Assembly: GCA_020051775.1 (NCBI GenBank) | Contig: JAGVQJ010000069.1 | Span: forward strand, 15,235-79,234 | Length of the DNA stretch: 64,000 bases | Source of the DNA: Calditrichota bacterium | Lineage (GTDB): Bacteria; Electryoneota; B3-LCP | Reading direction: 5' to 3' | Part shown: piece by piece, positions 1 to 64,000 of the stretch | Layout of the letters: each line of letters starts with the position of its first letter | Numbering within the stretch: position 1 is the stretch's first letter | Notes under the pieces: model-generated | What the model was told of the DNA's origin: nothing | The model's database searches: none | Seen by the model: only the letters and a program-made list of their open reading frames with translations | Position numbers and translations under genes: made by a program

Positions 1-453
1 CAGCAGATCTTTCTGCGCTGTGATGAGCCAATCGCCGTAGCCAGGGCTGTAGCGCTTGGTCAGGATGAATCCCTGCAACCTGGCAGTGCGAGCAATTTCG
101 CGGTTCAGCTCCTCCATCAAGGCTTCGGCAGCCTCGGCGCCGTAGGCATTCAGCAGGAAGGCTCGCGTCATATCGCCGGATGACGATAACCGGGCAACCT
201 CCTCGTCAAGGGCAGGCCCAATGGTGATCGCGGAGAGATACAAACCGACGGAGCCGTTCATCCAGTCGAACACCTTCCGGCTCTGGATCTTGAATCCATC
301 GTGAACTTCGATAAGATCCGGTGGCGTCATGGCAATGGGTTGGAAACCGAAACAGGCCTGAGAAGTGATTAGTTCACGCCCCCGATGGATGGCTTCATCC
401 ACCAGGCCGCGCATCGAAGTGGGGATCTCCGCTTTTTGGGGTTTGAAACCCAT
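1..453 (-). CDS. Partial CDS (C-terminus runs off left edge); methionine-synthase (B12-dependent) activation-domain-like protein
   Basis: Not in the ORF track (open at window edge). Own translation of the minus strand from ATG at 453..451 gives MGFKPQKAEIPTSMRGLVDEAIHRGRELITSQACFGFQPIAMTPPDLIEVHDGF...LTKRYSPGYGDWLITAQKDLL. The R-x-SPGYGDW stretch resembles the Met_synt_B12 activation domain as I recall it. The frame stays open upstream to ~520 but without an ATG. Confidence 0.35.
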   Translation of the reverse strand, partial: MGFKPQKAEIPTSMRGLVDEAIHRGRELITSQACFGFQPIAMTPPDLIEVHDGFKIQSRKVFDWMNGSVGLYLSAITIGPALDEEVARLSSSGDMTRAFLLNAYGAEAAEALMEELNREIARTARLQGFILTKRYSPGYGDWLITAQKDLL

Positions 454-652
454 GCGGGCATAAACCTGTTTAAGCTCCGGTACGGCTTGAAGGCCGTTAA
501 CGATTAGCGGTTCGATGATAATCTCCGGTGATTTCGCATAATAACAAAAATTTACCCCCGGATAGGGGCAAAATCAAGTAATTTCGACGTGAATTAGAGT
601 GCATGGTGCCAATGGCACTTTTATCGGCGAATTGCTTCGCGAATTCGCCGGT

Positions 653-2440
653 TCACGCCGATAACTGCATCTCCTGCCCTTCGTACTGGAGTTGATACAA
701 GCGGTGATACAACCCCTGCTTGCGCAACAGTTCCTGGTGGGTGCCCATTTCACGCACCTCGCCCTCGTGCATGACCACAATCAGGTCGGCGCGCTGGATG
801 GTGGATAGCCGGTGTGCAATCACGATGGCCGTGCGGCCTTCCAGCAGGGCGGCAATAGCCTTCTGGATCAACTGCTCGGTTTCGGTGTCCACCGCAGAGG
901 TTGCTTCGTCCAAGATCAGAATGGGCGGATCGTGCACCAAAGCTCGGGCGAAGGCCAAAAGCTGCCGTTCGCCGGTGGACAGTGTTGCGCCTCTTTCTTC
1001 AAGTTTTTCGTCAAATTTGTCGGGCAGTTTTTCGATGAAGCGGGTAGCCGCTACGGCCTGAGCTGCCTGCTTCACCTTTTCGGACGGGATATCGCTACCC
1101 AAGCGGATATTCTCCTCCACGCTTCGCGCGAAGATGAAGACGTCCTGCTGCACGACTCCCAGCATGGATCTTAAAGCGTGCTGAGTGAAGTTGCGCACGT
1201 CCACATCATTGATGAGGATTTGCCCTTCCTGCAGATCATAAAAACGCGTTAGTAAACTGACCAGCGTGGTTTTGCCCGCCCCAGTGTGTCCCACGATAGC
1301 TACTGTTTTTCCGGCCTCTACTTTGAAACTGACGTTGCGTAGCACCCAGTCGCGCCCTTGATAAGCAAAGTTGACATTGCGGAATTCGATACTGGAGGGT
1401 TTTGCGTCCAGGTGGAGTGGTTTGGCCGGATCTTTAATTTCTTCTTCCTCATCCAGCAGTTTGAACAACCGCTCGGAGGAGGCCATGGCGCTTTGCAGGA
1501 TATTGTATTTTTCGGCCAAATCGCGGACCGGCATGTAGAAACGTTCAGCGTATTGAATGAAGGCGATCAACACGCCCAGAGTTAGTGCGCTCTTCAGGAT
1601 CATCGCACCACCCGACCAAAGGATCAATGCAATGGCCACGGCCGAGAGCAGCTCCACCACCGGGAAAAAGACGGCGAAGTAGAATACGGTTTTGACGTGC
1701 GAATCCCGCAGATCGGCGTTCAACTGCTGGTAGTGCTCCAAGTTGACTCTCTCCCGACGGAAAAGCTGCACGATGCGCATGCCGACGATGTTTTCCTGCA
1801 AGTAAGAGTTAACCCTGGCCAGCCGCTTGCGCATTTCGCGGAAACTATCCCGCACCTTGATTTTAAAAATAAAAGCCACCCAGAATAGCGCCGGTATCAC
1901 ACAGAATGTAATCAACGCCAGTTTCCAGTTCAAGAACAGCATGGCGGCGATGATGCCCAACAGAGCGAAAATATCCCCAAAAATGGCCACTACTCCCTGC
2001 GTGAACATATTGTTGATCACTTCCACATCCGACGAAATGCGGGTCATGATGCGGCCAACGGGGTTGCGGTCGAAATAAGCAATGGGCAGGCGAGCCAGCT
2101 TGTCGAACAGTTCGCTGCGCATGTCGAACATGATCTTCTGGCCCACCCAGTTGGTCAGGTAGATCTGCAGGAAACGGCAGACAAACAGGCCGATCAAAAC
2201 CAGCGAATACCAGACCAGGATGTGCAGCAGGCCGGTCATGTCTTTCTGCGGGATGAACACGTCTACGGCGTTCTTAGTCAGTAGTGGACCGATTAATTCC
2301 AAACCGGAGACGACCAGCAGCAGGAACACTCCCCCCAGCAACAGAAACCGGTAGGGTTTGCCGTAGCGCAACAATCGCTTCATCAATCGGGCGTCGTACG
2401 CTTTGCCCGTTATTTCATCATCATCGAAGGGATTTGACAT
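653..2440 (-). CDS. ABC transporter, fused permease/ATP-binding protein (MsbA-type exporter)
   Basis: 595 aa. N-terminal half hydrophobic (about 6 TM helices). Walker A GHTGAGKTT, ABC signature LSTGERQLLAFARAL, Walker B ILILDEATSAVD, H-loop IAHRLSTI. Confidence 0.9.
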   Translation of the reverse strand: MSNPFDDDEITGKAYDARLMKRLLRYGKPYRFLLLGGVFLLLVVSGLELIGPLLTKNAVDVFIPQKDMTGLLHILVWYSLVLIGLFVCRFLQIYLTNWVGQKIMFDMRSELFDKLARLPIAYFDRNPVGRIMTRISSDVEVINNMFTQGVVAIFGDIFALLGIIAAMLFLNWKLALITFCVIPALFWVAFIFKIKVRDSFREMRKRLARVNSYLQENIVGMRIVQLFRRERVNLEHYQQLNADLRDSHVKTVFYFAVFFPVVELLSAVAIALILWSGGAMILKSALTLGVLIAFIQYAERFYMPVRDLAEKYNILQSAMASSERLFKLLDEEEEIKDPAKPLHLDAKPSSIEFRNVNFAYQGRDWVLRNVSFKVEAGKTVAIVGHTGAGKTTLVSLLTRFYDLQEGQILINDVDVRNFTQHALRSMLGVVQQDVFIFARSVEENIRLGSDIPSEKVKQAAQAVAATRFIEKLPDKFDEKLEERGATLSTGERQLLAFARALVHDPPILILDEATSAVDTETEQLIQKAIAALLEGRTAIVIAHRLSTIQRADLIVVMHEGEVREMGTHQELLRKQGLYHRLYQLQYEGQEMQLSA

Positions 2441-2571
2441 GGTTTTATCCCCCCTTTATCAAGGGGGGTGGGGATCTTTCCGTAGTTATACGAGCGTTTA
2501 GAGCTATATGTGCTACGTAAAACGGGCCGCTCCCAAGCGTCGAGCGACCCGCTATTTCACAACGAATCAAT

Positions 2572-2988
2572 CTATGTGCTGCCTGATACCAGGCTTTCCG
2601 GCTGCACCATGATTTTGACTCCCGTTTTGGCGCCGGCGTCGGAAAGGCGTTGCCTGAGCACGTTCAAATCGCTGGTTGCTCCTGCTGTATCAACCAAAGC
2701 CAGCATAACCTGAAATCCACCCATGATCCTTTCCACCCGATCTGCTATTCGGCAACCGGTGTCCTGCAAGCCTTGCGACAGTGCTTCGGCATTCGCGCGG
2801 TTATCCGGCGACAGACAGATTATCAAGAGCCGTTCCGGGCGCGATCCCGGTTTTGGCGCGTCGGTCTCCATCTGTGCCACCACCCGGCTGACGATCTGGT
2901 GCAACCGCTCGTAGGTGGCGGCTTCACCCAGCTCTTCCTGGGCGGTTTTCGCGATGGCGCGAATCTGATCTTCGGTGAGTTTGGTCAT
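2572..2988 (-). CDS. Hypothetical protein (138 aa), co-transcribed downstream of the BMC-T shell gene
   Basis: Complete ORF overlapping the stop of the BMC-T gene by 4 nt. No motif I can assign; it is not a recognisable BMC, EutN or GTPase fold by eye. Confidence 0.5.
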   Translation of the reverse strand: MTKLTEDQIRAIAKTAQEELGEAATYERLHQIVSRVVAQMETDAPKPGSRPERLLIICLSPDNRANAEALSQGLQDTGCRIADRVERIMGGFQVMLALVDTAGATSDLNVLRQRLSDAGAKTGVKIMVQPESLVSGST

Positions 2989-3554
2989 GATAGTATATTA
3001 AATATCTCTTCTCTCGGCTGCGGAATCACCACTTTGCGCACCAGCAGCCCCTGATCCAACGCGGCCTGAGCGCCCGCATCCACAGCGTTGCGTACGGCAG
3101 CCACGTCGCCGGTCAGTGTGACGAAGGCTTTGCCTCCGATGCCAATTCCCATCCGGATTTCCATCAAGGCAATCTGCGCCGTCTTGCAGGCGCGGTCGGC
3201 AGCGAGCACGGCAGAAGCCGCCGAAAACGTCTCGATGACGCCGATGGCGTTGACCGTCGGATTCCAGGAGGAGGCGATCAGGGCGGGGTAGACCTGCGGG
3301 TGGACGTTGGGGATGACGAAGTCGTCCACGCAGGCGATGGCGCCCACGCTTTTGCCCTCTTCCACGGAAGCGCGCACGGCGGCGGTGTCGCCGCGCACCA
3401 GAGCGATGTACTTGCCCGAGCAGATGGTCTTGGCGATAACCAGTTCCACCTGCGAGATCTTCAGCATGGCGTCCGCCGCTTCAATCCCCACGGCGATGGA
3501 GTTGAACTCGACCATGCCTAACGCGGACGAATGAGTAGTAGTGTTATTTGGCAT
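2985..3554 (-). CDS. Tandem BMC-domain (BMC-T) shell protein, PduT-like
   Basis: 189 aa with two BMC domains: ALGMVEFNSIAVGIEAADAMLKISQVELV...RGDTAAVRASVEEG and AIGVIETFSAASAVLAADRACKTAQIALMEIRMGIGIGGKAFVTLTGDVAAVRNAVDAG. Length and the GIGGK/GDV-AV motifs match my recollection of Salmonella PduT. The PduT cluster-binding Cys in GIGGKC is Ala here (GIGGKAF). Confidence 0.75.
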   Translation of the reverse strand: MPNNTTTHSSALGMVEFNSIAVGIEAADAMLKISQVELVIAKTICSGKYIALVRGDTAAVRASVEEGKSVGAIACVDDFVIPNVHPQVYPALIASSWNPTVNAIGVIETFSAASAVLAADRACKTAQIALMEIRMGIGIGGKAFVTLTGDVAAVRNAVDAGAQAALDQGLLVRKVVIPQPREEIFNILS

Positions 3555-3606
3555 TGGGGTGATGGGTACGTTACAGTTTGTTATTAAAGAATTTATGAAT
3601 TAGGAG

Positions 3607-4026
3607 TTATGAGTTATGAAAATTCGATGATTCCTTTTGTAATTTTTCCAGCCGTTTAATTCTATCTCTAAAATTAATGAGCATGGCGATAACCACACTC
3701 TGCAGAATTATTATCAGGAATACAAGTCGCTCCGTTTTAAGCATCTCAAATATTGAATAAATAGGTGGCCCGATAACTAGTAACAGAATAGCTATTCCGA
3801 TTATTGCTAAAATCAATAAAAATAATTTCTGGATCAGCCATTCCCATGCTTTAACTATTATTCCCGTCTTCGCTCCATTATCATAAAATGGCATTTTGGT
3901 AGGATCTAATAAAAAATCCTTGTCTTTAAAGAGTTTCTTATGAAGGGATGCCATGGATTCCTCCTGGACCGTCATTGCGTACTGAGTAATTTCTGCAGGG
4001 TCAGCGATATGCAACTCAACAGTCAA
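3607..4026 (-). CDS. Hypothetical small membrane protein (2 predicted TM helices), low-GC cassette gene 2
   Basis: 139 aa. Hydrophobic stretches LFLLILAIIGIAILLLVIGPPIY and LVFLIIILQSVVIAMLI. Markedly AT-rich compared with flanking genes. Confidence 0.5.
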   Translation of the reverse strand: MTVELHIADPAEITQYAMTVQEESMASLHKKLFKDKDFLLDPTKMPFYDNGAKTGIIVKAWEWLIQKLFLLILAIIGIAILLLVIGPPIYSIFEMLKTERLVFLIIILQSVVIAMLINFRDRIKRLEKLQKESSNFHNS

Positions 4027-4088
4027 TTTTGTCCTATTTAGGATTACGCTTTGCCAGGCAAACCTAACTGATTTATCACCTACAGCAT

Positions 4089-4799
4089 TTATTGAATTGG
4101 ATCTTTAAATACCTTGTAAATATTTTTGATAATCCAAAATACTTGAAGTGCCTCATTCGCTATATTTTCAAAATACCTTGTTTCAACACAATATCCAAGC
4201 ATATGTTTCTGCTTTTTTTCATCAAACATCCACCATTGTCCAGTCCATGCAGAAGAAGGATGAATAAAAATAGAACCATCCCTAAATATGCTCGAATATT
4301 TCTCACTCATATTGTACTTATATTCTTGTTGAGAATATTGAGTAAGAAGGCGGCAGAGTGTGCAAAGATTTAAATCTTTATTATTGTACTTGAATGTTTT
4401 ATACCAAGGATGAGAGCTAATTCTTCCCTCAGACTTTGAATGCATGAAGAATCTTTCTGATCGCACTTCCCTTTTATCTTGTTCGGACAGGATAAAAAGT
4501 AACGAAGCTAGATTGTCGAATATTACTCTAAGATGTATGTAAGCCGAGGACAGATTTACTAACTTTAAGCTCACATGAAACATAATGCTATGATTATAAT
4601 GCCATAAAAGATGACTCAGCAATGCACCAGAAAAATAGTTACTCGGCTCCAATCCATTTTGAAAATGCTCCTGGATATGATTTAATATTTCTTGGTGTTC
4701 ATCAATTTCACTCTCAAGTTTTCCAATAAGCTGGTTGAATCTTTCGTTGTCCGTAAATAAATAAGGCACTCTAGTTTTTATATCATTCCAATAATCCAT
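4089..4799 (-). CDS. Hypothetical cytoplasmic protein (236 aa), low-GC cassette gene 1
   Basis: Complete ORF, AT-rich, no signal peptide. Only a weak R-x6-H stretch (RSERFFMH) reminiscent of HEPN motifs; no family assigned. Confidence 0.45.
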   Translation of the reverse strand: MDYWNDIKTRVPYLFTDNERFNQLIGKLESEIDEHQEILNHIQEHFQNGLEPSNYFSGALLSHLLWHYNHSIMFHVSLKLVNLSSAYIHLRVIFDNLASLLFILSEQDKREVRSERFFMHSKSEGRISSHPWYKTFKYNNKDLNLCTLCRLLTQYSQQEYKYNMSEKYSSIFRDGSIFIHPSSAWTGQWWMFDEKKQKHMLGYCVETRYFENIANEALQVFWIIKNIYKVFKDPIQ

Positions 4800-4878
4800 T
4801 ACTTTTCTCCATTTTCGGTGATGATGGTCTGTGTACCCCTGGCTTGCTCACATACCGGGCATATCCTATCCCATTTTT

Positions 4879-4985
4879 GTCCGGGAATGAATTCCCGGAC
4901 TACCTTCCTTCGATCCACTAAAGCGGATGTTTTACGTTCACTTAAGTGGACTGAAGCTTTTTAGCCCGGAAATTCATTTCCGGGG
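4879..4985. repeat. Pair of mutually inverted 18-bp hairpins (ccgggaatgaattcccgg / ccggaaattcatttccgg) flanking ~65 bp, plus a central near-palindrome gttcacttaagtggac
   Basis: Read directly. The second hairpin is the reverse complement of the first with a compensatory G-C to A-T change at the same stem position. Confidence 0.5.
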
Positions 4986-5027
4986 GACGGCTCTAACATA
5001 TTCCGCGACCGCGGATGCACTTCAACT

Positions 5028-5243
5028 TCACGTGTCGCACTCGATGCCCGCCTCCTTCGATTGCAGCGGCGGGCAGGGGTGATCGGCATACGAACAGAAC
5101 ACGCAGCAGTCGCCGGGTTTGGGGGTCAGGACGGCGCCGCAACCCTCGCAGGTGTAGGTGTGCAGGCAGTAATTAACCGGCATCTCCATCTCGACTTGAT
5201 GGCTGCAAACCGGGCAGGTCAAAGTAGCACGAGTGTATATCAT
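5028..5243 (-). CDS. GDCCVxC-domain zinc-ribbon protein
   Basis: 71 aa. CPVC...CEGCG...GDCCVFC cysteine pattern. Start overlaps the stop of the upstream formyltransferase gene (translational coupling). Confidence 0.6.
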   Translation of the reverse strand: MIYTRATLTCPVCSHQVEMEMPVNYCLHTYTCEGCGAVLTPKPGDCCVFCSYADHPCPPLQSKEAGIECDT

Positions 5244-6433
5244 TAGCTTTCAGGCGTTTTTAGTATTTTTTGGTCAATGAATTTTATTAAACCCGGGTGC
5301 ATGAAATAATAGGTCAATCCCTTCGTCTGATCGTTGGGAATTTTATGTTCGGGTTGTTGCGAGACTCTTTGGATCGCTTCAACAACGCGCTCGCTCAGGC
5401 GGCTTCGCACGGCCCGTTTTACCGAACGACAGGACCTGTGGATCTTCACGGCTTTATCGTAAGTGTAGATTCCAACAATGCTGCCAGTGTCCACTGACTC
5501 CTGGATGAAGTGTAGTGTCGCGCAGACCGGAAACCCGAACAGCAGCGAATATTCGATCGTAGACCGACCCCGCACAAACGGCAGCACACCCCAGTGGTCG
5601 TTCAGCAGCCCGGTATGAAAGGAGCTGATGATATTGTTCTTAATGATAAAACCCAGCTTGTGGAAGCCCAGGTCCAGATTTCGGGCTTTCAGAATGTCTG
5701 TGACCTTGGGATCTTTGTAGTGCAAGTTCAGGGTTTGGAAGGGCAGACGAACGCCCTTGATCCACAGCGCACTACGGAAGATTAATCTACTACGCAGAAT
5801 CCATCGTTTGATCTTCTGGCTATGGTGCGGGAGAAAGAAGACTTCAACTTCGTACCCGTCCCGCTTCAAGGCTGTATAAATGTCGTTAAAAAACGTTGGC
5901 GTGCCGATCAAGCCGATGCGAGGCTTGCGTGTCTGGACTTGTCTCGAATCGGGTTCTACTCTCATCGAAACCTGTTGGACGAATTGCCGCACTTCCTCCC
6001 GGCGTGCCAAGGGAAAACTGTGAAAGCCATCATGGTCCAGGCAAGAATGAAAATGCTGCACACCGAGATGCAGATAGTCATCCAGATCCGTATTTTTCTT
6101 ATAAAACCACAGCAGTTCGTTGAAATAGCGCACGTCGCTGGACAGAAGGTAACCCAGCAGGAGGAATTTCACCACATGGACTCTGGCAACCGGAATTAAA
6201 GGCGCTTTTCTTTTGAAATGAATCTGGTGAAGCAGCAGATCGAAGAATCTGAAATCACGCGGAAAGATTTTCTTCACTGAATCCCAGTGATCGAAACCTG
6301 AGCCGATCAAATCCTCCCACTGCGGAGCGGGAACCAACGATCCTGAAGTCCCTGGTGACAACAATTGCTGCTTGAATTCTGCCAGGTCGCCTCGCCGAAG
6401 CCGGGGATCGTCGAGATCAAGCGACATCGCCAT
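5243..6433 (-). CDS. Two-domain protein: unknown N-terminal domain (~170 aa) + C-terminal formyltransferase domain
   Basis: 396 aa. C-terminal half has Formyl_trans_N-like motifs (RIGLIGTPTFF..., HTGLLNDHWGVLPFVRGRSTIEYSLLFGFPVCATLHFIQESVDTGSIVG), comparable to Fmt, PurN or ArnA N-domains. Confidence 0.6.
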   Translation of the reverse strand: MAMSLDLDDPRLRRGDLAEFKQQLLSPGTSGSLVPAPQWEDLIGSGFDHWDSVKKIFPRDFRFFDLLLHQIHFKRKAPLIPVARVHVVKFLLLGYLLSSDVRYFNELLWFYKKNTDLDDYLHLGVQHFHSCLDHDGFHSFPLARREEVRQFVQQVSMRVEPDSRQVQTRKPRIGLIGTPTFFNDIYTALKRDGYEVEVFFLPHHSQKIKRWILRSRLIFRSALWIKGVRLPFQTLNLHYKDPKVTDILKARNLDLGFHKLGFIIKNNIISSFHTGLLNDHWGVLPFVRGRSTIEYSLLFGFPVCATLHFIQESVDTGSIVGIYTYDKAVKIHRSCRSVKRAVRSRLSERVVEAIQRVSQQPEHKIPNDQTKGLTYYFMHPGLIKFIDQKILKTPES

Positions 6434-7535
6434 ACCGAACGTATTGGGGATTCTCCGTCACCTCTTGCCAGAAAGAAGTCAAATCAGTGAATTCGATCTC
6501 CTCCGCATATTTATCCATGAGGTAGCGTATAAATCTTTCGACGTCAAGGTAGCTCTTTGCGTACAGCTTCGTGTGACTCTCGATAATGATGGGTATGCGC
6601 TCGGCGGGGTGCTTCCGCAACCGTTGGATGACAGCGTCGAAGGAAGATTTCAAATAACAGAAAGGCTGACCGCCGATCTTCAAGTGCGTCATATAAGGCC
6701 TTGAAGATAAATGAAGCCTTACTTTTCCCTCTAAAGGGCTTGGCCCCTCACGGGCTTCAGTTTCGGAGCAATCGTATTGATCGCGTCCCGATTGAGACTG
6801 CCCTAATTTCGCTTTCACCGCGTTAGCGGCCAACCGGGACAGAGTCCACGGATCAGGGGAGTAGTAAGCCAGAGGAATGATTACCAGGGAATTTCTTGCC
6901 CGAGACACTCGAGTGACGTCCCGCTGGTCGGGATGATACGGCAATGTATCCTCCTCCAGCGTCGTATAATCAATCTGAGCATTGGGAATTACCAGTCCTT
7001 TACGCACGCCCAAGATGATTTGAATATTGAATCGCGTGAGGTGACCCTGCAGTACTTCAAACGGTTGCAGCGCCCAGGTTCCAGCCTTGAATGCATGGAT
7101 TTTAAAGGCGGGATCAAGGTCTTGCAACAAATCCTGCAAGTATTCTACAGAATCCTTCAGGAGCTTTTCCTGAAACAGTGAATCATAAGAGGCCAGGTTC
7201 CAGTTGAGACCGACCTTGAGTCGGCCCTCCTTCAACGTGGCTTCACACCACTGGGGATGCAAATGCAACTGGACGTCGAATCCACTCTCCTTCATCAGTC
7301 TGACGGTAGCATCCCACAACTGACGTTGCAGCCGAATGCGGGGATCGGCGTCCTGAAATCGAATGAAAGCCAACTGCTGGGCTACTTCGACCATGAAGGT
7401 TAGCTTGAGGTTCAGCTTGCGAGCCAGGTTCATTAAAAAGAGCGACGGCAAATACTGATGTGAAGCCACGTTCCCAGAGCCGTTCCCCATCAGCTCCCAG
7501 TCGTCCTCGATCAGAACACAAAATTTCTTTTTCAT
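6417..7535 (-). CDS. Hypothetical protein, possibly polysaccharide-deacetylase/carbohydrate-esterase-like
   Basis: 372 aa, overlaps the formyltransferase gene by 17 nt. Assignment is a weak impression only (HLHPQWCE, HAFKAGTWAL stretches). Confidence 0.35.
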   Translation of the reverse strand: MKKKFCVLIEDDWELMGNGSGNVASHQYLPSLFLMNLARKLNLKLTFMVEVAQQLAFIRFQDADPRIRLQRQLWDATVRLMKESGFDVQLHLHPQWCEATLKEGRLKVGLNWNLASYDSLFQEKLLKDSVEYLQDLLQDLDPAFKIHAFKAGTWALQPFEVLQGHLTRFNIQIILGVRKGLVIPNAQIDYTTLEEDTLPYHPDQRDVTRVSRARNSLVIIPLAYYSPDPWTLSRLAANAVKAKLGQSQSGRDQYDCSETEAREGPSPLEGKVRLHLSSRPYMTHLKIGGQPFCYLKSSFDAVIQRLRKHPAERIPIIIESHTKLYAKSYLDVERFIRYLMDKYAEEIEFTDLTSFWQEVTENPQYVRYGDVA

Positions 7536-7573
7536 CTAAAATCATAAGTAAGATTAAGAAACTTGTATTTATT

Positions 7574-8437
7574 TCAAGTTGTAGCTTGCGCGTTATGGCG
7601 TTTGCCCTTAGTGGGCGGCGCTTTTTTTGACAGTCTCAGGTAAAGAATTATCCCTACCATCAACATGACAAAGGCCAAAACCTGGTAAACTGTGAGGTAT
7701 ATTGCGCTGGTGTGGACCAGAAACTCACTGGGGACGTATTCCCTCAGCATGTCAATGAAAAACCTCCAGATTCCGTACCCGATCAGGAAAAGCGAAAAAG
7801 TATAACCGGGAAATTTTTTCCAGCGTTCAAGCCACTGCAACCCCGCGAACAGGGCTATAGCCCAAATCGCCTCGAAAAGTTGCGTCGGTAACACGGGGAT
7901 TCCGGGGAATTCACTACCTGCCGGTGAATCCGGAGGAAAGATCATTCCCAGACCGCTGTGCGTGGGAACTCCGTAACAGCAGCCGTTGGCGAAGCAGCCA
8001 ATTCGTCCCAGGGAAATCCCCAGGGCCAGAGACGGCGCCACCACATCGGCGATCTTCCACAAATTCAGCTTCTTTCGGCGCATAAACCAGATGGACGCTG
8101 CCGCGCCTAAAGCGATACCGCCCAACAGGTCCATACCTGCGATCCCAAAGTTCCCACTTGGCTGAATGGGATTGATCGTGGATAGCCAGTTTCCTTGGAA
8201 TTCCTTGAGATGTGTCAACACGTACAGGATGCGAGCTCCAGCCAAAGAACTGAACAGGATCCACAGCGAGAGATCCCAGATAATTCCACTTTTCAGGCCG
8301 GCCTTCTCACCCCGTTTTACAGCCACTAAGATGCCCACAAAGAAAGCCAGCATCATCATCAAGCCGTACGTGTAAATGGCGAACGGACCGATTCTTACGA
8401 TTTCAGGAAACATGCGATTTTTTTGGTTTGCCCTCAA
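7574..8437 (-). CDS. lgt: Prolipoprotein diacylglyceryl transferase
   Basis: 287 aa polytopic membrane protein. GRIGCFANGCCYG and PTQLFE motifs typical of Lgt. Confidence 0.85.
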   Translation of the reverse strand: MRANQKNRMFPEIVRIGPFAIYTYGLMMMLAFFVGILVAVKRGEKAGLKSGIIWDLSLWILFSSLAGARILYVLTHLKEFQGNWLSTINPIQPSGNFGIAGMDLLGGIALGAAASIWFMRRKKLNLWKIADVVAPSLALGISLGRIGCFANGCCYGVPTHSGLGMIFPPDSPAGSEFPGIPVLPTQLFEAIWAIALFAGLQWLERWKKFPGYTFSLFLIGYGIWRFFIDMLREYVPSEFLVHTSAIYLTVYQVLAFVMLMVGIILYLRLSKKAPPTKGKRHNAQATT

Positions 8438-9104
8438 CTACCAGTGTATATTCACCGCGCGGCGCTTTTGCCTCGATTTCAACTTGCAACTCGGACAATC
8501 GTCCCCGGCGGTATTCTTCGTGTATCTTGGTTAATTCCCGCCCCCAGGCGGCACGGCGGTCGCCCAACGATTCCAACAGGTCCTTGATCGTGCGACGGAT
8601 GCGATGGGGAGCCTCGTAAAAAACCAATGTGCGGGGATCATCCTTAAGGCTTTCCAGTCTCGTCATGCGTCCTTTTTTGGCCGGCAGAAATCCTTCAAAG
8701 ATAAACCGGTCGCTGGGTAGCCCTGATCCTGTTAGTGTCACAATTGCAGCGCAAGCGCCCGGCAACGCTTCGACGAGGATGCCGGCGGCAATCGCCTCGC
8801 GTGCCAGGTAAAAGCCCGGATCACTGATTCCGGGCGTGCCCGCCTCGCTAATCTGCGCGATCACTTCGCCGCTTTTCAATCTTTCGATGAGGTGTGGCGT
8901 GCGCTGAGCTTCGTTAAAATCGTGGTGAGCTTCGCGGGGAGTGTTGATGCCATGTCTTTGGAAAAGGATGGCGGCACGGCGGGTATCTTCACACAGCACC
9001 AGACTGGCCTCCTTCAGCACGCGTAGGGCCCGCAGCGTGATGTCTTCCAAGTTGCCAATCGGAGTGGGTACGAGATAAAGTTTGCCTGCGGATTCCGGGG
9101 TCAT
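8403..9104 (-). CDS. rsmI: 16S rRNA (cytidine1402-2'-O)-methyltransferase
   Basis: 233 aa. N-terminus GKLYLVPTPIGNLEDITLRALRVLKEASLVLCEDTR is the tetrapyrrole-methylase-fold RsmI signature. Confidence 0.85.
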   Translation of the reverse strand: MTPESAGKLYLVPTPIGNLEDITLRALRVLKEASLVLCEDTRRAAILFQRHGINTPREAHHDFNEAQRTPHLIERLKSGEVIAQISEAGTPGISDPGFYLAREAIAAGILVEALPGACAAIVTLTGSGLPSDRFIFEGFLPAKKGRMTRLESLKDDPRTLVFYEAPHRIRRTIKDLLESLGDRRAAWGRELTKIHEEYRRGRLSELQVEIEAKAPRGEYTLVVEGKPKKSHVS

Positions 9105-9105
9105 A

Positions 9106-9894
9106 TTATCCCATTCCGGAGCTATTTACCTTGGGGAAAGGAGGCATCGTGCGCTTGTACTGCTGGCTGTCAACCCTCTTCATGATGCGGTCAGTAATAT
9201 CCACTGAAAATCCCTCGGCCAGCAGCTCCTCGCGACTCATTTGCCTATCTATCCACCGGATTAAAAACCGATCGGCCTCAGAGTACGTGACTCCCAGCTC
9301 GTCTTCGTCGCATTGACCATCCCACAGATCGGCGCTGGGAGCTTTATGGCGGATCTCTTCAGGTACGCCGATATGTTCGGCTAATTGCCGCACTTGAGTC
9401 TTATACAAGTCTCCCAGGTGGTCGAAGGCGCAGCCTAAATCCCCATAGAGGGTTCCATAACCCATCAGAATTTCAGACTTATTGGAAGTGCCCATCACTA
9501 AGGCTCGTTCTTCTGCTGAGATTTGGTAAAGAACGATCATGCGGCAGCGAGCCATGATATTGCCCAACTGTAATCCGGTGATTGCGGGAAAGGCAGCGCT
9601 GATCGTTTCCACCATAGGAGTGATATCCACCAGCCGGGTAAAGATGTTCAAACCGGCAGCCACGGCCTGTGCATCCTTTAAACTGTTGGGGTGACTGATG
9701 CGATGAGGCATAAAAACACCGATAACATTTTCCCGACCCAACGCCTCGACCGCCAGGTAAGCTGAAACCGTCGAATCCAAACCGCCTGAAAGTCCCAGGA
9801 CCACTTTGGAAAAACCTTGCTTCCCAGTATACTCTCGGATGAATTGCACCAACTGTCGGTGTACGGGTTCGCATTTAATCTCCAGGAGTTTCAT
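9106..9894 (-). CDS. nadE: NH3-dependent NAD+ synthetase
   Basis: 262 aa. PP-loop GLSGGLDSTV; overall NadE-like length. Confidence 0.85.
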   Translation of the reverse strand: MKLLEIKCEPVHRQLVQFIREYTGKQGFSKVVLGLSGGLDSTVSAYLAVEALGRENVIGVFMPHRISHPNSLKDAQAVAAGLNIFTRLVDITPMVETISAAFPAITGLQLGNIMARCRMIVLYQISAEERALVMGTSNKSEILMGYGTLYGDLGCAFDHLGDLYKTQVRQLAEHIGVPEEIRHKAPSADLWDGQCDEDELGVTYSEADRFLIRWIDRQMSREELLAEGFSVDITDRIMKRVDSQQYKRTMPPFPKVNSSGMG

Positions 9895-10532
9895 TCGTCC
9901 TCTCCCGGCTTGATTTTCAAATCGTCATCGGTCGTATTCTCGCGCAGATCCAGATACGCCTGGGCGCTGAAAAACATCGTCAGCATCAGCGAGAGGTTAT
10001 TATCCAGTAATTCCGTGTTCACTTCGCCTACGAGATAGTCGGAGAAGGCCATGTACTCCAGTACGCTCAAAGGGAACAGAATCTCATCACCAACCCATTT
10101 TCGCAAGTTGAAGGCAGTCGCCTCATCGTAGGGGAGATCCTTTTCGTTCACCTCGTAAAGACCATAGATTTCGTTCAGCAGAATTTCGTGCATGGCTGCC
10201 GCCGAACCCGCCCAATCTCCGCTGTGCAGGTTGACTACGGGTGCAGCGTACAACTCCTTGATCTGATCACGCTGTTCCTCGGATTCCACCCCGAAATCGT
10301 CGGCGGCTTCGTCGAAATTTTCCAGTAAATTGTGGAAATACGCCTCGATGCTGCGTTGTCCGCCAATCTTATTCAAGCGCTCGAATAATTCCCAGTCATC
10401 GGAAGGTCCGAATAGATCCCAGATGGCCGCTTTATGGGCAGTGGGATCTTTTTCATTGAAGATACGCTGGAGGATGACTTCTAAATTAACGTCGTCTTCC
10501 GGTTTCTCATTGTTTTCGTATATATCCGCCAC
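9891..10532 (-). CDS. Hypothetical acidic protein (213 aa)
   Basis: Complete ORF overlapping the nadE start by 4 nt. Highly acidic; no motif recognised. Confidence 0.5.
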   Translation of the reverse strand: MADIYENNEKPEDDVNLEVILQRIFNEKDPTAHKAAIWDLFGPSDDWELFERLNKIGGQRSIEAYFHNLLENFDEAADDFGVESEEQRDQIKELYAAPVVNLHSGDWAGSAAAMHEILLNEIYGLYEVNEKDLPYDEATAFNLRKWVGDEILFPLSVLEYMAFSDYLVGEVNTELLDNNLSLMLTMFFSAQAYLDLRENTTDDDLKIKPGEDE

Positions 10533-10556
10533 TTCAAATTTCCCTTTTTCTATTAA

Positions 10557-11312
10557 TTAGGTGGTGTCACGCTGAGCGTTAAACGAGGGGAGGGAAATGC
10601 GCTCAGCGTTCATCTTGTCTCGTAATTCCCGAATGGCCATGATAATCCTGTCGGCGATCATCTGCCAGGTTTTTGGAGAATTGGGCATCTCCATAAAATC
10701 ATCGAATGTCAGAGCTTCGCCCACGTGGATACGCACGCGCTTACCGATGCGAGGGATTTTGTGGCCTATGGGCAGAACTTCATTCAATCCGGTATGATAA
10801 CAGGGGACGACCTTAGCCCCGGTTTCGCGCACCAAGCGCCCCACACCGATCTTGCCCTTGCCGATTTCACCGGTTCGAGAGCGCGTTCCTTCCGGGAATA
10901 CATGAAGTGTGCATCCCGCCTTCAAGCGGCGAATGGATTCTTCCATGCCCGGCTGGAAAACCCCCTGGCCGCGTGTGATGGGAATGCAATTGACCGCGCG
11001 CATCAGCCAGGAGAAAAACGGGCCGCGAAAGAAATTCTTCTTTTCCGGCAAATGATAGGGGATAAAGCGGAAGTCCCAGAATGCTCGTGGAGCGAACACC
11101 AACGGCCCCACAAACGCATCATCCAGCATCGAGACATGATTGCTCACGAATAGAAACGGGGGGCGAGTATTTTGCACATGCCTACGGCCGCGCACTTCGG
11201 TGCGGTTCAGCAACTTCATGAAAAGTATGAAAGGAATCACGAAGCCCAGAATCACCACCCCGTAGGTAATCACTTGCGAGGGAAACTGGACGATTTTTTT
11301 AACAAACCCCAT
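10557..11312 (-). CDS. plsC: 1-acyl-sn-glycerol-3-phosphate acyltransferase family protein
   Basis: 251 aa. N-terminal TM helix, HxxxxD motif (NHVSMLDD), FPEGTRS motif. Confidence 0.8.
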   Translation of the reverse strand: MGFVKKIVQFPSQVITYGVVILGFVIPFILFMKLLNRTEVRGRRHVQNTRPPFLFVSNHVSMLDDAFVGPLVFAPRAFWDFRFIPYHLPEKKNFFRGPFFSWLMRAVNCIPITRGQGVFQPGMEESIRRLKAGCTLHVFPEGTRSRTGEIGKGKIGVGRLVRETGAKVVPCYHTGLNEVLPIGHKIPRIGKRVRIHVGEALTFDDFMEMPNSPKTWQMIADRIIMAIRELRDKMNAERISLPSFNAQRDTT

Positions 11313-11412
11313 GGTAGGGTCTTTATCTTTGAACGATTGGGTGTAGTTTATTGTTGCTGTTAAAGATAAGCAAAAAATCCTATGAAATCAATAACTCTTT
11401 CGACAGCTTTAT

Positions 11413-12936
11413 TCAGTAGATTTTACGGAGTTCCGATCCTCGGTAATAATGCGCCAGTATTCGCTGATAATCCATTCCCTTAGTAGCCAAGGCCGCAGCG
11501 CCGATCTGACATAATCCCACTCCATGTCCCCAGCCTAAGCCGTGCAGCGAAATGCTTTTCCCATCATGTTCAATCCAGAAGGCTGAGCTGGGCAGATGCG
11601 TGGGGGATAAGGCTCTCCGTATGGCCAGTTCGGGAGTGAGTGATAAGCGTCCCAGGCTGCCGATGATCTCCAATTCGATCAAACGCCCGGAAGGGCCGCG
11701 TCGCAGCGGCTTAAATTGCGATATTTCGCCCAGTGTTATGCCGGTTTTTATCGCGATTATTTCGGAAAGTTCTCGTGCAGTAGCTTTTTCCTGCCAACGG
11801 TAAAGTTGGGATAGTTCCTGCAATCGCCCTGTCAAAGGAGCGTATCCGGGACTACAGCACGAGTCTTCCGGCAAGTTTCGTTGCTGAAATTCCCGGAAAG
11901 CGGTTTCTTCCGATAGATCAAGAGTCGGTGTTTCCGGCAGGTCGCGGAAATGCCCCAGATACGGTTCGTTGGCAAATGCCCAGACATTACCCGCCGGTTC
12001 CATAACGCCGCCGCAGGTTTTGGCGTACCGGGCGTCGCAGACGCGCCCTTGGTACATCAGAGCCACACCCCTTGTTTGGCTGGCGGCCTCTTGGGAAGCC
12101 GCACGAATACGTCCCAGGCCATAGTAGCATTGGCAATGATCGCCGTTGCAAATCGTATAGGGTTCACCGGGATGATGACTACCCCAGTTAGCCAGCAACC
12201 AGGATCGTGCCGCCACCACCTGGCTTTTCAAAAACTCCAAAGGTGAATCCGCCGGCATCTCAGACGAATTAACGGACGTCAGGTAGTCTTCGACTCCAAG
12301 GTCTACACCAGCACACAGTTGGCCATCGGTTCCTATCGCTACCCAAGCTGGAGGCGGCAATTCTAACACTTCGGTATGTTCCCAATGGAAGCCTTCCCCC
12401 ACTGGCGCTTCCGGCGCGATGATAGTTCCGGCGGCTTCGAGCGTGATCGGTAAGGCGACTTCAAATTCCCGGTCCGCAGTGACAATCGTAGCAGTTCCTG
12501 TCCCTTGACCTTCGGACAGTTCGATTATTTCTGCCTGCAAATCCGGCTGTGTTTCACGCAGGCGAGTCTTGAGCTCATGAAGGCTTGTCTCCCCATCAGC
12601 AGGTCTGGCTAAAAGCCGATAATCCCTAACCGCCCATTCGCCTGCGGTCGGATTCAATCCCACAGGCCAAAAACCGGTGGCCCACCCATGAGACTCCAGA
12701 GCTTGAATCAAAATTGAATCAAGCTCATTCTGGCTCGCGCTCCCTAGCCAGAGCCAGGTTTGTTTTTTAGCAGGCCGGCTTGTGCCGATCTTTAATTTGA
12801 TTTCACCGGTGGGTAGATTTTCGCGGGTATCAGCGGCTCCGATGACTGTAACGGGAGAGCCACAACGCAGTCGTATGGATTCCCGACCCCAGATCAGGGC
12901 GACTCTAAGTGATGGGGGATTCATCAGGAATGGCAA
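11413..12936 (-). CDS. SpoIID/LytB-domain protein
   Basis: 507 aa. ...TICNGDHCQCYYG and C-terminal HGLGWGHGVGLCQIGAAALATKGMDYQRILAHYY match SpoIID/LytB signatures. Confidence 0.75.
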   Translation of the reverse strand: MPFLMNPPSLRVALIWGRESIRLRCGSPVTVIGAADTRENLPTGEIKLKIGTSRPAKKQTWLWLGSASQNELDSILIQALESHGWATGFWPVGLNPTAGEWAVRDYRLLARPADGETSLHELKTRLRETQPDLQAEIIELSEGQGTGTATIVTADREFEVALPITLEAAGTIIAPEAPVGEGFHWEHTEVLELPPPAWVAIGTDGQLCAGVDLGVEDYLTSVNSSEMPADSPLEFLKSQVVAARSWLLANWGSHHPGEPYTICNGDHCQCYYGLGRIRAASQEAASQTRGVALMYQGRVCDARYAKTCGGVMEPAGNVWAFANEPYLGHFRDLPETPTLDLSEETAFREFQQRNLPEDSCCSPGYAPLTGRLQELSQLYRWQEKATARELSEIIAIKTGITLGEISQFKPLRRGPSGRLIELEIIGSLGRLSLTPELAIRRALSPTHLPSSAFWIEHDGKSISLHGLGWGHGVGLCQIGAAALATKGMDYQRILAHYYRGSELRKIY

Positions 12937-13777
12937 CCTCGAGGAAGGTGTCTTCAGTTGATCTTAAGAAGAATTTTATCCCTAAAAACAGTAATGCGGC
13001 GGCTCCAATCAATACTGCCGGTGAAACATGCGTGCCGACATTATACCAACCCCACCGGGTTCCGGTGGTGTCGCCTCCGGCTGCCAGCGCCAAGCCGTTG
13101 TTCAATCCGTGCACGATCATTCCCGGCACACTGGAGGCAGATCGCCAGGAGAGGAATCCCAGGAATACCCCCAGCATGAGAATCTGCACCATCCACCAGG
13201 GATTAAAATGTACCAACGCAAAAAGCAGAGCAGTAAACAAGACCGCACGAGTCACGCCACCATGCGCCTCGAAAGAAACTTGCATGAAACCGCGAAACAA
13301 CGACTCTTCGCAAATCGCCGCAACCACCACCACGCCGGATCCGACCAATACGTAGTCTGTCCAGGTTTCCAAAACGAACAGGCCCGACAGCATCTGCTGC
13401 CATTCCTTCGGCATGGGGAAAAACTGGTTGATGATCCGATCCAGTTCATCTAGTAGAACGACCAGCGCCAAGCCAATCAGAAGGGTGGCTATCAACACCT
13501 TGAGGGATACAGCATTCCATCGCAGGCATGTTCGGATATTATATCCTTTTCGGCGAAGATAAATGAGGGGGGGAATCAGGAAGAATATCTCGGATACTAA
13601 GAGACCCACTTTGCTTATGGAGGCGGTGGCGTATCCCAGAATCAGCGTCGCTGCCAGGGTGATAAAGAGAATCATGAAAGCATCCGCTGGAGGGGGATAA
13701 GCCGGTTTCTGGGATTGAGGTTGCTCCACCGCCGGTTCAGGGGTCGTTTCAGGGTTATCCATTATCCCGTCTCTCAA
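12905..13777 (-). CDS. CPBP (CAAX) family intramembrane metalloprotease
   Basis: 290 aa polytopic. EESLFRGFM (EExxxR), FALVHFN (FxxxH), HGLNN motifs. Confidence 0.8.
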   Translation of the reverse strand: MRDGIMDNPETTPEPAVEQPQSQKPAYPPPADAFMILFITLAATLILGYATASISKVGLLVSEIFFLIPPLIYLRRKGYNIRTCLRWNAVSLKVLIATLLIGLALVVLLDELDRIINQFFPMPKEWQQMLSGLFVLETWTDYVLVGSGVVVVAAICEESLFRGFMQVSFEAHGGVTRAVLFTALLFALVHFNPWWMVQILMLGVFLGFLSWRSASSVPGMIVHGLNNGLALAAGGDTTGTRWGWYNVGTHVSPAVLIGAAALLFLGIKFFLRSTEDTFLEVAIPDESPIT

Positions 13778-14019
13778 TCATCTTTCGTTTTATCAATGAC
13801 TTTTCCGCCTTCTGAATTGGATTTTCCTGCACCGCTTTTGCGTTTGTAATCTGTCTCGTAAAAGCCGGTTCCCTTGAAAATCAAACCACCTCCGCCGGAA
13901 ATCAAACGAAATAATGGCCCCTCGCACCGTGGACAGATGGTTAGCGCATCCGCTACCATGCTTTGAAATTCTTCGAATTCGTAGCCGCACTCCTTGCAGC
14001 GGTATTCATACGTGGGCAT
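13774..14019 (-). CDS. FmdB-family zinc-ribbon regulatory protein
   Basis: 81 aa starting MPTYEYRCKECGYEFE with a second CPRC pair. Confidence 0.8.
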   Translation of the reverse strand: MPTYEYRCKECGYEFEEFQSMVADALTICPRCEGPLFRLISGGGGLIFKGTGFYETDYKRKSGAGKSNSEGGKVIDKTKDD

Positions 14020-14034
14020 AATCCGGGTTGCTCC

Positions 14035-16032
14035 TTAGGTTTTTACAGATTCCAATTCTCGAATGCGACGGCGCGCCTCATGGGCCGACAACGAATTAGG
14101 ATAATCTACCAGAATTCTTTCGTATTCGTTAATAGCGCCTCGCGTGTCTCCCAGGTCTTGTTCTCGGATTTGACCTGACAATAATAGGAATTCCGGGGCG
14201 CGTAGACTTTTCGGGAAACGATTTAGGGCGTCCTGCAAAGTGGAGATAGCGAGCGTGGGGCGAGCGGATTCACGATACAACCTAGCCAGTTTCATAACGG
14301 CTAATTCGGTCAATTCCGGCGCCTTCGATAGCTGCAAAACGGCCGTGAAAAGAGATTCTGCGCGGGCGCTTTCGCCCAGTTTTTTCTCCAGGTCGGCTCG
14401 TGCCAGATTGATTGCGGCGCTGGAATCACCTGAACTCGCGGCAAGCAAGCCCGCCAGATCGAGCGCATCATTGGCTAACTTTCCTTCAGGATTGCCGGCA
14501 GATGCCTGGCCAAGCCGCTCCATAGCCTGACTCACCTGCCCCAGACACAAATCTATCTGGGCGGCGCTGACCAAAGCCCTGGCTTTGACGTCGGGATCAT
14601 TCGCATAAACTCCCTGAGAGGCCTCCAGATAAATATTCCGCGCCTTTTCCAAATTTCGTTCGACCAGGTAGGTATCGCCGATCAATAGACTTATCTGCCC
14701 TCCGCCGCGCAGTCGAGGATTGTTCTGCAAGCCATTACTTAAGAGTTCGCGGGCAGCGGCAGGTTGTCGCAAATGATCCACTTTGAGCCGAGCCTGTAAA
14801 AGTAAGGCATCATGTTCCTGGGTCGTCCGCAGTATTTTATTGGAAGTCAATTTCGAATAGACAGAGTCCGCCGCCTGGTAGATCCCCAGCGCCTCCAAAG
14901 CCTTGGCTCGTGCCAGTATAGAGCGGGGTGATCCAGACATGGCGGGATGGGAAGCGGCCATATCGTCCAACACCTGCAAGCTCAGGCCGGGTTGTGATTC
15001 TAAAAGTAGAGTCTCGGCAAACGCGAGCATGGATTCGCCGGATCCGCCGCCTAATTGATCAGCCTCGCGCGTCTGTTCGTAGGCCTGTTCCCACTGCCGA
15101 TTGCGAAAGTAGAATTGAGCTAAAATTTGCGTAACATACAGATGTATGGATTCGCGTTTCAGGGCGTTTTTCAAGGTGGTTTCGACTTGATCTTTGGTTT
15201 CTCTGTCCTCCGGTAATGATAAAATTTGGCGCTGAATGGCCTCCGCCTGTCGCGGTTGCGACTCCATCAGACTCAACAGCTCAGTTACAGCTTTGTCGGA
15301 TTGTCCGCGCTGCGCCCAGAAGCTCGCGAGCGAAGAGGCCAACAAGGCTGGATCGCCCGTAGCCTGCCGGGCTTTGCTGACCATATCCTGCAGCGCATCT
15401 GCGTAGCGGCACTCAATCATGGCCGACATCAACCGAAAGTAGCAGTTGGAACTGGGGTGGGGAAGGGCGTAAAGGTCGTCCCAGCGCTTGAATGCTTCTT
15501 CCCTCCGATCCAAACGCCCGGCCAAGCGTCCGCCGTCAACAATTAACATGGCGAGGCGTTCCCGTTCCACGATAGACATGCCATTCAAGGAAGTTTTGGC
15601 CTGCATTTCCCGCCGCAGAGAATCAACCGTTAGCAGGCCGGATTGAAAGTTATCTGTGGCTACCCAACCACGCAACATGCCCTCATAGAACGGATCGTAT
15701 TCCGGGTAGTGGGAAAAAAGTTGCTGATAGACTGGCAGGGCTTTATCCATTTCACCGCGATTCTCGAACATCATGGCATTGCGTTGCAAGCGCATGGCTT
15801 CCTCATCCAGAGGCTTATGAAGCTCGAGAGGCATGGAAGGGGGGAAATCCCAGAACTGAGCGAATGACAAATGACTAATGACAAATGACAAAAGGCCTGC
15901 GATAAAAGCGATAGTAATCCGATTCCGGGCAAGCCGGAATGACTCGTTCTGTGTTGTTTCCGAAAGGGGTATTCCCCGTTTCCGGAATCGGTTCGGAAAT
16001 AGGTAGCATGACACCAATTTATTTCTGTTCAC
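14035..16032 (-). CDS. TPR-repeat protein with N-terminal signal/anchor
   Basis: 665 aa, repetitive helical A/L-rich repeats. The hydrophobic N-terminus is encoded by a tandem aatgaca heptamer DNA repeat. Confidence 0.7.
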   Translation of the reverse strand: MNRNKLVSCYLFPNRFRKRGIPLSETTQNESFRLARNRITIAFIAGLLSFVISHLSFAQFWDFPPSMPLELHKPLDEEAMRLQRNAMMFENRGEMDKALPVYQQLFSHYPEYDPFYEGMLRGWVATDNFQSGLLTVDSLRREMQAKTSLNGMSIVERERLAMLIVDGGRLAGRLDRREEAFKRWDDLYALPHPSSNCYFRLMSAMIECRYADALQDMVSKARQATGDPALLASSLASFWAQRGQSDKAVTELLSLMESQPRQAEAIQRQILSLPEDRETKDQVETTLKNALKRESIHLYVTQILAQFYFRNRQWEQAYEQTREADQLGGGSGESMLAFAETLLLESQPGLSLQVLDDMAASHPAMSGSPRSILARAKALEALGIYQAADSVYSKLTSNKILRTTQEHDALLLQARLKVDHLRQPAAARELLSNGLQNNPRLRGGGQISLLIGDTYLVERNLEKARNIYLEASQGVYANDPDVKARALVSAAQIDLCLGQVSQAMERLGQASAGNPEGKLANDALDLAGLLAASSGDSSAAINLARADLEKKLGESARAESLFTAVLQLSKAPELTELAVMKLARLYRESARPTLAISTLQDALNRFPKSLRAPEFLLLSGQIREQDLGDTRGAINEYERILVDYPNSLSAHEARRRIRELESVKT

Positions 16033-19000
16033 GGGCTAAAGCCTCGAAATAATCGCGAATCAATTGTTGATAATCCTTGGTGTAACCTTCTTTGAGCGCT
16101 TCCAGGAGACGTTGCCGGGCGAGATCCGGGCCGATATTACGGTCAGCCTCGCGCGGCGCGGGATTGAACAGGTTCCCCTCCGCTGTGCGGGAGATACGTT
16201 CTTTTTTATACTCGCGTTCTCGTACTGAGCGTTGAGCATCTAAAAGTCGCGTTAAAATTTTTTCCTGGCGTTTCAGGATGCGTTCATCCACCTGGCGTTC
16301 TTTTAGCGCATCCGCCACCTCTTGCATCTCCTTACCCAACTCGCCCAGACGTCCCATTGTTTGCTGCAATTCCTGATTGGCCTGGTTCATCTGATCCAGT
16401 TGCCGCGCCAAGGCTTCCTGTTCAGCCGCCAAACGTCCCATGGCCGCGGCCTGTTCCTGCGTCATGCCGCCTGGATTTCCCGGTCCTGGAATATGGGACA
16501 TAGTGCCTTGATTGATCTGCCCTTGCTGCCCAGCCATTTTGGAAAGTTGCTCCATCATTTCGGAAAAGCCGGTGGAGGAGGAGGAGCTGGACATCTGGCT
16601 TAAACTGTTGCCGATCTCCATGACGGCGCGATTCAGGCCGCCCATTGCCCATTGTTGCTGGTGCTGCACCGATTGTGGGTTGCGTGCGGTATATCCCTGC
16701 AGCGCTTGATCCATGCCTTTGAAGGCCTGATCAAGGGCCGCGCCAATCTGCGGCGTGATGAAAAAACTCTTCTGCGATTGCTTGAAAAGTTCAGCGGAGC
16801 TCTGTTCCAGGAATTTTTTCAATTCTTGCTGTTCCTGCGCTTGCGCCCGGAATCGTGGGCTGGCTTTGTCCATAGTATTGGACGTGTCCAGCAAAGATTC
16901 TTGCTGGTAGGAAAGCTCCAACAGGTCGTGAGCGATTTTCTTCAAAGCGTCGGCTAGCTCCTTCTTCGCCGCTCCCGTCATCTGATCTTTGGCTTCTTTC
17001 ATCTTCTGTGAAAGCTGCGCCAAACCACTCTGTAGCTTCGAACCTTTCTGCTGTGCTTGCTGTTTAGAGCCTTGCTGCATGTCTTGCGACATCTGTTCCA
17101 TGGTCTCGGGAAACTGATTTTCAGCCATCAAAGAGTCAGCCTGTTTCATAACCTCATCCGGATTATGGGGCGACTCTTTCAACATTTCCTTGGCTTTATT
17201 GAACTCCTGCTCGAACGCCTGCATCTCCTTTTGCAATTCGGCTTCTGCTCGGGCTTGCTCGGGATGAGGACCATTTTTTTCTAAATTATCGTTGATTTCC
17301 TGCTGTTTTTGCAGCAACTCTTCAGCTCGCTTTGCCAATTCGTCCAGCTTCATTTCCAATTGAAGCTGCTTTAAAATATTCATGGTCTTTTCGATCTTGG
17401 CCAACATCTGTTCTTGATTGAGGCTGAAATCTTCCACAGCACGACGCAACGCTTCCGGATCTTGTTTTTGCAGCGCTTCCTGCAACTTCTGCATGGCCGA
17501 CATTAATTCCGGCGTCATCACGTCCGACAGCAACTTTTGCAATTCCTGATACTTCTGTAGAGTCTCATCGGAGAGCGTGCGACTCTCTTCCATGCGCTGG
17601 ATCATTTCCTGCGCGCTCTTACTCATCTCCTCGACTTGGCGGGCTACCTCTTCCTGTTTTTTGAGCATCTCCTCGACTTTTTTCCGCTCTTCCCAGGGGA
17701 GGTTGGGATTCTTCTTCAATTCCTCTTGAAGTTTATCCAGCTCCTGTTTCAAATGTTTGGATTTTTCCAGCGCTTCCTGAGCGCTTTCCACCTGCTGCCC
17801 TTGACCCTCATCAATACGCGCGAAGATCTCCTCCAGGGAGGGGAATCGTAGACGCTGGAGCGGTGATAGTGCGAGTTTAGGGCCGGAAATCTGATCGTTA
17901 TCCTGGGCTTCCAATCGGTACAGGATTTCATCGCCCGGCAGCAGGGGCAATCCGGTTAAGTCCCAGAGGTGATCCACGAGAAAGCTGCCGCCACCCATAG
18001 CCTCGAAGCTCAAATTCGTCCAATTAAATTTATTGTCCCGAGGGCTGCTGTCGGCTGATCCGTTTTTGATGATTTCATATCCCAATCGCACTCGCGTGAT
18101 GGCAAAATCATCCTGCGCCTGTCCTTTAATCGGAATCAGCATGGACTCATTGATCTCCGCGTCGCCTGGTGGATAAATAATTTCGATGAGCGGCGGTTCA
18201 TCCTCAATGGTCCAGAGAGTGTAATCCACCGGAGTGGCTCCGGCAATACCCTCTTGGTCTTCAAGGATGAGGTTATAATGTCCGCTCTCCATCAGGGTAA
18301 ATTGCGCATTCGCTTGAGAACCCTGCACTTGCATGGGCAGACTGTCCGGTTGATCTGGGAGCGTATCTTTGACCAATCTCAGCTGTGCCTTGGCCAGGTC
18401 GCGATCGGCCTCGAGCGTGATGCTCACGCGACTCCCCTTCAATGCAGATACGTCGCCGCGTTTTTCAATGGCGGACCCAGGTGGCTGGCCGCTATAAGCT
18501 GGAGGCGTCCACTTTACTTGCAACTCCTTGATGAAGGGACGCGCCTTGACTCGCACTTCTACCGTATCGCTGGTAATATTGTTCTTAAAAGCCCAGATAG
18601 AGAGATGGTCCTGTGGATTTTCAATACTCTGCCGGGCTGTTCCGGTGCCGTCGAATTTCAATTGAAAATCGGAGGTTTCACCGTTCAATTCCCGAACGCG
18701 CAGAGTGATCCAGGCTGGTAAAGTCCCTGGCATGTTGCCCGATAATTGACCGCGCACTAAAACTTCGAAAGGTTCGCCGCGGATAGTCAACTTCGGCACC
18801 TCTTCCAACTTCAAGGTATATGGCATGACTGGCCCGAAATCCCGCCCCGGCTGCCATAACCGTGCGAATGCCGAACCAAAGCTACCCCAAGTCACCAGCA
18901 TGGCCACAACCCAACAACCCGCTTCGATCAAGACGACCCGGCGAAGAGCACGCAGCTTTCGCCGATCCAGCACCCGTTCGTAGGACGCTCCCTGCAATTG

Positions 19001-19405
19001 CTGACCGATGGCTGATAATGACAACTCCGCCAACTCCGGGGAAGCTTGGTCCGTTAGGCGATTTTCCCACACTTGTATCGCGTTCAAGAGCCGGTCGTTG
19101 ACCTCGGGCAGGGATCTACCCCAGCGTAAGGCCAGTATTTCCTCGTGAATTGGGCGAAACAGATGCTGCAACACAGGCAGGAGAATCCACACACCGGTCA
19201 GACCTGTTACCGTTGTGAGCCAAGCCCATAAAACGATCCCACGCGCCGCACTTGAGAGCGGGAATACCAGCTCTACACAAACGACCAGTAGCAGCACAGC
19301 CCCGGCAACTCCGGCAGTTCGCCACGTGCCTTCCTGTACCTGCAGAGTAACCAGCTTGCGCCGCAACTCCGCCAGCCGGTTCTTTATTTCATCATTCCAA
19401 GACAT
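16019..19405 (-). CDS. Giant membrane-anchored coiled-coil protein (DUF4175-like)
   Basis: 1128 aa. Two N-terminal TM helices, a central region with beta-rich segments, and a C-terminal ~500 aa of Q/E/K-rich coiled coil. Family assignment is from memory of Bat-like operons, not verified. Confidence 0.55.
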   Translation of the reverse strand: MSWNDEIKNRLAELRRKLVTLQVQEGTWRTAGVAGAVLLLVVCVELVFPLSSAARGIVLWAWLTTVTGLTGVWILLPVLQHLFRPIHEEILALRWGRSLPEVNDRLLNAIQVWENRLTDQASPELAELSLSAIGQQLQGASYERVLDRRKLRALRRVVLIEAGCWVVAMLVTWGSFGSAFARLWQPGRDFGPVMPYTLKLEEVPKLTIRGEPFEVLVRGQLSGNMPGTLPAWITLRVRELNGETSDFQLKFDGTGTARQSIENPQDHLSIWAFKNNITSDTVEVRVKARPFIKELQVKWTPPAYSGQPPGSAIEKRGDVSALKGSRVSITLEADRDLAKAQLRLVKDTLPDQPDSLPMQVQGSQANAQFTLMESGHYNLILEDQEGIAGATPVDYTLWTIEDEPPLIEIIYPPGDAEINESMLIPIKGQAQDDFAITRVRLGYEIIKNGSADSSPRDNKFNWTNLSFEAMGGGSFLVDHLWDLTGLPLLPGDEILYRLEAQDNDQISGPKLALSPLQRLRFPSLEEIFARIDEGQGQQVESAQEALEKSKHLKQELDKLQEELKKNPNLPWEERKKVEEMLKKQEEVARQVEEMSKSAQEMIQRMEESRTLSDETLQKYQELQKLLSDVMTPELMSAMQKLQEALQKQDPEALRRAVEDFSLNQEQMLAKIEKTMNILKQLQLEMKLDELAKRAEELLQKQQEINDNLEKNGPHPEQARAEAELQKEMQAFEQEFNKAKEMLKESPHNPDEVMKQADSLMAENQFPETMEQMSQDMQQGSKQQAQQKGSKLQSGLAQLSQKMKEAKDQMTGAAKKELADALKKIAHDLLELSYQQESLLDTSNTMDKASPRFRAQAQEQQELKKFLEQSSAELFKQSQKSFFITPQIGAALDQAFKGMDQALQGYTARNPQSVQHQQQWAMGGLNRAVMEIGNSLSQMSSSSSSTGFSEMMEQLSKMAGQQGQINQGTMSHIPGPGNPGGMTQEQAAAMGRLAAEQEALARQLDQMNQANQELQQTMGRLGELGKEMQEVADALKERQVDERILKRQEKILTRLLDAQRSVREREYKKERISRTAEGNLFNPAPREADRNIGPDLARQRLLEALKEGYTKDYQQLIRDYFEALAREQK

Positions 19406-19457
19406 TTATTTTATGACAAAGGTCCTGTGATCAATGACAGAATTGAGTTTCTGGATC

Positions 19458-20147
19458 TTAATGTAATTCGTTCCGCCGCAAGGCATAAACTACGACGTTG
19501 GTTCCCATTTGCAAGGCCTTATGGCGGATTTCCCACGGGTCATGGTGAACGTCCTCATCTTCCCAACCATCTCCCAGATCGCTCTGGTAAGTATAGTAAA
19601 CCACCAGTTGCCCCTGATAGAAAATACCAAAACCCTGTGCGGGTTTGCCGTCGTGTTCATGGATTTTGGGCGGCCCCCCGGCGAAATCGAAAAAGCTATT
19701 ATATATGGGATGATTGTATGGCACTTCCTGAAGTTCCAATTCGGGGAAAACTTTGCGTATCTCCCGTCGAAAATGTTCATCAATGCCGTAATTGTCCTCT
19801 GCGAACAGAAAGCCTCCGGAGGTTAAATGGCGCCGCAATTGAGTGGCTTCCTCCGGTGTGAAGGTAATACGTCCATGACCGGTGAGATACAGGAAAGGAA
19901 CGCTAAATATAGCTGGGTCTCCGGGAGCTACCACAATCTCCTGCGGGGCTGCGGGTATTCCGGTCTGTTCGTGCACAAATTTCAGCAGATTAGGCAACGA
20001 AGTGGGATTTGAATACCAATCCCCGCCCCCGCCGTATTTCAAACGCCCGACGGTGAAGTCATTGTCGTCGGATGGGGAGGGCGGAGTTGCAGCAGAAACG
20101 AGTATAGGTATTAATAAGATTAGAAATAGGATTTGTCGCTTATTCAT
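19458..20147 (-). CDS. Secreted DUF4159-like protein
   Basis: Start moved to MNKRQILFLILLIPILVSAA (signal peptide) at 20147 with a GGAGGGG RBS upstream. Family call is from recollection of DUF4159 (amidotransferase-like) proteins. Confidence 0.5.
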   Translation of the reverse strand: MNKRQILFLILLIPILVSAATPPSPSDDNDFTVGRLKYGGGGDWYSNPTSLPNLLKFVHEQTGIPAAPQEIVVAPGDPAIFSVPFLYLTGHGRITFTPEEATQLRRHLTSGGFLFAEDNYGIDEHFRREIRKVFPELELQEVPYNHPIYNSFFDFAGGPPKIHEHDGKPAQGFGIFYQGQLVVYYTYQSDLGDGWEDEDVHHDPWEIRHKALQMGTNVVVYALRRNELH

Positions 20148-20343
20148 GTCTTTTCCACCCCTCCAACCTCCTCCTTGTTCCATTGGAATTCGGTCAGAGT
20201 TACCATCAATGGCCATTTAACCAATGGTCGTTGGCGAGTTGTCATTTGTCATTGATCCTTGAGTGCAGCAGCCCGCCCTCCACAAAGTGGCCACCTTATG
20301 GCTGACGGGCTGTATAGCTTAGTGATGGACGGAGTCGGACGAG

Positions 20344-20658
20344 TTATTCGCCGGATTTCAGAGGGCGTTTAAGAGACCCTTTCAGCAGCTTGCCCGGTTT
20401 AAAATGCGTTTTACGACGGGGCGGCACGAAGATCTCTTCATTGGTTTTAGGATTGCGGGCTTTTGGTTTAGCCTTGGTTTTCTTCACTTCAAAGACGCCG
20501 AAATCGCGTATTTCGATGCGCGCTTCAGGATCTGCTTCGGCCATGATCTCGCGTAAAACAGTGAACACGGTGTCTACGATGCGAGAAACTTCCTTGGGAT
20601 CTTTGCCCAGTTTTTCACTTGTGCGCTCGACGACGTCTTTCTTAATGAAGGTCTTCAT
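20344..20658 (-). CDS. HU/IHF-family DNA-binding protein
   Basis: 104 aa. ...IEIRDFGVFEVKKTKAKPKARNPKTNEEIFVPPRRKTHFKPGKLLK matches the HU/IHF arm region. Confidence 0.8.
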   Translation of the reverse strand: MKTFIKKDVVERTSEKLGKDPKEVSRIVDTVFTVLREIMAEADPEARIEIRDFGVFEVKKTKAKPKARNPKTNEEIFVPPRRKTHFKPGKLLKGSLKRPLKSGE

Positions 20659-21051
20659 GGGTTGTTGCTCCTAATGGCCGGTGGCGATCCTAAGTATAAT
20701 TTAGCCTTTATCCGTTGTTAATGTTAAACATCCCCCTTATGATCCCCCAAATTAAGATGATTGCAAACCAAATGCAAGAGATTTTTATGAAATTTTATAA
20801 TAGTGATCCAAACTTATTGTTTTTGATGGTTGAAGGATGAATTTTACCGGGGGTTAAAGACAATCTCATGATACGACTGGATTTTTGGGTTCTTAGTAAA
20901 AAGTTCGGACTCTTTGACCTGCTGATTTTATTACTAGGGTTTTTCATGGCTGGGATTTGTGAATAGATTTTGTAATAGATTACACTTGAAATTTGTTCGA
21001 ATTTTTCATATATTTTGTTTGGCCCATACGCAAACATTTGAGGGAGGCATA

Positions 21052-23397
21052 ATGTCCGCTTTTTATTCCTACGATCCCAGGTCACCGGATAGCTACACTT
21101 CGCAGTGGTCCCGCTATCTGCAGCAAAAGTCCGTTATCCAAGATCTTGAACACACCATGCAAGATCAAACGGATCAAATCCGGGATTCTTTGGGTATTGT
21201 AGCAAGTACTCTGCAAGATGGATTCTATCAAATTACTGAATGCCTGAATCAATTGAACTGGGGTTTGACCATGGTGATAGAAAGGCAGCGCATAACTAAC
21301 ATCCTAGCGGAAAATATCGCGCTGCTCCTCCGCATTCCCGATGCCCAAAAAAAGCGACAATATTACCTTGAACAGGGCCTTAAGTTTTTAAAAAACGCCA
21401 CGCTCGATCCGGATCTGTATCAGGACGCACTGGAAAAACTGATGGAGGCCGAAAAGTTGGAAAAGACGGATTATTTTGTTTTGCACCGGATCGGCCTGAT
21501 TTATTTATATAGTTCCGAGCATCTTGACGTATCCAAAGCTGAGGAGTATTTCAGGCGAGCAGCCAAGTACTCCGTTGTTGAGTCAGATCCCCAGGCAGTT
21601 CGAATTGCGAATATTTTGATAGGTGATATTCGAGGACAATTTAGAAACCAGACAACTCCTGCAGAAATCATTAAACTGATGGCGGCGGAATCCTTCTTAC
21701 ATACCGGAATTGCTTGTTACGTTCAGGGGAAATTCGAAGAAGCGGCGGAATTAGCCGCGAAAGCTTTCTTGCTCGCGCCGGAAATGCTGATTGCGGGGTT
21801 TGCGCGAGCCAAATCGCTAGCAGCCGGGGGACACGATAAGGAGTCAGCAACAGTCGTACGGGATCTAGTTACGCGTGACAGGAACTACTCTATTGCGGCT
21901 GCCCTTGACGATGATCTCAGGTCTTGCCAGGCTGTACGGGAAATGTTACACCAGTTACGCGACGAGGCGCTCAACCGGATATCGCAGATCCTGAAGGATT
22001 ATAAAGCCAAAATGATTCGAGGAAGCCTAGCCACGCCGGTTTTAGCGGAAATTGAGCAGCTAATTAAAAGGGGAACGTATTTGGATTCGATGAAGGCTAT
22101 GGATGAAATGGCCAAAAGAAGGATTTGGCGAATAAATGTAATACCACCGAGATTTGTGGAAAAATTAACAATGAAGGATTTTGGAGGTGATGTGCTGGAT
22201 GTTGCTTTCAGTCCGGATGGAACACTTCTGGCCATTAGTGATATTCATGGAAAGGTATATATAAAGGGCCTAGACCAAAATCAGCTAAGTATGAATCGTG
22301 ATCTTGGTTTTGAAAACAGAATAATGAGCCTAAAGACTCCTTCACATAATAAGATCCTCGCAGGATTATCTGAAAACAATCATATTATCATATGGGACTT
22401 GAAGACAATGAGTGAAATTGCGACATTATCAGGAAATAGAAGCCATATCAGTTGTTTTGATATTAGTAGGGACGGTAACATTGTAATTGCCGGTTACAAT
22501 GACGGATCAATGATACTCTGGGATATAAATAAGAAAGATCAAGTATTTAATTCTAAGGGTCACAACAACTCAGTTTCAACTTTAGAACTCAATTGGGATT
22601 GCACTTTACTCGCATCCTGTGAAGCTGGTGAGGTACACCTTCGGCGGGTAGAAACTATGGAACCAATAAATAATTTTTGCTTAGAGTCAGGGAAACATTT
22701 TCACACTGTTACCTTTAATCCTGATGGATCAAAATTAGCTTGCGGTTCTGTTAACGAAATCGCCATATTGGATACTGTCACCGGCAAAACATTATCGCGC
22801 ATCACTGCTAACAAAGCTCCGCATTATTTATCATGCTTTAGTCCGGATGGTGAATATCTGGTTTGTACGCAAGGTGATTGGTCGGATCCAGAAATTACTA
22901 TTATTAATGTAATTAATGGGAAATCTGTTGCCAAACTAAAACGCTTTGAAGGAAAAGTTAAGTGTGTTAAATTTAGCCCAAATGGATTACTCCTAGCCTG
23001 TGTTACCGATAAAAGAATTGTACTTTGGATTAGACAATCAGGTGATGTTTCAGCTAAGCCAATCGAAATTGAATGTTCACATAGTGTAGAAAAATTTATT
23101 GATTATGAAAAGGAAAGCCTAGCGGGATTAGAATTACATAAAAAAACCAAGGTGGCAGCCAGGCAAAAGGAAATTGAACGCAAAAAAGGTATGGAGGAAC
23201 AGCGCTCATTGCTGGAAAAAGAGAAGAAAATAAAGAATCTACTGGAACTTGCGTCACAGGCGGAGAAATACCAAAACAAAAAATGGTTTGGTAAAAACTT
23301 TTCAAAAACACTGGAATTGTATTTAGAAGCGGCTAAACTGGGCTCTGATGAAGCTAAAGTAGCAGTGAACCGTTTGGGATCAAAGATGAAGAAATAA
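21052..23397 (+). CDS. Large TPR-like helical + WD40 beta-propeller + coiled-coil/Sel1-like protein, low-GC (probably horizontally acquired)
   Basis: Track ORF starts at 20959. ATG at 21052 has a GGAGG RBS 7 nt upstream. WD40-type repeats (DVAFSPDGTLLAISDIHGKVY, IIWDLKT, MILWDINKK). C-terminal KEIERKKGMEEQRSLLEKEKK coiled coil and Sel1-like ...LELYLEAAKLGSDEAKVAVNRLG. No P-loop. Confidence 0.7.
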   Translation: MSAFYSYDPRSPDSYTSQWSRYLQQKSVIQDLEHTMQDQTDQIRDSLGIVASTLQDGFYQITECLNQLNWGLTMVIERQRITNILAENIALLLRIPDAQKKRQYYLEQGLKFLKNATLDPDLYQDALEKLMEAEKLEKTDYFVLHRIGLIYLYSSEHLDVSKAEEYFRRAAKYSVVESDPQAVRIANILIGDIRGQFRNQTTPAEIIKLMAAESFLHTGIACYVQGKFEEAAELAAKAFLLAPEMLIAGFARAKSLAAGGHDKESATVVRDLVTRDRNYSIAAALDDDLRSCQAVREMLHQLRDEALNRISQILKDYKAKMIRGSLATPVLAEIEQLIKRGTYLDSMKAMDEMAKRRIWRINVIPPRFVEKLTMKDFGGDVLDVAFSPDGTLLAISDIHGKVYIKGLDQNQLSMNRDLGFENRIMSLKTPSHNKILAGLSENNHIIIWDLKTMSEIATLSGNRSHISCFDISRDGNIVIAGYNDGSMILWDINKKDQVFNSKGHNNSVSTLELNWDCTLLASCEAGEVHLRRVETMEPINNFCLESGKHFHTVTFNPDGSKLACGSVNEIAILDTVTGKTLSRITANKAPHYLSCFSPDGEYLVCTQGDWSDPEITIINVINGKSVAKLKRFEGKVKCVKFSPNGLLLACVTDKRIVLWIRQSGDVSAKPIEIECSHSVEKFIDYEKESLAGLELHKKTKVAARQKEIERKKGMEEQRSLLEKEKKIKNLLELASQAEKYQNKKWFGKNFSKTLELYLEAAKLGSDEAKVAVNRLGSKMKK

Positions 23398-23403
23398 TTG
23401 TTA

Positions 23404-24408
23404 TTATTTCTGCCGCGCCACCGCAAACCTCGCAAAATCCTCGAGCATCTGTCTTTCCAATGATTCCGGAAAGGAGCTCAGACAGACCAACGCCTCGTCG
23501 CGCAAGCGGTGAGCTACGGCCGTAGCGTATTCAATACCGTCATAGCGTTTCAGGAAATCCAGCACCGTGGCGCGCCCGGAGGGTTTCAATCCTCGCTCAA
23601 TCAATTTACGAATTTTCTTTGATTCACCGTTCTGACAGATGCGCAGGGCGTGAATCAACGGCAATGTGATTTTACGCTCTTTAACATCTCCCAATGTCGG
23701 TTTGCCCAGCAACGACCGCCGCCCCTCAAAATCGAGCACATCATCGCGAATCTGAAAGGCCAATCCCAGCTTTTCCCCGAAGCATCGTAGATGCTCTCGC
23801 GCTGTCGTGTCGGTTCCGGAAGTAATAGCTGCCAATTCACAACAAGCTGAGAATAATGCCGCGGTCTTGTCGGAGATCATGTCGAAATAGACTTCTTCGG
23901 TAATATCCAGTTTGCGCACCTTGGCAATTTGGAGAAGTTCACCCCGGCTCATGCGCCTTGCGGTTGTCCCCATGATTTCCAGGACGGCAAAGTCGCGCAG
24001 ATCGAGCATATTGGCCAGCGCCTTAGCCAGCAGGTAATCTCCTACCAGCACCGACACCTTGTTCTTCCAGATGGCATTTAAGGAAGGAAACCCCCGCCGC
24101 ACCGGAGAATCGTCCACAACGTCGTCATGTACCAAGGTGGCGGTATGCAACAACTCTGTTATGACTGCGACCTTGACTGTTTCTTCTCTGATCGATCCGA
24201 ATAATCGCGCGCCTAACAGCGTCATCAAGGGTCTAAGTGATTTTCCCTTATGCTTAACCAGGTAGCGAACGACTTTATCCACCAGCAACACGTCGCTGGA
24301 GAGCAGTCGGCGCATCTCTTGATCTACGCGCTTCAGGTCGTCAGATAGAAAGGAATGGAAGTGGTCCAAGTTCATTGGAGGTGAGATAAAAGCAGGTTGA
24401 CTGTCCAT
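23404..24408 (-). CDS. ispB: Polyprenyl diphosphate synthase (octaprenyl/heptaprenyl type)
   Basis: 334 aa. First DDxxD LVHDDVVDDS with GDYLLA; second FQIRDDVLDF. Confidence 0.85.
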   Translation of the reverse strand: MDSQPAFISPPMNLDHFHSFLSDDLKRVDQEMRRLLSSDVLLVDKVVRYLVKHKGKSLRPLMTLLGARLFGSIREETVKVAVITELLHTATLVHDDVVDDSPVRRGFPSLNAIWKNKVSVLVGDYLLAKALANMLDLRDFAVLEIMGTTARRMSRGELLQIAKVRKLDITEEVYFDMISDKTAALFSACCELAAITSGTDTTAREHLRCFGEKLGLAFQIRDDVLDFEGRRSLLGKPTLGDVKERKITLPLIHALRICQNGESKKIRKLIERGLKPSGRATVLDFLKRYDGIEYATAVAHRLRDEALVCLSSFPESLERQMLEDFARFAVARQK

Positions 24409-25634
24409 CAGACCTTTTTCAATCGGAATATTTTGCGCTTGCCAACCTTCAGGATCTGGTCATTTTGCACTTGGATCGCTTGTCGGAAATCAGTAATTTT
24501 CTGCTCCTCCAAATACACAGCGCCCTCTTCAATTTTGCGACGAGCTTCTGATTTGCTGGAGGTTGCGCCAGCCTTCACCAACAAATCTATAATATTAATA
24601 TCACCGGTGATAAACAGATCTGGGACGTCCTGCGGTATGCCTCCATCCTGGAAACGAACCCGGAAATTATCGTCTGCCAGCTTCGCCGCTTTCTGTGAAT
24701 GATACAACCCAACCATTTCCCTCGCCAGTCGTTTCTTATGTTCCATGGGATTGACTCGGCCGGTTTTCAGATCCTCCTCGACTTTCAAGATTTCAAACGA
24801 TGGCGCATCCGTGGCCAGCGTGAAGTACTGTACGATCAGGTTGTCGGGAATGGACATCACGCGGCCATAAATTTCGTCAGGAGGATCGGAGATGGCTACA
24901 TAATTACCGAGCGACTTAGACATCTTCTCCTTACCGTCCGTACCTATCAGGATGGGCATCATGAACGCTACCTGGGCTTCCAGGCCGTACTCCTCCTGGA
25001 TTTTTCGACCCAGCAGCAGGTTGTATTTCTGATCTGTACCGCCTAACTCAACATCAGCCCGCAAAGCCACGGAATCGTAGGCTTGTAAAAGTGGATAGAG
25101 AAATTCCAAAATGGAGATCGTTTCACCGGTTTGGTAGCGTTTGAGAAAGTCATCTCGTTCCAACATGCGCGCCACGGTGTGCTTGCCGGTCAATTCAAGA
25201 AATTGATAAATGTCCCGAGTGCCATGCCATTCCGAGTTGAAGCGGATCACGGTAGCCTCAGGATCGAGAATCTTGAACACCTGCGCCTTATATGTCTCTG
25301 CATTACGTAGAACGTCCGCGCGCGAAAGTCTCGGACGGGTTTTAGATTTGCCCGAAGGATCGCCTACCATGCCCGTAAAATCACCGATCAGAAAGGTGAC
25401 CGTATGCCCCAATTGCTGGAATTGTCTCAACTTACGGATGCTCACGGCATGTCCGATGTGTAGATCCGGCGCCGAGGGGTCGAATCCCTGCTTGACGATC
25501 AAGGGAGTGCCGGTTGTGAAAGACCGCAGCAGTTTTTTCTCGAGTTCTTCCGCCGAGATGACTTCCGAGGTGCCTCGCAGAAGGAGGTCCATTTGATCTT
25601 TAACCGGCGGGAATTTCTGTCTTGCCTGGTTCAT
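24408..25634 (-). CDS. tyrS: Tyrosine--tRNA ligase
   Basis: 408 aa. HIGH motif (DLHIGHAV), KMSKS (KMSKSLGN), C-terminal S4-like domain. Confidence 0.9.
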
Positions 25635-26095
25635 TTGCGTTTCGAGTACTCCTTCATGACTCGATCCAGTGATCGTTTTTCCTCGCGTTTGGCGATGGAC
25701 GCGCGCTTATCGTACTGCCGTTTGCCTCTCACCAGCGCCAGCTCGACCTTGACACGGTTGTTCTTCCAGTATAGGGACAGGGGAATCAAGGTCAATCCCT
25801 TTTCTTGGACCGAGGCTTCGAGTTTGCGGATTTGCCGTCTTTGCAGCAGGAGCTTACGGATCCTCAACGGATCATGATTAGCGATATTGCCTTTATCATA
25901 AGGCCCAATGTGCACGTTATACAGGAAGACTTCCGCATGATGGATGGAGGCGTAACTATCCCGTAGACTAGCGCTGCCGGCACGCAGACTTTTCACTTCA
26001 GTGCCTAGAAGCGAAATGCCGGCCTCAAGCTTGTCCACCACGTGGTAGTCGTGTAAAGCCTTGCGATTTCGAGCGATTGACGGGTTATTCACCAT
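25631..26095 (-). CDS. smpB: SsrA-binding protein
   Basis: Track ORF extends to 26194. Conserved SmpB core begins at [19 protein letters not shown], so start placed at 26095. ...GTEVKSLR...[11 protein letters not shown] typical. Confidence 0.85.
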
Positions 26096-26437
26096 TTTAC
26101 GGATCTCAAGATTGGAATTTAATCTAACCCATTTAAAGGCGGATGTCAAGCGGTTTTTGGATTTGTACGCATAATTTTGCAAAAAACCTCGCATTTAACC
26201 AACAAATAGCGTATCATGACTTAGGGAGAATCTTGATGTGATCTAAATACGACCAAAAAAATGAAATAATGTGATTTGGATCTTGACTTTTGTTGAAAAT
26301 GTTATTATATTGTACCACTTAATAATGAGATTTCGCACCGCACCCGCTAACCTTATATCCTGGTGAGGGGATTTTTGTGGGCAGTAAAAGCCCATCAATA
26401 AAGCCTTACAACCATAACTTCCTGCGGAGAGGGCCAG

Positions 26438-27892
26438 TTGCGTAGAGAAACGCTAAAGACCTGGTTCTCGCACTGCCTGCTTTTGATCGCCCTACCCCTA
26501 TGCGTCTGGGGCGAGACGCACGTTAAAGGTTTCGTTTCCGGAACTTGGGATATTCTGGGAACCCCTTACATCGTGGATAGCTCCCTGGTCATCGAAGAAA
26601 ACGACACTTTATTTATCGAGCCAGGTGTAACTATCCTCTTCCAGGGGCCTTTTTTCATTAAAATCAATGGCTGTCTCCGAGCTCAAGGAACGGTCTCTGA
26701 TTCCATCAGAATTTGGGATGAAAATAAAGCCAACTGGACCGGACTCCATTTTATGCCCTCCTCGCACGACTGCATTATAAATTATGTGTCTATTAAGTAC
26801 CCGGTTTGGGGTATTTATGCCTATTATTGTAGTGAAACGTCACCTTTAAATATATTACACTCAAATATTTACGCACAATCGGTTGCTGTCTGGGGTGCAT
26901 TCTCCAAGTTTAATCTTTTAAATTCCACAGTGATATGCGATTCTTTGGATGCTAAAGCTATCTATTTAAATCATTCCGATGCTCATATACAGGAATGCTA
27001 TATCCAGGCCAGCCGGTATCAAGACCAGGGAGTGGCTATGGGTATCTATAAGGTTAATTCAAAGCCGGAAATTTGGCAAAATACCATACGGGTTGACGCC
27101 TCGCAGAGAGCCCACGGAATTTGGTCGCAGACCAGCCCTAAAGCAGATATATCCTTCAACTTGATTCACATCACCTCATCCTATTATGCCAATGGAGGTT
27201 TCTTCCTAGCCAGCAGCCCCGATTTCGTGAACAATACGGTCATTATGGAATCCGAATTTGCCTTTTGCGACGGGCTGCACCTTTTGCAAAATGCCAGTCC
27301 TATCGTAGATAACAATATATTTGCCGGCGATGGTCCGAATTCTTTTGGTATCTATGTGGCGGAAGGCTGTGAACCGGATATTTTATATAGTGATTTTTTC
27401 AACCTGACGCCAACCTCCGCCGGTTACAGTTTGGGAACCGGTTGCATTGATGAAGACCCCATTTTTGAAGGACCCGAACAGGGTAATTTTACCTTGGAAC
27501 GACATTCGCCTTGCATTAATGCCGGCAATCCCGCCCGCGTTGAGGATCCTGACTCCACGGTCTCAGATATGGGCTGTTTTTACTTCAATACACAGGTCGG
27601 CGTAGAACCCGAGCCGTTCGTCCCACCGGCCTCATTCACCTTGATTCAAGCCTTTCCAAATCCTTTCAACGCTCAAAGTGTCATTCGCTTGACGCTCCCC
27701 ACCACCCAGACCGGATCGCTGGTTATTTATGACCAACAAGGTCGCATCGTTGAAACCATCAAGACAGGGATCTTCTTCACCGGGGAAAGTCGCTTTAGTT
27801 GGGACGCTTCTAGATTCGGCTCTGGTATCTACTGGGCAACATTGAGAACCGATCGTGGAACTCAAGTTCTCCAACTTACACTCATCAAATAA
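26438..27892 (+). CDS. Secreted protein with T9SS C-terminal sorting domain
   Basis: 484 aa. N-terminal signal peptide. C-terminal ~80 aa FPNPFNAQSVIRLTL...IYDQQGRIV...GIYWATLRTD matches the T9SS CTD (Por secretion tail). Confidence 0.65.
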   Translation: MRRETLKTWFSHCLLLIALPLCVWGETHVKGFVSGTWDILGTPYIVDSSLVIEENDTLFIEPGVTILFQGPFFIKINGCLRAQGTVSDSIRIWDENKANWTGLHFMPSSHDCIINYVSIKYPVWGIYAYYCSETSPLNILHSNIYAQSVAVWGAFSKFNLLNSTVICDSLDAKAIYLNHSDAHIQECYIQASRYQDQGVAMGIYKVNSKPEIWQNTIRVDASQRAHGIWSQTSPKADISFNLIHITSSYYANGGFFLASSPDFVNNTVIMESEFAFCDGLHLLQNASPIVDNNIFAGDGPNSFGIYVAEGCEPDILYSDFFNLTPTSAGYSLGTGCIDEDPIFEGPEQGNFTLERHSPCINAGNPARVEDPDSTVSDMGCFYFNTQVGVEPEPFVPPASFTLIQAFPNPFNAQSVIRLTLPTTQTGSLVIYDQQGRIVETIKTGIFFTGESRFSWDASRFGSGIYWATLRTDRGTQVLQLTLIK

Positions 27893-27916
27893 TTCATGGA
27901 TAGAATAGATATATGG

Positions 27917-27943
27917 AAAAACCGGCTATGGCCGGTTTTTTTG
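27917..27943 (+). terminator. Rho-independent terminator
   Basis: aaaaaccggctatggccggttttttt: 6-bp GC stem followed by T7, immediately after the stop at 27892. Confidence 0.7.
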
Positions 27944-28056
27944 TGCAATTTTTTCATCCACGAGAAAAATCGCACAATTTTCCTTGCATTGTGTGCAAAT
28001 TAATATTAAATTTAATCGCAAAGCAATTGCACATTGTGCATTTTATGCAGGAATAT

Positions 28057-29046
28057 ATGCGGCGATTTATCCTACTCCTGGTTCTCAGCGCTGAGCTGCT
28101 GATTTGGGGTTGTGACGTTCCTCGCAACAATCCTTATGATCCAGACGCTGAAAATTACCTCGGGCCAATGGGATCAATACAGGGGCAAGCAACTAGCCTC
28201 TCCGGAATCGGCCTCGATAGCGCACTTGTCAGCAGCCTGGCCGATACGAACGGGTATGTTGTCTCCGCCACCACCAATTCACAGGGATTTTTCACAATTT
28301 CAAATATTCAAACCGGCTCTTATCAACTGGTTTGCACTCGAGCCGGTTACATAGCCGATACTCTGACTTGCCTGGTAAATCTCGGATTGCCTACTATTAT
28401 AAATTTCCGTATTGACGCTATACCTGTTATCCAGAATTTCAGGATTACTTCCCAATATATTGATTGGGGCGACGTCCCGCCGTTCCTGGATCGCGCATTT
28501 TTCGCCCTGATAACAGTGTTCGATGCTGACGGCTTTTCCAACATAAGTTCCCTGAATTTACTGCGTGACGGCTATATTGATACTAATTTTGTGGCCCTGG
28601 ATTCCGCTTCGGGATCGCTCTCTTATCATTCTCTTCGATTACCACAAACCGTTTTTCCGGGTGACAGTATCGGATTGAATCTGGTCGGCGATCTTTTCGC
28701 TTGCACCGTCTGGGATGATTCCGGTGCCTCTGATGTCGCTGTTGACTATGTCGAAAGACTACTCCCCGAGATTCCGACCTTGCCTCCCAATAATCCCATC
28801 ATTCAACAACAGCCATTTCTGCGCGAATGGAATTCTTACAATGTTTCTTATCCCTATGTTTACAATGTCAGAATCTTCGATGATTCCAGTAATTTACTGG
28901 TTTGGTCCCAAATGGGGATTCCCAGCACTACTTTAAGTGTCAGTTTATCTTTGCCGCTGGAGTCGTATTATTGGACCCTTGAGATCGAAGACGAATATGG
29001 TAACACAGCCCGATCACGTCCGGATAATTTCGTCGTGTATAATTGA
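28057..29046 (+). CDS. Putative lipoprotein with carboxypeptidase-regulatory-like beta-sandwich domain
   Basis: Track ORF starts at 27913. Plausible start MRRFILLLVLSAELLIWGC (lipobox-like) at 28057 or 28045. SATTNSQGFFTISNIQTGSYQLVCTRAGYIAD resembles CarboxypepD_reg. Confidence 0.5.
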   Translation: MRRFILLLVLSAELLIWGCDVPRNNPYDPDAENYLGPMGSIQGQATSLSGIGLDSALVSSLADTNGYVVSATTNSQGFFTISNIQTGSYQLVCTRAGYIADTLTCLVNLGLPTIINFRIDAIPVIQNFRITSQYIDWGDVPPFLDRAFFALITVFDADGFSNISSLNLLRDGYIDTNFVALDSASGSLSYHSLRLPQTVFPGDSIGLNLVGDLFACTVWDDSGASDVAVDYVERLLPEIPTLPPNNPIIQQQPFLREWNSYNVSYPYVYNVRIFDDSSNLLVWSQMGIPSTTLSVSLSLPLESYYWTLEIEDEYGNTARSRPDNFVVYN

Positions 29047-29107
29047 TCCCCTTTAATTCATATCATCATCATTTGACTGTATAATATCAACAAGCAATAG
29101 CGTCCCC

Positions 29108-30607
29108 ATGGCAGAAAATAACTCTTTGATGGATCCTCAGCAGCTTAAGGCCTTGGTCGAAGTGGGGCAGGCGATTAACTCCATTTCGCAGAAGGAGCCC
29201 CTTCTGCAGAAGGTTTTGGATATTGCCACTGAGGCGATTCAAGCTGAACGCGGATTTCTGCTTTTACGCAACGACTCCACGCATGAAATGCGGATCGTTG
29301 TGGCTCGCAATATCAGCGAGCATCAAGCAGCGGATATCCTACGGCCCTCCTCCAGCGTCGTCAATCAGGTTTTGGATAGCAACGTCGGCGTGTGGTCGGT
29401 TAAACCTCTGGAGGATTTTGGAGGCTCCCAATCAGTAATGAACATGAAACTAACTGCAGTGGCTTGCGTCCCCTTGGTGTTGAAAGGGACGCCCATTGGC
29501 GCCATTTACCTGGATAGCACCATCAACCGCCAGCAGTTTAACAATACTACGTTGAACTTTTTACAGGCCTTCGCCAATCAGGCGGCCATCGCCATCGAAA
29601 ACGCCAATTTTATCGAAGAGCTACAACTTGAAAAAAATTGGCTGCAATCCGAACTGGAACGCACTTATGCCTTCCGCGAGATTATCGGGGCCAGTCCTAA
29701 GATGCAGGCCGTTTTCGACATCATGCGCAAGATCCTGAATTCCGATATCTCCGTTCTTCTGGAAGGCGAATCCGGCACCGGTAAGGAATTGGTCGCCAGG
29801 GCTATCCATTACAATAGCCACCGCAAGGACAAGTCCTTTGTGGCACAGTTTTGCGGCAACCTGTCGGAGAATTTGCTGGAAAGCGAATTGTTCGGTCATA
29901 AGAAGGGTTCCTTCACTGGGGCCATCAACGACAAACGCGGATTGTTCGAGGTGGCCGATGGGGGCACTTTCTTCTTAGATGAGATCGCCGATATCAGCCC
30001 GGTCATACAGGCCAAGTTGCTGCGCGTCCTGCAGGAAGGTACCTTCCGGCGTGTGGGCGATACCGAATATCGCAAGGTGGACGTGCGCATTATTTCTGCC
30101 ACCAATAAAAATCTCAAGGTCGAAGTAAAGAAAAGCAATTTTCGCGAAGACCTATTCTATCGTTTGAATGTCATCACTATCACCATGCCGCCGCTGCGCG
30201 AGCGCCGCAGTGACATCCCGCTCTTGGTGCAACACTTCCTGCGTAAAATCGCCGATAAATCAGGCCAGAAAGTCAAACGGCTTGCGCCCGAAGCGATCCG
30301 CGCTCTGACTAACTATAACTGGCCGGGAAACGTTCGCGAGTTGGAAAACACGATCGAACGTGCCGTCGTTCTCTCCGGGGAAGAGTCCATCACTTTGAAA
30401 GAATTGATCATACCGGAATCTGACGGCGACGGACTGAAGTCCAAAACGCTTAAAGAACAGGAAAAAGAGATAGTGATCAAGGTGTTGGACGAGTGCGAAG
30501 GCAACAAAACCAAGACCGCCGAAGTTCTAGGAGTGTCACTGCGCTGGCTGCATTATAAACTAAATGAATGGCAGGTAGTCAAACCCGTACGATCCATTCA
30601 GGAATGA
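29108..30607 (+). CDS. Sigma54-dependent transcriptional activator, GAF-AAA+-HTH (Fis family)
   Basis: 499 aa. N-terminal GAF-like region, Walker A GESGTGKE, GAFTGA-type loop (GSFTGA), Walker B FFLDEI, C-terminal HTH. Confidence 0.9.
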   Translation: MAENNSLMDPQQLKALVEVGQAINSISQKEPLLQKVLDIATEAIQAERGFLLLRNDSTHEMRIVVARNISEHQAADILRPSSSVVNQVLDSNVGVWSVKPLEDFGGSQSVMNMKLTAVACVPLVLKGTPIGAIYLDSTINRQQFNNTTLNFLQAFANQAAIAIENANFIEELQLEKNWLQSELERTYAFREIIGASPKMQAVFDIMRKILNSDISVLLEGESGTGKELVARAIHYNSHRKDKSFVAQFCGNLSENLLESELFGHKKGSFTGAINDKRGLFEVADGGTFFLDEIADISPVIQAKLLRVLQEGTFRRVGDTEYRKVDVRIISATNKNLKVEVKKSNFREDLFYRLNVITITMPPLRERRSDIPLLVQHFLRKIADKSGQKVKRLAPEAIRALTNYNWPGNVRELENTIERAVVLSGEESITLKELIIPESDGDGLKSKTLKEQEKEIVIKVLDECEGNKTKTAEVLGVSLRWLHYKLNEWQVVKPVRSIQE

Positions 30608-30644
30608 CCCTGAAAAACTTGAATTTCCACAACCTGCAGAAAGA

Positions 30645-32459
30645 ATGATCCCGGAAGGAGAATTCGAGGGCTTCCGCGTTGAGGAGGTGCTTTCGCGCAG
30701 CAGCACAGCAACGGTTTATCGCGCCTTCCAGCATTCATTGAAGCGTCCCGTACTGATCAAGGAATTGCGTCCCGAACTCATCCAGGATAAGGATGTCCTG
30801 GAGCGATTTGAGCGCGAGGCTCAAGTATGCGCTCGAATCAAGCACGAGAACATCGTGGATATCTACGACCGTTCCATGCAGAAAGACCGCATTTTCTTGA
30901 TAATGGAGTACGTTAAGGGAGGTTCGCTGGAATCGTTGCTGGCGGATTATCCTCGCGTGCCTCCCACATTGGCGCTGGCGATCATTCTTCAGACCCTGCG
31001 AGGCTTGGCTTATGCCCATTCCCAGGGCGTTATACATCGCGACATCAAACCCGGTAATATTCTTATATCCCGAGACGGCTGGGTTAAAATCACAGACTTT
31101 GGCTTGTCTATGCTGGAAGGCGCGCCCGGCATCACGCAACCGGGAGCGGTGGTGGGGACGCCGGCCTATCTGGCGCCTGAAGCCATCAGCGGTGCCGCTA
31201 TCACCCAAGCCAGCGATATTTTTTCTTTGGGCGTCACTTTCTACCAGCTATTGACAGGCCAGAAAATATTCTACGCGGAACACTTCTCGGACAGCCTGAA
31301 AAAGGTCTTGAACTATCATCCCCCGCCGCTGGGACAATGGCGCGATGATCTTTCTCCTGAACTTGACCGCATCGTCCTGCGGATGCTGGAAAAGCAGCCA
31401 TCCAAACGTTGGTCAAACGCCGGCGACATTCTCAGCGCACTGGAAAATCAAGGATTGACCGCGAATTTAAGCAATCCAAAGCAGATAATCCGCGAATATT
31501 GGGAGAATCCGAATGACCACCAGCAAGAGGTAACACCTTCACCCACAAACCACTACTTAAAAGTCCGAAAACGCGGAAAGTTAATCCGTTGGCTGTCTCT
31601 CGCCATATTCGTTCTGGCGGTAATAGTATTTGTAATGATGCGTCGTGAGCCTGTTCCGATAATTAACGAAGGCTTGAAATCCCAGACCCCCGGGATTATG
31701 ACCACCGATACGGTAAAGAGCCTCACAGCCCGACCGCAATCGGATACCCTCAATCGTGAAACCATTAATCAAGATACCTTGGCCATTCGAGCCGGTGCCA
31801 AGCCGGACGCCAATCAAAGTGGTGATCGGTCTTCGGTTTCTCGGACCGATCCCATTAAGATCGAACCCAAACCAACACCGATAAAAGCGCCGTCAAAACA
31901 GGAACCCCCACCGGTCCAGCTTGCCGACGCTCGTCCGGCTCGTCTCAAAGTGCAGTGCGACCCCTGGGCGGACGTCTATATGGATGATGTGTTGATTGAT
32001 AAAACTCCCTTTGAATCGGCTTCGATAACTCCCGGCCGACACCAATTGGCCTTTCGTCACCCTGCTTTCCCCCCGGTTTTTCGAGAAATTGACGCCAAAC
32101 CTGGTCAGGATATTCAATTGAATGTCAACCTCTGGAGTACTGTGGGGCGCATTTATGTTTTGGTGGATACTTGGGCAGAAATTCACGTTGATGGCCGCAA
32201 AGTAGGTGTGACGCCTCTTCAGGAACCCTTGATTGTCCCCCTTGGAGTCCATAAAATAGAGTTGAAAAATCCCAATTTTCCTCTCTGGGAAAGGGATATA
32301 ACTTTTCAACGGGATGATCCTCCCTGTACCTTGAAAGTGGATTTTAAAACCCCTCATGGATTACTTACACCTCAAGAACATCCCGTCCAGTCCCCAGCGG
32401 ATTCTCTGCGGTTGGGCAGCAATGTTGGCACTGTGGGCGGTGATTCCCTGCGTCCTTAG
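30645..32459 (+). CDS. Ser/Thr protein kinase with C-terminal PEGA domains
   Basis: 604 aa. HRDIKPGNIL, DFGLS, APE motifs; a TM segment; two C-terminal PEGA-like modules (KVQCDPWADVYMDDVLIDKTPF..ITPGRHQLAF; IYVLVDTWAEIHVDGRKVGVTPL). Confidence 0.85.
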   Translation: MIPEGEFEGFRVEEVLSRSSTATVYRAFQHSLKRPVLIKELRPELIQDKDVLERFEREAQVCARIKHENIVDIYDRSMQKDRIFLIMEYVKGGSLESLLADYPRVPPTLALAIILQTLRGLAYAHSQGVIHRDIKPGNILISRDGWVKITDFGLSMLEGAPGITQPGAVVGTPAYLAPEAISGAAITQASDIFSLGVTFYQLLTGQKIFYAEHFSDSLKKVLNYHPPPLGQWRDDLSPELDRIVLRMLEKQPSKRWSNAGDILSALENQGLTANLSNPKQIIREYWENPNDHQQEVTPSPTNHYLKVRKRGKLIRWLSLAIFVLAVIVFVMMRREPVPIINEGLKSQTPGIMTTDTVKSLTARPQSDTLNRETINQDTLAIRAGAKPDANQSGDRSSVSRTDPIKIEPKPTPIKAPSKQEPPPVQLADARPARLKVQCDPWADVYMDDVLIDKTPFESASITPGRHQLAFRHPAFPPVFREIDAKPGQDIQLNVNLWSTVGRIYVLVDTWAEIHVDGRKVGVTPLQEPLIVPLGVHKIELKNPNFPLWERDITFQRDDPPCTLKVDFKTPHGLLTPQEHPVQSPADSLRLGSNVGTVGGDSLRP

Positions 32460-33198
32460 TTTGACCACGGAACTTCAGGCACAGGCAGAAAAATCCAGCG
32501 CTGTAGAAGTGGTGGAATCGCTCTACAATGAAGGGCGTTTCCGCGACGCCGAGCTCACCGCTCTTCGAACTCTTCAGGAGCCTTCTGACTTGGCCGCCGT
32601 AGATCGGGGACGGATTCACAGAGCGTTGGGATTTACCTACGTGGCTATGGGTGAAAATGACAAAGCTCGCAGTCAGTTCACCGAATGGCTGGTCATTGAT
32701 CCTCTGGCGCAATTGGATTCGGTCTATGTATCACCGAAGATCATTACTGTATTTCGCGAAGCGCAAACCGCCTTAAAACAGATGCGCGAACCAGCCCGCG
32801 ACCCAGCGGGATTGAGGACCCAACTTTCCGCTACGAAGCGTTCGATGCTGTTCCCCGGCTTGGGTCAGCTTTACACTGGGAAACAGACCAAAGGTATTGC
32901 CATGTTTGCTTCCGAAATATTGCTGTTAGGCGCTTTCGCATACTGTCAGGTTCAATATAGCCAGGCGCGGGACGATTATTTTCAAGAGCGCGATCCTGCT
33001 CAAATGTCCGACCGATACTCTACATACAATAATTATAACCGGGCACGGTATGCCACTCTGGCTTTAGCGGCCGGTGTCTATTTTTATTCTCTTTACGATG
33101 CCCTCTCCAATGAACCTCCCAAGCCGGTGACCAGCCCGCTCACTTTATCCATCTGGCCACAGCCGAATCGAATGGTCACACTCACTTTGCGCTATTAA
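32422..33198 (+). CDS. Hypothetical secreted/membrane TPR-like protein (DUF5683-like C-terminus)
   Basis: Track ORF from 32356 overlaps the kinase gene. ATG at 32422 gives MLALWAVIPCVLSL signal. C-terminal LFPGLGQLYTGKQTKG motif. Confidence 0.45.
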   Translation: MLALWAVIPCVLSLTTELQAQAEKSSAVEVVESLYNEGRFRDAELTALRTLQEPSDLAAVDRGRIHRALGFTYVAMGENDKARSQFTEWLVIDPLAQLDSVYVSPKIITVFREAQTALKQMREPARDPAGLRTQLSATKRSMLFPGLGQLYTGKQTKGIAMFASEILLLGAFAYCQVQYSQARDDYFQERDPAQMSDRYSTYNNYNRARYATLALAAGVYFYSLYDALSNEPPKPVTSPLTLSIWPQPNRMVTLTLRY

Positions 33199-33289
33199 AT
33201 TGTGCATATCTTGCAGACTCTACATCCAATTCGCAGGCATGGTTATAGGTAACGAACGCAAACCATGCGAAGTTACCCGTATTAGCAAT

Positions 33290-33305
33290 TGGCACAGGTT
33301 TTGTA
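33290..33305 (+). promoter_or_regulatory. Candidate sigma54 (-24/-12) promoter TGGCAC-N5-TTGTA
   Basis: TGGCACaggttTTGTA: -24 element perfect, -12 element has GT instead of the consensus GC. A sigma54 activator gene lies 3 kb upstream. Confidence 0.3.
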
Positions 33306-33340
33306 ATTACTTGCAGGTGAACAGGAGGTCCAAGCACTGA

Positions 33341-33480
33341 AACGGTTGCGGTAGCCAAGCACTGAGTACAACACGGTTAACACGGATTGAATTCGGCACG
33401 GTTCGCTTTGGTTTGAAAACGGCACGGTTCTCACGAGCTGAATGAAGCACGGTTTCCTTGATTTGCATGACTTAACGGTT
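33341..33480 (+). repeat. Array of 7 direct repeats with core (G)CACGGTT; the last four are phased at 25-26 nt
   Basis: Cores at 33341, 33372, 33381, 33396, 33422, 33447, 33473. Non-coding; lies between the candidate sigma54 promoter and a strong terminator. Confidence 0.6.
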
Positions 33481-33560
33481 TACGACCTCAAAAGCCGAGG
33501 GGAGATCACCTGCAGTGAGATGATGGACGGGATACCTTGTTGCACCTCCCACTTCGGGAA

Positions 33561-33596
33561 CACCGATGCGCACATGGCGCATCGGTGTTTTTTTTG
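33561..33596 (+). terminator. Rho-independent terminator
   Basis: caccgatgcgc-acatg-gcgcatcggtg followed by T8. Confidence 0.8.
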
Positions 33597-33670
33597 ATGT
33601 ACCTCTTGCGTAGGCGCGGTTAATTTCGTATTTTAATACTATAACACGAATCCTAATCCAGGGTAATACC

Positions 33671-35680
33671 ATGAAATGCACCATGATCTTGCTTACTGTT
33701 GCGGCGCTCGCAATACTTTCCTTACCGCAATTCTCAATCCAGGCCGGCAGCATTCATCCCGCACTGATGGGTCCCAATCGGTTTATCCTGGAAGGCGATT
33801 CGGTGGACGTATGGGTATTGTTTCGTGACCGGGGGTTTGAAAGCTCCCAGGCTCTGGAAGATGCCCTTCTCAGAGCGGAGCGCAGCCTGTCACTCCGTGC
33901 CGCTGATCGCCGAGCGAAAATGCGCAGGGGATCATTGGTTACTGAAAGCGATTTGCCTGTAAATGCTGAATTTGTGCGACAAATTCTCGACGTGGGTGGA
34001 CGCTTTCGCACTGTCAGCCGTACGATCAATGGTCTATCGGTGAGACTACCGCGAATACTCCTGGAAAAGGTAGCCAAATTCCCCTTTGTCGCCAAGATCC
34101 AACCGGTGGCCAAAGGCTGGCGATATGAACCGCAGACTGAATGGATCGAGGGGATGGGGGAGACCCCCAACCAAATGGATGAGACTGATCGGCTCAACTA
34201 TGGCAATTCCCTAAACCAGTTGAATCAGATCAACGTGGTGGCAGCGCATGACGCCGGATGGACCGGCCTGGGGGTTCTCGTCGGCATGCTCGACACCGGC
34301 TTTTACCGCCCGCACCAGGCGCTGGTCAATCAACCGGTCATTGCCCAATATGATTTCATCCAAGGGGACACCACGGTCATAAATCAGACTGGCGATGACC
34401 CGAATCAGCACAATCATGGCACCTATACCTGGTCAACCCTGGGAGGAGCCTATTCCGGCAGTTTATACGGTCCTGCCTATCAATCCCAATTTATTTTAGG
34501 AAAGACAGAAAGCGTTGCATTTGAACAACCGGTCGAAGAGGATTGGTATGTGGCTGGTATGGAATGGGAAGATAGCTTGGGAGTCGCCGTGATCTCCACC
34601 TCGTTGGGTTATCTGGACTGGTATCAATTCTCCAACATGAACGGTTTAACGGCGGTAACGACCATCTGCGTGAATCAGACGGTGGCCAATGGCGTGGTCT
34701 GCGTAACGGCCAACGGCAACGAGAACGGCTCATCCTGGGATCACATTATCGCCCCATCCGATGCCTTTGCAGTCATTGCCTGCGGAGCTGTCAACAGTAC
34801 CGGCACGATCGCCAGCTTCAGCTCGCATGGCCCCACCTACGACGGACGCATCAAGCCGGAGGTCTGCGCCCGCGGCGTCAGCACCTGGTGCGCAACACCC
34901 ACCTCCATCAGCAGCTATAGCGGAGTAAGCGGCACCTCGCTGTCTACACCGTTGGTTGGGGGAGCTTGCGCCCTGGTAGTGCAGGCGCATCCTACCTGGA
35001 CGCCCATTCAAATCCGTGCCGCCCTCATGAATACGGCCGATAATCACACCTCCCCCGATAATATTTACGGTTGGGGTGTCATTGATGTCATGGCGGCCAT
35101 CGCCTACAACTTCCCGCCCAACATTCTGGTACAGAATCCTCAAGCCGGCCCCCTCGTTGTCCCCACGGATAGCATCGTCAACTTCAGCGTGATTGTGATG
35201 GATTCCCTGGGCGGCAGCCTGACTTATCACTGGTGGATTGATGAGAACGAATTGGTAGCCGGTCCGGATTCAACGTTCCGGTATCGGTGGCAACAGGCGG
35301 ATACCAGTGTAGTCAAATGCGTAGTGATCAACGAAGAAGGCGGCAGCGATAGCACCGACTGGGACGTTCAGGTTTATATGCCTCTGGGGGTAGTCAATCC
35401 TGAATTGGCCGCGCCGCAGGAGTTTGCGCTGCACAACCCACATCCAAACCCCTTCAATCCTTCCACCACCCTCAGATATCAGGTATCAGCTTTCAGCCAT
35501 GTCAACTTAAAGGTCTACGATACTGCCGGGCGGTTGGTCAGTACCCTGGTGGATAACTGGCAGCCGGCAGGAACTCACCAGGTTAATTTCGATGCTTCCA
35601 GTCTAGCAGCCGGCGTCTATCTGGCGCGGATGACAGCGGGGGACTTCACAGCGACGCAGAAATTGGTGCTGGTGAAATAG
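33671..35680 (+). CDS. Subtilisin-like serine peptidase (S8) with T9SS C-terminal domain
   Basis: 669 aa. Signal peptide. Asp (VGMLDTG), His (NHGTY) and Ser (GTSLSTPLVGG) catalytic motifs. C-terminal FPNPFNPSTTLRYQV...KLVLVK sorting domain. Confidence 0.85.
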   Translation: MKCTMILLTVAALAILSLPQFSIQAGSIHPALMGPNRFILEGDSVDVWVLFRDRGFESSQALEDALLRAERSLSLRAADRRAKMRRGSLVTESDLPVNAEFVRQILDVGGRFRTVSRTINGLSVRLPRILLEKVAKFPFVAKIQPVAKGWRYEPQTEWIEGMGETPNQMDETDRLNYGNSLNQLNQINVVAAHDAGWTGLGVLVGMLDTGFYRPHQALVNQPVIAQYDFIQGDTTVINQTGDDPNQHNHGTYTWSTLGGAYSGSLYGPAYQSQFILGKTESVAFEQPVEEDWYVAGMEWEDSLGVAVISTSLGYLDWYQFSNMNGLTAVTTICVNQTVANGVVCVTANGNENGSSWDHIIAPSDAFAVIACGAVNSTGTIASFSSHGPTYDGRIKPEVCARGVSTWCATPTSISSYSGVSGTSLSTPLVGGACALVVQAHPTWTPIQIRAALMNTADNHTSPDNIYGWGVIDVMAAIAYNFPPNILVQNPQAGPLVVPTDSIVNFSVIVMDSLGGSLTYHWWIDENELVAGPDSTFRYRWQQADTSVVKCVVINEEGGSDSTDWDVQVYMPLGVVNPELAAPQEFALHNPHPNPFNPSTTLRYQVSAFSHVNLKVYDTAGRLVSTLVDNWQPAGTHQVNFDASSLAAGVYLARMTAGDFTATQKLVLVK

Positions 35681-35709
35681 TCACCTGATTCAAAATACAA
35701 GATCATTGT

Positions 35710-35745
35710 GAGGGTGCAGGGAAATGCGCCCTCTTTTTATTTTTG
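35710..35745 (+). terminator. Rho-independent terminator
   Basis: gagggtgcagggaaatgcgccctc followed by ttttt atttttg. Confidence 0.7.
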
Positions 35746-35906
35746 TACGCTCAGAAGTCTTGTCCTGCGCTTTATCAGTGATAAGTGGGGACGTTTGCCA
35801 TAGCGAAAATATTTTAGTAAATTACTTGATTTTGTCAATTTCTTCATGTAAATTGCAGTCTATTGTAACCTCAAAACTCTCAAATCACTGATCTTGGGAG
35901 CATATC

Positions 35907-38546
35907 ATGCGAAAAATCCCACCTTTAATTCTATCCTTGGTCCTGATTACCATCCCTGTCCATGCAGATACCCATATTCCCGCTGGACCGGTGTCAGGTT
36001 TTTGGGCTGCTTCCGGTTCACCCTACCTGATTGAAGGAACCATTACTGTGCTGGCCGGTGATTCGCTGACGATAGCTCCGGCATGTACGATTCTTTTTCA
36101 AGGGAACTACAAATTGATCGTGCAGGGCTGGCTCCTGGCGGTCGGTACTCAAGGTGATTCCATAATCTTTACCTCGAACAGTGCGAGCGCAAGCTGGCAT
36201 GGGCTCCGGTTCGAGAACTCCGCCGACAGCAGCCGACTCTCTTATTGTGTTATTCGCTATGGGGAAGCTTCCGGCGCGCACCCGGAATGCCGGGGGGGCG
36301 GCATATATTGCGATCATTCTCATCCCGTGATAGCCCATTGCAGTATCCGGCAAAACACGGCGGTGGATGGTGGAGGCCTATCCTGCTATAACTATTCCAA
36401 TCCCGTGATATCCCAATGTGCCATAACCGGCAACCAGGCCGGGATGGGAGGAGGCGTTCGACTAAAAGTCAACTCCAGTCCCTCTATCACCAATTGCCAA
36501 ATTCAAGGCAATGTGGCAGAATTCAATGGTGGAGGCATCAATTGCACTCAAAACTGCAATTCGATTATTCGATCCTGCGTTATCACCGGAAATCAGATCA
36601 CAGGAAGCCCGAGGAAGGGCGGCGGCATCTACTGTGATGCTTCGAGTCCCGTCGTAACCAATTGCACTATTACCAATAATTCTGCCTATAACGGCGGAGG
36701 AATCTTTCTTTATAATTCGACGGCGGTCATTGATAGCAACACGGTCACCGATAACATCGGAGCGGGATTGTACTACAAAGCAGCCGGCCCAGTCATTAGC
36801 CATGATCTGATTGCCGATAATTCGGTGGAAGGGATATTCGCAGATTCGTTAGGTTCCGGGATCATAACTGAATGCACGATTCAACATAACGCATGCGGCA
36901 TCCATTTAAACCATTCCAGCCCGGGAATTGTAAATTCCATTGTGACAGAGAATTTTAGTTTCATAGGCGCCGGGATATTATGCGAAAACGATTCCGATCC
37001 GCTAATCAGCCGCTGCCTTATTTCCAACAATGAAGCTTGGTACTCTGGCGGTGGCATCGCCATCGAAGGTTACTGCGATCCTCTGATTCAGTATTGTATA
37101 ATTTATAATAATAGCGCTGATGGAGTTTGGGGTGATATGGGCGGCGGTGGAATTTATTGCGGCTGGGAACAGGCGCCACAACCCACCATTAATAACTGTG
37201 TCCTCTATGGGAATACCACAGCTTGTAACGGTGGAGGCATCGGATATGACAACTTCTCGATTCCGCATGTTAGCGATTGCCTCTTTCAGAATAATTCTGC
37301 TGGAGGATATGGTGGTGGAATGAGTTGTATCCCTTCAACTTACGCTCAAATCAATCGCTGCCGATTCGTAGGAAATTCAGCGGCAAACGGCGGAGGAATT
37401 CGCATAAATTGCAGTCCGGTGTGTTTCTTGACAACATGCTCATTTGTTGATAACCAGGCGAATTCAGGTGGCGGTATGTACATTTTTGGGTATGAATCAA
37501 GTAACAGTCGTACAGTTGACAAATGTACCTTTTATGCAAATCGGGCGGCTGTCGGCAGTGGTATATATTGTTACTATAGTTGCGCAACTTTGTGGTTAAC
37601 TAACAGCATCCTCTGGGGTAATAGTCCTGTAAGCAACCAGTTGGTCTACAGTAGCGGAGGCGTCAGTTACAGTGATGTCCAGGGCGGATGGACAGGGGTG
37701 GGAAATATTAACGAAGACCCCGAATTTATAAGCGCCGCGAATTATGATACTCGTTTGTTGTCTAATTCGCCCTGCATTGATTCTGGAAATGCCAGCGTAA
37801 TCTACAACGATCCTGACGGAACTCGCGCTGATATGGGCGCTTTCTATTACGATCAGTCCCTGCCGCTGCGAGTATCCTTAAGGCCGCACGAGATCCCATC
37901 CTTGATTCCGACGGAAGGGGGGCGCTTGGATTACACCATATACCTGAGTAATCGAGAAAATGTCTCGCATCTGGCCCGAGTTTGGTGTGACCTCACTCTG
38001 CCTGATGGAACTATTTTCGGCCCGGTGCAGGACCCGCTGATAGTTACAGTCGGTCCTGGCCTGAATCTCAGTCGCAAGCGCAATCAGGCAATACCCGCCA
38101 CGGCTGCAATGGGGGTCTATCTTTTCAATGTATACGCCGTAGTTGGATCAGATACCTCAAAGGATAGCTTCATATTCGGGAAGTTGGGATCGGGGGCTCA
38201 GGGTTTGGGATGCGGCGGTTGGGCGATCACGGGTGATGATTTTGTCGGAGGGACAAACGCTACCGTGTCAACGTCGGGGTCGAGGATGCCCTCGACTATG
38301 ATGATTTTCCCCAACCCCTTCAATCCATCCACAGCTATCAGCTACCAGTTAACAGCTTTCAGCCACGTCAACTTAAAGGTCTACGATACGGCCGGGCGGT
38401 TGGTCACGACGCTGGTGGATAAGCAGGGGGAGGCGGGAGCGCACGAAGTAACATTTGATGGATCAGCGTTGGCTTCCGGGATTTATCTCGCGCGTCTAAC
38501 GGCAGGGGATTTCACCGCAACACAGAAATTGGTGTTGGTGAAGTAG
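35907..38546 (+). CDS. Secreted right-handed parallel beta-helix repeat protein with T9SS C-terminal domain
   Basis: 879 aa. Signal peptide. Many NxxGGGI(y/f) and CxITxN repeats. C-terminal ~80 aa nearly identical to the S8 peptidase CTD. Confidence 0.75.
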   Translation: MRKIPPLILSLVLITIPVHADTHIPAGPVSGFWAASGSPYLIEGTITVLAGDSLTIAPACTILFQGNYKLIVQGWLLAVGTQGDSIIFTSNSASASWHGLRFENSADSSRLSYCVIRYGEASGAHPECRGGGIYCDHSHPVIAHCSIRQNTAVDGGGLSCYNYSNPVISQCAITGNQAGMGGGVRLKVNSSPSITNCQIQGNVAEFNGGGINCTQNCNSIIRSCVITGNQITGSPRKGGGIYCDASSPVVTNCTITNNSAYNGGGIFLYNSTAVIDSNTVTDNIGAGLYYKAAGPVISHDLIADNSVEGIFADSLGSGIITECTIQHNACGIHLNHSSPGIVNSIVTENFSFIGAGILCENDSDPLISRCLISNNEAWYSGGGIAIEGYCDPLIQYCIIYNNSADGVWGDMGGGGIYCGWEQAPQPTINNCVLYGNTTACNGGGIGYDNFSIPHVSDCLFQNNSAGGYGGGMSCIPSTYAQINRCRFVGNSAANGGGIRINCSPVCFLTTCSFVDNQANSGGGMYIFGYESSNSRTVDKCTFYANRAAVGSGIYCYYSCATLWLTNSILWGNSPVSNQLVYSSGGVSYSDVQGGWTGVGNINEDPEFISAANYDTRLLSNSPCIDSGNASVIYNDPDGTRADMGAFYYDQSLPLRVSLRPHEIPSLIPTEGGRLDYTIYLSNRENVSHLARVWCDLTLPDGTIFGPVQDPLIVTVGPGLNLSRKRNQAIPATAAMGVYLFNVYAVVGSDTSKDSFIFGKLGSGAQGLGCGGWAITGDDFVGGTNATVSTSGSRMPSTMMIFPNPFNPSTAISYQLTAFSHVNLKVYDTAGRLVTTLVDKQGEAGAHEVTFDGSALASGIYLARLTAGDFTATQKLVLVK

Positions 38547-38561
38547 TTACAAGATCCCCCA

Positions 38562-38612
38562 GTCCCCCTTAATAGGGGGGAAAAAAACCGCAGCCTTTAC
38601 CGGCTGCGGTTT
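38562..38612. terminator. Bidirectional intrinsic terminator between convergent genes
   Basis: cccccttaatagggggg-aaaaaaa-ccgcagcctttaccggctgcggtttt. On the minus strand this reads as stem + T7 directly after the hydrogenase protease gene. Confidence 0.75.
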
Positions 38613-38666
38613 TCGATCTCCAGGGTGTCCGAAGCGCTTGGTCGCCTCGGATTGCGGGTCGAGCAT

Positions 38667-39128
38667 CTAATGCTCCTCCACCAAGTCCTCCTTGATCCTC
38701 TTTACGGCTTCCCCTACGCCATCCAGGACTGCCGACGAACATCCTTCTTGTAAAGTATAGGGATCTGCAACTTCAATTCCGTAAATTGTAATTTGCTCGG
38801 GGATCATCATCCCCATCATTTTCCCCAATTTCAGCGCTTCGGAAAAGCTCAAATCATGAAGGCAGGAGGCATGGAGATCGCCACTCAGCTCCTCCACTGA
38901 CATTTTCGTCACAGTTCCCGGTTCAGTGCGTCCGGTCATAAGGGCATCAATGATTATAGCTTTATCGAAACCGGTTATTTCATCCAGAATGCGCAATCCT
39001 CCGACGGAAGCGGTGCGAATTTCCACCTCTGGTGCGACGACCCATCTCCTCAATTGTTCCGCCGCCTCGCAACCAGCGCCGTCGTCGTAGAGGATGGGAT
39101 TACCCAAGCCCAGGATGACGGTTTTCAT
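38667..39128 (-). CDS. Hydrogenase maturation endopeptidase (HycI/HoxW family)
   Basis: 153 aa. MKTVILGLGNPILYDDGAGCEAAEQL typical of the family. Last gene of the hydrogenase operon. Confidence 0.8.
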   Translation of the reverse strand: MKTVILGLGNPILYDDGAGCEAAEQLRRWVVAPEVEIRTASVGGLRILDEITGFDKAIIIDALMTGRTEPGTVTKMSVEELSGDLHASCLHDLSFSEALKLGKMMGMMIPEQITIYGIEVADPYTLQEGCSSAVLDGVGEAVKRIKEDLVEEH

Positions 39129-40603
39129 GATCGCCGGAATACCTTCACGATTTCGCCGCGCGGATTTCGCAGATTAATTTCCAGCGGCATTTGCCCCGCT
39201 AAAGTATGCGTGGCACAACCGAAGCAGGGATCGTATGCGCGGAAGGCCATCTCCACCATGTTCAGAATGCCCTCAGTGACTTCCACGCCCGGTTTGATTA
39301 CCCCCTGCGCCGCTTTTTTGATGGACATGCTGATGGCGGCATTGTTGTTGGTCGTCCCTACAATCAAGTTGGCGTCGGTAACGATGCCTTTGTTATCGGT
39401 CACGTAGTGATGGTACAAAGTTCCTCGGGGAGCTTCCACCACACCCACGCCTTCATGCGGGATGTTCTTTGGGATAGTGCGAATGTCGGTGTCGCAGACG
39501 GAAGGATCTGACATCAATTCCAGGGCATGCTCGGCGGCATAAAGAAGCTCAATGACCCGCGCCCAATGAGTCGCCAGAGTTTGATGCACGGGAGTGCGGC
39601 CGGTTTTGTCGCCGGTCAGAGTTTCATAGAATTTTTCGTATTCGGCCTGTGCCAGCGGAGTAGCCATGCCCTCGGAAGCATTTAAGCGCGATAGCGGTGT
39701 AGCCCGATATACACCCGATTGCGGGCCGTCTACCAAACCCTTCCAACCGACCTGCTTTAAGTACGGATATTTCAGATAACTATACGATTCGACATGTTCG
39801 GCGATATGCTGCAAGTAGTCCTTGGCTTCGAACTTGGCGAATTCCTTGCCATCCGGCCCTACCACGCGGATCATGCCATCGTAGAAGTTCACTTTGTTGT
39901 TCTGATCCACCATACCCATATAATAGGTCTTGTGGGTATAAGCGTCAGAGAGGATCAGATCCACATAACCTTTATTGGCGATGACGATGTCGTGGAGCAC
40001 CTTAATAGTGAACTGCCCAAATTCCACAAAATCCTTGCAGTAACCAATCCACTTTTGGCGATCTTCATCCTTTAAACCGATGGTTACACCGCCCGGAATT
40101 GAGGAGACCTGGTGAATCTTCTTACCACCCAGCGCTTGAATGATCTCCTGAGCCTGCGCCCTATGCTTGATGACCCGCTTGCCGGCATCAATACCCACCT
40201 TGGCAATCAATCCCAGGATGTTGCGCTCCGCAACCGGCGCGCTCGGGCCGCAGACAAAATCTGGCCCCGCCAGGATATAGAAGTGCACGGCATGGTCGGC
40301 GGCGAAAAAGACGCTGTACAGAAGCTCGCGCAATTTCTTGGCGGTGGGAGGAATGTCCACGCCGTAAACGGCGTCGCAGGCCTTGGCGGAGGCCAGGTGG
40401 TGAGCTTCCGGACAGACTCCGCACAATCGCGTCGTGATGCGCGGCAGTTCCTCCACCGGACGTCCCTGGCAGAATTTCTCGAAGCCGCGCAATTCCGGCA
40501 CCTGGAAATACGCGTTGGCCACACTGCCATCGTCGTTAAGGAAGATATCTATCTTACCGTGACCTTCCAGTCGCGTTATGGGATCAATCTTGATCTGCTT
40601 CAT
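39125..40603 (-). CDS. [NiFe] hydrogenase large subunit, group 3 (MvhA-like)
   Basis: 492 aa. RLEGHGKIDIF, N-terminal RLCGVCPEAH (CxxC) and C-terminal DPCFGCATH Ni-Fe ligand motifs. Confidence 0.9.
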   Translation of the reverse strand: MKQIKIDPITRLEGHGKIDIFLNDDGSVANAYFQVPELRGFEKFCQGRPVEELPRITTRLCGVCPEAHHLASAKACDAVYGVDIPPTAKKLRELLYSVFFAADHAVHFYILAGPDFVCGPSAPVAERNILGLIAKVGIDAGKRVIKHRAQAQEIIQALGGKKIHQVSSIPGGVTIGLKDEDRQKWIGYCKDFVEFGQFTIKVLHDIVIANKGYVDLILSDAYTHKTYYMGMVDQNNKVNFYDGMIRVVGPDGKEFAKFEAKDYLQHIAEHVESYSYLKYPYLKQVGWKGLVDGPQSGVYRATPLSRLNASEGMATPLAQAEYEKFYETLTGDKTGRTPVHQTLATHWARVIELLYAAEHALELMSDPSVCDTDIRTIPKNIPHEGVGVVEAPRGTLYHHYVTDNKGIVTDANLIVGTTNNNAAISMSIKKAAQGVIKPGVEVTEGILNMVEMAFRAYDPCFGCATHTLAGQMPLEINLRNPRGEIVKVFRRS

Positions 40604-41586
40604 GATTGTTTCCTCACCTCCATCTGCCCGCGCCCCAATATGGACGCCGCCAGGTTAAAGCGGTAGAATGTCCCTACTGGATCGGTTAAAGTGGCCAGTA
40701 TGCTGTCAATCTCCTCCGGTTCAGAGGCGTCAATGACTGAGGACAATGCTGAAATCATCTTCGCGCCGGGATCGAGGCAGTCCGGAGGCGGCCCGTAGCA
40801 TCCTCGACAAGGGACATTGACGGCTGTGCACTTGGCTCCGCAACCGGATCGTGTCGCCGGCCCACAGCAGACGATCCCCTGATCCATAAGGCATTCTTTT
40901 GGGTTAGGAATGATTTCATGTGGGCGGACGAACTTCTTGATCTTTTTCTCCTTCCGCTCACGGCCGCATTCATCACAACAGGTTTTATCGCCGGCGCCCA
41001 GGATGGTTCCCTTGGGCGGTAACGGTTGGCCGTTTTTTAGGATGTCAATGACCGCTACGACTACGTTCAGGATTTGATCCGATTGGGGTGGGCAGCCTGG
41101 GACATAGTAATCAACATCCACAACCTGATTCAGCGGTTTCACAGTATCCCACATGGTGGGGATTTCAATCGTCCCTTCCGGCATCTTGTTGATCGGCTGC
41201 GGGAAGATGCCGCTCTCATTCACCGTGGAAGGCGATTGTTTGTAGACGTAATCCCAGATCTGCTGCTTGGTGAAGAGGTTGGCCAAGCCAGGAATGCAAC
41301 CTTCTTGAGCGCAGGATCCGAACGCCACCAACACTTTGGACTTGGCGCGCAGCAGTTTGGCCATGTGCTCGTTCTCGGAATTACGGATGGATCCATTGAA
41401 GAGGCACAGAGTGATTTCCCCATCGGGCATAGCTTCCACGTCTTTGTATTTAAAATCCATAGCCACTGGCCACAGCACGATATCGAAGAAGTCCGCGATG
41501 GTCAGGATATGCTCTTCAACGTCCACGACGGCTATTTCACAGCCGCCACAGGACGCCGCCCAATATAAGGCCAGTTTTGGTTTCAC
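40600..41586 (-). CDS. [NiFe] hydrogenase small subunit (MvhG-like) with extra C-terminal Cys-rich extension
   Basis: 328 aa. LALYWAASCGGCEIAVVD proximal-cluster motif plus further Cys clusters (GCPP, CCDECG, CCGPATRSGCGAKC). Confidence 0.8.
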   Translation of the reverse strand: MKPKLALYWAASCGGCEIAVVDVEEHILTIADFFDIVLWPVAMDFKYKDVEAMPDGEITLCLFNGSIRNSENEHMAKLLRAKSKVLVAFGSCAQEGCIPGLANLFTKQQIWDYVYKQSPSTVNESGIFPQPINKMPEGTIEIPTMWDTVKPLNQVVDVDYYVPGCPPQSDQILNVVVAVIDILKNGQPLPPKGTILGAGDKTCCDECGRERKEKKIKKFVRPHEIIPNPKECLMDQGIVCCGPATRSGCGAKCTAVNVPCRGCYGPPPDCLDPGAKMISALSSVIDASEPEEIDSILATLTDPVGTFYRFNLAASILGRGQMEVRKQS

Positions 41587-41695
41587 AGGTTATCTCCACT
41601 TATGTCATTGCGAGGAAGCCCTTCAGGGCTAACGAAGCAATCTCCTTCGGACCAGATTGCTTCACCGGCTAAAGTCGGGTTCGCAAAGACTTGTT

Positions 41696-42136
41696 TTATG
41701 CTGCGTTATAGGTGCCTTCAAGAATGCTGTCGCTGGTCAATTTCAAGGGACCCAGGGTTCGTATGGTCTGCGTGAAATCCGCTGAAAATCGAGCCCAGCG
41801 GTCGCCCTCGCTAGCGCTGACCCAGGTCAGGCGGAAGCGATCCGGATGAATGCCCAGATCGGCCAACACCCGTTTAATTAAGTGCGCTCGGCGCAGCATT
41901 TTGAAATTGCCTTCCTGATAATGGCAATCTCCGGGATGGCAGCCCGATACGATCACGCCGTCAGCGCCCGCCTGGAAAGCTTTGAACACGAAGACCGGAT
42001 CCATTCGCCCGGTGCACATCATGCGAATAACGCGAATATTGGGTGGATAGTGCAACCTGGAAGTGCCTGCCAGGTCGGCGCCGGTGTAAGAACACCAGTT
42101 GCACAGAAATCCGGCAATCTTGGGTTCCCAGCTCAT
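41696..42136 (-). CDS. mvhD: MvhD/FlpD-type hydrogenase iron-sulfur subunit
   Basis: 146 aa. FLCNWCSYTGADLAG...CTGRMDP...VSGCHPGDCHY conserved pattern. Confidence 0.85.
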   Translation of the reverse strand: MSWEPKIAGFLCNWCSYTGADLAGTSRLHYPPNIRVIRMMCTGRMDPVFVFKAFQAGADGVIVSGCHPGDCHYQEGNFKMLRRAHLIKRVLADLGIHPDRFRLTWVSASEGDRWARFSADFTQTIRTLGPLKLTSDSILEGTYNAA

Positions 42137-43938
42137 GCTTTCGCTCCTTGAGTCGGTTTGGCGAACAGTCCGTCAATTTCCGCCATGATCTGGGCGTTGG
42201 TGAAGCCTTTACCGGTGATAGCACCGGCGGGGCAAGCGGCTACACAGGTTCCGCACCCTTTGCACAGGGCGTCGTTGACGCGGGATATCTTTTTGTCCAG
42301 AACGAATTCGATGGCCCCATAAGGGCACAGGTTATTGCACATGCGGCACCCGCCGCAGAGCTCTTCGACTACCTCGGCGCGAATCGGATCCACTTCCACA
42401 TAACCACGGCTGATTAGCTGCAGGATGCGCGCCGCTGCTCCTTGTGCCTGAGCCACGCTGTCGGGAATGTCTTTAGGGCTTTGGCAGGCGCCGGCCAGGT
42501 AAATCCCATCCGTCATGGTGCTGGTGGGGTCCAGTTTGGGGTGACGTTCCAGGAAAAAACCGTCGGGGCTGCGCGATATTGAGAAGAGGCGACCCACTTC
42601 GTCGGCGTCATGCTGCGGTTCCATGGCTGCGCAAAGCACTACCATGTCCACGGGTATTTCTCGGAACTTACCGATCAAAGTGTCTTCAGCCCGAATCAGA
42701 AGCACGCCTTCATCCCGTTGCCCCCAACCGGCTTCCACGACTTCAGCCGCCTTGCCGCGAATCATGGTCACGCCTTCATCCAGCAGGCGGTGATAGAATT
42801 CTTCGTAGCCTTTCCCGAACGCGCGCATGTCAATGTAGAATTGATAGACCGCCGCCTTGGTGCGATCCTTGATTAAATGCGCCATCTTCAGAGCGTACAT
42901 GCAGCATACTCGCGAACAATACCGGTGGTGGTTCTCATCGCGGCTGCCGATGCAGTGGATGATTCCCACCGCGCGCGGTTCTTGCCCGTTCTTTAACACG
43001 ACCTGGCTGCCGGTCGGGCCGGTGGCATTCAACATGCGCTCGAATTCCAAAGCGCTGTAAACATTATCCAAGCGCCCATACCCATACTGGGCGAATTTCT
43101 TCAGGTCAATGGTCTGGAAGCCGGTTGAAATCAGGATCTGCCCCACGTCTACTTCGATCTCTTCCGGTTTTTGATTATAATTGATGGCGCCCGGTTCGCA
43201 ATATGTGGCGCAGACGCCGCAGCCGCCGGTCTGCATCTTAATGCAGGACTCCACGTCAATGACCGGCACTTTGGGGACGGATTGCAGCGTCTTGACGTAA
43301 ATGGAAGTTGTTGGCCCGGTGGGAAATTCCAGCGGCACCCCCTTTTCCGTGCGAGTGTCATCTATGACCTTGATGTACCCGGTGGGGCAAACAGCCGCGC
43401 AAGCACCGCAGGCAATGCACGTCTTGGATTCTTCATCGTATGGAGTCGCCACGCGACGTTTGATGCCGCGCCCGTCCATAGCGATGGCGCCCACACCCAC
43501 GATCTCATCGCAGACCCGAGTACACAGTCCGCATAAGATGCAGCCTTCCGTGCCCTCGCCAAAGCGTGATTTTTCCACGCCATACTGTTTGCCCAGCTCC
43601 TGCAGGAGAGGCACGTTGGAACTGCGGCCTAACAACAGCTCGATGATCATGGCGCGCACCCGACGGATGCGGTCGTTGATCGTCTCGATGACGATTCTAT
43701 CGGACACAGGGTAGTTGCAGGCAGTCACCAGGCGGCGGCGTTTGCCTTTGATTACTTCTACGCTGCATAACCGACAGGCGCCGTAGGGCTCCATCCAATC
43801 CACGTGGCATAAGGTTGGGATCTCGATACCCAGCTTATGCGCAGCTTGCAACACAGTGGAATTCTTTTCGATTTCCACCGAGCGCCCATCAATCGTCAAA
43901 TTAACCAATTTCTTATCCCCGGAAGCTTCACTTGACAT
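42133..43938 (-). CDS. Fusion protein: HydA/NuoG-type N-terminal [2Fe-2S]+[4Fe-4S] relay domain + C-terminal half of HdrA (second inserted-ferredoxin cluster, FAD domain part 2, C-terminal ferredoxin)
   Basis: 601 aa. N-terminus LVNLTIDGRSVEI...CHVDW..GACRLCSVEV, CILCGLCTRVCDE, CIACGACAAVCPTG. Then CIKMQTGGCGVCATYCEPGAI followed by HdrA hallmarks YGYGRLDNVYSALEFERML, CIGSRDENHHRYCSRVCCMYALK, DGIYLAGACQSPKDIPDSVAQA, and 2x CxxCxxCxxxCP at the C-terminus. Confidence 0.8.
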   Translation of the reverse strand: MSSEASGDKKLVNLTIDGRSVEIEKNSTVLQAAHKLGIEIPTLCHVDWMEPYGACRLCSVEVIKGKRRRLVTACNYPVSDRIVIETINDRIRRVRAMIIELLLGRSSNVPLLQELGKQYGVEKSRFGEGTEGCILCGLCTRVCDEIVGVGAIAMDGRGIKRRVATPYDEESKTCIACGACAAVCPTGYIKVIDDTRTEKGVPLEFPTGPTTSIYVKTLQSVPKVPVIDVESCIKMQTGGCGVCATYCEPGAINYNQKPEEIEVDVGQILISTGFQTIDLKKFAQYGYGRLDNVYSALEFERMLNATGPTGSQVVLKNGQEPRAVGIIHCIGSRDENHHRYCSRVCCMYALKMAHLIKDRTKAAVYQFYIDMRAFGKGYEEFYHRLLDEGVTMIRGKAAEVVEAGWGQRDEGVLLIRAEDTLIGKFREIPVDMVVLCAAMEPQHDADEVGRLFSISRSPDGFFLERHPKLDPTSTMTDGIYLAGACQSPKDIPDSVAQAQGAAARILQLISRGYVEVDPIRAEVVEELCGGCRMCNNLCPYGAIEFVLDKKISRVNDALCKGCGTCVAACPAGAITGKGFTNAQIMAEIDGLFAKPTQGAKA

Positions 43939-44008
43939 TACAATCCTCCGTACAGGTCACGGATTCAGAGGGACATCCACGGTAGTGTCCTTGCGTATCC
44001 AATAGTTA

Positions 44009-45889
44009 TCAGGCGGCTATGTCCGCGCCAATCCTCTTGGCGAAATCCTTGAACACATCAACAGCATCAACTTTGATCACTGCATGACGTTTGCAGATGG
44101 CGGCACAAGACCCGCATTTGACGCAGGTTTCAGGATTGATGCTATGCGGCTGTTTCAAATCGCCAACGATGCAGTTTTCCACTTTGCAAACGCGTTTGCA
44201 GATGGTGCAACCATTGCATTTATCTGCTTCAATAGTGTAGACAATCAGCGATCGGCAGGCTTTGCCCGGACAGCGCAGTTCCTTGATGTGAGTCTCGTAC
44301 TCATGAGCGAAATAACGGATGGTGGACATGACCGGATTAGGCGCCGATCCGCCTAAAGCACACAGGCTGGCTTCGGCGATGATCTGTGACATCTCCTCCA
44401 GCAATTGAATATCGCTGGGATGACCCAGTCCAGAGCAGATGCGGCCCAGGATGTTAGACATACTTTTCAGGCCTTCCCTGCAGGGGACGCATTTGCCACA
44501 GGATTCTCTGGATAGGAAGTCCACGTAATACTTGGCCATGTCAATCATGCAGTCAGTCTCGTCTAAGACAACCATACCGCCTGATCCCATCATGGAACCA
44601 GCCTCGGTCAGAGCATCGAAGTCCACCGGCAGGTCAAGCTGAGCTTCCGGCAGAAATCCGCCTGAGGGGCCGCCGGTCTGCACCGACTTGAACTTCTTGC
44701 CGTCCAGGATGCCGCCGCCGATATCGAAGATCATCTTGCGCAGGGTGATACCCATAGGGACTTCCACCAAACCGGTATTGGACACTTTACCGGCCAGCGA
44801 AAATACTTTAGTGCCGGTGCTTCCACCCCAGGGATTTTCAGACACATCACCGGTGCCGATGGACGCGAACCATTTTGCTCCTCGAGTCATGATGACGGGC
44901 ACATTGGCCCAGGTTTCCACGTTGTTCAACACGGTGGGTTTGTCCCACAGCCCATGCTCGACGGTGTGGATGTATTTCGCGCGGGGTTCACCCGTGCGGC
45001 CTTCGATGGAAGCCATCAACGCAGTGCTCTCCCCGCAAACGAAGGCGCCGGCGCCGCGTCGAACAGTGATATCGAAACTGAAATCCGTACCAAGAATATT
45101 TTTGCCCAGCAGACCGAATTCACGGGCTTGCTTAATGGCCGTGTGAAAGCGTTTGACGGCCAGAGGGTATTCCTTGCGTACGTAGATATAACCGTTGCTT
45201 GATCCCACTGCATAAGCGCCGATCAGCATCCCCTCGATAACCGAATGCGGGTCGCCTTCTACGATGCTGCGATCCATGAAAGCGCCGGGATCGCCTTCGT
45301 CAGCGTTGCAGATAACGTAGCGTACACCGTCTTCGCTATGCGCCTCCCGACAGGATAACCATTTAACGCCCGTGGGGAATCCGCCGCCGCCGCGCCCTCG
45401 CAATCCTGAACGATTAATCTCTTGTATGACTTCTTCCGGCTTCATAGAGGTCAGAACCCGTGCCAGCGCCTGGTAGCCGTCACGAGCGACATAATCCTCG
45501 ATCTTCTCCGGGTCAATGATGCCGCGATTACGCATGGCGATGAGCATTTGATCGCTGAAAAAGGGGATCTGGGACATCATGGGGACGACATCCTTGGTCA
45601 CCGGCTTCTTATACATCTTCTTAACCGCCGGACGCCCTTTCAATAAATGCTCTTCGGTGATGTAGGGGACATCGCCGATTTTCACCCGCGTGTAGAAGAT
45701 TTCCCCCGGCTGGACCAGCACGGTGGGGCCGCGGCCACAGAGAGCGTTGCAACCAGTAGGAACAACCAGGATTTCATCCTGTAGGTGATGCTTTTCGATC
45801 TCCTTTTGAAAAGCCTCCAACACCAGCAGGGAATCCTTCTCAACGCAGTTCTGACCGCTGCAGACCAACACGTGAAGTCTGAATGGCAT
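44009..45889 (-). CDS. NuoF-like NAD(P)H-binding flavoprotein (HydB-type, with N-terminal Trx-like [2Fe-2S] and C-terminal 2x[4Fe-4S])
   Basis: 626 aa. GLRGRGGGGFPTGVKW FMN/NADH motifs, ESCGKCVPCREG N3 cluster, C-terminal CNGCTIC..CVKCGSC ferredoxin. Confidence 0.9.
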   Translation of the reverse strand: MPFRLHVLVCSGQNCVEKDSLLVLEAFQKEIEKHHLQDEILVVPTGCNALCGRGPTVLVQPGEIFYTRVKIGDVPYITEEHLLKGRPAVKKMYKKPVTKDVVPMMSQIPFFSDQMLIAMRNRGIIDPEKIEDYVARDGYQALARVLTSMKPEEVIQEINRSGLRGRGGGGFPTGVKWLSCREAHSEDGVRYVICNADEGDPGAFMDRSIVEGDPHSVIEGMLIGAYAVGSSNGYIYVRKEYPLAVKRFHTAIKQAREFGLLGKNILGTDFSFDITVRRGAGAFVCGESTALMASIEGRTGEPRAKYIHTVEHGLWDKPTVLNNVETWANVPVIMTRGAKWFASIGTGDVSENPWGGSTGTKVFSLAGKVSNTGLVEVPMGITLRKMIFDIGGGILDGKKFKSVQTGGPSGGFLPEAQLDLPVDFDALTEAGSMMGSGGMVVLDETDCMIDMAKYYVDFLSRESCGKCVPCREGLKSMSNILGRICSGLGHPSDIQLLEEMSQIIAEASLCALGGSAPNPVMSTIRYFAHEYETHIKELRCPGKACRSLIVYTIEADKCNGCTICKRVCKVENCIVGDLKQPHSINPETCVKCGSCAAICKRHAVIKVDAVDVFKDFAKRIGADIAA

Positions 45890-45894
45890 GACTT

Positions 45895-46281
45895 CTATCC
45901 TCTCCGTTCGCTGCCGATCGCCAGCGCGAACTCCATGATGGGTTTGCCCGCCAACAGATGCTCGCCGAAAATTTTGCGGGTCTTCTCAGGCGTTAGATCA
46001 ATGTACTTTACCGGCGTTTCATCCGCCAACTCGACGGTGGCCATCGGTTCGTGGCTGCATAATCCTCCGCAACCGCTGGTAGTCACCAGGATATCGCCCA
46101 CGCCAGCCTTCTCCACTTCTTCTAAGACCGTCTTCATAATATCGCGAGCGCCGGCGGCAATGCCGCACGTGCCCATGTGCACGGTGATCCGGGCGCGGTG
46201 CTCGCCGCCTTCGCGCAGGGCGATGTGCTTGCGAGCGTCATCCCGCATTTTCGCCAGATCTTGAATCGTCAACTTAGGCAT
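45895..46281 (-). CDS. Thioredoxin-like [2Fe-2S] ferredoxin
   Basis: 128 aa. MGTCGIAAGA...SGCGGLCSHEP pattern. Confidence 0.7.
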   Translation of the reverse strand: MPKLTIQDLAKMRDDARKHIALREGGEHRARITVHMGTCGIAAGARDIMKTVLEEVEKAGVGDILVTTSGCGGLCSHEPMATVELADETPVKYIDLTPEKTRKIFGEHLLAGKPIMEFALAIGSERRG

Positions 46282-46396
46282 GATAGATCCTCTTGCTGTT
46301 CGTGCCGGGGTCGGTAATGACCCCGACTACAAAATCAGTGGATGACGTGATTTAATTCCGTAGTCAAGGTTGTCCCTGACCTTGACATGCTGCACT

Positions 46397-46915
46397 TTAA
46401 TCATCCCGTTCCTTGGGATGATGCTTTTCCGCTTCGGCGCGGCCTCGCAGTTCTTCGATTAACCTCGGAATCCGCTCCTGAGTTATCCGACCGATAACTT
46501 CCTCGCCGTTTATGATCATCACCGGAGCCAGACCACAAACACCCAGACAGGCCGCTGTCTCAAGACCGAAAAGCTTGTCCTCGGACACCTCGCCGACCTT
46601 CATCTTCAGCTCCTCCTCAAGCCTGTCAATAATCAGCGGCGATTGCTTGACATAGCAGAGCGTACCGTTGCACATGAGCATGTTGTACTTGGCCACGCCC
46701 CTGGGCTTGGTGCTGAAGGCGTTGTAGAAGGTGGCAATCTCCAGGATTTTGGGAACCGAAACCTTCAGATCCCCGGAAACTTCTTCCAAGATCTCCCGGG
46801 GCAAGTAATTATAATCCGATTGAACGTCGTGGAGCATTTCGATTAAGCATTCCTGCTTATGCTCCCAACGATCGAGAACTTCTTGTGCTGTTACCGGCAT
46901 ATCCTCAACCTCCAC
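46397..46915 (-). CDS. NuoE-like [2Fe-2S] subunit (HydC-type)
   Basis: 172 aa. ...MLMCNGTLCYVKQS...AACLGVCGLAPVMIING matches the NuoE/HndA fold. Confidence 0.85.
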   Translation of the reverse strand: MEVEDMPVTAQEVLDRWEHKQECLIEMLHDVQSDYNYLPREILEEVSGDLKVSVPKILEIATFYNAFSTKPRGVAKYNMLMCNGTLCYVKQSPLIIDRLEEELKMKVGEVSEDKLFGLETAACLGVCGLAPVMIINGEEVIGRITQERIPRLIEELRGRAEAEKHHPKERDD

Positions 46916-46918
46916 CAG

Positions 46919-47461
46919 TTATCGTAAACCGGCTTCGCCTTGCGCCAGGGATTCTTTCAAGGCGCGAATACCGGCTGCCGAACTTAGGCTGGTATGATTT
47001 AATTTTTCTTTAAATTCCCAGGTGGTGAAAATATATTCTCTGTTTTCCACCACATGGCTAAACCGAAATTCGACCTTTGGATTGCCTATGACCAGTGTGG
47101 TGATCGTCGCTCTCAAATCACCCAGCGGTCTACGGTCTATATGGTGGTATCCCATAGTGGCCGTGATTCGGGTTCCTGCTCCGAGAATTGATTCGATCTG
47201 CAAATCCCCGCCCGATATTTGCGCTGATTCCGCCAGAAAGGGCAGACCTAATCCGACCTGCTTAATCTTCTTCTTCGTGGTCATGAAGGGATCCCTGGCC
47301 GCTTGGAGGGTTGCTTCATCCATGCCCTTGCCGTCGTCGGTAATTTCGATGATCAAGCGGTCAGCAACAGGATCTTCCACCACCCTGATTTCCAATACCG
47401 TTGCCCCTGCCGTTACAGAATTCTCGGCAACGTCCAATATATGAAGGGAAAGATCATTCAT
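46919..47461 (-). CDS. Histidine-kinase-like ATPase domain protein (HATPase_c only)
   Basis: 180 aa. IIEITDDGKGMDE...GLGLPFL...GAGTRITA G-box motifs; no HisKA or sensor domain. Confidence 0.7.
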   Translation of the reverse strand: MNDLSLHILDVAENSVTAGATVLEIRVVEDPVADRLIIEITDDGKGMDEATLQAARDPFMTTKKKIKQVGLGLPFLAESAQISGGDLQIESILGAGTRITATMGYHHIDRRPLGDLRATITTLVIGNPKVEFRFSHVVENREYIFTTWEFKEKLNHTSLSSAAGIRALKESLAQGEAGLR

Positions 47462-48183
47462 TATTTACTTAGCGCGGCTTTTAATCCTTCAAATGAAATT
47501 TCATTCGTCTCCAATTCCGTCACGCCCCGCCCAATGGCCTCCAGCTCATGCGCATCCGAAGAACACACAAAGGGAAATGACTCATATTCCGGAAAGGTTT
47601 CTCGTGCCTTGGCTACGCTAAAATTCCAACTAATTTCCAGAGCGTCCAGCTTCAGGTCCGGCGGAATGAAACCCAACTGCGTTATGATGCCGAATCCTTC
47701 CCGGTCTATATGCGCTGCGACTGCCAACCCCTCCGCGCGGTGGATCACTCGCACGATATCCTCGAGGCTCAGCGTCGTTGCCCCAATCAACAGACGCTGG
47801 GAGAAATCTGTTATGTTATCCTTTTCGTCTGCCACGATCTGCATGCCGAAGCGTTCGGGATCGTTTTGGCCGGGTAGAGCGCCGTAGACCTTGGCTTGCA
47901 CTTCCAGTGCAGCTTCCACCGCTGGAAACCACCCCAGGATGTGCACTTCCTCTCGGCTGGTGATTTCCATTCCGGGGATGACCAACACACCGGTCTTGCG
48001 CCCTGCCTTTACGGCGGCCCAGGTGTTCTCGGCGCTATTGTGATCACACACCGCAATCACTTTTAAATCTTTTTGAGCAGACGCCTGAACAATCGCCTTG
48101 GGTGACATGAGCAAGTCAGCGCAGGGTGACAGGCACGTGTGAATGTGCAGGTCAGCTCGGATGCGCTTCAGCACGGTTGGCAT
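47461..48183 (-). CDS. PHP-domain metal-dependent phosphoesterase
   Basis: 240 aa. DLHIHTCLSPCADL...VIAVCDHNS His/Asp motifs of the PHP family. Confidence 0.75.
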   Translation of the reverse strand: MPTVLKRIRADLHIHTCLSPCADLLMSPKAIVQASAQKDLKVIAVCDHNSAENTWAAVKAGRKTGVLVIPGMEITSREEVHILGWFPAVEAALEVQAKVYGALPGQNDPERFGMQIVADEKDNITDFSQRLLIGATTLSLEDIVRVIHRAEGLAVAAHIDREGFGIITQLGFIPPDLKLDALEISWNFSVAKARETFPEYESFPFVCSSDAHELEAIGRGVTELETNEISFEGLKAALSK

Positions 48184-48520
48184 TTGTCGCCAGCAACCGG
48201 TTTAACCTGAAGGCCAGCTCGAAAGCGGACAGCGGGCTACCCAAGAGCGGAATCTTTTCCGCCTCGGCCTTTTGTAGAGTCTCAGGTAGTGGCTCTCGAC
48301 CATTGGCTAATAGGATTGCAGTAAGCTCTTTTAGACTGGCCACTGCAGCGATGTTGGGATGTGCCTGGATCGTGATCCATATTTCACCCGCTCGGGTATT
48401 GGCCATCACATCGGAGAGCAGATCCCCGCAGTATCCACCCACGACGGGTCGCTCGGTCAGCTCCTTGCAACAAAAGACCTTCAGTTCCAATGAGCCGATG
48501 ATTTGTTTCAGCATAGTCAT
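48152..48520 (-). CDS. DRTGG-domain protein
   Basis: 122 aa. Similar to the second DRTGG-like ORF at 50295-50654 (GDLLSDVMA vs ADLMSDVLA; IPLLGSPLSAFE vs IPLLCTSLGMFE). Confidence 0.6.
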   Translation of the reverse strand: MTMLKQIIGSLELKVFCCKELTERPVVGGYCGDLLSDVMANTRAGEIWITIQAHPNIAAVASLKELTAILLANGREPLPETLQKAEAEKIPLLGSPLSAFELAFRLNRLLATNANRAEAHPS

Positions 48521-48556
48521 AGTAGACTCATCCCATTCGTATAATCCAAGTGTAAC

Positions 48557-49849
48557 CTATTCTTTATCGCCTTCGGCAGGCACCTTGTAAATTCTTTTTA
48601 ATTCTTCCAGGTGAGCCTGGCCGTGAAAGATGCAATCGCTCACCTCTGCCTGGCCTCGCGAAATGTCTTCGGCCAGCGTATTACAATCGGGAGCGCCACA
48701 GACTCCGCAATTGATCATGGGAAAGAGCGCCAAGGCCTGCTCCTTAACCCGCCGCCGCGCCAGAGCCTCGATTAGGTTGACTTCAGGTCCGGAATAGCTC
48801 TTGGGCTTCTGCCGCTCCTCCAGGTGAAAGAACCCTTGATGGTAGAGCTTGCGAAGCTGATCTACCTCCAAGGGCGAAGTGTGGATTTTGCGTTGTTCTA
48901 AAAGAATGACTTTGTGGTAGGCCATGTAATAATTCTCTACCGTTAAGGGGCCACCGATGCAACCGCCCCGGCAACTCCAGCATTCAGCATAATCGGTATC
49001 TTTTAATTTGCCCGATTCAATATCATCCAAAACTCGGACTATCTCATAGAGTCCGGAGACCGTAATCCAGGATTGTTCTCTTAAGGCTGATCCCGATCCC
49101 CCCAACCGCGCCCAGCGCAGTCCAGTTCCCATGGTGGGCATGGGCCAACGATAAGCATCTGGTTGTTGATTGAGGAATGCCAACAAAGGATTATAGAGGT
49201 CGCGGATCGAGACTGCGCCCGAGATCGTTTGGTGATCCGGGTCATTTTCTCCCTGAGTTACCATGGCCGGACAAGGCGTTAAATAAATAGCATTGAAATC
49301 TTTTGGGCCTTTCATCTGCCCATTGCTGCGCTTTTGGCGCAAGGCCTCTACAGCGATCACCTCCGGCCCCTTCAAGGGAATCAACTGGTTGATCAGTGAC
49401 GGGTAGCGAATCTGTATCAACCGCACAATCGCCGGGCAAAAGCTGGAGATCAGCGGTTTGGGCCCGCGGTAGCTCAGGATAAACTCCCGGATCGCCCAAC
49501 TCACCCAGTCGCAATACTGAGTGATATCTACTGCTTCTTGAAAACCAATGCGCGAAAGGGCCTGCAAAATTTCTTCGGGTGAATATTCTCGCGGGAACTG
49601 TCCCAATAACGCCGGCGAAGGTACGGCCACGCGATATTTCAATTTCTCCAACTGCACCCAAGCATCGGTTTGGGGCGCAATGGCCTGATGGGGGCATACT
49701 TGCAGACATCGGCCGCAATCCACACACCGTTCTTCGATATTAATCGCCTTCCCATTGCGAATGCGAATAGCCTGAGTGGGACAGATTCTCAGGCAGTGCA
49801 TTTTCCCATCACAAAGTTCGGGAATGATTTTCAACATCGGAGAATGCAT
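48557..49849 (-). CDS. [FeFe]-hydrogenase-like protein with degenerate H-cluster motifs (HydS-type putative sensory hydrogenase)
   Basis: 430 aa. Two N-terminal ferredoxin motifs (CLRICPTQAI, CVDCGRCLQVCPHQAI). L1 SFCPA instead of TSCCP, L2 TPCPAM, L3 ECWSCRGGCIGGP retained. Extra C-terminal CGVCGAPDC. Confidence 0.7.
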   Translation of the reverse strand: MHSPMLKIIPELCDGKMHCLRICPTQAIRIRNGKAINIEERCVDCGRCLQVCPHQAIAPQTDAWVQLEKLKYRVAVPSPALLGQFPREYSPEEILQALSRIGFQEAVDITQYCDWVSWAIREFILSYRGPKPLISSFCPAIVRLIQIRYPSLINQLIPLKGPEVIAVEALRQKRSNGQMKGPKDFNAIYLTPCPAMVTQGENDPDHQTISGAVSIRDLYNPLLAFLNQQPDAYRWPMPTMGTGLRWARLGGSGSALREQSWITVSGLYEIVRVLDDIESGKLKDTDYAECWSCRGGCIGGPLTVENYYMAYHKVILLEQRKIHTSPLEVDQLRKLYHQGFFHLEERQKPKSYSGPEVNLIEALARRRVKEQALALFPMINCGVCGAPDCNTLAEDISRGQAEVSDCIFHGQAHLEELKRIYKVPAEGDKE

Positions 49850-49855
49850 GCTTGT

Positions 49856-50308
49856 TTATGTCAAAGTGATGGAGACTCTTAAGGTGGTTCCCTGCCCTAA
49901 TTTTGAGGTTAAGTCGAACTTGTCAGCATTACGCTTGATATTGGGTAAACCCATCCCCGCGCCAAACCCTTTTTCACGCATTGCTTCGGTCGCGGTTGAC
50001 CACCCTTCCTGCATGGCTAAATTGATATCGGGAATGCCCTGCCCCTGATCTTCTACAATCAAAACTAATTCTGAAGAGTGGATTTCCAGCGTCATGGAGC
50101 CTTTACCGGCGTACATGACTATGTTCATTTCGGCTTCATAGCAGCAGATAGCCAATCGCCGGATCAGGTCCGGAGAAATCTGGATTTCTTTCAGTAAATC
50201 TTTGATTTTGGTCGAGACATTACCCGCGGTGATGAAATTCCCGCCCTGTACTTCCCAACGCTGCTTCAGGAGCGGAACCCGATCACTTTGTCGGTCATCG
50301 GGCCGCAT
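49856..50308 (-). CDS. Histidine-kinase-like ATPase domain protein (second copy)
   Basis: Start placed at MRPDDRQ (50308). ...LIVEDQGQGIPD...GFGAGMGLPNI...GQGTTLRV. Confidence 0.65.
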   Translation of the reverse strand: MRPDDRQSDRVPLLKQRWEVQGGNFITAGNVSTKIKDLLKEIQISPDLIRRLAICCYEAEMNIVMYAGKGSMTLEIHSSELVLIVEDQGQGIPDINLAMQEGWSTATEAMREKGFGAGMGLPNIKRNADKFDLTSKLGQGTTLRVSITLT

Positions 50309-50654
50309 GGCCGTCGTCCCGAATTCCGGCGCGGTATAACCGGCCGCAACATTCAAACATGCCCAAGGAGGTGCACAACAATGGGATACCCCGCTCCTCC
50401 GCTTTCGTAACCACCTCGATGTCGGGATGTTTGCCCCGCACATATATAATAGCCTTGATATCAGCGATGTCTGCCGTCGAGATGGATTGCACGGTAGCCA
50501 GGCCGGTCAGCAGCAAAGTTCCCGGATGAGAAAAGGCGAGTACATCGCTCATCAGATCGGCAGCGCCGGCGGTTTCTATCACCAGGTCATCCAGGCGCTG
50601 AGTCCCAGCAAGAGTCTGGGCTTCCAGCAATTTTTCTACTTCGCGAAGTTTCAT
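50295..50654 (-). CDS. DRTGG-domain protein (second copy)
   Basis: 119 aa. Paralogous to 48152-48520; overlaps the downstream ATPase gene start by 14 nt. Confidence 0.6.
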   Translation of the reverse strand: MKLREVEKLLEAQTLAGTQRLDDLVIETAGAADLMSDVLAFSHPGTLLLTGLATVQSISTADIADIKAIIYVRGKHPDIEVVTKAEERGIPLLCTSLGMFECCGRLYRAGIRDDGHAAR

Positions 50655-50661
50655 GGAAATT

Positions 50662-51548
50662 CTATCCGAGTAATCTTCCCGGGTCTTTGCGGGTACGATA
50701 GATAACCTGTTTTTCCCCCAGCATTATGGTGCGACGGTGGGGGATCCGCACCGAAGGACAGTTAGACCAGCACTGCCCGCAGCCGGTACAGATTTCCGGG
50801 TCCACATAACGAGCCTTCTTGTGGATTTTCACCTTGAAATTGCCAATGTAACCCGATATTCCCACCACCTCAGACCAAGTGAAGAGTTTGATATTCTTAC
50901 GATGCCCCACCGAAACCATCTTGGGGGTTAGAATGCAGGCGGAACAATCCAAAGTGGGGAATGTCTTGTCGAAGTACGCCATATTCCCGCCAATGGTCGG
51001 CTCACGATCCACCAGGTACACAGGGTATCCGGCATTAGCAATTTCCAGCGCCGCCTGAATGCCGGAAATGCCTCCTCCCAGGATCAGCGAATTGGCGTTG
51101 ATGGGGACGCGGGATACTTGCATCGGTTCGTGCAGTCGCACCCGGAAAACCGCGGCGCGTCCCAAGTCGGTAGCCTTGGCCGTGGCTTCGACCCGGTCAT
51201 TATGCACCCAGGAACAATGCTCGCGCACATTAGCCATTTGAAATAGATAGCGATTCAGTCCGGCCTCCTCGCAGGCGGTACGAAACGTTAGCTCGTGCAT
51301 TAATGGCGAACATGCTGCCACAACCACACGCGTCAATCCCAGCGTGCGGATATCCTCTTTGATCAAATCCTGGCGGTGTTGGAACACATGAATTTGTAAT
51401 CCCGCGAAACGACGACATCGGGGATTTGCCTCATGGCGTCGCGTACTTTGGTAACGTCAACCGTTGTGGATATGTTGACGCCGCAGTGGCAGATATAAAA
51501 GCCAATCTTCTCCGGGGATTTCTTGCCGTTACCATTACCGTTGCTCAT
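50662..51548 (-). pseudogene. hdrA: hdrA N-terminal half (N-domain, FAD-binding part 1, first cluster of inserted ferredoxin) interrupted by an apparent -1 frameshift near 51365-51372; gene ends inside the inserted-ferredoxin domain
   Basis: Track ORFs 51363-51548 (…GFYICHCGVNISTTVDV…DYKFMCSNTARI*) and 50662-51387 (…QDLIKEDI…NVREHCSWVH…LILGGGISGIQAALEIANAGYPVYLVDREPTIGG…CTGCGQCWSNCP) are consecutive HdrA segments in different frames. Restoring one C in the run ccgcc(c)agg gives FMCSNTAQDLIKEDI, which matches the canonical HdrA order. Confidence 0.65.
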
Positions 51549-52423
51549 ATTTTCGTCTCCAAAAGCTTGGCTACGTTTGCGGCTAAGGGTACCAGGTGTT
51601 TATCAATTCCCATTTGTGAAATACTGCTACCCATTGCCACACCCAACAGTTCGGTAAAGAATAGGGTGGGGATGGTATAGGAATGGCCATAGGATTGTTG
51701 GAGTTCATCCATGTGCATGTCCAGGTTTGCCTGGCACATGGGACAAGTTGTCAGAATGACATCGGCGCCGTTCTCCTGCGCGCAACGGAGCAGTTCATCG
51801 GTCAATTTCAAGGCGACGTCTGCAAAGGTGAACATGAGCATGCCTCCACAGCAGCGTACTTTATTGGGGTAGTAAACCGACTCAGCCCCCAGCGCTTCGA
51901 ACAGTTTGTCCATGGTGACTGGATTCTCAGCGTCGTCAAATGTGGCATAAGGGCGCACGATTTGGCAGCCATAGTACTGCGCAATTTTCAAACCCTTCAG
52001 CGATACTTTGGCTTTTTGCGCGATGGCTTCGATTCCCACGTCGTTGACCAGCACGTCTAAGGGATGACGCACCCGGCAACCTAGGTTATAGGATAAACCA
52101 ACCTGACTCAAGGCTGAATTTACATGATCGAAGAGCTGCGACTTCTCCGCCATGATTTTATGCGTCTTGGCCAATACCGTGTAACAGGCGCTGCATGGCG
52201 CCACGATGTCCAATCCAGCTTTCTCCGCCAAAGCTAAATTGCGCGCTGAAATGGCCAACGAGACCGTTTCCTTGACGGACATGTAAGCAGTCGCGCCGCA
52301 GCAATTCCAATCAACGATTTCGCTTAAACCCAATCCCAAGTCGGAAAACACCGACTTAAGTGATTTATCGTAGGAATCGGCCGAAGCCTCCAGGCTGCAG
52401 CCAGGATAGTAGGTATAATTCAT
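51545..52423 (-). CDS. hdrB: Heterodisulfide reductase subunit B (two CCG domains)
   Basis: 292 aa. YYPGCSL...NCCG and YYGCQ...RCCGG patterns. Confidence 0.85.
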   Translation of the reverse strand: MNYTYYPGCSLEASADSYDKSLKSVFSDLGLGLSEIVDWNCCGATAYMSVKETVSLAISARNLALAEKAGLDIVAPCSACYTVLAKTHKIMAEKSQLFDHVNSALSQVGLSYNLGCRVRHPLDVLVNDVGIEAIAQKAKVSLKGLKIAQYYGCQIVRPYATFDDAENPVTMDKLFEALGAESVYYPNKVRCCGGMLMFTFADVALKLTDELLRCAQENGADVILTTCPMCQANLDMHMDELQQSYGHSYTIPTLFFTELLGVAMGSSISQMGIDKHLVPLAANVAKLLETKI

Positions 52424-53142
52424 CTTTGGACTCCGCCGGAATCCGGGACCTCGCCATCAACGGCGCGATACCCGATCATTCCTTCAATATATTCCTTTTT
52501 ATGGGTTTCACGCGGTACGGCGAAAGTGTCTGCCTTGGCGATGATCTTGCGGATATCTTCGAGGGCGCGAATGCGTTTGGGTGCGATGGAAATCCTTCCC
52601 AATTTCATCAACTTGAAGCCCATTGGCGCCATCCGGAATAACCTCATGAGGTCGGTCTTCAGGTAAAACTGCATCATCAATCCCAACTCGAAGTTTCGAC
52701 CATACCGGTTTACATTATCCACGAACTTGGCAGAGAGGGCATACACGGGGAATTTATCGGGGTAAATTTTGCGCTCCATCGCGATGCGCTTCAGAGCATA
52801 TATGATATCAGTAACTTTGATGCTTGAAGGACAGCGGGAAGTGCATTGGTAGCAGGAGGCGCAAATCCAGATGGAGCGGGATTGTAATATCTTCTCGATT
52901 AATCCAGCGCGAAACAGAGCAATTAATTCACGGGGTTGAACATCCATGGCATAGGATACCGGACAGGAACCGGAGCAAGTACCACATTGAATACAGCGAT
53001 TGATCTTCTCGCCACCGGGGATGTCCATGACCTGATTAAGAAATTCCAGCCGCAGTTCGGATTCCTTGCGCGTCACCATGCCAGGTTTGCGGTCATCCAG
53101 TTGCTGTACTGTTTTCGGAGCCACAGCGGATCTCTCCTTCAT
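52420..53142 (-). CDS. hdrC: Heterodisulfide reductase subunit C
   Basis: 240 aa. CIQCGTCSGSCP and CASCYQCTSRCP [4Fe-4S] motifs. First gene of the operon. Confidence 0.85.
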   Translation of the reverse strand: MKERSAVAPKTVQQLDDRKPGMVTRKESELRLEFLNQVMDIPGGEKINRCIQCGTCSGSCPVSYAMDVQPRELIALFRAGLIEKILQSRSIWICASCYQCTSRCPSSIKVTDIIYALKRIAMERKIYPDKFPVYALSAKFVDNVNRYGRNFELGLMMQFYLKTDLMRLFRMAPMGFKLMKLGRISIAPKRIRALEDIRKIIAKADTFAVPRETHKKEYIEGMIGYRAVDGEVPDSGGVQR

Positions 53143-53231
53143 GTACCTGTTATTTAATTTTAAGAGATTATATTCATCAGTATGAGGTAAAAATGGTTGC
53201 AGATGAAACCATGTGAACTATATCGCATAAT

Positions 53232-53249
53232 ATGTTAGTAATATAACAT
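53232..53249. promoter_or_regulatory. Perfect 18-bp palindrome ATGTTA-gtaata-TAACAT, candidate operator ~90 bp upstream of hdrC
   Basis: Read directly in the AT-rich divergent intergenic region 53143-53607. Confidence 0.5.
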
Positions 53250-53346
53250 GTACTGCCGATTTTGTCAAGCATTTTCTTATTTTTTTTCAATAGGCTTAAA
53301 GTGCCGTATTGGAGCTATTCGAGAGAAGGCACTAATTGTTCATACT

Positions 53347-53373
53347 ATAACATTATAATATTAATTATGTTAT
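53347..53373. promoter_or_regulatory. Inverted repeat ATAACAT-N13-ATGTTAT (same half-site, opposite arrangement)
   Basis: Read directly in the same intergenic region. Confidence 0.4.
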
Positions 53374-53450
53374 GAAATATACAGGAATCATTAAATAATT
53401 AACAATTGTTTATATAAGAAAACACAGAGGATCTTCCCTGCTTGCAAATA

Positions 53451-53468
53451 ATGTTAATATAATAACAT
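53451..53468. promoter_or_regulatory. Second perfect palindrome ATGTTA-atataa-TAACAT, ~140 bp upstream of the UbiA-family gene
   Basis: Same 6-6-6 architecture as the site at 53232. Confidence 0.5.
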
Positions 53469-53607
53469 TATCTATTTGATAATCACTATCGAACGTCGGA
53501 AAATTTTACTGGATTTCGCTCTTCACACTCTGGAACGAGCAATTTTTTATTGTATTTCCTTTGACAAATACTTATATTTAGGTACTAAGCAAAGAGGGAA
53601 TAGGGAT

Positions 53608-54492
53608 ATGTTCACCGCGCTTGTTGCGGCCATGCGGCCCAGGCAATGGACCAAGAACCTGATTATCTTCGCGGGATTGGTGTTTTCGCAACAGTTTTTC
53701 CACCTGGATCATCTGCGGACCACTGTTTTAGCGTTTATCGCATTCTGCCTGAATGCCAGTGCTGTATATCTGATTAATGATCTGAAAGATCTTGAGCAGG
53801 ACAAACTTCACCCCATCAAGAGGCTTCGTCCGCTGCCGGCGAGGCGGATCACCCAGACTCATGCCATTATAGCAGCCGTATTTCTTTCGGCATTTTCCCT
53901 TGCACTGGCTTTCAAATTGAATGTGAGCTTTGGTGTGCTCCTAGCAATTTATTGGAGCATGATGATTTTATATACCTACCGACTCAAGCACATTGTCATC
54001 GTGGATATCCTGATTATTTCCGGTGGTTTCATCATTCGAGCGATCTCCGGGGCTGTGGTGTTGGATGTGATGATCTCCCGGTGGCTTATTGCCTGCGCTA
54101 TCTTTCTATCGCTGTTTCTCATTCTGGCCAAGCGGCGCAATGAGATTATCGAATTGGGCTCTGATGCTGCCGGTCACCGTTCCATCCTCCAGGAATATGG
54201 CCAGAACTTTCTGGACCAAATGATCGCGGTGGTCACTGCCTGCACGATTTTCAGTTACGTACTATATACTGTAGATCCAGAAACCATCGCCAAGTTTCAT
54301 ACCCAAAATCTAATTTTCACCGTTCCCTTCGTAATTTACGGCATTTTTCGGTACTTGTATCTTGTCTATCAGCGCAATTTGGGTGGCCGTCCGGAAGTGC
54401 TGCTGCTATCAGATCGTCCCTTGAGGCTCTGCGTTTTCTTGTGGATTATAACGGCTATGGGTATTGTGTACAGGCTGGATTGGCTTAAATAG
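53608..54492 (+). CDS. UbiA-family prenyltransferase (decaprenyl-phosphate phosphoribosyltransferase-like)
   Basis: Start at ATG 53608 with AGAGGGA RBS. NDLKDLEQDKLHPIKRLRPLPARRI motif; ~8 TM helices. Confidence 0.75.
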   Translation: MFTALVAAMRPRQWTKNLIIFAGLVFSQQFFHLDHLRTTVLAFIAFCLNASAVYLINDLKDLEQDKLHPIKRLRPLPARRITQTHAIIAAVFLSAFSLALAFKLNVSFGVLLAIYWSMMILYTYRLKHIVIVDILIISGGFIIRAISGAVVLDVMISRWLIACAIFLSLFLILAKRRNEIIELGSDAAGHRSILQEYGQNFLDQMIAVVTACTIFSYVLYTVDPETIAKFHTQNLIFTVPFVIYGIFRYLYLVYQRNLGGRPEVLLLSDRPLRLCVFLWIITAMGIVYRLDWLK

Positions 54493-54545
54493 TCTTCCCG
54501 TCACCAAGCCAGCGCTAAAAACCGTACTGAAATACCTGTAACCCA

Positions 54546-55802
54546 ATGATGGCTTGGGGAGAAGAGATAGATGAGCTTCGTATGCCCTCGACAGTTCGTA
54601 TAGTTCACCGAGACTTCGTTCCCGGCGCTCCGGGAGATTTCAGTGCTGAATCTCTTTTAGCGGTGCAGGAGATGACCGCTTTGGCGCTGGGTAACCAATT
54701 TGCCGATCTGGTTCGCGATCGCAGTGTGCTGATCAAACCCAATCTTGTGCGTCCCAATCCTGATTTCCCCACCGCTACTACCACAGATTCTCGCGTCCTG
54801 ATCGCTATATTGCGGCTGTGCCGTGATGCCGGAGCTCGTGAAATTGGTTTGGGTGACAAGCCCGGCATAGGCCTCTCCTGCCGCGGCGCCGAAAAGTTAC
54901 TGGGGCTTCAAGATTACCTGGCCGAAACCAACGCGCATTTCGTCTATTTCGACGAGTCAGAGGAAGTTTGGGAGGATAATCCGCAGGCGCGCGTTTGCGA
55001 TAAGGTCCCCATCCCTTCGGAGCTGCGTCGTTGGGAAATTCTTCTGGACGTTCCCAAGATGAAGTTGCACATGCACGTGGGCGTCTCTCTGGGGATCAAG
55101 AATTTGTTCGGATTGGTGCCCGAACATTTTCGCATGAAACACCACCGCGAAGATTTGCAGCGTTTCCTGGTGGATTACCTCTACCTGGTCAAACCTGATT
55201 TGACTTTAATTGACGGTTTATGGGCCTTGGAAGGGCAAGCTCCGATTTGCGGTACGCCGGTGAAGGATTTCAACCTCCTGGTTGCTTCTCAAGACGTAGT
55301 TGCCGCCGATGCGGTGGGCGCTTGGTTAATGGGATACGATCCTGCGGAAATCGCCATGATCCGCATGGCGGCCGCCGAAGGACTGGGGGTAGCCGATCTT
55401 TCGCAGATCAATATTGATGGAGCCCCTTTAGAACCCCTGCGCCGTTTCTTTCATCGTCCCGTCCTGTCCTCGCAGGATGTGTATCCGGGCATTGACGTCA
55501 TGGTGCGGGGAGCCTGCGTCGGATGTTTATCGTCCTTGCGCCATGCGTTGGATCGCTTGAATCTTGCCGGCAAGCTGAAAGATGACCCTCAGACAATTCT
55601 ACTGGGAATGAGGGATCAAGCACAATCTCCGAATTTGAAAAATGAACAGGGAAATATTTGGTGCTACGGGAACTGTAGCCTTGATTTATTCATAAAACAG
55701 TTTGAGGGCACGGAGGGCGCCCAGTGGCTGAAAGGCTGTCCGCCGCATTTTATGGATTTTTATCGCGCGTACTGCCAGGCCTTGGGGCTTGATCCACCTT
55801 AA
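54546..55802 (+). CDS. DUF362-domain protein
   Basis: 418 aa. LIKPNLVRPNP...TTTDSRVLIAILRLCRDAGAREIGLGDKPG matches my recollection of DUF362. Confidence 0.6.
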   Translation: MMAWGEEIDELRMPSTVRIVHRDFVPGAPGDFSAESLLAVQEMTALALGNQFADLVRDRSVLIKPNLVRPNPDFPTATTTDSRVLIAILRLCRDAGAREIGLGDKPGIGLSCRGAEKLLGLQDYLAETNAHFVYFDESEEVWEDNPQARVCDKVPIPSELRRWEILLDVPKMKLHMHVGVSLGIKNLFGLVPEHFRMKHHREDLQRFLVDYLYLVKPDLTLIDGLWALEGQAPICGTPVKDFNLLVASQDVVAADAVGAWLMGYDPAEIAMIRMAAAEGLGVADLSQINIDGAPLEPLRRFFHRPVLSSQDVYPGIDVMVRGACVGCLSSLRHALDRLNLAGKLKDDPQTILLGMRDQAQSPNLKNEQGNIWCYGNCSLDLFIKQFEGTEGAQWLKGCPPHFMDFYRAYCQALGLDPP

Positions 55803-55858
55803 GTCGAATTGAATTTAATGCACCGGTGGGCCGAATATTTTTTTTAGGAGGTACCGGT

Positions 55859-57427
55859 ATGAAACCCACAATAATCCTTCAATTTTGGAGAGGTCTACTA
55901 CTCAACGCACTGCTCGTCGTAATTTTAAGTCTCACCTCTTCGGTCGCTCTGGCTCGTGTTTGGCACGTTAGAGCCGACGCTCCACCGAATGGAAACGGTT
56001 CCCCTGAATCACCTTTCACCATGATATCCTCGGCGACTTATGCCGCTCTGGCCGGCGACACCGTTCTGGTTCACGGAGGAACCTACTACGAAACTGTGAA
56101 ATCCTACAATTCCGGCGAGGCCGATCCCGGAGGCGCGATCCGGTATATCTATTTTCTCGCCGCCGGCGATGGCCCTTCCATTATCAAAGCACAAGAGAGC
56201 TTTTGCTTCCTGGTGGATACCTCCGACGATTATATCTGGATCGAAGGCTTCTACCTGACCCAATCCTACCCCACTTCCACCGCGCATGGGGCCGCAGTGC
56301 GCACCTTCGGCAGCCACGGCGTCATCATCAACAATCGCATTTACGACAACGACGTTGGCGTCTTTTGTGAAGGCAACGGTGGCTACGCGGAATTCAACAA
56401 TAATCGCAGCAATTACATCGCGCATAACGTCATCAGCAATTCGCGTGAAGCCGGAGTGAGGTTGAAACACTCCTCGGAAAATGACGTGGTCTTCAACCTG
56501 TTTTATGACAACGGCCGCGAAGAGACTTGTGGAGCGGTCACCTACTATTGCGGCACGGGTAATCGCGTTATCAACAACACTTTCTGGAACAATCGCGGCC
56601 CGGCCGTAAGCGTTTACAATGGCACCGCTTCAGATTCCTGTATGGCCTCGGCCTTTTCCGACGTGCGCGACAACATCTTCGCGCGGCCTGATCCCGGCTT
56701 GTTATTGCAAGTACAGGAAAAAACTGCGCAGGACAGCACCAGTACGTACTCCTATAATCTCTTCTGGGCGCCGGATTCTGGGGCAGGGCTGGTTGACTGG
56801 GGATCGAATGAATGGGGGCAGGGAGGATCGTCCTGGAACTTGAATCAGTACAAATACTACGCTGGTCAGATTAATCCGCTTAACAGCGTTGGAGTGGTTT
56901 TTGCCGATCCTGAATTCGTCAACCCTGGGACGTACCAGTTGGAACTACAGCCCTTCAGCCCGGCGGTGGATGCCGGATCGCGACCAGCCGACCAGGCGCC
57001 TTACCGGAATCCAGTGCTGACGCCGTTGCTTAATCCCCCGGATGCCATGTACGCCTCGCAATTAACCGCTGTAGCCAACCAGATGCTGGATATAGTCGTG
57101 GTGGATCTCGGCTATCACCACTCGCCCAATCAATACTCGATCAATCCGCTGCTGGTTAACCAGTTGGAGATGAATATTTTCCCCAATCCTTACAACGGGA
57201 ATGGAGAACTGGCCTTCGTTCTGCCTAATGTCGCTTATGCGCGTTCAATTCATGGTGCGATATTCAATTTACAAGGTCGCATCGTCCAGCGGTTCACCAT
57301 GCCGGATGCGCCTCTTAACGTTTTCAAACTCCACTGGGACACCCGCTTTCTGTCCAGCGGCAATTACTTCTTCGTGATGAATGTGGATGGGCACGTTTTA
57401 CGCCAAAAAATCATGCTGGTAAAATAA
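55859..57427 (+). CDS. Secreted beta-helix-like protein with T9SS C-terminal domain
   Basis: Start at ATG 55859 (AGGAGG RBS). Signal peptide. C-terminal IFPNPYNGNGELAFVL...KIMLVK. Confidence 0.65.
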   Translation: MKPTIILQFWRGLLLNALLVVILSLTSSVALARVWHVRADAPPNGNGSPESPFTMISSATYAALAGDTVLVHGGTYYETVKSYNSGEADPGGAIRYIYFLAAGDGPSIIKAQESFCFLVDTSDDYIWIEGFYLTQSYPTSTAHGAAVRTFGSHGVIINNRIYDNDVGVFCEGNGGYAEFNNNRSNYIAHNVISNSREAGVRLKHSSENDVVFNLFYDNGREETCGAVTYYCGTGNRVINNTFWNNRGPAVSVYNGTASDSCMASAFSDVRDNIFARPDPGLLLQVQEKTAQDSTSTYSYNLFWAPDSGAGLVDWGSNEWGQGGSSWNLNQYKYYAGQINPLNSVGVVFADPEFVNPGTYQLELQPFSPAVDAGSRPADQAPYRNPVLTPLLNPPDAMYASQLTAVANQMLDIVVVDLGYHHSPNQYSINPLLVNQLEMNIFPNPYNGNGELAFVLPNVAYARSIHGAIFNLQGRIVQRFTMPDAPLNVFKLHWDTRFLSSGNYFFVMNVDGHVLRQKIMLVK

Positions 57428-57521
57428 AACATCGCTGGAGACCCCCTATCCTTTCACATACCAGCGCGAGAAGTTGTGATTTGGCTTGACAACTCGATCG
57501 GAATTATATATATTTAATAGT

Positions 57522-57715
57522 AAGTCGTCTACGGGGCGGGGTGAAAGACCCCACCGGCGGTGAAAGCCCGCGAGTCTGCTACTTCCTGGTCACCCTTTAT
57601 AATGGGCGATGGGGGATCAATACAATCATCATTTTCCCCTTTTGTAAAGGATCTGGCAGACAGAGCCGGTGTAATTCCGGCGCCGACGGTTATAGTCCGG
57701 ATGAGAGCAGACGGC
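57522..57715 (+). promoter_or_regulatory. FMN riboswitch (RFN element) aptamer
   Basis: CGGGGCGGGGTGAAAGACCCCACCGGCGGTGAAAGCCCGCGAG ... GCCGGTGTAATTCCGGCGCCGACGGTTATAGTCCGGATGAGAGCAGACGG match conserved RFN blocks. Sits upstream of ribD. Confidence 0.8.
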
Positions 57716-57751
57716 CATGGGACAGTTACGTTCCCACGATGGATAATTACG

Positions 57752-57780
57752 CCCCGAAGACAGCCTCTTCGGGTTTTTTT
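57752..57780 (+). terminator. Riboswitch expression-platform terminator (attenuator)
   Basis: ccgaagacagcctcttcgg followed by T7, 12 nt before the ribD start. Confidence 0.7.
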
Positions 57781-57791
57781 GTGAGTGCTCG

Positions 57792-58919
57792 GTGACGGAA
57801 GACGTTCGCTTTATGAAAATGGCGCTCCGATTGGCGCGACGCGGCTTGGGAACCACCAGCCCCAATCCTCGTGTCGGAGCGGTTTTAATGCGCGGTGGCA
57901 AGATCCTTTCGCGCGGTTTTCATCGCGCCTTCGGCGAGCCTCATGCCGAAGTGGATGCCTTGAGCAAGCTGCCTCTCCGGGCTGCCGAAGGAGCCACGCT
58001 GTACGTCAACCTGGAACCTTGCTGTCATCATGGTAAGACCCCGCCCTGCACCGAGGCGATCACCAGAGCGGGTGTTCAACGTGTTGTGTACGGCCTCGCC
58101 GATCCCAATCCTCAGGTCAATAAACAGGGATTGGATCAGTTGACCAAAGCGGGGGTGAAGGTTCACGGGCCTGTTTTGGAATCGGACTGTCGAGAGATCA
58201 ATCGCGGTTATTTGAAACATCGTCAGACCGGGCTTCCCTGGGTGACCCTTAAATGGGCTCAGAGTCTGGACGGGCGCATCGCAACGTTCACCGGAGATTC
58301 ACGCTGGATTAGCGGTCCGGAGAGCTTGAAATTAGCCCACGTCTTGCGCGCCGAACACGACGCTGTGCTGGCGGGGATCAACACCGTTTTAACCGATGAT
58401 CCGCAACTGACCGTGCGTCATATCCGCGGCCATCACCCCACTCGCGTGATCCTGGATTCGGCCTTACGTTTCCCGACCAAAGCGGCCATGCTGACTGATG
58501 GGAAAGCCCGCATCCTGATAGCCACAAGTCAAAGTGCCCCCGAAGATAAGATTCGAGCGCTGAAGATTCTCGGCGCGGAAGTATTGACTGTTCCCGGCGA
58601 AAGAGGACAACTGGATTTGAACGCTTTGTTGAAGGAACTGGGCCAACGTGGGATTTTGTATCTTCTGGTGGAGGGTGGCTCAAAAGTAATCGCTTCTTTC
58701 ATTCAGCAGGGGCTTTTCGACGAAATCGTGTGTATCATAGCGCCAAGTTTAATCGGCGCTGACGGCATTGCCAGCACCGGGGCTTTTGCCGTCGCGCGAA
58801 TGGATAATGTGGTGAAATTGCAAACCGTCCAGAGGAAAGCCTTTGGTCGAGATATAGTAGTCTGGCTAAGACCTCAATTGAGAACTACCAACGACCAACG
58901 ACTATGTTCACCGGCCTGA
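57792..58919 (+). CDS. ribD: Bifunctional riboflavin biosynthesis protein RibD (deaminase/reductase)
   Basis: 375 aa. HAEVDAL and PCCHHGKTPPC deaminase zinc motifs; C-terminal RibD reductase domain. GTG start at 57792 or ATG at 57813. Confidence 0.9.
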   Translation: MTEDVRFMKMALRLARRGLGTTSPNPRVGAVLMRGGKILSRGFHRAFGEPHAEVDALSKLPLRAAEGATLYVNLEPCCHHGKTPPCTEAITRAGVQRVVYGLADPNPQVNKQGLDQLTKAGVKVHGPVLESDCREINRGYLKHRQTGLPWVTLKWAQSLDGRIATFTGDSRWISGPESLKLAHVLRAEHDAVLAGINTVLTDDPQLTVRHIRGHHPTRVILDSALRFPTKAAMLTDGKARILIATSQSAPEDKIRALKILGAEVLTVPGERGQLDLNALLKELGQRGILYLLVEGGSKVIASFIQQGLFDEIVCIIAPSLIGADGIASTGAFAVARMDNVVKLQTVQRKAFGRDIVVWLRPQLRTTNDQRLCSPA

Positions 58920-59536
58920 TCGAAACCATCGGTGTGATTAAATCCGCACGCACGCTGTCCGAAGGCAAGTCGTATGCCATCACCGCTCGCTTCGAAGGTG
59001 AGAATCTCCGGGTGGGGGAGAGCATCGCAGTGGATGGAATATGTTTGACGGTCGAAAGTTACACTGATAATGGTTTCAGTTGCACCGCCTCCGCCGAAAC
59101 CCAGAGGCGAGGAACATTGGAGGCTAAAAAAGTTGGCGAAAAGGTGCACCTGGAAAGAGCGCTGCGTTTGGGCGACCGATTGGGCGGCCACTTGGTGCAA
59201 GGTCATGTTGATGGCATAGGGATAGTGCGCCAACTCATTCCGCGAGGCGTCGGGGTTGATTTGGTGATTGAAATACCCGAAAACCTTCAAGCTTATGTAG
59301 TCGAAAAAGGTTCGCTGGCGGTGCAGGGCGTCAGCCTCACAGTGGCGAAAATGGAAACGGGATTGGCGACCATCGCCGTCATCCCGGAAACCTTGCGGCG
59401 GACTTACCTGGCGAAATTGCGAGTCGGTAGCCACGTAAATCTGGAAGTGGATGTATTGGCTAAGTATGTGGAATCCCTCCTGAGCCGTAATACTGGTATT
59501 GATGCGGAGAAATTACGGAATTGGGGTTTTGATTAG
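58904..59536 (+). CDS. ribE: Riboflavin synthase
   Basis: 210 aa beginning [12 protein letters not shown], with the duplicated lumazine-binding repeat. Confidence 0.85.
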
Positions 59537-59564
59537 GAATGACTCACTAACTCATGGACATATC

Positions 59565-60815
59565 ATGGATGATATCGAAAAAGTTTCCAGTTTGAATTCC
59601 ATAGAGGAAGCCCTGAACGACTATCGGCAGGGAAAGATCATGATTGTGGTAGACGATGAAGATCGCGAAAACGAAGGCGACTTCATCATGGCAGCCCAGA
59701 AAGTGACTCCTGAGGCCATTAACTTCATGACAAAACATGGCCGCGGCATGGTCTGTCTGCCGATGACGGGTAAACGCGCGGACGAACTCGGTCTGGATTT
59801 GATGGTGGACAAGAATACCGCCCTACACGGCACCTCGTTCACCGTCAGCATAGACGCGGTAAAGAACACGACTACGGGCATTTCTGCGCATGACCGCGCC
59901 ATCACCATCCAGACGTGCGTCAACCCCGATTCCAAGCCTGATGAATTGGCTCGTCCCGGTCACATTTTCCCCTTAAGAGCGGCCGAAGGCGGCGTCCTGA
60001 AGCGTGCCGGACACACTGAAGCCGTGGTGGATTTAGCGCGTCTGTCAGACCTGGCTCCTATGGGCGTCCTGTGCGAAATCATGAGCGATGACGGGTCCAT
60101 GGCGCGCCTTCCGGAACTGCTGAAAATCTCCAAGCGCTTTGACTTGAAAATCATCTCCATCAAGGATCTGATCGAGTTCCGCCAGCGAACCGAATGCTTC
60201 GTCGAACGACTCGTCAGTGTGGATTTTCCCACGGCATACGGACATTTTCGCCTGATACAGTACCGCAATTGCCTGGACAACAACAGCCATTTGGCTATAC
60301 TGAAAGGCAAGATCAAGCCTGACGAAGCGGTGCTGGTGCGAGTTCATTCTCAATGTATGACCGGCGACATCTTCGGATCCATGCGTTGCGATTGCGGCCA
60401 GCAATTGGAACGGGCACTGGAAATGATCGAGCGAGAGGGCTGCGGCGTCTTGCTCTATATGAATCAGGAAGGTCGCGGCATCGGTCTGGACAATAAACTC
60501 CTGGCCTATAAACTACAGGATGAAGGCCACGATACAGTCGAGGCGAATTTGGCCTTGGGCTTTAAACCTGATCTGCGCGATTACGGTATCGGCGCCCAGA
60601 TACTTTACGATCTGGGAGTACGTCGCATTCGCCTGCTGACCAACAACCCTCGCAAAGTCATCGGTCTTCAGGGTTATCATTTGGACATCATAGAAAGAGT
60701 TCCCATCGAGATTCCCCCCAACGCCGTCAATACTCGATACTTGCGGACCAAGAAAGAGAAAATGGGCCATATGATCATGGCCGCTGCACCGGTTCTACCC
60801 AAGGAGAAATCATGA
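59565..60815 (+). CDS. ribBA: Bifunctional 3,4-dihydroxy-2-butanone-4-phosphate synthase / GTP cyclohydrolase II
   Basis: Start at ATG 59565 (MDDIEKV). DHBP synthase motifs (RENEGD, HTEA) and GTP cyclohydrolase II CxxGxxxxSxRCDCG (SMRCDCG). Confidence 0.9.
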
Positions 60816-61315
60816 GTCCCAAAGCTGCTCCCGACGCCACCGCTACAACGGAAATCCGTACCGTTCAGGGTCATCTGGAAGCGAGAGGGCGTAAATTTGC
60901 CCTGATCGTTTCACGATTCAACGAATTGATTTCGCGAAAATTACTGGATGGCGCAATTGATTGTTTGCTTCGACACGGCGCCACTTCGGAAGATCTAACA
61001 GTGATTTGGGTTCCCGGATCATTCGAGATTCCGGTCACCGCCGCGCGACTGGCAGCCGGCAAGAAATTTCAGGCGATCATCTGCCTGGGCGCTGTGATTC
61101 GCGGGGGTACGCCGCATTTCGATTACATCGCCGCGGAGGTCACCAAAGGTATCGCTCAGGCCGGCCTGCAAAACCTGCTTCCGGTCTCTTTTGGAGTGCT
61201 AACCACCGATACCCTCGAGCAAGCGCTGGAACGAGCCGGCACTAAAGCGGGTAATAAAGGGTGGGACGCCGCAATTTCGGCGCTTGAAATGTCTGACCTC
61301 TGGGAGAAGCTTTAA
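60812..61315 (+). CDS. ribH: 6,7-dimethyl-8-ribityllumazine synthase
   Basis: 167 aa. ...[12 protein letters not shown]...VPGSFEIP... Confidence 0.85.
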
Positions 61316-61318
61316 TCC

Positions 61319-63706
61319 ATGATGCGCCTCTACTCTTTATTACTGATCGCTTGCCTGATCCTGCCGGCGTCGGGATTCGGTGCTGCGGCGGACTGGGAAG
61401 TGTTCTTTTCACTGCATACAGTACGATCGTTAATCCGGGTTGGACCCGATCTGTGGGGAGCCAGCAACGGAGGTCTATTCAGATTCCATTTGCCGGACAA
61501 GACCTTCCAGACCTTCACCAACGCTGAGGGGCTGTCTTCCAATGATATCCGCGCCATGACGTTGGATGGGCGCGGGAATCTTGTTCTGGGCATGGGTAAT
61601 GCTTACGTGGACATGTTTAATCTGACGACTCACCAGGTGACGCACATCCCCGATTTTCGCTCCAATAGTCAGATTTTTCAAATCTATGCTCTGTACAATG
61701 ATCAAGGCACCATTTACGCCGGCACAGACTTGGGTGTCAGTCGCTTGACGTTTAATGCCGGCATAGGGCGGTATTTGATCCAAGGCAATTTTAATCACCT
61801 GATCCCGGAACATCCCGAAGTCCCAGTTAAAGCCATCTCTGTCTTCGATGGCGATCTTTGGGCCGGCACCAGCGAAGGCTTGGCCAGAGGCGATTTAAGC
61901 TCCTCCTACCTGGAATCGCCGGAAGCTTGGACAAATTTCACGACTGCCAACGGCCTTTCCGGCAACGACATCTCCGCCCTGGAAATTTTCCACGATACGC
62001 TGTATATCGCCGTGACCGGGGCGCCTTTCAGCCTGAATAAGATGTCTGGATCGAGTTTCATTAACCTGCAAGTGCCCAACGATGCGGGTATTTCTTTTTT
62101 GAAGGTTCATGCCGACACCTTGGTTCTGGGGCGTATCGGCGGTATCTACTGGCTGGAAAATGGGGCAATCTCAATCTATGGAACCGTGCAAGCGACGGGA
62201 TTAGCCGCCGAGTTCGATGAAGATGGGAGCATGTGGGGAGGTTTCCAGACTGAATGGAACTACCACGGCGGGCTGGCGCAGTATATGGGCAGTTCTGAAG
62301 GTTGGACCTTCTACCGCCCCGAGGGGCCCAGGTTCGAGCAGATCAGCGACATTTTAGTGGAAAACGATGGTTCGGTCTGGGTAACGGGACGCCAGGTCGC
62401 CCCGGAGAATTTCAATAATGGCGGATTAGCCCATTACGATGGCCGGCACTGGGTGAATCTGACTCGACCGGATGACATTCCGCTTTTCAATCCGGTCAGC
62501 AGCGACAGTTTATTTTGGGATGAAGGCAAATCTTTGACCAAGGATTTGGACGGGAATCTCTGGTTGGGCGTTTACGGTCGAGGCGTCGGTTGGTTTCGCT
62601 GGACGGGAGATACTATTCTGGCCAACGGATACTACGGAGCCGCCTCCGGTCGTTTGTGGGGCATTGACATCAGCGCGAATTACTGTGTGGTTCAGTCTCT
62701 GCTAACGGACACCCAGGGTAATATCTGGATCTGTAACAGCTTTGCTACGGGTGCGGGAGCCCAGCCTATTGCCATTGTCCCAGCCGATTTTATCCAAGAT
62801 ACTGCTGCTTTTCCCAACTGGGCCTATTTGACGCCGAAGTACTCCTCGGGTTCCACCATTGAAGATGGCAATCTGTGCGTGGATCGCATTTCACAGGACT
62901 CATTCGGAAACAAATGGTTCGGAGCGTACAACAACGCCGCCCCCTTAAACAATGACCACCTCACTTTGCGCGTTCTGGATGACAATGGCACACTATCGGA
63001 AAGTGACGACCACTGGTATGCGTTAACGAACCTGCCCTCTGACTCTGTGAGCGCCATGGCTCTAGATCGCGACGGTATCATGTGGGTAGGAACCTCGGCG
63101 GGAGTTCGCTACTATTACACCACCGCCAATCCCCAATTATTGATCGGATATAACTTGGTCATCCCTGTCAGCCAAAATGTTCGCACCATTGTTGTAGATC
63201 CACAGAATAATAAATGGTTCGGCACCACTGATGGCCTCAGCGTGCTGGGCGCTGACGACTATACCTGGCTGGCCAATTACACGACCATTGACGGCGACTT
63301 CCCCAGCCCTCTGCCCGGAAGCGTTGTCAATGCCATTGATTTCGATCCCAGCTCCGGCGACGCTTATATCGGCACCGATAAAGGTTTGGTGCGCCTGAAG
63401 ACTCCCTATCAGGCCACCGGTCCCAACGTCGTTTCGGTGAATCTCTGGCCTAACCCCTTTATCGTCGGCGAGGGCTTAACAGGCCGATTGAACTTCGATA
63501 TGATGGGCATGACCGGCGATACCAAAATCAAGATCTTCACAACTTCCGGACTGCTGGTGCGCCAGTTATCCACGACGGACGTCGGGTACGGTTGGGATGG
63601 GCGGAACGGCAGCGGTGATCTGGTTGCCTCCGGCGTCTACCTGCTTCTCGCTTACTCCTCCAACGGCAGCGCCCATACCGGCAAAGTTGCAGTAGTTCAC
63701 CAATAG
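61319..63706 (+). CDS. Secreted beta-propeller (two-component-regulator-propeller-like repeats) protein with T9SS C-terminal domain
   Basis: 795 aa. Signal peptide. Repeated ...GLSSNDIRAM / GLSGNDISAL ... GTDKGL modules. C-terminal sorting domain. Confidence 0.65.
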   Translation: MMRLYSLLLIACLILPASGFGAAADWEVFFSLHTVRSLIRVGPDLWGASNGGLFRFHLPDKTFQTFTNAEGLSSNDIRAMTLDGRGNLVLGMGNAYVDMFNLTTHQVTHIPDFRSNSQIFQIYALYNDQGTIYAGTDLGVSRLTFNAGIGRYLIQGNFNHLIPEHPEVPVKAISVFDGDLWAGTSEGLARGDLSSSYLESPEAWTNFTTANGLSGNDISALEIFHDTLYIAVTGAPFSLNKMSGSSFINLQVPNDAGISFLKVHADTLVLGRIGGIYWLENGAISIYGTVQATGLAAEFDEDGSMWGGFQTEWNYHGGLAQYMGSSEGWTFYRPEGPRFEQISDILVENDGSVWVTGRQVAPENFNNGGLAHYDGRHWVNLTRPDDIPLFNPVSSDSLFWDEGKSLTKDLDGNLWLGVYGRGVGWFRWTGDTILANGYYGAASGRLWGIDISANYCVVQSLLTDTQGNIWICNSFATGAGAQPIAIVPADFIQDTAAFPNWAYLTPKYSSGSTIEDGNLCVDRISQDSFGNKWFGAYNNAAPLNNDHLTLRVLDDNGTLSESDDHWYALTNLPSDSVSAMALDRDGIMWVGTSAGVRYYYTTANPQLLIGYNLVIPVSQNVRTIVVDPQNNKWFGTTDGLSVLGADDYTWLANYTTIDGDFPSPLPGSVVNAIDFDPSSGDAYIGTDKGLVRLKTPYQATGPNVVSVNLWPNPFIVGEGLTGRLNFDMMGMTGDTKIKIFTTSGLLVRQLSTTDVGYGWDGRNGSGDLVASGVYLLLAYSSNGSAHTGKVAVVHQ

Positions 63707-63745
63707 CTATGAAAAGGTTTCTGCGAGCGAAGCGAAGCAATCGCC

Positions 63746-64000
63746 ATGCTGCACAAGCTTAGGGTCGAAAACTACACGATTATGCCCCGGGCGGAGGTCG
63801 TTTTCTCATCGGGGCTAAATATCATCACCGGCGAAACCGGCGCCGGTAAATCCTTGCTCCTGGACGCGGTAGGCTTCCTTCTGGGGGAGAGGCGATCAGG
63901 ATATCCAATTCGCGCTGGAGCCGGTCGTGCCGTCATTGAGGCCGAATTTGTCGAAAATCTATCCAAATCTATTCCACTTTGGTTGGAAGAGAATGGCTTC
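63746..64000 (+). CDS. recN: DNA repair protein RecN (5' partial; continues beyond window)
   Basis: Not in track (no stop). Own translation from ATG 63746: MLHKLRVENYTIMPRAEVVFSSGLNIITGETGAGKSLLLDAVGFLLGERR..., the canonical RecN N-terminus with Walker A. Confidence 0.7.
   Translation, partial: MLHKLRVENYTIMPRAEVVFSSGLNIITGETGAGKSLLLDAVGFLLGERRSGYPIRAGAGRAVIEAEFVENLSKSIPLWLEENGF

Follow-up and report, generated by a model that had tools for sequence, protein, structure and literature searches.

Between the last gene of an activator operon and a gene for a secreted S8 peptidase, the 64-kb stretch of DNA analysed here (the window) holds a region in which a sigma-54-type promoter, phased direct repeats and an intrinsic terminator follow one another. 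What does this region encode? The original prediction left three answers side by side: a sigma-54-dependent small RNA whose repeats titrate an RNA-binding protein, an iteron-like array of protein-binding sites, or a regulatory leader of the peptidase gene. Our analysis favours a small RNA. The stretch 33316-33595 on the plus strand is most likely an independently transcribed sRNA gene of about 280 nt, and this RNA most likely belongs to a family new to Rfam that occurs in uncultivated bacteria of the FCB group. We consider it very probable that 33316-33595 of the window contains a real structured RNA gene on the plus strand.

Metagenomes and MAGs contain 13 further distinct loci homologous to the region, so that the family counts 14 members with the window; among named genomes, the analysis covered two NCBI MAGs reached through their proteins. 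A covariance model built from 12 of them recovered locus L138, in candidate division LCP-89 bacterium B3_LCP and outside the training set, with 78 bits (E = 2e-20). The same model gave nothing better than E = 0.9 on 0.75 Mb of unrelated genomes and no second copy of the RNA in the window. At the gathering threshold, no Rfam family matched the window or nine of the loci; when E values up to 10 were admitted for the region and a single-unit member, the matches were at chance level (miRNA, STnc320 and SNORD36 at E = 7.2). A full-text literature search found no paper on LCP-89 with the term "small RNA", and for LCP-89, Zixibacteria-like and related FCB candidate phyla no experimental work on RNA-based regulation is known.

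The RNA region is non-coding. Each plus-strand frame contains 2-8 stop codons, none of the small ORFs in the region has a Pfam match, and no ORF is conserved among the members. The earlier statement that no ORF of at least 60 aa lies here fails for the minus strand, where a mechanically called ORF of 93 aa (33472-33753) overlaps the 3′ end. This ORF has no Pfam match and runs across the terminator and a promoter into the first part of the S8 gene.

The outer limits of the proposed gene are set by four elements:

33202-33225, plus strand: three NTGCAN hexamers repeating every 9 bp, a putative upstream activator sequence
33290-33304, plus strand: sigma-54-type promoter TGGCAC-AGGTT-TTGT, found as TGGCA[CT]-N5-TTGT in 14 of 14 members
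33559-33595, plus strand: intrinsic terminator with a 13-bp perfect stem, a 5-nt loop and T8
33606-33634, plus strand: sigma-70-like promoter TTGCGT-N17-TATTTT, found by consensus and presumably that of the peptidase gene

The motif TGGCAC-N5-TTGT(A) is present at 33290-33304, as originally described. Its −24 element, TGGCAC at 33290-33295, has the invariant GG of sigma-54 promoters and keeps the form TGGCA[CT] in all 14 members. The −12 consensus of sigma-54 promoters is TTGCW, with an invariant GC and a 5-nt gap after the −24 element (PMC4253122); here the −12 element reads TTGT (GT for GC) at exactly this spacing, again in every member. With at most one mismatch, TGGCAC-N5-TTGC is matched only twice in the window, once at 33290. 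Judging by the usual −24/−12 spacing, the sRNA would start at about 33316. The three hexamers of the window (GTGCAT, TTGCAG and CTACAT), the first of which begins 88 bp 5′ of TGGCAC, are putative activator-binding sites; those of sigma-54 promoters generally lie about 80-150 bp upstream. All 14 members carry two or three such CTGCAC-like hexamers at 9-bp spacing. They start 75-89 bp 5′ of the TGGCA motif in 11 members and about 214-223 bp 5′ of it in L127-L129, with an AT-rich insertion in between.

At the other end, the GC-rich hairpin with T8 noted earlier is found at 33559-33595, with 13-nt arms at 33559-33571 and 33577-33589 and the T8 ending at 33595. All 14 members have this terminator, with a stem of 13-14 bp and a run of T6-T9 on the plus strand only, and 8 of the 14 stem pairs show compensatory changes. 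The sigma-70-like promoter just downstream has counterparts of the form TTGCNN-N17-TATNTT at the equivalent place in L002, L003, L136, L004 and L138. It would serve the downstream peptidase gene and delimit the sRNA gene, outside which it would lie.

Within these limits, the following parts of the RNA were recognised:

33325-33330, plus strand: 5′ strand of stem P2, GAGGTC, pairing with 33484-33489
33331-33483, plus strand: array of six two-part units of 25-26 nt each, delimited by PWM and dynamic programming
33484-33489, plus strand: 3′ strand of P2, GACCTC, supported by covariation
33495-33504, plus strand: 5′ strand of stem P3, CCGAGGGGAG, pairing with 33546-33557
33509-33545, plus strand: P3 loop, with a master unit CCUGCAGUGAGAUGAUGGACGGGAUAC (33509-33535) followed by a half unit CUUGUUGCAC (33536-33545)
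33546-33557, plus strand: 3′ strand of P3, CTCCC-A-CTTCGG, supported by covariation and by separate folds

Covariation shows the predicted fold to consist of two stem-loops, P2 and P3, and the terminator; the structure check proposed originally thus brought out two covarying stems and a covarying terminator. P2 appears as GAGGUU/AACCUC in L132 and L138 and as GGAGAUC/GAUCUCC in L136. The counterparts of P3 are GGCAGAGGGAUC/GAUCCC..UCUGCC in L002, GGCAGAAU/AUUCUGCC in L132 and UAGUGaGAGGUUC/GAACCUCCACUA in L136. In an alignment with the array collapsed, 96.2% of cells were paired, against 32-46% when the partners were slid by 1-3 columns. Compensatory changes affect 14 of 26 pairs, and none of 500 shuffles reached the observed covariation score. 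When 12 members (all except L126 and L138) were folded separately, each gave the P3 stem from differing sequences. Since P3 and the terminator contain G-U pairs and the T-run lies on the plus strand, the RNA can be assigned to that strand. The folding energy of the single sequence is unremarkable (z = -0.93 on the plus strand and -0.88 on the minus strand). A long-range stem between 33312-33320 and 33506-33514 was rejected; it is not kept in other members and lies partly 5′ of the likely start.

The master unit in the P3 loop is built like the array units, with box 1, a spacer and box 2, and is better conserved. Its GATGGACGGG is identical in 11 of 14 members, the variants in L132, L136 and L138 being GACUGG, GGACGGGC and GCACGGGC. 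A scan of a genome collection for GATGGACGGG-N15-45-CACCGAT gave at least 120 chance loci because the pattern was too loose; none had the full element, and the covariance model found nothing in 100 of them. A likeness to archaeal D′/C′ boxes suggested a kink-loop in the master unit (CUGA followed by UGAUGG). This idea was abandoned, as L132, L136 and L138 have no UGAUGG and the array units have no second GA. Mimicry of 5S rRNA, the sarcin-ricin loop or the tRNA T-arm was also discarded, on informal judgement: the likeness occurs in single units and is absent from the consensus.

The repeats themselves agree with what had been reported. Cores of the form ACGGTT begin at 33342, 33373, 33398, 33424, 33449 and 33475, a degenerate ACGGAT at 33383 completes the seven, and the last four are 26, 25 and 26 nt apart. 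The duplicated 11-mer CCAAGCACTGA is exact at 33330 and 33355. The array, which forms the apical loop of P2, is nevertheless better described as six two-part units than as seven cores. These start at 33331, 33356, 33381, 33407, 33432 and 33457 and share the consensus nnUGnnYUGAA-n4-G-n-CACGGUU-nAC. The unit profile shows two conserved boxes, YUGAA (box 1) and CACGGUU (box 2), on either side of a variable spacer of about 6-7 nt. Of the eight exact CACGGTT copies on the two strands of the 64-kb window, four are packed into 83 nt here, at distances of 25, 26 and 25 nt. Shuffles of the whole window contain 6.4 copies in total; thus the count is ordinary, and it is the clustering and phasing that are not. 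A repeat search recovered a four-copy family of 21 nt with the same 25/26/25 spacing; Tandem Repeats Finder reported nothing for the array because the units are too degenerate.

The phasing is conserved in the homologous loci in the form of a quantised module, with one, four, five or six units depending on the member. The P2 loop measures 26 nt (one unit) in six members and 98, 98, 98, 100 (four units), 122 (five), 151 and 153 nt (six) in others. In the single-unit members, the unit coincides exactly with the 26-nt loop of the stem. No internal pairing is conserved within the units and no consistent hairpins form around them, and predicted accessibility is no higher for their boxes than elsewhere in the RNA. 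As the predicted pairings inside the array differ among homologues and the boxes are not preferentially unpaired, we claim no structure there. In the family loci searched (L138 not included), the strict two-part pattern is confined to the sRNA; in 1.8 Mb of unrelated control DNA it has two matches, and no mRNA leader in the DNA searched was found to carry the motif. The motif contains neither the GGA core of CsrA sites nor the A-rich core of Hfq/Crc sites, so no known class of partner is indicated. Taken as parts of the sRNA, the 25-26-nt units are likely to be functional binding modules.

The genes on both sides of the RNA are the following:

29108-30607, plus strand: sigma-54 enhancer-binding protein with GAF, AAA+ and Fis-type HTH domains (Pfam)
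30645-32459, plus strand: Ser/Thr protein kinase with PEGA (Pfam Pkinase, 1.8e-55; PEGA)
32356-33198, plus strand: DUF5683-like protein, encoded at the end of the operon (Pfam DUF5683, weak at 9e-06)
33671-35680, plus strand: S8 peptidase with a type IX secretion sorting domain (Pfam Peptidase_S8, Por_Secre_tail)

The nearby sigma-54 activator gene noted in the original prediction is indeed there (29108-30607; Pfam Sigma54_activat, 1.9e-69, with GAF and HTH_8). Its product, encoded 2.7 kb upstream, is the presumed activator of the RNA promoter. An activator gene lies upstream in 11 of the 13 other members, with 70-82% amino acid identity in window-to-locus tblastn searches, while L001 and L126 end short of it; L138 was reached through this gene itself (71% identity). 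Genomes of LCP-89, Zixibacteria-labelled, KSB1, Calditrichota and Marinimicrobia bacteria contain orthologues of the activator with 56-75% identity. The kinase gene, second in the operon, is syntenic wherever the contig reaches. The DUF5683-like gene occurs in all 13 other members, as a tblastn match in 12 and as a called gene of 279 aa in L138. As called mechanically, its ORF overlaps the kinase gene at the start, and the true start codon probably lies further in; tblastn alignments begin at ORF residues 4-73, mostly 22-50. Wherever its contig reaches far enough, every member lies downstream of activator-kinase-DUF5683 genes, and this holds for six loci that were detected purely by DNA pattern. 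S8 homologues led to most of the members, and a single informative genome separates linkage to the activator operon from linkage to S8. Promoter and synteny together suggest that the sRNA promoter quite likely depends on sigma-54 and the neighbouring activator. The locus reads as a well-delimited regulatory unit of sensor kinase, activator, enhancer-like site, sigma-54 promoter and structured sRNA. As for the original sRNA reading, the promoter, the activator-site-like repeat, the two covarying stems and the terminator, all kept in 14 of 14 members, fit it, and the repeat unit proved to be a conserved, quantised module; its titration part can be upheld only as inference, and the motif is not of the CsrA-type GGA kind.

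The S8 peptidase gene is the downstream neighbour of the RNA and lies outside the RNA unit. A type IX-secreted peptidase follows in all 14 loci, directly downstream and in the same orientation, which would suit a cis-acting leader or attenuator: a sigma-54 transcript would read into the peptidase gene when a factor bound to the repeats blocks termination. We regard this as very unlikely. The downstream gene differs by lineage, being S8 in 13 loci and C25 in L138, where the RNA comes after the activator/kinase/DUF5683 operon and the C25 start codon lies 274 nt beyond the terminator. The same bacterium, LCP-89 B3_LCP, has an S8 orthologue at another locus (L004) without the RNA or the operon. 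A riboswitch or protein-dependent leader would be constantly linked to the gene it regulates, with an expression platform that overlaps the terminator. Because the RNA of L138 precedes C25 and the S8 gene of L004 has no RNA, the RNA is not the S8 leader that the original prediction allowed for. A sigma-70-like promoter conserved between the terminator and the downstream gene speaks against that role as well, as do the strong terminator of all members, for which no conserved competing antiterminator was found, and the range of 1-6 units, unfit for an attenuation protein of fixed geometry. That the repeats act as DNA, as an operator or iteron-like array of protein sites, might be read from their phasing at 25-26 bp, their direct orientation and their intergenic position near a regulated promoter, and is extremely unlikely. 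The array sits 3′ of the promoter, bracketed by an RNA stem with compensatory changes, and all units are oriented with transcription; six members have a single unit that is the 26-nt loop of a stem, and another copy occupies the loop of the second covarying stem, P3. The 25.5-bp period amounts to about 2.4 helical turns, so successive sites would lie on different faces of the DNA, and no replication or partition gene is found near the array. Iterons act on double-stranded DNA, irrespective of transcript structure, and usually lie close to a replication or regulator gene; the iteron-like option is not supported.

Effectively refuted are a decayed coding sequence, a type III antitoxin-like repeat RNA and a chance repeat. 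ToxI-like antitoxins consist of tandem RNA repeats and a terminator followed by a gene for a ToxN/AbiQ-type endoribonuclease, and the order of promoter, repeats, terminator and gene found here is superficially similar; moreover, some members have few stop codons on the minus strand. However, the downstream genes encode secreted S8 and C25 peptidases, not ToxN-like nucleases, and as many as six members have a single unit. Decay, a possibility that the original prediction had itself raised, is contradicted by stop codons in all plus-strand frames, by unit lengths and loop-length differences that are not multiples of 3, and by the lack of a conserved ORF or a Pfam match in the region. Chance is excluded because the boxes of the unit and the stems are conserved across 14 lineages. 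A different proposal keeps the sRNA and changes its mode of action: the units and the master unit would be seeds of a regulator that pairs with one or more target mRNAs and is possibly cut into unit-length pieces, so that more copies mean more active molecules per transcript. The precedent is NrsZ of Pseudomonas, a modular sRNA that depends on RpoN and NtrC, adjoins ntrC, and has 1-6 modules by species, each a stem-loop exposing ACAGGCAG, with spacer hairpins between them, released by processing as single active modules (PMC4253122). The two RNAs share a sigma-54 promoter, a gene just 3′ of an activator gene and a variable module number, and the most conserved stretch here, UGAUGGACGGGU, lies in the large P3 loop, as expected of a seed. 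In other respects they differ. The units here are contiguous, two-part and without conserved pairing, enclosed in the loop of one stem, rather than hairpins with loop-exposed seeds; a separate conserved master unit occupies a second stem-loop; motif and architecture are unlike, with no sequence or structure homology and no Rfam family at threshold; and NrsZ hosts are Proteobacteria, whereas this sRNA belongs to an uncultivated FCB-group lineage. Conservation in two parts around a variable 6-7-nt spacer is not that of one contiguous seed, and no target could be identified that changes along with the variants of box 2 (GACGGG, GACUGG, GCACGGGC). In the 64-kb window, complements of the master unit and of box 2 are at chance level, and RNAduplex pairings of the P3 loop with the 5′ region of the downstream peptidase gene resembled those of shuffled loops in 10 loci (z from -1.15 to +1.37). 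Multi-seed pairing is thus an unlikely mode of action.

The best reading is an activator-linked sRNA that offers a binding motif in variable copy number, similar in logic to NrsZ, CrcZ and CsrB and without homology to them. To the whole of this reading, from a sigma-54 sRNA with two stem-loops and a terminator up to and including the multivalent display of a binding motif, we assign a probability of roughly 0.6. Of the functions considered for it, we favour that of a decoy or sponge for an RNA-binding protein. It is conceivable, at somewhat less than even odds, that the binding partner is a protein and is titrated by the RNA. In such a pathway, the phased CTGCAC-type repeats at 33202-33225 would be the sites from which the GAF-domain enhancer-binding protein, once bound, activates the sigma-54 promoter at 33290-33304. 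The transcript would run from about 33316 to the intrinsic terminator at 33559-33595. P3 presents the conserved 27-nt master unit in its large loop, and P2 one to six degenerate 25-26-nt copies of the two-part unit (six in the window). The decoy would capture an RNA-binding protein, and its output would be governed by the kinase-activator-sigma-54 pathway. Among the neighbouring genes, none for an RNA-binding protein is conserved.

CrcZ and CrcY, CbrB- and RpoN-dependent sRNAs of Pseudomonas and Azotobacter that sequester Hfq/Crc, offer one parallel. Their genes adjoin the activator gene cbrB, and the RNAs carry several copies of a short single-stranded protein-binding motif, which in CrcZ is A-rich, of the AAnAAnAA type. 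PMC5113210 describes them as sigma-54-dependent antagonists of Hfq and Crc, two regulators that bind mRNA. The decoy logic proposed here is similar, with sequestration as the inferred step, but the motif is YUGAA-N6-CACGGUU and there is no Rfam match. CsrB, RsmX, RsmY and RsmZ, which titrate CsrA/RsmA and are the model for the logic suggested in the original prediction, likewise have many repeats of a short motif, a copy number that differs among homologues and a strong terminator. The GGA core of CsrA sites usually lies in a hairpin loop. In contrast, the core here is ACGGU(U), GGA is sporadic, the units do not form hairpins, a sigma-54-type promoter precedes them, and Rfam gives no match even at E up to 10. 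A CsrA sponge of the CsrB/RsmZ type was rejected, as the units have neither a GGA core nor consistent hairpins and no family model matches. Qrr, GlmY and Pxr also have sigma-54 promoters with upstream activator sites, and their genes neighbour a signalling module. Unlike the RNA described here, they have no internal unit array, there is no homology, and the signalling module here, instead of a two-component pair, includes a GAF-domain activator and a eukaryote-like Ser/Thr kinase. A sigma-54 activator gene with an sRNA gene behind it that contains several copies of the active module is a recurring design, which would thereby extend to a distant lineage.

The constant presence of type IX-secreted peptidase genes next to the RNA suggests a link to secreted proteolysis, which matters for the degradation of organic matter by these sediment bacteria. 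A more tentative idea, which we rather doubt, is that the RNA is the decoy arm of a new post-transcriptional system, in which a regulator recognises YUGAA-N6-CACGGUU under the control of the Ser/Thr kinase through the GAF activator. If true, FCB-group candidate phyla, in which nothing of the kind is known, would have a system equivalent in function to Csr/Rsm or Crc/Hfq; it might govern type IX-secreted proteases, its strength tuned by duplication from 1 to 6 units. The covariance model and the defined motif can be used to seek the partner or the regulon in complete genomes. Duplication of units in some lineages would raise the valency of the display. Among the multi-unit members, units 1, 2, 4 and 6 of the window are positionally orthologous to units of L001, and the units of L128 and L129 are positionally orthologous to each other.

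The intergenic region in front of the S8 peptidase gene contains a conserved, structured and non-coding element of the plus strand, enclosed by a sigma-54-type promoter and a terminator. The features of the window are as follows.

32356-33198, plus strand: DUF5683-like gene
33199-33670: intergenic region between the DUF5683-like gene and the S8 peptidase gene
33290-33304: sigma-54-like promoter, TGGCAC-N5-TTGT
33316-33595, plus strand: proposed RNA of about 280 nt
33331-33483: array of units (loop of stem P2)
33509-33535, plus strand: master unit in the loop of stem P3, CCUGCAGUGAGAUGAUGGACGGGAUAC, then a half unit with box 1 only
33559-33595: terminator, a perfect 13-bp hairpin followed by T8
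33606-33634: sigma-70-like promoter, TTGCNN-N17-TATNTT, directly after the RNA terminator
33671-35680, plus strand: S8 peptidase gene with a type IX secretion sorting domain

Both the promoter and the terminator lie where the original prediction had placed them. The (G)CACGGTT core repeats are also present, as ACGGTT at 33342, 33373, 33398, 33424, 33449 and 33475 and as a degenerate ACGGAT at 33383, and the duplicated 11-mer CCAAGCACTGA is exact at both 33330 and 33355. Of the eight exact CACGGTT copies on the two strands of the window, four lie within a stretch of 83 nt here and are spaced 25, 26 and 25 nt apart. This clustering and phasing is far beyond chance; the total copy number is ordinary. 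Tandem Repeats Finder did not report the array, because it is too degenerate. The claim that no ORF of at least 60 aa lies here did not hold: a mechanical ORF of 93 aa on the minus strand (33472-33753) overlaps the region, and it has no family match. The mechanical ORF of the DUF5683-like gene runs about 100 nt into the kinase gene (32356-32459); its start codon is probably later, since homologue alignments start at residue 4-73 (mostly 22-50).

Related loci from metagenomes and MAGs (L numbers) were gathered via S8 peptidase homologues, a DNA-pattern scan of metagenome contigs and one activator-orthologue look-up (LCP-89 B3_LCP). This yielded 14 distinct members: the window, L001, L002, L003 (=L125), L126, L127, L128 (=L134=L135), L129, L130, L131, L132, L133, L136 (=L137) and L138. 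All 14 carry TGGCA[CT]-N5-TTGT, a strong terminator 170-280 nt 3′ of it and, directly past the DUF5683-like stop codon, two or three NTGCAN hexamers (mostly CTGCAC) with a 9-bp period. In most members, the palindrome GCAAGGATTGC follows about 20 bp beyond the hexamers. In 11 members the hexamers begin 75-89 bp before TGGCA, and in L127, L128 (=L134) and L129 about 214-223 bp before it; in these three, an AT-rich insertion of about 135 bp (ATATAATATATTATTAATTTGTAAC...) between hexamers and promoter accounts for the shift, from about -77 to about -214. Hexamers and promoter together have the usual layout of a sigma-54 promoter with a putative enhancer-like activator site, and the usual spacing would put the transcription start at about 33316. 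In 14/14 members the -12 doublet is GT instead of GC (TTGT versus canonical TTGC; window 33301-33304), which could reflect an RpoN preference specific to the clade or a -12 contact that is weak by design.

The secondary structure was studied in an alignment of 12 members (A2), from which the interior of the variable region had been removed. RNAalifold returned three helices, namely P2, outer P3 and the terminator. Standard pairs occupy 96.2% of cells, compared with 32-46% after a shift of the 3′ partners by 1-3 columns; two-sided changes occur at 14 of 26 pairs, and none of 500 column shuffles reached the observed covariation score. Most members have GAGGUC/GACCUC as P2; L132 and L138 have GAGGUU/AACCUC, and L136 has GGAGAUC/GAUCUCC. 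When 12 members (L126 and L138 excepted) were folded separately, each gave a long P3 stem, with differing sequences such as CCGGCGGAG/CUCUGUCGG, GGCAGAGGGAUC/GAUCCC..UCUGCC, GGCAGAAU/AUUCUGCC and UAGUGaGAGGUUC/GAACCUCCACUA. In this structure check, which was proposed earlier for the region, compensatory changes support P2, P3 and the terminator; the G-U pairs and the T-run assign the RNA to the plus strand.

A covariance model built from A2 located exactly one copy at each member locus, with no second one in the window. It recovered L138, which was outside the training set, with 78 bits (E = 2e-20), and gave nothing better than E = 0.9 on 0.75 Mb of unrelated bacterial DNA. No Rfam family matched the RNA at the gathering threshold, nor at E up to 10. 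A chance-level match to the C/D-box snoRNA SNORD36 at L131 (3847-3905, E = 7.2) arises because the master unit, GUGA-AAU-GAUGG, looks like D′ and C′ boxes; this likeness has no counterpart in L132, L136 or L138 and was dismissed.

The array forms the apical loop of P2. Six members (L002, L003/L126, L131, L132, L136, L138) have a loop of exactly 26 nt. In the others it measures 98 nt (L127, L128, L129), 100 nt (L130), 122 nt (L133), 151 nt (L001) or 153 nt (window). At about 25 nt per unit, loops of 26, 98, 100, 122, 151 and 153 nt correspond to 1, 4, 4, 5, 6 and 6 units. A unit profile, seeded with the single-unit loops and refined on the arrays (spacing 23-26 nt), gave the consensus nnUGnnYUGAA-n4-G-n-CACGGUU-nAC, best conserved at G4, U8-G9-A10, C19-G20-G21-U22 and C26, with a variable spacer between box 1 (YUGAA) and box 2 (CACGGUU). 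The P3 loop holds a 27-nt copy with the same layout, better conserved than the array units. The two-part unit is modular, is displayed in two loops and varies in integer copy number. Units 1, 2, 4 and 6 are positionally orthologous between the window and L001 (diagonal identities 0.65-0.77), as are the units of L128 and L129, so the arrays are old and maintained rather than products of recent slippage. The strict two-part pattern was confined to the RNA in the family loci searched, and matched twice in 1.8 Mb of control DNA. We found no conserved pairing within units; single-sequence predictions for the array interior conflict among homologues, and no special accessibility is predicted for the boxes.

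In single-unit members the leader is about 20 nt longer. The leaders of L002 (3794-3800), L003, L132 (3768-3775), L138 (6879-6886) and L126 (whose leader sequence equals that of L003) contain CCUCC(U), complementary to the P2 5′ strand (GGAGGU) and missing from multi-unit members. This element would be a competitor to P2 and could serve as a switch between conformations; it also resembles an anti-Shine-Dalgarno sequence.

A coding sequence is ruled out by 2-8 stop codons in each plus-strand frame (every unit carries UGA), by loop-length differences of 72, 74, 96, 125 and 127 nt, and 2 nt for close relatives, reported as not multiples of three, and by small ORFs none of which has a Pfam match. 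Iteron-like or operator repeats would leave three facts unexplained: the array is enclosed by a covarying RNA stem, in six members a single unit is exactly the P2 loop, and a further copy sits within the loop of a second covarying stem.

The RNA is linked to an activator operon, in the order GAF-AAA+-HTH sigma-54 activator, PEGA-domain Ser/Thr kinase and DUF5683-like protein. This operon lies upstream of every member wherever the contig reaches, including six loci found from the DNA pattern alone. Activators at member loci share 70-82% identity with the window protein, and orthologues in KSB1, Calditrichota and Marinimicrobia are 56-63% identical. An S8 peptidase follows in 13 members, a link that is biased because most members were reached through S8.

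The informative genome is candidate division LCP-89 bacterium B3_LCP (GCA_005223185.1). Its S8 orthologue (L004, contig NJBN01000002.1) has the usual UbiA and DUF362 genes after it and unrelated genes before it, and the covariance model found no RNA there. On a separate contig (L138), the RNA comes after the activator-kinase-DUF5683 operon, and 274 nt separate its terminator from a gene for a C25 peptidase that carries a type IX sorting domain. The proposed role as an S8 leader is contradicted by this arrangement, which in one genome indicates an independent gene travelling with the activator module. The sigma-70-like promoter that separates the terminator from the peptidase gene in the window, L002, L003, L136 and L138 occurs also in L004, and presumably drives the secreted peptidase gene; a simple scan missed it because its -35 hexamer matches at 3/6 positions. 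Just before it in L004 (3915-3935) lies ATATACCGGTGTTTTTTT, close to the family terminator 3′ arm and T-run (L002: ATATATCGGTGTTTTTTTT), which may have been left behind when a deletion or rearrangement parted the RNA module from S8.

We propose that the neighbouring activator drives transcription of the RNA, perhaps under the co-encoded kinase, that the units would be its active sites and that their multiplication would raise valency. The closest analogue is NrsZ, an RpoN- and NtrC-dependent RNA that is encoded beside ntrC and carries between one and six copies of a repeated module, according to species (PMC4253122). A multi-seed, processed sRNA on this model is a serious but less probable rival: searches of the window and of downstream 5′ regions gave no complementary targets. 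The same result, together with two-part conservation around a tolerant spacer and box sequences that drift across lineages, leads us to favour a protein decoy. The conserved neighbourhood encodes no RNA-binding protein candidate, and no mRNA leader in the limited DNA searched showed the unit motif. The proposed decoy logic is shared with CrcZ/CrcY and CsrB/RsmZ. Neither these nor NrsZ are homologous to the RNA, from which they differ in motif, module architecture, signalling input and phylogenetic setting; its own architecture consists of contiguous non-hairpin units within one closing stem plus a master unit, and its own input of a Ser/Thr kinase and a GAF activator. We regard it as a new family of RNA whose regulatory design is familiar.

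Upstream of the activator (window 26438-29046; L138 1-2568), a beta-helix protein with a type IX sorting domain and then a CarboxypepD_reg-domain protein are kept between the window and LCP-89; the RNA/activator module thus has type IX secretion cargo genes on both sides. UbiA and DUF362 directly follow S8 in L002, L003, L131 and L132 and are about 18 kb away in the window, where 35907-53142 holds a beta-helix type IX cargo gene and a minus-strand cluster of NiFe-hydrogenase, NuoF-like and Fe-S genes. Hydrogenase genes also lie past S8 in L133 and L134. Further along the window, an FMN riboswitch (RF00050, 103 bits, 57523-57716, plus strand) precedes a ribD-type gene (57792-58919), a syntenic position that it also occupies in L003 and L132.

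Follow-up and report, generated by a model that had tools for sequence, protein, structure and literature searches.

An operon with a split hdrA predicted to link a [NiFe] hydrogenase, heterodisulfide reductase and an NAD(H)/ferredoxin module in uncultured bacteria

Overview

We describe a 17-gene operon in which hdrA is split into two genes, with the C-terminal half fused to a BfuA/NuoG-N-like Fe-S domain and the genes for a NuoEF-type module placed between the halves. With moderate confidence, we read it as encoding one cytoplasmic supercomplex, in which a group-3c-like [NiFe] hydrogenase, HdrBC and a Bfu/HydBC-type NAD(H)/ferredoxin module would be joined via a re-engineered HdrA. If this reading is true, the splitting of hdrA hard-wires hydrogenase, heterodisulfide reductase and NADH/ferredoxin module into a single machine.

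Organization of the operon

The window, i.e. the whole 64,000-nucleotide stretch that was analyzed, contains 17 co-directional ORFs on the minus strand between positions 38667 and 53142, in the order and at the positions given in an earlier note on this DNA (Table 1). Profile (Pfam) and PDB searches reproduced every domain assignment made in that note. Neighboring ORFs overlap by 1-32 nt or are separated by at most 115 nt; a 149-nt overlap arises only with the longest ORF of the first histidine-kinase-like ATPase. The block is bounded on both sides by genes of the opposite strand (35907-38546 + and 53476-54492 +), and its GC content is uniform (0.52-0.56) over most of its length, being lower only in the 2-kb bin at the upstream end that includes the intergenic region. 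The candidate promoter, ~100 nt before the start of hdrC, agrees with the consensus at 11 of 12 positions; it is a consensus match only, and promoter-like sites are no more numerous in the region than expected from shuffled sequence. A look for strong internal terminators found none within the operon. Together, the packed or overlapping junctions, the position of the best promoter-like site and the want of a strong internal terminator count toward a single operon for the predicted supercomplex. The synteny check proposed in the earlier note recovered the same gene order in seven independent assemblies, and chimeric misassembly is hence rejected.

Table 1. The operon and its putative promoter, in order of transcription (positions in the window)
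Feature	Position	Strand	Domains and matches
Sigma-70-like promoter match, best upstream of hdrC	53240..53268	-	TTGACA-17-TATATT + TG extension
hdrC, 240 aa, 2x[4Fe-4S]	52420..53142	-	Cys 50/53/56/60 and 94/97/100/104; TIGR03290 E=3e-24, below curated cut-off
hdrB, 292 aa, two CCG domains	51545..52423	-	PF02754 E=1.5e-30; TIGR03288 E=3e-61, below cut-off
hdrA N-half	50662..51548	-	~295 aa once repaired; 1-nt deletion near 51373/51374
DRTGG-domain protein 1, 119 aa	50295..50654	-	PF07085 E=1e-5
Histidine-kinase-like ATPase 1	49856..50443	-	HATPase_c/HATPase_c_2
HydS-like degenerate [FeFe]-hydrogenase homologue, 430 aa	48557..49849	-	Fe_hyd_lg_C + PF04060
DRTGG-like protein 2, 122 aa	48152..48520	-	E=3e-4, below gathering score; orthologues in related loci
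PHP-domain protein, 240 aa	47461..48183	-	PF02811, PF13263
Histidine-kinase-like ATPase 2, 180 aa	46919..47461	-	PF02518 E=3e-13
NuoE/HydC/BfuC-like [2Fe-2S] subunit, 172 aa	46397..46915	-	2Fe-2S_thioredx E=7e-41; Cys 82, 87, 123, 127
Small thioredoxin-like ferredoxin-fold protein, 128 aa, three Cys	45895..46281	-	weak PF01257, E=0.0015
NuoF/HydB/BfuB-like FMN/NAD(H) subunit, 626 aa	44009..45889	-	Complex1_51K, NADH_4Fe-4S, C-terminal Fer4
Fusion protein (BfuA-like::HdrA C-half), 601 aa	42133..43938	-	Fer2_4 + Fer4 + Fer4 (Pfam)
mvhD (FlpD), 146 aa	41696..42136	-	PF02662 E=6e-53
[NiFe] small subunit (MvhG/VhuG-like), 328 aa	40600..41586	-	Oxidored_q6; NF045875 E=4e-63, below cut-off
[NiFe] large subunit (MvhA-like), 492 aa	39125..40603	-	NiFeSe_Hases
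HycI-type hydrogenase maturation endopeptidase, 153 aa	38667..39128	-	PF01750 E=1e-10

The split HdrA and its fusion to a BfuA-like domain

The hdrA N-half has an ATG that overlaps the hdrB stop codon (ATGA). It encodes the N-terminal domain of HdrA, the first half of the FAD (TrxR-like) domain and, from the inserted ferredoxin domain, the first CxxCxxCxxxCP motif, whose Cys are kept in all five orthologues. Its identification as HdrA stands, with the 241-aa ORF matching residues 51-277 of 5odc_A (E=3e-82), but the ORF as originally called was shortened by a missed frameshift, a 1-nt deletion relative to three aligned relatives; after repair, it covers HdrA residues 1-277. The fusion proposed in the earlier note was recovered by both of its parts. 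Residues 12-195 match BfuA of WorABCSL (9mqx_A, E=2e-44) and residues 165/207-596 match HdrA structures (chain residues ~238-657, E=1e-113 to 3e-115). Thus, residues 1-195 form a BfuA/NuoG-N-like domain with a [2Fe-2S] and two [4Fe-4S] clusters, while the rest, corresponding to HdrA residues ~238-651, supplies the remaining half of the FAD domain, the C-terminal ferredoxin domain and, from the inserted ferredoxin domain, the second motif. All 28 cluster Cys are invariant across 120 homologues, indicating that the fusion is neither a chance occurrence nor a misassembly. K351 of the CCMYAxK motif is likewise invariant in a 61-sequence alignment of the fusion homologues, among which the BfuA-like part has a mean identity of only ~47%. 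A single-chain AF2 model of the fusion protein (mean pLDDT 60.5, pTM 0.36) is confident only for the BfuA-like domain.

The split lies inside the inserted ferredoxin domain, and the BfuA-like domain is joined within ~45 residues of the second motif of that domain; the gap between the two hdrA genes holds the HydS-like cassette, NuoE, the small ferredoxin-like protein and NuoF. The inserted ferredoxin domain is the low-potential outlet of HdrA in the methanogen super-assemblies (PMC13518236) and also in BCRII (preprint 10.64898/2026.04.10.717634). Neither half is a complete flavoprotein and, as read from their sequences, the N-half and the fusion protein must associate to rebuild one.

The frameshift and the loss of a Lys in the HydS-like protein (see below) could be taken to mean that the operon is decaying and non-functional in this genome, or that it specifies co-transcribed but physically separate enzymes. 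We consider this very unlikely: neither a split flavoprotein nor a gene fusion can work as separate parts, the other 16 genes of the operon are intact, and both flanks of the frameshift, free of further lesions, still share ~83% identity with the Zixibacteria orthologue, as would be expected if the indel came from assembly or arose very recently. Intact N-half orthologues of 290-294 aa are found in four related loci. The system in this particular genome may be inactive through the frameshift, unless the latter is an assembly error.

The NAD(H)/ferredoxin module, the [NiFe] hydrogenase and HdrBC

NuoF carries a [2Fe-2S] domain at its N-terminus and a 2x[4Fe-4S] domain at its C-terminus, and is colinear with the bifurcating HydB of the Acetomicrobium mobile NiFe-HydABCSL (7t2r_B, E=1e-232, residues 3-606 on 4-596). 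It keeps every aligned Cys, namely those of the N-terminal [2Fe-2S] cluster, the N3-type cluster, the Zn/B2-site and the C-terminal 2x[4Fe-4S] clusters. Schut et al. (PMC9304861) found that these features separate bifurcating BfuB from plain NuoF, which suggests that NuoF is of the bifurcating type. The small ferredoxin-fold protein, present in all related loci at 53-81% identity, may be a HydD-type extra subunit. The [NiFe] large subunit displays the motifs RLCGVCPEAHH (59-69) and DPCFGCATH (458-466), the latter followed by a 26-aa C-terminal extension; in the PDB search it is closest to A. mobile NiFe-HydL (7T2R, E=7e-120) and to MvhA, and is best read as belonging to a group-3c-like enzyme. 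These matches, together with the BfuA-like N-terminus of the fusion protein, fit the earlier view that the H-cluster domain belonging to a HydABC-type module has given way to HdrA and a group-3 [NiFe] hydrogenase.

The similarity of both the large subunit and NuoF to their A. mobile counterparts, along with HoxE being the best NCBIfam score for NuoE, would also fit a plain NAD+-linked [NiFe] hydrogenase of the Hox or NiFe-HydABCSL kind, with HdrA a mere Fe-S/flavin conduit, HdrBC an optional side branch and no tandem bifurcation. This is quite improbable in our view. The HdrA cofactor ligands, the Lys of the CCMYAxK motif and both HdrB non-cubane CCG motifs (C9, C41C42, C77xxC80; C153, C191C192, C227xxC230) are strictly conserved, pointing to a working Hdr module, and hdrCB is co-encoded in every operon locus compared. 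Moreover, the bifurcation-specific clusters, which are missing from non-bifurcating Hox/Nuo-type proteins, are all present in BfuB (PMC9304861).

The HydS-like cassette

The HydS-like protein combines an N-terminal 2x[4Fe-4S] domain, an H-domain with four Cys (138, 193, 293, 297) and a C-terminal Cx2Cx4Cx16C. Its domains agree with the sensory [FeFe] hydrogenase predicted in the earlier note; however, it lacks the PAS domain of group C HydS, and the copy in the window is without the equivalent of Lys358, which binds the 2Fe subcluster and is present in 111 of 120 homologues. The first histidine-kinase-like ATPase is likewise upheld, except for its called start: since the homologues measure 141-151 aa, translation probably begins at Met45 (~50311). 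DRTGG protein 1 is conserved in four related loci. In Firmicutes, HydABC operons are accompanied by DRTGG, PHP and histidine-kinase-like genes. The DRTGG, histidine-kinase-like, HydS-like and PHP genes form a co-inherited regulatory cassette, probably responsive to H2/redox, of the kind accompanying HydABC operons.

Distribution and sister operons

The split-hdrA arrangement is common in uncultured bacteria. The operon recurs, with slightly varied accessory genes, in independent assemblies labeled Zixibacteria, Chlorobiaceae, Sumerlaeia, Bacteroidota and Aminicenantes; across these labels the gene order is kept at protein identities of 35-85%, and the fusion junction is shared by no fewer than 12 clusters formed at 50% identity. 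The Coatesbacteria version is without the HydS cassette and retains hdrA-N, nuoE, nuoF, the fusion gene and mvhDGA. In sister operons of Ignavibacteria, HdrA is a single chain of 1137 aa, its HdrA parts being 61-65% identical, and an NfnB/GltD-like NAD(P)H module sits in the same inter-motif loop; tblastn located the same ~1.5-kb gap at the inter-motif site in Thermodesulfobacteriota loci. The module in the sister HdrAs marks this loop as a recurrent docking point for pyridine-nucleotide modules.

Predicted electron flow

The supercomplex predicted in the earlier note gains strength from the fusion, the bracketing of nuoEF by the split hdrA and the cross-phylum conservation; for its function, we infer the following physical assembly, direction of flow, coupling and disulfide. 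The HdrA N-half and the fusion protein would rebuild the flavoprotein with the BfuA-like wire beside the inserted ferredoxin domain. H2 would be oxidized at the [NiFe] site and its electrons delivered via MvhG and MvhD to the HdrA FAD, which would bifurcate them. One would take the downhill route through HdrC, reaching the non-cubane clusters in HdrB and reducing a disulfide, with that of CoM/CoB not being expected in bacterial hosts; the low-potential electron would pass from the inserted ferredoxin domain through the BfuA-like wire to the NuoEF core, instead of to free ferredoxin, and the core would reduce NAD+ and ferredoxin, in a process that may as a whole be reversible. Against this reading, it seems a waste of energy to pass electrons already at or below ~-500 mV on to a second module that bifurcates. 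Further, many bearer lineages are generally described as fermentative, in which case H2 evolution would be expected. A metabolic reconstruction bearing on their lifestyle is that of one Ignavibacteriae MAG (PMC7509429).

In BCRII, the sole characterized enzyme combining HydBC-type and HdrA-type modules in one complex, the FAD receives electrons from the Bfu module through the C-terminal ferredoxin domain and an MvhD-like adaptor rather than through the inserted domain (preprint 10.64898/2026.04.10.717634); hence, covalent position need not dictate the electron path. The modules might then be wired in series as in BCRII. NuoEF/Bfu would confurcate NADH and reduced ferredoxin, and the electrons would reach the HdrA FAD through the C-terminal ferredoxin domain and MvhD, belonging either to the same protomer or to its partner. 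The high-potential electron would be accepted by HdrBC, an external low-potential acceptor would still be served from the inserted ferredoxin domain, and the hydrogenase would act either as an alternative input or as an outlet for H2 evolution. We regard this as somewhat unlikely. It accords with the BfuA-like part being without the His-ligated cluster, thereby resembling Type 2 BfuA, to which BamI and WorA belong, and with several bearer lineages being commonly viewed as fermenters that need to dispose of NADH and reduced ferredoxin. However, the BfuA-like domain is fused near the second inserted-ferredoxin motif and not to the C-terminal domain or MvhD, and NfnB-like modules sit in the very same loop of the sister HdrAs. 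Moreover, with H2 at -414 mV, confurcation of NADH/ferredoxin at ~-400 mV would bring no evident gain, nor is an acceptor module of very low potential, such as BamBC, encoded.

Comparison with known systems

The earlier note's impression that the arrangement is uncharacterized holds in that no published description or characterization of the 17 genes was found in the open-access literature; it had left unmentioned the precedents in A. mobile NiFe-HydABCSL, Bam/BCRII and the Desulfotignum nuoEFG-mvhD-hdrA cluster. In the latter, from the sulfate reducer Desulfotignum phosphitoxidans, NAD(H)-module genes adjoin hdrA and mvhD as they do here, and such clusters are predicted to be NADH-linked bifurcating complexes (PMC4046663). 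As described, they are without [NiFe] hydrogenase genes, a split hdrA or the HydS cassette. FlxABCD-HdrABC, with its NAD(H)-module genes adjacent to hdrA/mvhD, is likewise a predicted NADH-linked bifurcating complex. Operons for HydABC (group A3 [FeFe]) with an adjacent group C sensory HydS share the order NuoE, small ferredoxin-like protein, NuoF and BfuA-like N-terminus, preceded by a HydS-like gene; here, the HdrA C-half replaces the catalytic H-domain of HydA. C3 and A3 hydrogenase genes have been reported to be co-located (PMC11406978). The hdrCB-long hdrA-mvhDGA operons of Ignavibacteria, Coatesbacteria and apparently Thermodesulfobacteriota share the flanking hdrCB and mvhDGA (~54-73% identity for Ignavibacteria); however, their HdrA is one unbroken chain of 1137-1140 aa that includes an NfnB-like FAD/NAD(P)H module, and NuoEF, the HydS cassette and the gene split are all absent.

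The methanogen MvhADG-HdrABC and Vhu/Fdh-Hdr systems (PDB 5ODC, 8RVU, 7BKB) have in common with the operon HdrC, HdrB with both CCG motifs, MvhD, both [NiFe] subunits and the maturation protease, and HMMER alignments cover methanogen HdrA residue for residue (~50% identity by eye). In contrast to them, hdrA here is two genes that lie nine genes apart, with the C-half fused to the BfuA-like domain, a NuoEF-type NAD(H)/ferredoxin module is encoded inside the split, and the polyferredoxin (MvhB/VhuB) is missing. A. mobile NiFe-HydABCSL (PDB 7T2R; Type 3 NiFe-Bfu), the best PDB match for NuoF and the large subunit, resembles the operon in its BfuBC core and in having a BfuA-like subunit, devoid of the H-cluster, that links to a group-3 [NiFe] hydrogenase. 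Unlike in that enzyme, the BfuA-like domain here lacks the His-ligated cluster, with neither Cys nor His occurring between residues 75 and 132; it is similar to the short WorA type (9mqx_A) and forms a fusion with HdrA, and MvhD and HdrABC intervene between hydrogenase and Bfu module. BCRII of Geobacter metallireducens, Bam[(BC)2DEFGHI]2, also has HydBC-type and HdrA-type modules, an MvhD-like adaptor and an HdrBC-like subunit. However, the operon has a [NiFe] hydrogenase instead of the tungsten BamBC module, its HdrA is split whereas BamE is a fused HdrA dimer, and its HdrB is complete whereas the distal cluster of BamD is disrupted; Bfu entry in BCRII is via BamI, the C-terminal ferredoxin domain and BamF, while the BfuA-like domain here is fused at the inserted ferredoxin domain. 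Mvh-Hdr, NiFe-HydABCSL and BCRII are thus the closest characterized systems, each of them wired differently.

Organization and conservation of the operon

ORF calls recovered 17 genes running in a single direction, in the order given by an earlier note made from the sequence alone, and Pfam and NCBIfam scans reproduced each of its gene assignments (see table). Adjacent genes overlap by 1-32 nt or are separated by gaps of at most 115 nt, and the block is flanked by plus-strand genes, one for a T9SS-sorted β-helix protein whose end is at 38546 and the other for a UbiA prenyltransferase that begins at 53476. GC content is 0.52-0.56 over most of the block; a drop is confined to the 2-kb bin that covers the upstream end. 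About 100 nt upstream of hdrC, the first gene, is the region's top promoter-like match (11/12, plus a TG extension), and the scan gave no convincing terminator within the operon; since site counts do not exceed those in shuffled controls, these signals lend weak support. As the homologs of the first HK-like ATPase are 141-151 aa long, its true start is probably Met45 (~50311).

Features of the operon, its surroundings and the loci compared with it
Feature	Location	Strand	Content
Operon	38667-53142	minus	17 ORFs
Genes 1-6, transcription order		minus	HdrC, HdrB, HdrA N-half, DRTGG, HK-like ATPase, HydS-like (Fe_hyd_lg_C + PF04060)
Genes 7-12, transcription order		minus	DRTGG, PHP, HK-like ATPase, NuoE, small thioredoxin-like Fd-fold protein, NuoF
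Genes 13-17, transcription order		minus	fusion, MvhD, [NiFe] small subunit, [NiFe] large subunit, HycI protease
hdrA N-half, repaired	51548-50662	minus	295 aa
One-base deletion in hdrA N-half	near 51373/51374		AACACC-GCCAGG
First HK-like ATPase	49856-50443	minus	longest ORF overlaps preceding DRTGG gene by 149 nt
HydS-like gene	48557-49849	minus	430 aa
Riboflavin genes	57792-60815	opposite to operon	ribD, ribBA fusion; ~5 kb from the flavin-rich operon, on its upstream side
Flanking genes	33671-38546, 61319-63706		several proteins bearing a T9SS C-terminal sorting domain or a PorZ-like propeller (subtilase, β-helix/NosD-like)
Low-GC stretches	4001-6000, 20001-24000, 26001-28000		GC 0.42-0.46 vs ~0.52-0.54 elsewhere
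L001, Zixibacteria			fusion 83% identical; DRTGG1 not detected; contig ends within mvhG
L002, MAG labelled Chlorobiaceae			17/17 genes
L003, Ignavibacteria	L003:7652-11065		hdrCB-hdrA-mvhDGA operon with single HdrA
L005, Coatesbacteria	L005:525-15313 (JAUVZD010000008.1)		one operon with both a long HdrA (1140 aa, NfnB-like insertion) and the split form; no HydS cassette; hdrA-N, nuoE, nuoF, fusion and mvhDGA kept; NuoF (1060 aa) fused to small Fd-like protein and NfnB/GltD-like domain
L016, L017			without DRTGG and PHP genes
L018, Sumerlaeia			17/17 genes
Insert in L018	L018:11824-12210		23S-rRNA-intervening-sequence protein gene between fusion and mvhD
L019, Bacteroidota			contig begins partway into cluster
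Insert in L019	L019:6705-7637		radical-SAM protein gene between fusion and mvhD
L020, L021			3.18-Mb contig and Aminicenantes MAG; only 43% identity in the HydS-like protein

The operon is neither a chance grouping nor a chimera, the latter being ruled out by the recurrence of the gene order in independent assemblies. In a large protein database, the 601-aa protein encoded by gene 13 (henceforth the fusion) has homologs in at least 120 clusters. Of the 120 listed, 119 have 62-83% identity to the query over 97% or more of its length, and the MAGs behind the listed matches bear the labels Ignavibacteria, Bacteroidota and Sumerlaeia. Among cluster members looked up for a cultured host, the organism names given were MAG labels or generic annotations. 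Unrelated inserts between the fusion and mvhD genes in two of the compared loci indicate that this junction evidently tolerates insertion. The best genome match to the operon is a Zixibacteriota MAG, and the T9SS and PorZ-like features of the proteins encoded on either flank fit an FCB-group, Zixibacteria-like host. The low-GC stretches elsewhere in the window could possibly represent foreign DNA or different classes of genes.

A split HdrA joined to a BfuA-like domain

The proposal that gene 13 encodes a HydA/NuoG-N::HdrA-C fusion was borne out by searches of PDB sequences, in which both parts found matches. Residues 165/207-596 align with residues ~238-657 of methanogen HdrA (E=1e-113 to 3e-115), and residues 12-195 with the short BfuA of the Acetomicrobium mobile tungsten enzyme WorABCSL (9mqx_A, E=2e-44), with weaker matches of the N-terminus to those of HydA, NuoG and FdhA. 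In a library of representatives at 50% identity, at least 12 distinct clusters match the fusion in alignments that start at query residue ~4-13, the lowest identity being 36%; therefore at least 12 clusters share the BfuA::HdrA junction. All 28 cluster-ligating cysteines of the fusion are invariant in the 120 homolog clusters listed, as is K351 of the CCMYAxK motif in a 61-sequence alignment; the mean identity of the BfuA-like part is only 47%. An AF2 model built from the latter alignment was confident for the BfuA-like domain alone and poor for the HdrA half (pTM 0.36), and given that poor half it was left out of geometry and fold searches.

The remainder of HdrA is encoded by the third gene, which the earlier note had rendered as a 241-aa ORF. 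Its identity as the HdrA N-half holds (the ORF matches HdrA residues 51-277, E=3e-82), but its extent does not: the first ~50 residues are encoded directly upstream in another frame, and a DNA alignment with two relatives locates a single-base deletion that breaks the gene in two, leaving a leader frame of 52 codons ahead of the 241-aa ORF. In the repaired gene the ATG overlaps the hdrB stop, and its product is colinear with orthologs of 290-294 aa that are intact in four loci. The deletion could have arisen in the assembly, as an indel, or be an inactivating mutation of very recent origin. The 241-aa ORF is preceded by a gap of 157 nt, and the same alignment, which accounts for this gap by the one missing base, rules out selenocysteine read-through as its explanation.

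The two polypeptides, whose genes lie nine apart, together cover HdrA fully (residues 1-277 and ~238-651). Hence, every segment of the single-polypeptide FAD/6×[4Fe-4S] HdrA of the methanogen MvhADG-HdrABC complex is present, but split. The break falls within the inserted ferredoxin domain, whose first CxxCxxCxxxCP motif, CTGCGQCWSNCP, closes the N-half. The fusion contributes the loop that joins the motifs, together with the second motif (C232, C240, C243, C247), both placed after the BfuA-type sites for one [2Fe-2S] (C44/55/58/74) and two [4Fe-4S] clusters (C133-143 and C174-184). The invariant ligands of these three clusters are those of a BfuA-type Fe-S subunit, the link from the core to a third-substrate module. 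The fusion does not carry the His-ligated NuoG-type cluster, as its stretch from residue 75 to 132 has no His/Cys motif, and for this reason we regard the BfuA-like part as akin to Type 2 BfuA of Schut et al. (PMC9304861).

The NuoEF, Mvh and HdrBC modules

Residues 3-606 of NuoF align end to end with residues 4-596 of HydB from A. mobile NiFe-HydABCSL (7t2r_B, E=1e-232), a full-length colinearity with a structurally characterized bifurcating HydB that upholds the HydB architecture ascribed to it. The core with the FMN/NADH site and N3-type [4Fe-4S] cluster is recognized by PF01512 (E=5e-46) and PF10589 (E=6e-31), with C464/467/470/510 aligning with 7t2r_B. Also present are ligands for an additional N-terminal [2Fe-2S] (C10/15/47/51), two C-terminal [4Fe-4S] clusters (C558-568 and C589-599) and the B2/Zn site (C540/545/573), and all cluster cysteines line up with identical residues in A. 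mobile HydB. These extra clusters and the B2/Zn cysteines separate bifurcating BfuB from the non-bifurcating NuoF and HoxF types (PMC9304861). A BfuC-like NuoE is encoded beside it (PF01257, E=7e-41; Cys 82/87/123/127). Thus, the operon has the gene-level hallmarks of the Bfu family, and bifurcation between NAD(H) and ferredoxin is predicted from them.

HdrB retains both full CCG motifs for the non-cubane clusters, HdrC has two [4Fe-4S] sites, and the MvhD adaptor is recognized by the FlpD profile (E=6e-53). The [NiFe] large subunit carries both CxxC pairs (RLCGVC and DPCFGCATH) and a cleavable C-terminal extension, and is about as close to A. mobile HydL (E=7e-120) as it is to MvhA (5odc_F, E=4e-117). 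The best NCBIfam matches of the Mvh-type subunits are VhuA, VhuG and VhuD, each below the equivalog cut-off. The hosts are bacterial, with an FCB-type context, whereas the substrate of the group 3c system MvhADG-HdrABC is CoM-S-S-CoB.

The HydS-like protein

Group C3 hydrogenase genes are reported to be co-located with group A3 (HydABC) genes (PMC11406978), and the operon had been noted to include a putative sensory [FeFe] cassette. Two elements of that claim stand: the [4Fe-4S]H site keeps its four cysteines (C138/193/293/297), without exception among 120 homologs, and the position of the TSCCP motif reads S-(N/I/S)-(A/V/F)-C-P in all of them, the window included, so that the proton-relay cysteine is gone. 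A third does not, as Met196 occupies the place of the MPCxxK lysine found in 111 of the 120 homologs. This lysine, equivalent to K358 of CpI, anchors the 2Fe subcluster. The methionine is shared with eight close relatives, and members of this subclade may no longer bind the 2Fe subcluster. A C-terminal Cx2Cx4Cx16C motif (381/384/389/406; PF04060, E=2e-10) is likewise invariant in the 120 homologs. The protein is devoid of a PAS domain; longer homologs (475-569 aa) have an extra domain. We considered whether it could be the missing catalytic [FeFe] subunit, which is unlikely given a score of 102.6 bits against a family cut-off of 450 and the loss of the relay cysteine and, here, the lysine. It is best seen as a degenerate HydS-type protein with a probable regulatory role.

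Proposed electron flow

Strict anaerobes gain low-potential reductant cheaply by electron bifurcation. A clue to the wiring of the predicted complex comes from two Ignavibacteria loci (L003 and L004), where an hdrCB-hdrA-mvhDGA operon has a single ~1137-aa HdrA whose parts are 61-65% identical to the two halves in the window. In these proteins an NfnB/GltD-like module (Fer4_20 + Pyr_redox_2) lies between the first and second motifs of the inserted ferredoxin domain, i.e., in the very loop where the window hdrA is split and the Bfu module attached. In tblastn matches, a ~1.5-kb gap appears at the same site in Thermodesulfobacteriota and unclassified loci (L008-L014). The inserted ferredoxin domain contacts the polyferredoxin in methanogen super-assemblies (PMC13518236) and feeds BamC/BamB in the class II benzoyl-CoA reductase, BCRII (2026 preprint, 10.64898/2026.04.10.717634). 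It is thus the outlet of the low-potential branch of HdrA in these systems.

As this outlet and the site of the split and Bfu attachment coincide, we favor a model in which the low-potential electron passes into the Bfu module. H2 would enter through MvhAG and MvhD, the low-potential electron would travel from the HdrA FAD via the BfuA-like wire to the NuoEF core, which would reduce NAD+ and ferredoxin, and a disulfide would be reduced at HdrB in the same cycle. The main rival would have the HydBC-type module serve as an input to the HdrA FAD. It draws on BCRII, where electrons from such a module do reach the FAD, by way of BamI, the C-terminal ferredoxin domain and an MvhD-like adaptor; the attachment in the window is instead at the inserted ferredoxin domain. 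The products of the operon likely form one physical complex.

Taken together, these observations support the gene content and modular logic of the earlier interpretation. Tentatively, and at somewhat less than even confidence, we read the system as a widespread, unrecognized tandem bifurcating hydrogenase, with HdrA-type and Bfu-type sites in series through the low-potential arm, a ferredoxin-domain link made of two polypeptides, and control by the HydS-like protein. H2 oxidation and disulfide reduction would then drive the simultaneous reduction of NAD+ and ferredoxin, or the reverse, with the co-inherited HydS-like sensor exerting control.

Comparison with known systems

The operon consists of known parts, namely Mvh-Hdr, Bfu/HydBC and a HydS cassette, in an arrangement for which we could not find a description in the open literature, to which our search was confined. 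Mvh/Hdr annotations in such bacteria are generic (e.g., PMC7509429), and the Desulfotignum nuoEFG-mvhD-hdrA clusters come without a hydrogenase (PMC4046663). The Bfu family survey lists Bam-Bfu and no Hdr-Mvh-Bfu type (PMC9304861); a supplementary text file to it has no Hdr or Ignavibacteria entries.

In NiFe-HydABCSL (Type 3 NiFe-Bfu), BfuA has a His-ligated A3 cluster that touches the [NiFe] small subunit directly, whereas the fusion lacks this cluster, matches 7t2r_A only weakly (E=2e-24), and MvhD and HdrA are interposed in the window. BCRII, or Bam-Bfu, differs in its tungsten AOR-type BamBC and its fused-dimer BamE: no AOR-family gene was found in the operon or the scanned flanking ORFs, and the window HdrA is split, not duplicated. 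Moreover, BamD, in contrast to HdrB, does not have the complete pair of CCG motifs.

This suggests that the HdrA, HydBC and [NiFe] hydrogenase blocks have been combined in another way than in BCRII, in assemblies labelled Zixibacteria, Ignavibacteria/Chlorobi-like, Bacteroidota, Sumerlaeia, Aminicenantes and Coatesbacteria. Being widespread, conserved and experimentally tractable, the system is of clear interest for the electron-bifurcation and hydrogenase fields. If the proposed wiring is true, 'Group 3c hydrogenase' calls in many metagenome studies would need reinterpretation because H2 would have a direct link to the pools of NAD(H) and ferredoxin, and the system would be a natural case in which to test how two bifurcating sites are gated in series. 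According to the BCRII preprint, there was no earlier report of two bifurcation modules coexisting in one supercomplex; if the tandem reading is correct, the present system would follow BCRII as the second natural case in which bifurcation modules are coupled, and its topology would be the opposite one.

What the first reader, a model, noticed from the sequence alone, without database searches (positions are those of the whole stretch)
42133..51548. hdrA appears split inside its inserted-ferredoxin domain, with a ~6.7-kb HydS/HydC/HydB cassette between the halves and an in-frame fusion at the junction
The N-half gene (50662-51548) ends right after the first CxxCxxCxxxCP motif of the HdrA inserted-ferredoxin domain (CTGCGQCWSNCP), followed by a ~30-aa non-homologous tail. 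The 601-aa protein resumes HdrA exactly at the second motif (CIKMQTGGCGVCATYCEPGAI) and continues through FAD part 2 and the C-terminal ferredoxin. Its first ~220 aa look like the [2Fe-2S]/[4Fe-4S] F-cluster domain of HydA/NuoG. The intervening DNA carries the diaphorase and sensory module. The simplest explanation is insertion of a hydS...hydCB-hydA' cassette into an ancestral hdrA. That would create a split flavoprotein whose two halves must re-associate and that gains a direct Fe-S wire to NuoF.
Basis: partly seen in the sequence, partly recalled or inferred. Interest (0 to 1): 0.8.

Follow-up and report, generated by a model that had tools for sequence, protein, structure and literature searches.

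The report
Split HdrA wired to a Bfu module
The heterodisulfide-reductase flavoprotein gene hdrA really is encoded in two pieces here, with an NADH/ferredoxin (Bfu) module fused into its ferredoxin-output domain. This is not a local accident but a conserved operon design shared by several bacterial phyla, and I found no description of it in the literature I could search.

Summary
The core observation holds. On the minus strand lies one tightly packed operon: hdrC-hdrB-hdrA(N part)-[DRTGG, HATPase, HydS-like, DRTGG, PHP, HATPase]-bfuC(nuoE)-fd-bfuB(nuoF)-[bfuA::hdrA C part]-mvhD-mvhG-mvhA-hycI.

Three details need correcting:
- The N-part gene carries a 1-nt deletion (frameshift) near 51373 in this assembly.
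- Its "non-homologous" tail is a conserved family feature.
- HdrA homology in the 601-aa protein resumes about 25 residues before the second Cys motif, so the two pieces overlap slightly.

The N-terminal 195 residues are a WorA-like type-2 BfuA, not a HydA remnant.

The layout is old and selected, not a recent insertion. The same split operon occurs in Zixibacteria, Ignavibacteria/Bacteroidota, Sumerlaeia, Coatesbacteria and other metagenome assemblies. At least 120 protein clusters exist for each piece, and every Cys ligand is invariant. The N-part and C-part trees agree. One natural protein (P0251) carries N part + BfuA + C part in a single chain. Sister operons carry an NfnB-like module in the same domain.

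Most likely this is a Bfu-Hdr-Mvh supercomplex whose FAD site and inserted ferredoxin domain assemble from two polypeptides. It is a new variant of known kinds. Reaction direction and thiol substrate are inferred only.

The parts
53240..53268 (-). sigma-70-like promoter candidate upstream of hdrC, in an A+T-rich intergenic region
   Evidence: 11 of 12 hexamer matches with a TG extension. G+C drops to 0.40-0.42 here. This is a consensus match only.
52420..53142 (-). hdrC (4Fe-4S dicluster subunit)
   Evidence: Pfam Fer4_8/Fer4_17. 50-77% identical to the gene at the same position in L001 and L003.
51545..52423 (-). hdrB (two CCG domains)
   Evidence: Pfam CCG, E 1.5e-30, two stretches. Its stop overlaps the hdrA-N start (ATGA).
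50662..51548 (-). hdrA N part: N-terminal Fe-S domain, the first part of the FAD domain (GGGISG), Cys motif 1 of the inserted ferredoxin domain (CTGCGQCWSNCP) and a conserved tail. Interrupted by a 1-nt deletion at about 51373-51374.
   Evidence: Frameshift shown. Relatives of 286-297 aa are intact.
50295..50654 (-). DRTGG-domain protein
   Evidence: Pfam PF07085. Conserved at this position in L003, L004, L018, L019 and L020.
49856..50308 (-). HATPase_c_2 (anti-sigma/Ser-kinase-like ATPase). The start is approximate; the mechanical ORF extends to 50443.
   Evidence: Pfam PF13581/PF02518. Orthologues are 141-154 aa.
48557..49849 (-). HydS-like [FeFe]-hydrogenase-related protein (2x4Fe-4S + H-domain + PF04060 FeS), with no PAS domain
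   Evidence: Pfam Fe_hyd_lg_C E 6e-22, FeS, Fer4. Divergent H-cluster motifs SSFCP / TPCPAM / ECWSCRGGCIGGP read from the translation.
48152..48520 (-). second DRTGG-like protein
   Evidence: Pfam DRTGG, weak, E 3e-4. Conserved position.
47461..48183 (-). PHP-domain phosphoesterase
   Evidence: Pfam PHP/PHP_C.
46919..47461 (-). HATPase_c protein (histidine-kinase-like ATPase), common just upstream of nuoE in these clusters
   Evidence: Pfam PF02518, E 3e-13. Present even in the short cassette of L001.
46397..46915 (-). bfuC / nuoE-like thioredoxin-like [2Fe-2S] subunit
   Evidence: Pfam 2Fe-2S_thioredx, E 7e-41.
45895..46281 (-). small 128-aa protein with a CGxxxG...SGCGGLC pattern, probably a thioredoxin-like [2Fe-2S] ferredoxin (BfuD-like)
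   Evidence: No Pfam hit. Conserved at 53-81% identity in all split loci. The cofactor is inferred from the Cys pattern only.
44009..45889 (-). bfuB / nuoF-like FMN subunit of the bifurcating type
   Evidence: End-to-end alignment to A. mobile NiFe-HydB 7T2R_B, E 1e-232. All five B2-site ligands are conserved: C447, C485, H534, C540, C545.
43354..43938 (-). BfuA module of the 601-aa fusion (residues 1-195): [2Fe-2S] Cys44/55/58/74 and 2x[4Fe-4S] motif A Cys133-143 plus motif B Cys174-184. It has no His-ligated cluster and no C-terminal domain.
   Evidence: 9MQX_A (WorA) E 4e-45 over residues 12-195, including an identical CPTGYI. Model rmsd 1.4 A. All these Cys are 100% conserved in 120 homologues.
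43264..43353 (-). junction/linker of the fusion (residues ~196-225). HdrA homology resumes at ~207.
   Evidence: pLDDT below 50 for residues 194-225. Alignment limits. The same junction position (~206-219) occurs in ~15 divergent representative proteins.
42133..43263 (-). HdrA C part of the fusion: Cys motif 2 of the inserted ferredoxin domain (C232, C240, C243, C247), the rest of the FAD domain including the CSRVCC cluster and the GPKDIP segment, and the C-terminal 2x[4Fe-4S] ferredoxin domain
   Evidence: 5ODC_A/8RVU alignment to residue 651/657, E ~1e-113. Cys conservation.
41696..42136 (-). mvhD ([2Fe-2S] adaptor)
   Evidence: Pfam FlpD, E 6e-53. Its start overlaps the stop of the fusion gene.
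40600..41586 (-). mvhG, [NiFe]-hydrogenase small subunit
   Evidence: Pfam Oxidored_q6. 54-86% identical across the loci.
39125..40603 (-). mvhA, [NiFe]-hydrogenase large subunit
   Evidence: Pfam NiFeSe_Hases. RLCGVCPEAH and DPCFGCATH motifs read from the translation.
38667..39128 (-). hycI-type hydrogenase maturation protease
   Evidence: Pfam HycI.

Best explanation
The locus encodes a conserved hybrid of two electron-bifurcating machines: a Bfu-Hdr-Mvh complex.

Architecture:
- HdrA is made from two polypeptides. The ~295-aa N part supplies the N-terminal Fe-S domain, the GxGxxG half of the FAD site and Cys motif 1 of the inserted ferredoxin domain.
- The two pieces must dock to form the FAD site.
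- Most likely they also form a 2x[4Fe-4S] inserted ferredoxin domain assembled in trans.

Wiring:
- In methanogen HdrA the inserted ferredoxin domain is the exit for low-potential electrons to free ferredoxin.
- Here BfuA is plugged in at that exit, so the branch is hard-wired through BfuA to the BfuBC (NuoF/NuoE-like) core, which handles NAD(H) and ferredoxin.
- HdrBC serves a still unknown thiol/disulfide.

Proposed overall reaction (inferred): H2 oxidation coupled to disulfide reduction plus NAD+ and ferredoxin reduction, possibly reversible.

Regulation (inferred): the HydS-like, DRTGG, PHP and HATPase genes between the halves are the usual regulatory companions of Bfu hydrogenase clusters and probably tune expression or activity to H2 or redox state.

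Shown: the gene content, the domain boundaries, the conservation and the single-chain counterpart. Inferred: physical association, the trans-assembled clusters, reaction direction and substrate.
For: 1. Complementary coverage of one HdrA. The N part aligns to 5ODC_A 4-277 and the fusion to 5ODC_A ~266-651. FAD-binding elements are divided between them.
2. Motif B belongs to BfuA, not HdrA. WorA aligns through CPTGYI and the model fits it at rmsd 1.4 A. That leaves motif 2 without a partner in cis. Motif 1 on the N part is present in all 119 stand-alone (286-297 aa) N-part proteins examined, and all 16 Cys of motifs A, B and C and the [2Fe-2S] site are 100% conserved in 120 fusions.
3. The same gene order occurs in independent assemblies: L001/L002, L003, L004, L007, L018, L019, L020.
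4. NJ trees of the N part and the C part have matching topology.
5. Rosetta-stone protein P0251 is a complete 660-aa gene with FAD N part + motif 1 + BfuA + linker + motif 2 + rest of the FAD domain in one chain.
6. About 15 of the 150 best BfuA-like representatives are fusions with the junction at the same place.
7. BfuB has every bifurcating-type feature tested.
8. Sister operons carry an NfnB/GltD-like NAD(P)H module inside the same domain. This is known for ANME-1 HdrA (PMC9012536).
9. Bam-type Bfu enzymes already combine BfuABC with an HdrA module (PMC9304861).
10. The AF2 model of the fusion alone is confident for BfuA but poor for the HdrA part, as expected for an incomplete fold.
11. 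Overlapping or closely spaced genes and one promoter-like site upstream of hdrC fit a single transcription unit.
Against: - No physical or biochemical data exist. Association of the two pieces is inferred.
- In this window the N-part gene is frameshifted, so this particular copy may be inactive unless the indel is an assembly error.
- In L021 the hdrCB/hdrA-N genes are not directly upstream of the cassette, so linkage is not obligatory.
- The 64-sequence alignment may by itself explain the poor AF2 confidence in the HdrA part.
- The small NJ trees do not show the split type as a single clade.
- Reaction direction and the HdrBC substrate are unknown.
Confidence: 0.75

Rival explanations
1. A mobile or recombined hydS...nuoEF-hydA' cassette recently inserted into and disrupted an intact hdrA in this organism. 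On this view the N part is a decaying remnant and the fusion an accidental chimera.
For: The N-part gene carries a frameshift in this assembly. The gene order looks like a normal hdrCBA-mvhDGA operon with something dropped into hdrA.
Against: - The identical architecture occurs in at least 8 independent assemblies across phyla.
- At least 120 clusters of intact 286-297-aa N parts share a conserved tail.
- All Cys ligands are invariant in 120 fusions.
- G+C shows no step across the cassette.
- Codons on both sides of the frameshift still match L003 at 83-85% amino-acid identity despite many nucleotide differences in the aligned DNA.
Confidence: 0.03
2. The architecture is functional in the lineage, but this organism's copy is inactivated. 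The 1-nt deletion in hdrA-N would be real and the operon on its way to loss.
For: - The deletion lies in a non-homopolymer context (ACC-G-CCAGG), which is not a typical short-read error.
- The source annotation also has the truncated 234-aa call (P0134).
- The frameshift separates Cys20, Cys22 and Cys55 of the N-terminal cluster domain from the rest of the protein.
Against: - This is the only disruption seen in the 15-kb operon.
- The sequence on both sides of it is fully conserved.
- The closest relative at 90% identity (P0121) is intact.
- A metagenome assembly consensus can carry single-base errors or minority variants.
Confidence: 0.15
3. The two hdrA-derived genes do not work together. 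The fusion would build its ferredoxin domain in cis from motif B + motif 2 and act as a non-flavin Fe-S wire, while the N part would be an independent small flavoprotein or serve another partner.
For: - HMMER can align motif B to HdrA motif 1 with near-normal spacing to motif 2.
- L021 lacks the N-part gene directly upstream.
- L019 has two fusion genes but only one N-part gene within the 21.8-kb stretch examined.
Against: - Motif B and the following CPTGYI are part of the BfuA fold shared with WorA. Using it for HdrA would orphan motif A.
- The fusion keeps every residue block of the second half of the FAD domain under strong conservation, which is pointless without the GxGxxG half.
- N-part and C-part trees agree.
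- P0251 joins the parts in one chain.
Confidence: 0.06
4. Assembly chimera: the junctions at about 43.3 kb and 50.66 kb join unrelated contigs.
For: None beyond the unusual layout.
Against: The same junctions, at the same residue positions, appear in many independent assemblies from ENA, JGI and NCBI.
Confidence: 0.01

Closest known systems
MvhAGD-HdrABC of hydrogenotrophic methanogens (PDB 5ODC, 8RVU)
   Same: HdrB, HdrC, MvhD, MvhG and MvhA are all present and adjacent. All four HdrA domains are recognisable at 47-60% identity, including the FAD domain and both ferredoxin domains.
   Different: HdrA is on two polypeptides. A BfuA module is fused in at the inserted ferredoxin domain, and BfuB/BfuC plus a small ferredoxin are added. 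The low-potential exit is therefore not open to free ferredoxin in the same way. The host is a bacterium with no CoM/CoB, so the disulfide substrate is unknown.
Type-2 Bfu enzymes: WorABCSL (PDB 9MQX) and Bam-Bfu (BamBCDEFGHI, class II benzoyl-CoA reductase)
   Same: - A BfuBC core with the full bifurcating cofactor set.
- A BfuA lacking clusters A3 and A5, which must pass electrons through A4 (PMC9304861; PMC12318220).
- Bam-Bfu also contains an HdrA module and an MvhD-like subunit.
   Different: Here BfuA is covalently fused to two-thirds of HdrA, the other third is a separate protein, and the partner is a group-3c-type [NiFe] hydrogenase plus HdrBC rather than a tungsten enzyme. WorA's zinc-finger/helix adaptor is replaced by HdrA.
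HdrA with an NfnB/GltD-like insertion (ANME-1 HdrA9-11; here also L005/L006 Ignavibacteria, L007, L010-L014)
   Same: An NAD(P)H-handling module is placed inside the inserted ferredoxin domain between the two Cys motifs. The flanking operon is otherwise identical, hycI-hdrCB-hdrA-mvhDGA.
   Different: That form is a single polypeptide of ~1140 aa. Its insertion point lies ~25 residues further downstream (after FPQAVPxxxVID), and the module is NfnB-like, not Bfu.
NiFe-HydABCSL of Acetomicrobium mobile (PDB 7T2R)
   Same: It provides the best structural match for BfuB (E 1e-232) and is a Bfu core coupled to a [NiFe] hydrogenase.
   Different: In that enzyme the hydrogenase docks directly on a type-3 BfuA via cluster A3, with no HdrA, HdrBC or MvhD.

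Membership tests
HdrA (heterodisulfide reductase flavoprotein, as in 5ODC) | N-terminal domain with its Cys ligands, then a GxGxxG FAD fold | tested here: met
   The repaired N part aligns to 5ODC_A 4-277, E 4e-100, including CHCG, MCS, AACSP and GGGISG. In this assembly the region is cut by a frameshift.
HdrA (heterodisulfide reductase flavoprotein, as in 5ODC) | Second half of the FAD domain with its [4Fe-4S] (CxGSRD...YCSxVCC) and the GPKDIP segment, plus the C-terminal 2x[4Fe-4S] ferredoxin domain | tested here: met
   Fusion residues ~250-596 align to 5ODC_A ~310-651. These Cys are invariant in 120 homologues.
HdrA (heterodisulfide reductase flavoprotein, as in 5ODC) | Inserted ferredoxin domain with two Cys motifs in one chain; the whole protein a single polypeptide | tested here: not met
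   Motif 1 is on the N-part protein and motif 2 on the fusion, separated by 6.7 kb and nine genes. Both motifs are conserved.
HdrA (heterodisulfide reductase flavoprotein, as in 5ODC) | FAD bound, and flavin-based bifurcation | not testable with these tools
   This needs purified protein.
Bfu (BfuABC) electron-bifurcating family (Schut et al. 2022, PMC9304861) | BfuB with an FMN domain, an N-terminal [2Fe-2S] domain, a C-terminal 2x[4Fe-4S] domain and the five B2-site ligands including the diagnostic His | tested here: met
   End-to-end alignment with 7T2R_B (3-606 vs 4-596). C447/C485/H534/C540/C545 correspond to C438/C476/H525/C531/C536, and GAFMD is conserved.
Bfu (BfuABC) electron-bifurcating family (Schut et al. 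2022, PMC9304861) | BfuC: NuoE-like [2Fe-2S] subunit | tested here: met
   Pfam 2Fe-2S_thioredx, E 7e-41.
Bfu (BfuABC) electron-bifurcating family (Schut et al. 2022, PMC9304861) | BfuA with clusters A1 and A2. Type 2 means A3 and A5 are absent and electrons enter through A4. | tested here: met
   [2Fe-2S] plus two CxxCxxCxxxC motifs. No HxxxCxxC motif lies between them (sequence). The best match is the type-2 WorA. The nearest database relatives are ~250-aa stand-alone BfuA.
Bfu (BfuABC) electron-bifurcating family (Schut et al. 2022, PMC9304861) | Bifurcating or confurcating activity with NAD(H) and ferredoxin | not testable with these tools
   An enzyme assay is needed.
[NiFe] hydrogenase group 3c (Mvh type) | Large and small subunits next to MvhD and Hdr genes, with N- and C-terminal CxxC Ni-Fe ligand motifs | tested here: met
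   Pfam NiFeSe_Hases, Oxidored_q6 and FlpD. RLCGVCPEAH and DPCFGCATH read in the translation. A formal HydDB L1/L2 classification was not run.
Sensory [FeFe] hydrogenase (HydS / group C) | H-domain plus a PAS or other signalling domain in the same protein | tested here: not met
   The 430-aa protein has Fer4 + Fe_hyd_lg_C + PF04060 but no PAS domain. The label 'HydS' is therefore only an analogy; signalling partners (DRTGG, HATPase, PHP) are separate genes.

The most novel reading that the evidence does not exclude
This would be an undescribed class of Bfu enzyme ('Hdr/Mvh-Bfu'), widespread in Zixibacteria, Ignavibacteria/Bacteroidota, Sumerlaeia and other phyla. Two different bifurcation centres, the HdrA FAD and the BfuBC FMN/Fe-S site, would be connected in series through a ferredoxin domain assembled from two polypeptides. 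The complex would couple H2, a thiol/disulfide, NAD(H) and ferredoxin. If so, the usual annotation of bacterial 'MvhADG-HdrABC' as a methanogen-like H2:ferredoxin/heterodisulfide enzyme is wrong for these lineages.
Probability: 0.5. Interest if true: 0.75.

Novelty: new variant of a known kind. Interest (0 to 1): 0.62.

Why it matters
Group 3c [NiFe] hydrogenase/Hdr operons are routinely annotated in bacterial metagenome genomes as methanogen-like bifurcating enzymes (for example PMC7509429 and PMC5317091), although these bacteria have no CoM-S-S-CoB.

This study shows three things:
- In a large set of bacteria, the ferredoxin exit of HdrA is replaced by a hard-wired BfuABC module. In sister operons it is replaced by an NfnB-like module.
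- This gives a concrete, testable hypothesis for what these enzymes do: link H2 to NAD(H) and ferredoxin.
- It identifies the inserted ferredoxin domain as a recurrent docking site for new redox modules.

The locus is also a natural example of a flavoprotein whose FAD site, and probably an Fe-S domain, are split between two genes, with a single-chain counterpart for comparison. That is useful for studying and engineering bifurcating complexes.

On the practical side, gene callers label the pieces 'HdrA', 'NAD(P)-binding protein' or '4Fe-4S binding protein', so pathway reconstructions miss the Bfu link.

Tried and rejected
1. In-frame TGA as selenocysteine. HdrA has Sec in some organisms. Rejected: downstream homology continues in a different frame, and L003 shows a 1-nt gap, not a TGA/TGC substitution.
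2. Recent horizontal insertion detectable by composition. No G+C or skew step at 43.9 kb or 50.66 kb.
3. Origin of the fused module from a truncated HydA. Rejected in favour of a WorA-like type-2 BfuA.
4. AlphaFold of a concatenated N part + linker + fusion with a 12-row paired alignment (A2), to test trans-assembly. The single-chain model of the fusion alone gave only indirect support.
5. Literature. Eight full-text searches and several papers were read. None describes the split HdrA/BfuA fusion. Appel et al. 2021 (BBA 1862:148379), the most likely place, is not held, so prior description cannot be excluded.
6. Monophyly of the split type. Small NJ trees group the split copies with NfnB-insert HdrAs of the same lineage rather than with each other. 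With 14 sequences and a distance method, I do not treat this as evidence for multiple origins.
7. The terminator scan gave no excess over shuffles inside the operon.

Full report
**What is in the window**

Between 38.6 and 53.3 kb all genes lie on the minus strand, with overlapping or closely spaced boundaries. The order is:
- hdrC 52420-53142
- hdrB 51545-52423
- hdrA N part 50662-51548
- DRTGG 50295-50654
- HATPase_c_2 ~49856-50308
- HydS-like protein 48557-49849
- DRTGG-like 48152-48520
- PHP 47461-48183
- HATPase_c 46919-47461
- NuoE-like 46397-46915
- a 128-aa Cys-containing protein 45895-46281
- NuoF-like 44009-45889
- a 601-aa protein 42133-43938
- mvhD 41696-42136
- mvhG 40600-41586
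- mvhA 39125-40603
- hycI 38667-39128

Pfam supports each assignment except the 128-aa protein. One strong sigma-70-like site lies upstream of hdrC, and terminator-like sites inside the operon are not in excess. G+C is even across the region. The window holds no other hdrA.

**Checking the split**

Comparisons were made against solved structures.
- The 601-aa protein matches HdrA of methanogens over residues ~207-596 (8RVU 276-657; 5ODC to 651), E about 1e-113.
- Its residues 12-195 match the NuoG/HydA-type Fe-S module. The best hit is the 247-aa BfuA subunit WorA of the tungsten enzyme WorABCSL (9MQX_A) (identity of 9MQX from PMC12318220).
- The upstream gene, once its reading frame is repaired, matches HdrA residues 4-277, E 4e-100.

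The two pieces together therefore cover the whole of HdrA.

**Three corrections**

1. The N-part gene is not an intact ORF here.
   - The frame from ATG 51548 ends at TGA 51365-51363 (…YKFMCSNTARI*). Homology continues in another frame (…QDLIKEDI…).
   - DNA alignment with the closest genome locus (L003, a Zixibacteria MAG) shows a single missing base in the Gly codon at about 51373-51374.
   - The public annotation of the same 82-kb contig also has only a 234-aa product (P0134). Relatives at 82-90% identity are intact at 291-295 aa.
   - I cannot tell an assembly error from a real, very recent mutation. The codons on both sides are still conserved.

2. The tail after motif 1 is not junk.
   - In all 119 stand-alone N-part proteins it reads CTGCGQCWSNCPatRIPsGRsIxxGdxLvNE….
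   - It aligns weakly to the HdrA linker.

   - WorA aligns through …CIACGACAAVCPTGYIKVIDD (identical CPTGYI), so motif B is BfuA's own last cluster motif.
   - HdrA homology then resumes at ~207 (TGPTTSIYVKTLQSVPKVPVIDVESC…), about 25 residues before motif 2.
   - Both pieces thus keep a version of the linker, which gives a small overlap.

**Is it a one-off?**

No.
- Full-length homologues of the 601-aa protein (584-601 aa, 62-83% identical) fill the whole list of 120 best clusters. Their source names include Ignavibacteria, Bacteroidota and Sumerlaeia.
- Of the 120 best hits to the N part, 118 are stand-alone proteins of 286-297 aa. The other two are this window's own truncated 234-aa gene call (P0134) and one 377-aa canonical-type HdrA fragment (P0183).
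- The gene neighbourhoods repeat the window's order:
  - L001/L002 have a shorter cassette (HydS-like + HATPase only).
  - L003 (Zixibacteria), L004 (a MAG labelled Chlorobiaceae), L018 (Sumerlaeia), L019 and L020 follow the same order.
  - L007 (Coatesbacteria) has no regulatory genes between the halves.
- In L021 the front half of the operon is not directly upstream.
- In 120 fusion proteins every Cys of the [2Fe-2S] site and of motifs A, B and C is invariant.
- A search of 1.84 billion representatives with the BfuA part alone showed two things:
  - Its nearest relatives are mostly ~240-280-aa stand-alone BfuA proteins.
  - About 15 of the best 150 representatives are BfuA::HdrA-C fusions, down to 33-41% identity, joined at the same position (~206-219).

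**Evidence that the two pieces are one functional unit**

a. The FAD fold is divided. GxGxxG and FPTLDCSAC are on the N part. The CSRVCC cluster and the AGxxxGPKDIP segment are on the fusion.

b. Counting motifs. BfuA's ferredoxin-like domain uses motifs A + B, as in WorA (model rmsd 1.4 A). Motif 2 then has no partner in cis, while motif 1 on the N part is strictly conserved. Four motifs give four clusters only if motif 1 and motif 2 pair in trans.

c. N-part and C-part NJ trees have matching topology.

d. P0251 is a complete 660-aa gene in a BamB/AOR-type cluster. It has FAD N part, motif 1, an acidic linker, BfuA, the linker strand, motif 2 and the rest of the FAD domain in a single chain. 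This is a natural fused counterpart of the window's two proteins.

e. The AF2 model of the fusion alone is confident for BfuA (pLDDT ~90). It is disordered at the junction (194-225) and poorly folded in the HdrA part. This fits an incomplete domain, though the alignment was shallow.

**The same domain is a recurrent docking site**

- In Ignavibacteria (L005, L006), Coatesbacteria (L007) and Thermodesulfobacteriota MAGs (L010-L014), an otherwise identical operon has a one-piece HdrA of ~1140 aa. It carries a ~500-aa NfnB/GltD-like insertion between the two motifs.
- That kind of insertion has been described for ANME-1 HdrA (PMC9012536).
- Its insertion point is after FPQAVPxxxVID, about 25 residues downstream of the break in the split form. 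The two designs are therefore independent solutions, not one replacing the other at the same residue.
- L008 and L009 have ordinary contiguous HdrA. L017 encodes a contiguous HdrA too, but it is matched in two frames there.

**How it probably works**

[quoted passage not shown] This is summarised in PMC9012536.
- Here the low-potential exit is fused to BfuA.
- BfuB is of the bifurcating type:
  - It aligns end to end with A. mobile NiFe-HydB.
  - It keeps all five ligands of the B2 site, including the diagnostic His, and the GAFMD segment (criteria from PMC9304861).
- The most economical model is a supercomplex in which HdrA's low-potential branch feeds, or is fed by, BfuA clusters A4-A2-A1 and the BfuBC core, which exchanges electrons with NAD(H) and ferredoxin.
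- This resembles what has been proposed for the Bam-type Bfu enzyme, where BfuABC and an HdrA module act in series (PMC9304861).
- I favour H2 oxidation coupled to reduction of a disulfide plus NAD+ and ferredoxin, possibly reversible.
- The direction, stoichiometry and thiol substrate are inference only.
- The HydS-like protein (H-cluster Cys retained in divergent motifs, no PAS) and the DRTGG/HATPase/PHP genes are typical companions of Bfu hydrogenase clusters. Group C and A3 genes are clustered in this way (PMC11406978). They are probably regulatory.

**Evolution**

- The event is ancient.
- The module is a type-2 BfuA rather than a HydA stump.
- Both pieces keep the linker, and a single-chain form exists.

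Three routes are all open: a domain insertion followed by gene fission, duplication with complementary loss (L007 has a full hdrA next to the split pair), or more than one origin. The small trees cannot decide.

**Novelty**

Within the searchable library I found no description of a split HdrA or of a BfuA-HdrA fusion. Genome papers simply call these operons MvhADG/HdrABC. The key HdrA review could not be read. I therefore rate the locus as a new variant of known kinds (Hdr-Mvh and Bfu). It is widespread rather than unique to this window.

**Verdict**

This copy carries an unexplained frameshift. Interest is moderate to high for bioenergetics.

Noticed in passing
window 51363-51387 (minus strand): There is a single-base deletion in hdrA-N relative to L003 and to all close relatives. 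It gives a 61-codon ORF ending at TGA 51365-51363, and the remainder sits in another frame. The public annotation of the same contig has only a 234-aa product.
   Followed up: partly
L019 11791-15991: A second nuoE-nuoF-(BfuA::HdrA-C-like, 590 aa) set follows the first fusion gene, before mvhD. Only one hdrA N-part gene was seen in the stretch examined.
   Followed up: partly
L007 2010-9997: In this Coatesbacteria locus a full-length 1140-aa HdrA with an NfnB-like insertion sits directly upstream of the split pair. Its NuoF is fused to a DPD_II + GltD-like FAD/NAD(P) module (1060 aa), like the 'sub-type I BfuB' of PMC11406978.
   Followed up: partly
P0251 (JGI 3300042731, 20.8-kb contig); P0265, P0274: P0251 is a single-chain HdrA with BfuA inserted, lying in a BamB/AOR-type cluster next to another HdrA-like gene. 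P0265 and P0274 (~1090 aa) carry BfuA::HdrA-C' followed by a second complete HdrA in one protein.
   Followed up: partly
L021 1-4800; L018 11824-12210; L021 6705-7637: In L021 a T9SS-tailed protein, not hdrCB/hdrA-N, precedes the cassette. Extra genes sit between the fusion and mvhD in some loci: a 23S-rRNA-IVP family protein in L018 and a radical-SAM protein in L021.
   Followed up: no
window 53476-54492 (+) and 54546-55802 (+): A UbiA-family prenyltransferase is divergently transcribed from the operon, followed by a DUF362 protein. A UbiA gene is also divergent upstream of hdrC in L019.
   Followed up: no
window 35907-38546 (+) and 55826-57427 (+): Large right-handed beta-helix proteins flank the operon. 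The first has a Por_Secre_tail (T9SS) sorting domain, which fits an FCB-group/Zixibacteria host.
   Followed up: no
window 45895-46281 (minus strand): A conserved 128-aa protein between nuoE and nuoF has no Pfam hit but shows a thioredoxin-like [2Fe-2S] Cys pattern. It is present in every split locus at 53-81% identity (29% in the Coatesbacteria locus L007).
   Followed up: no
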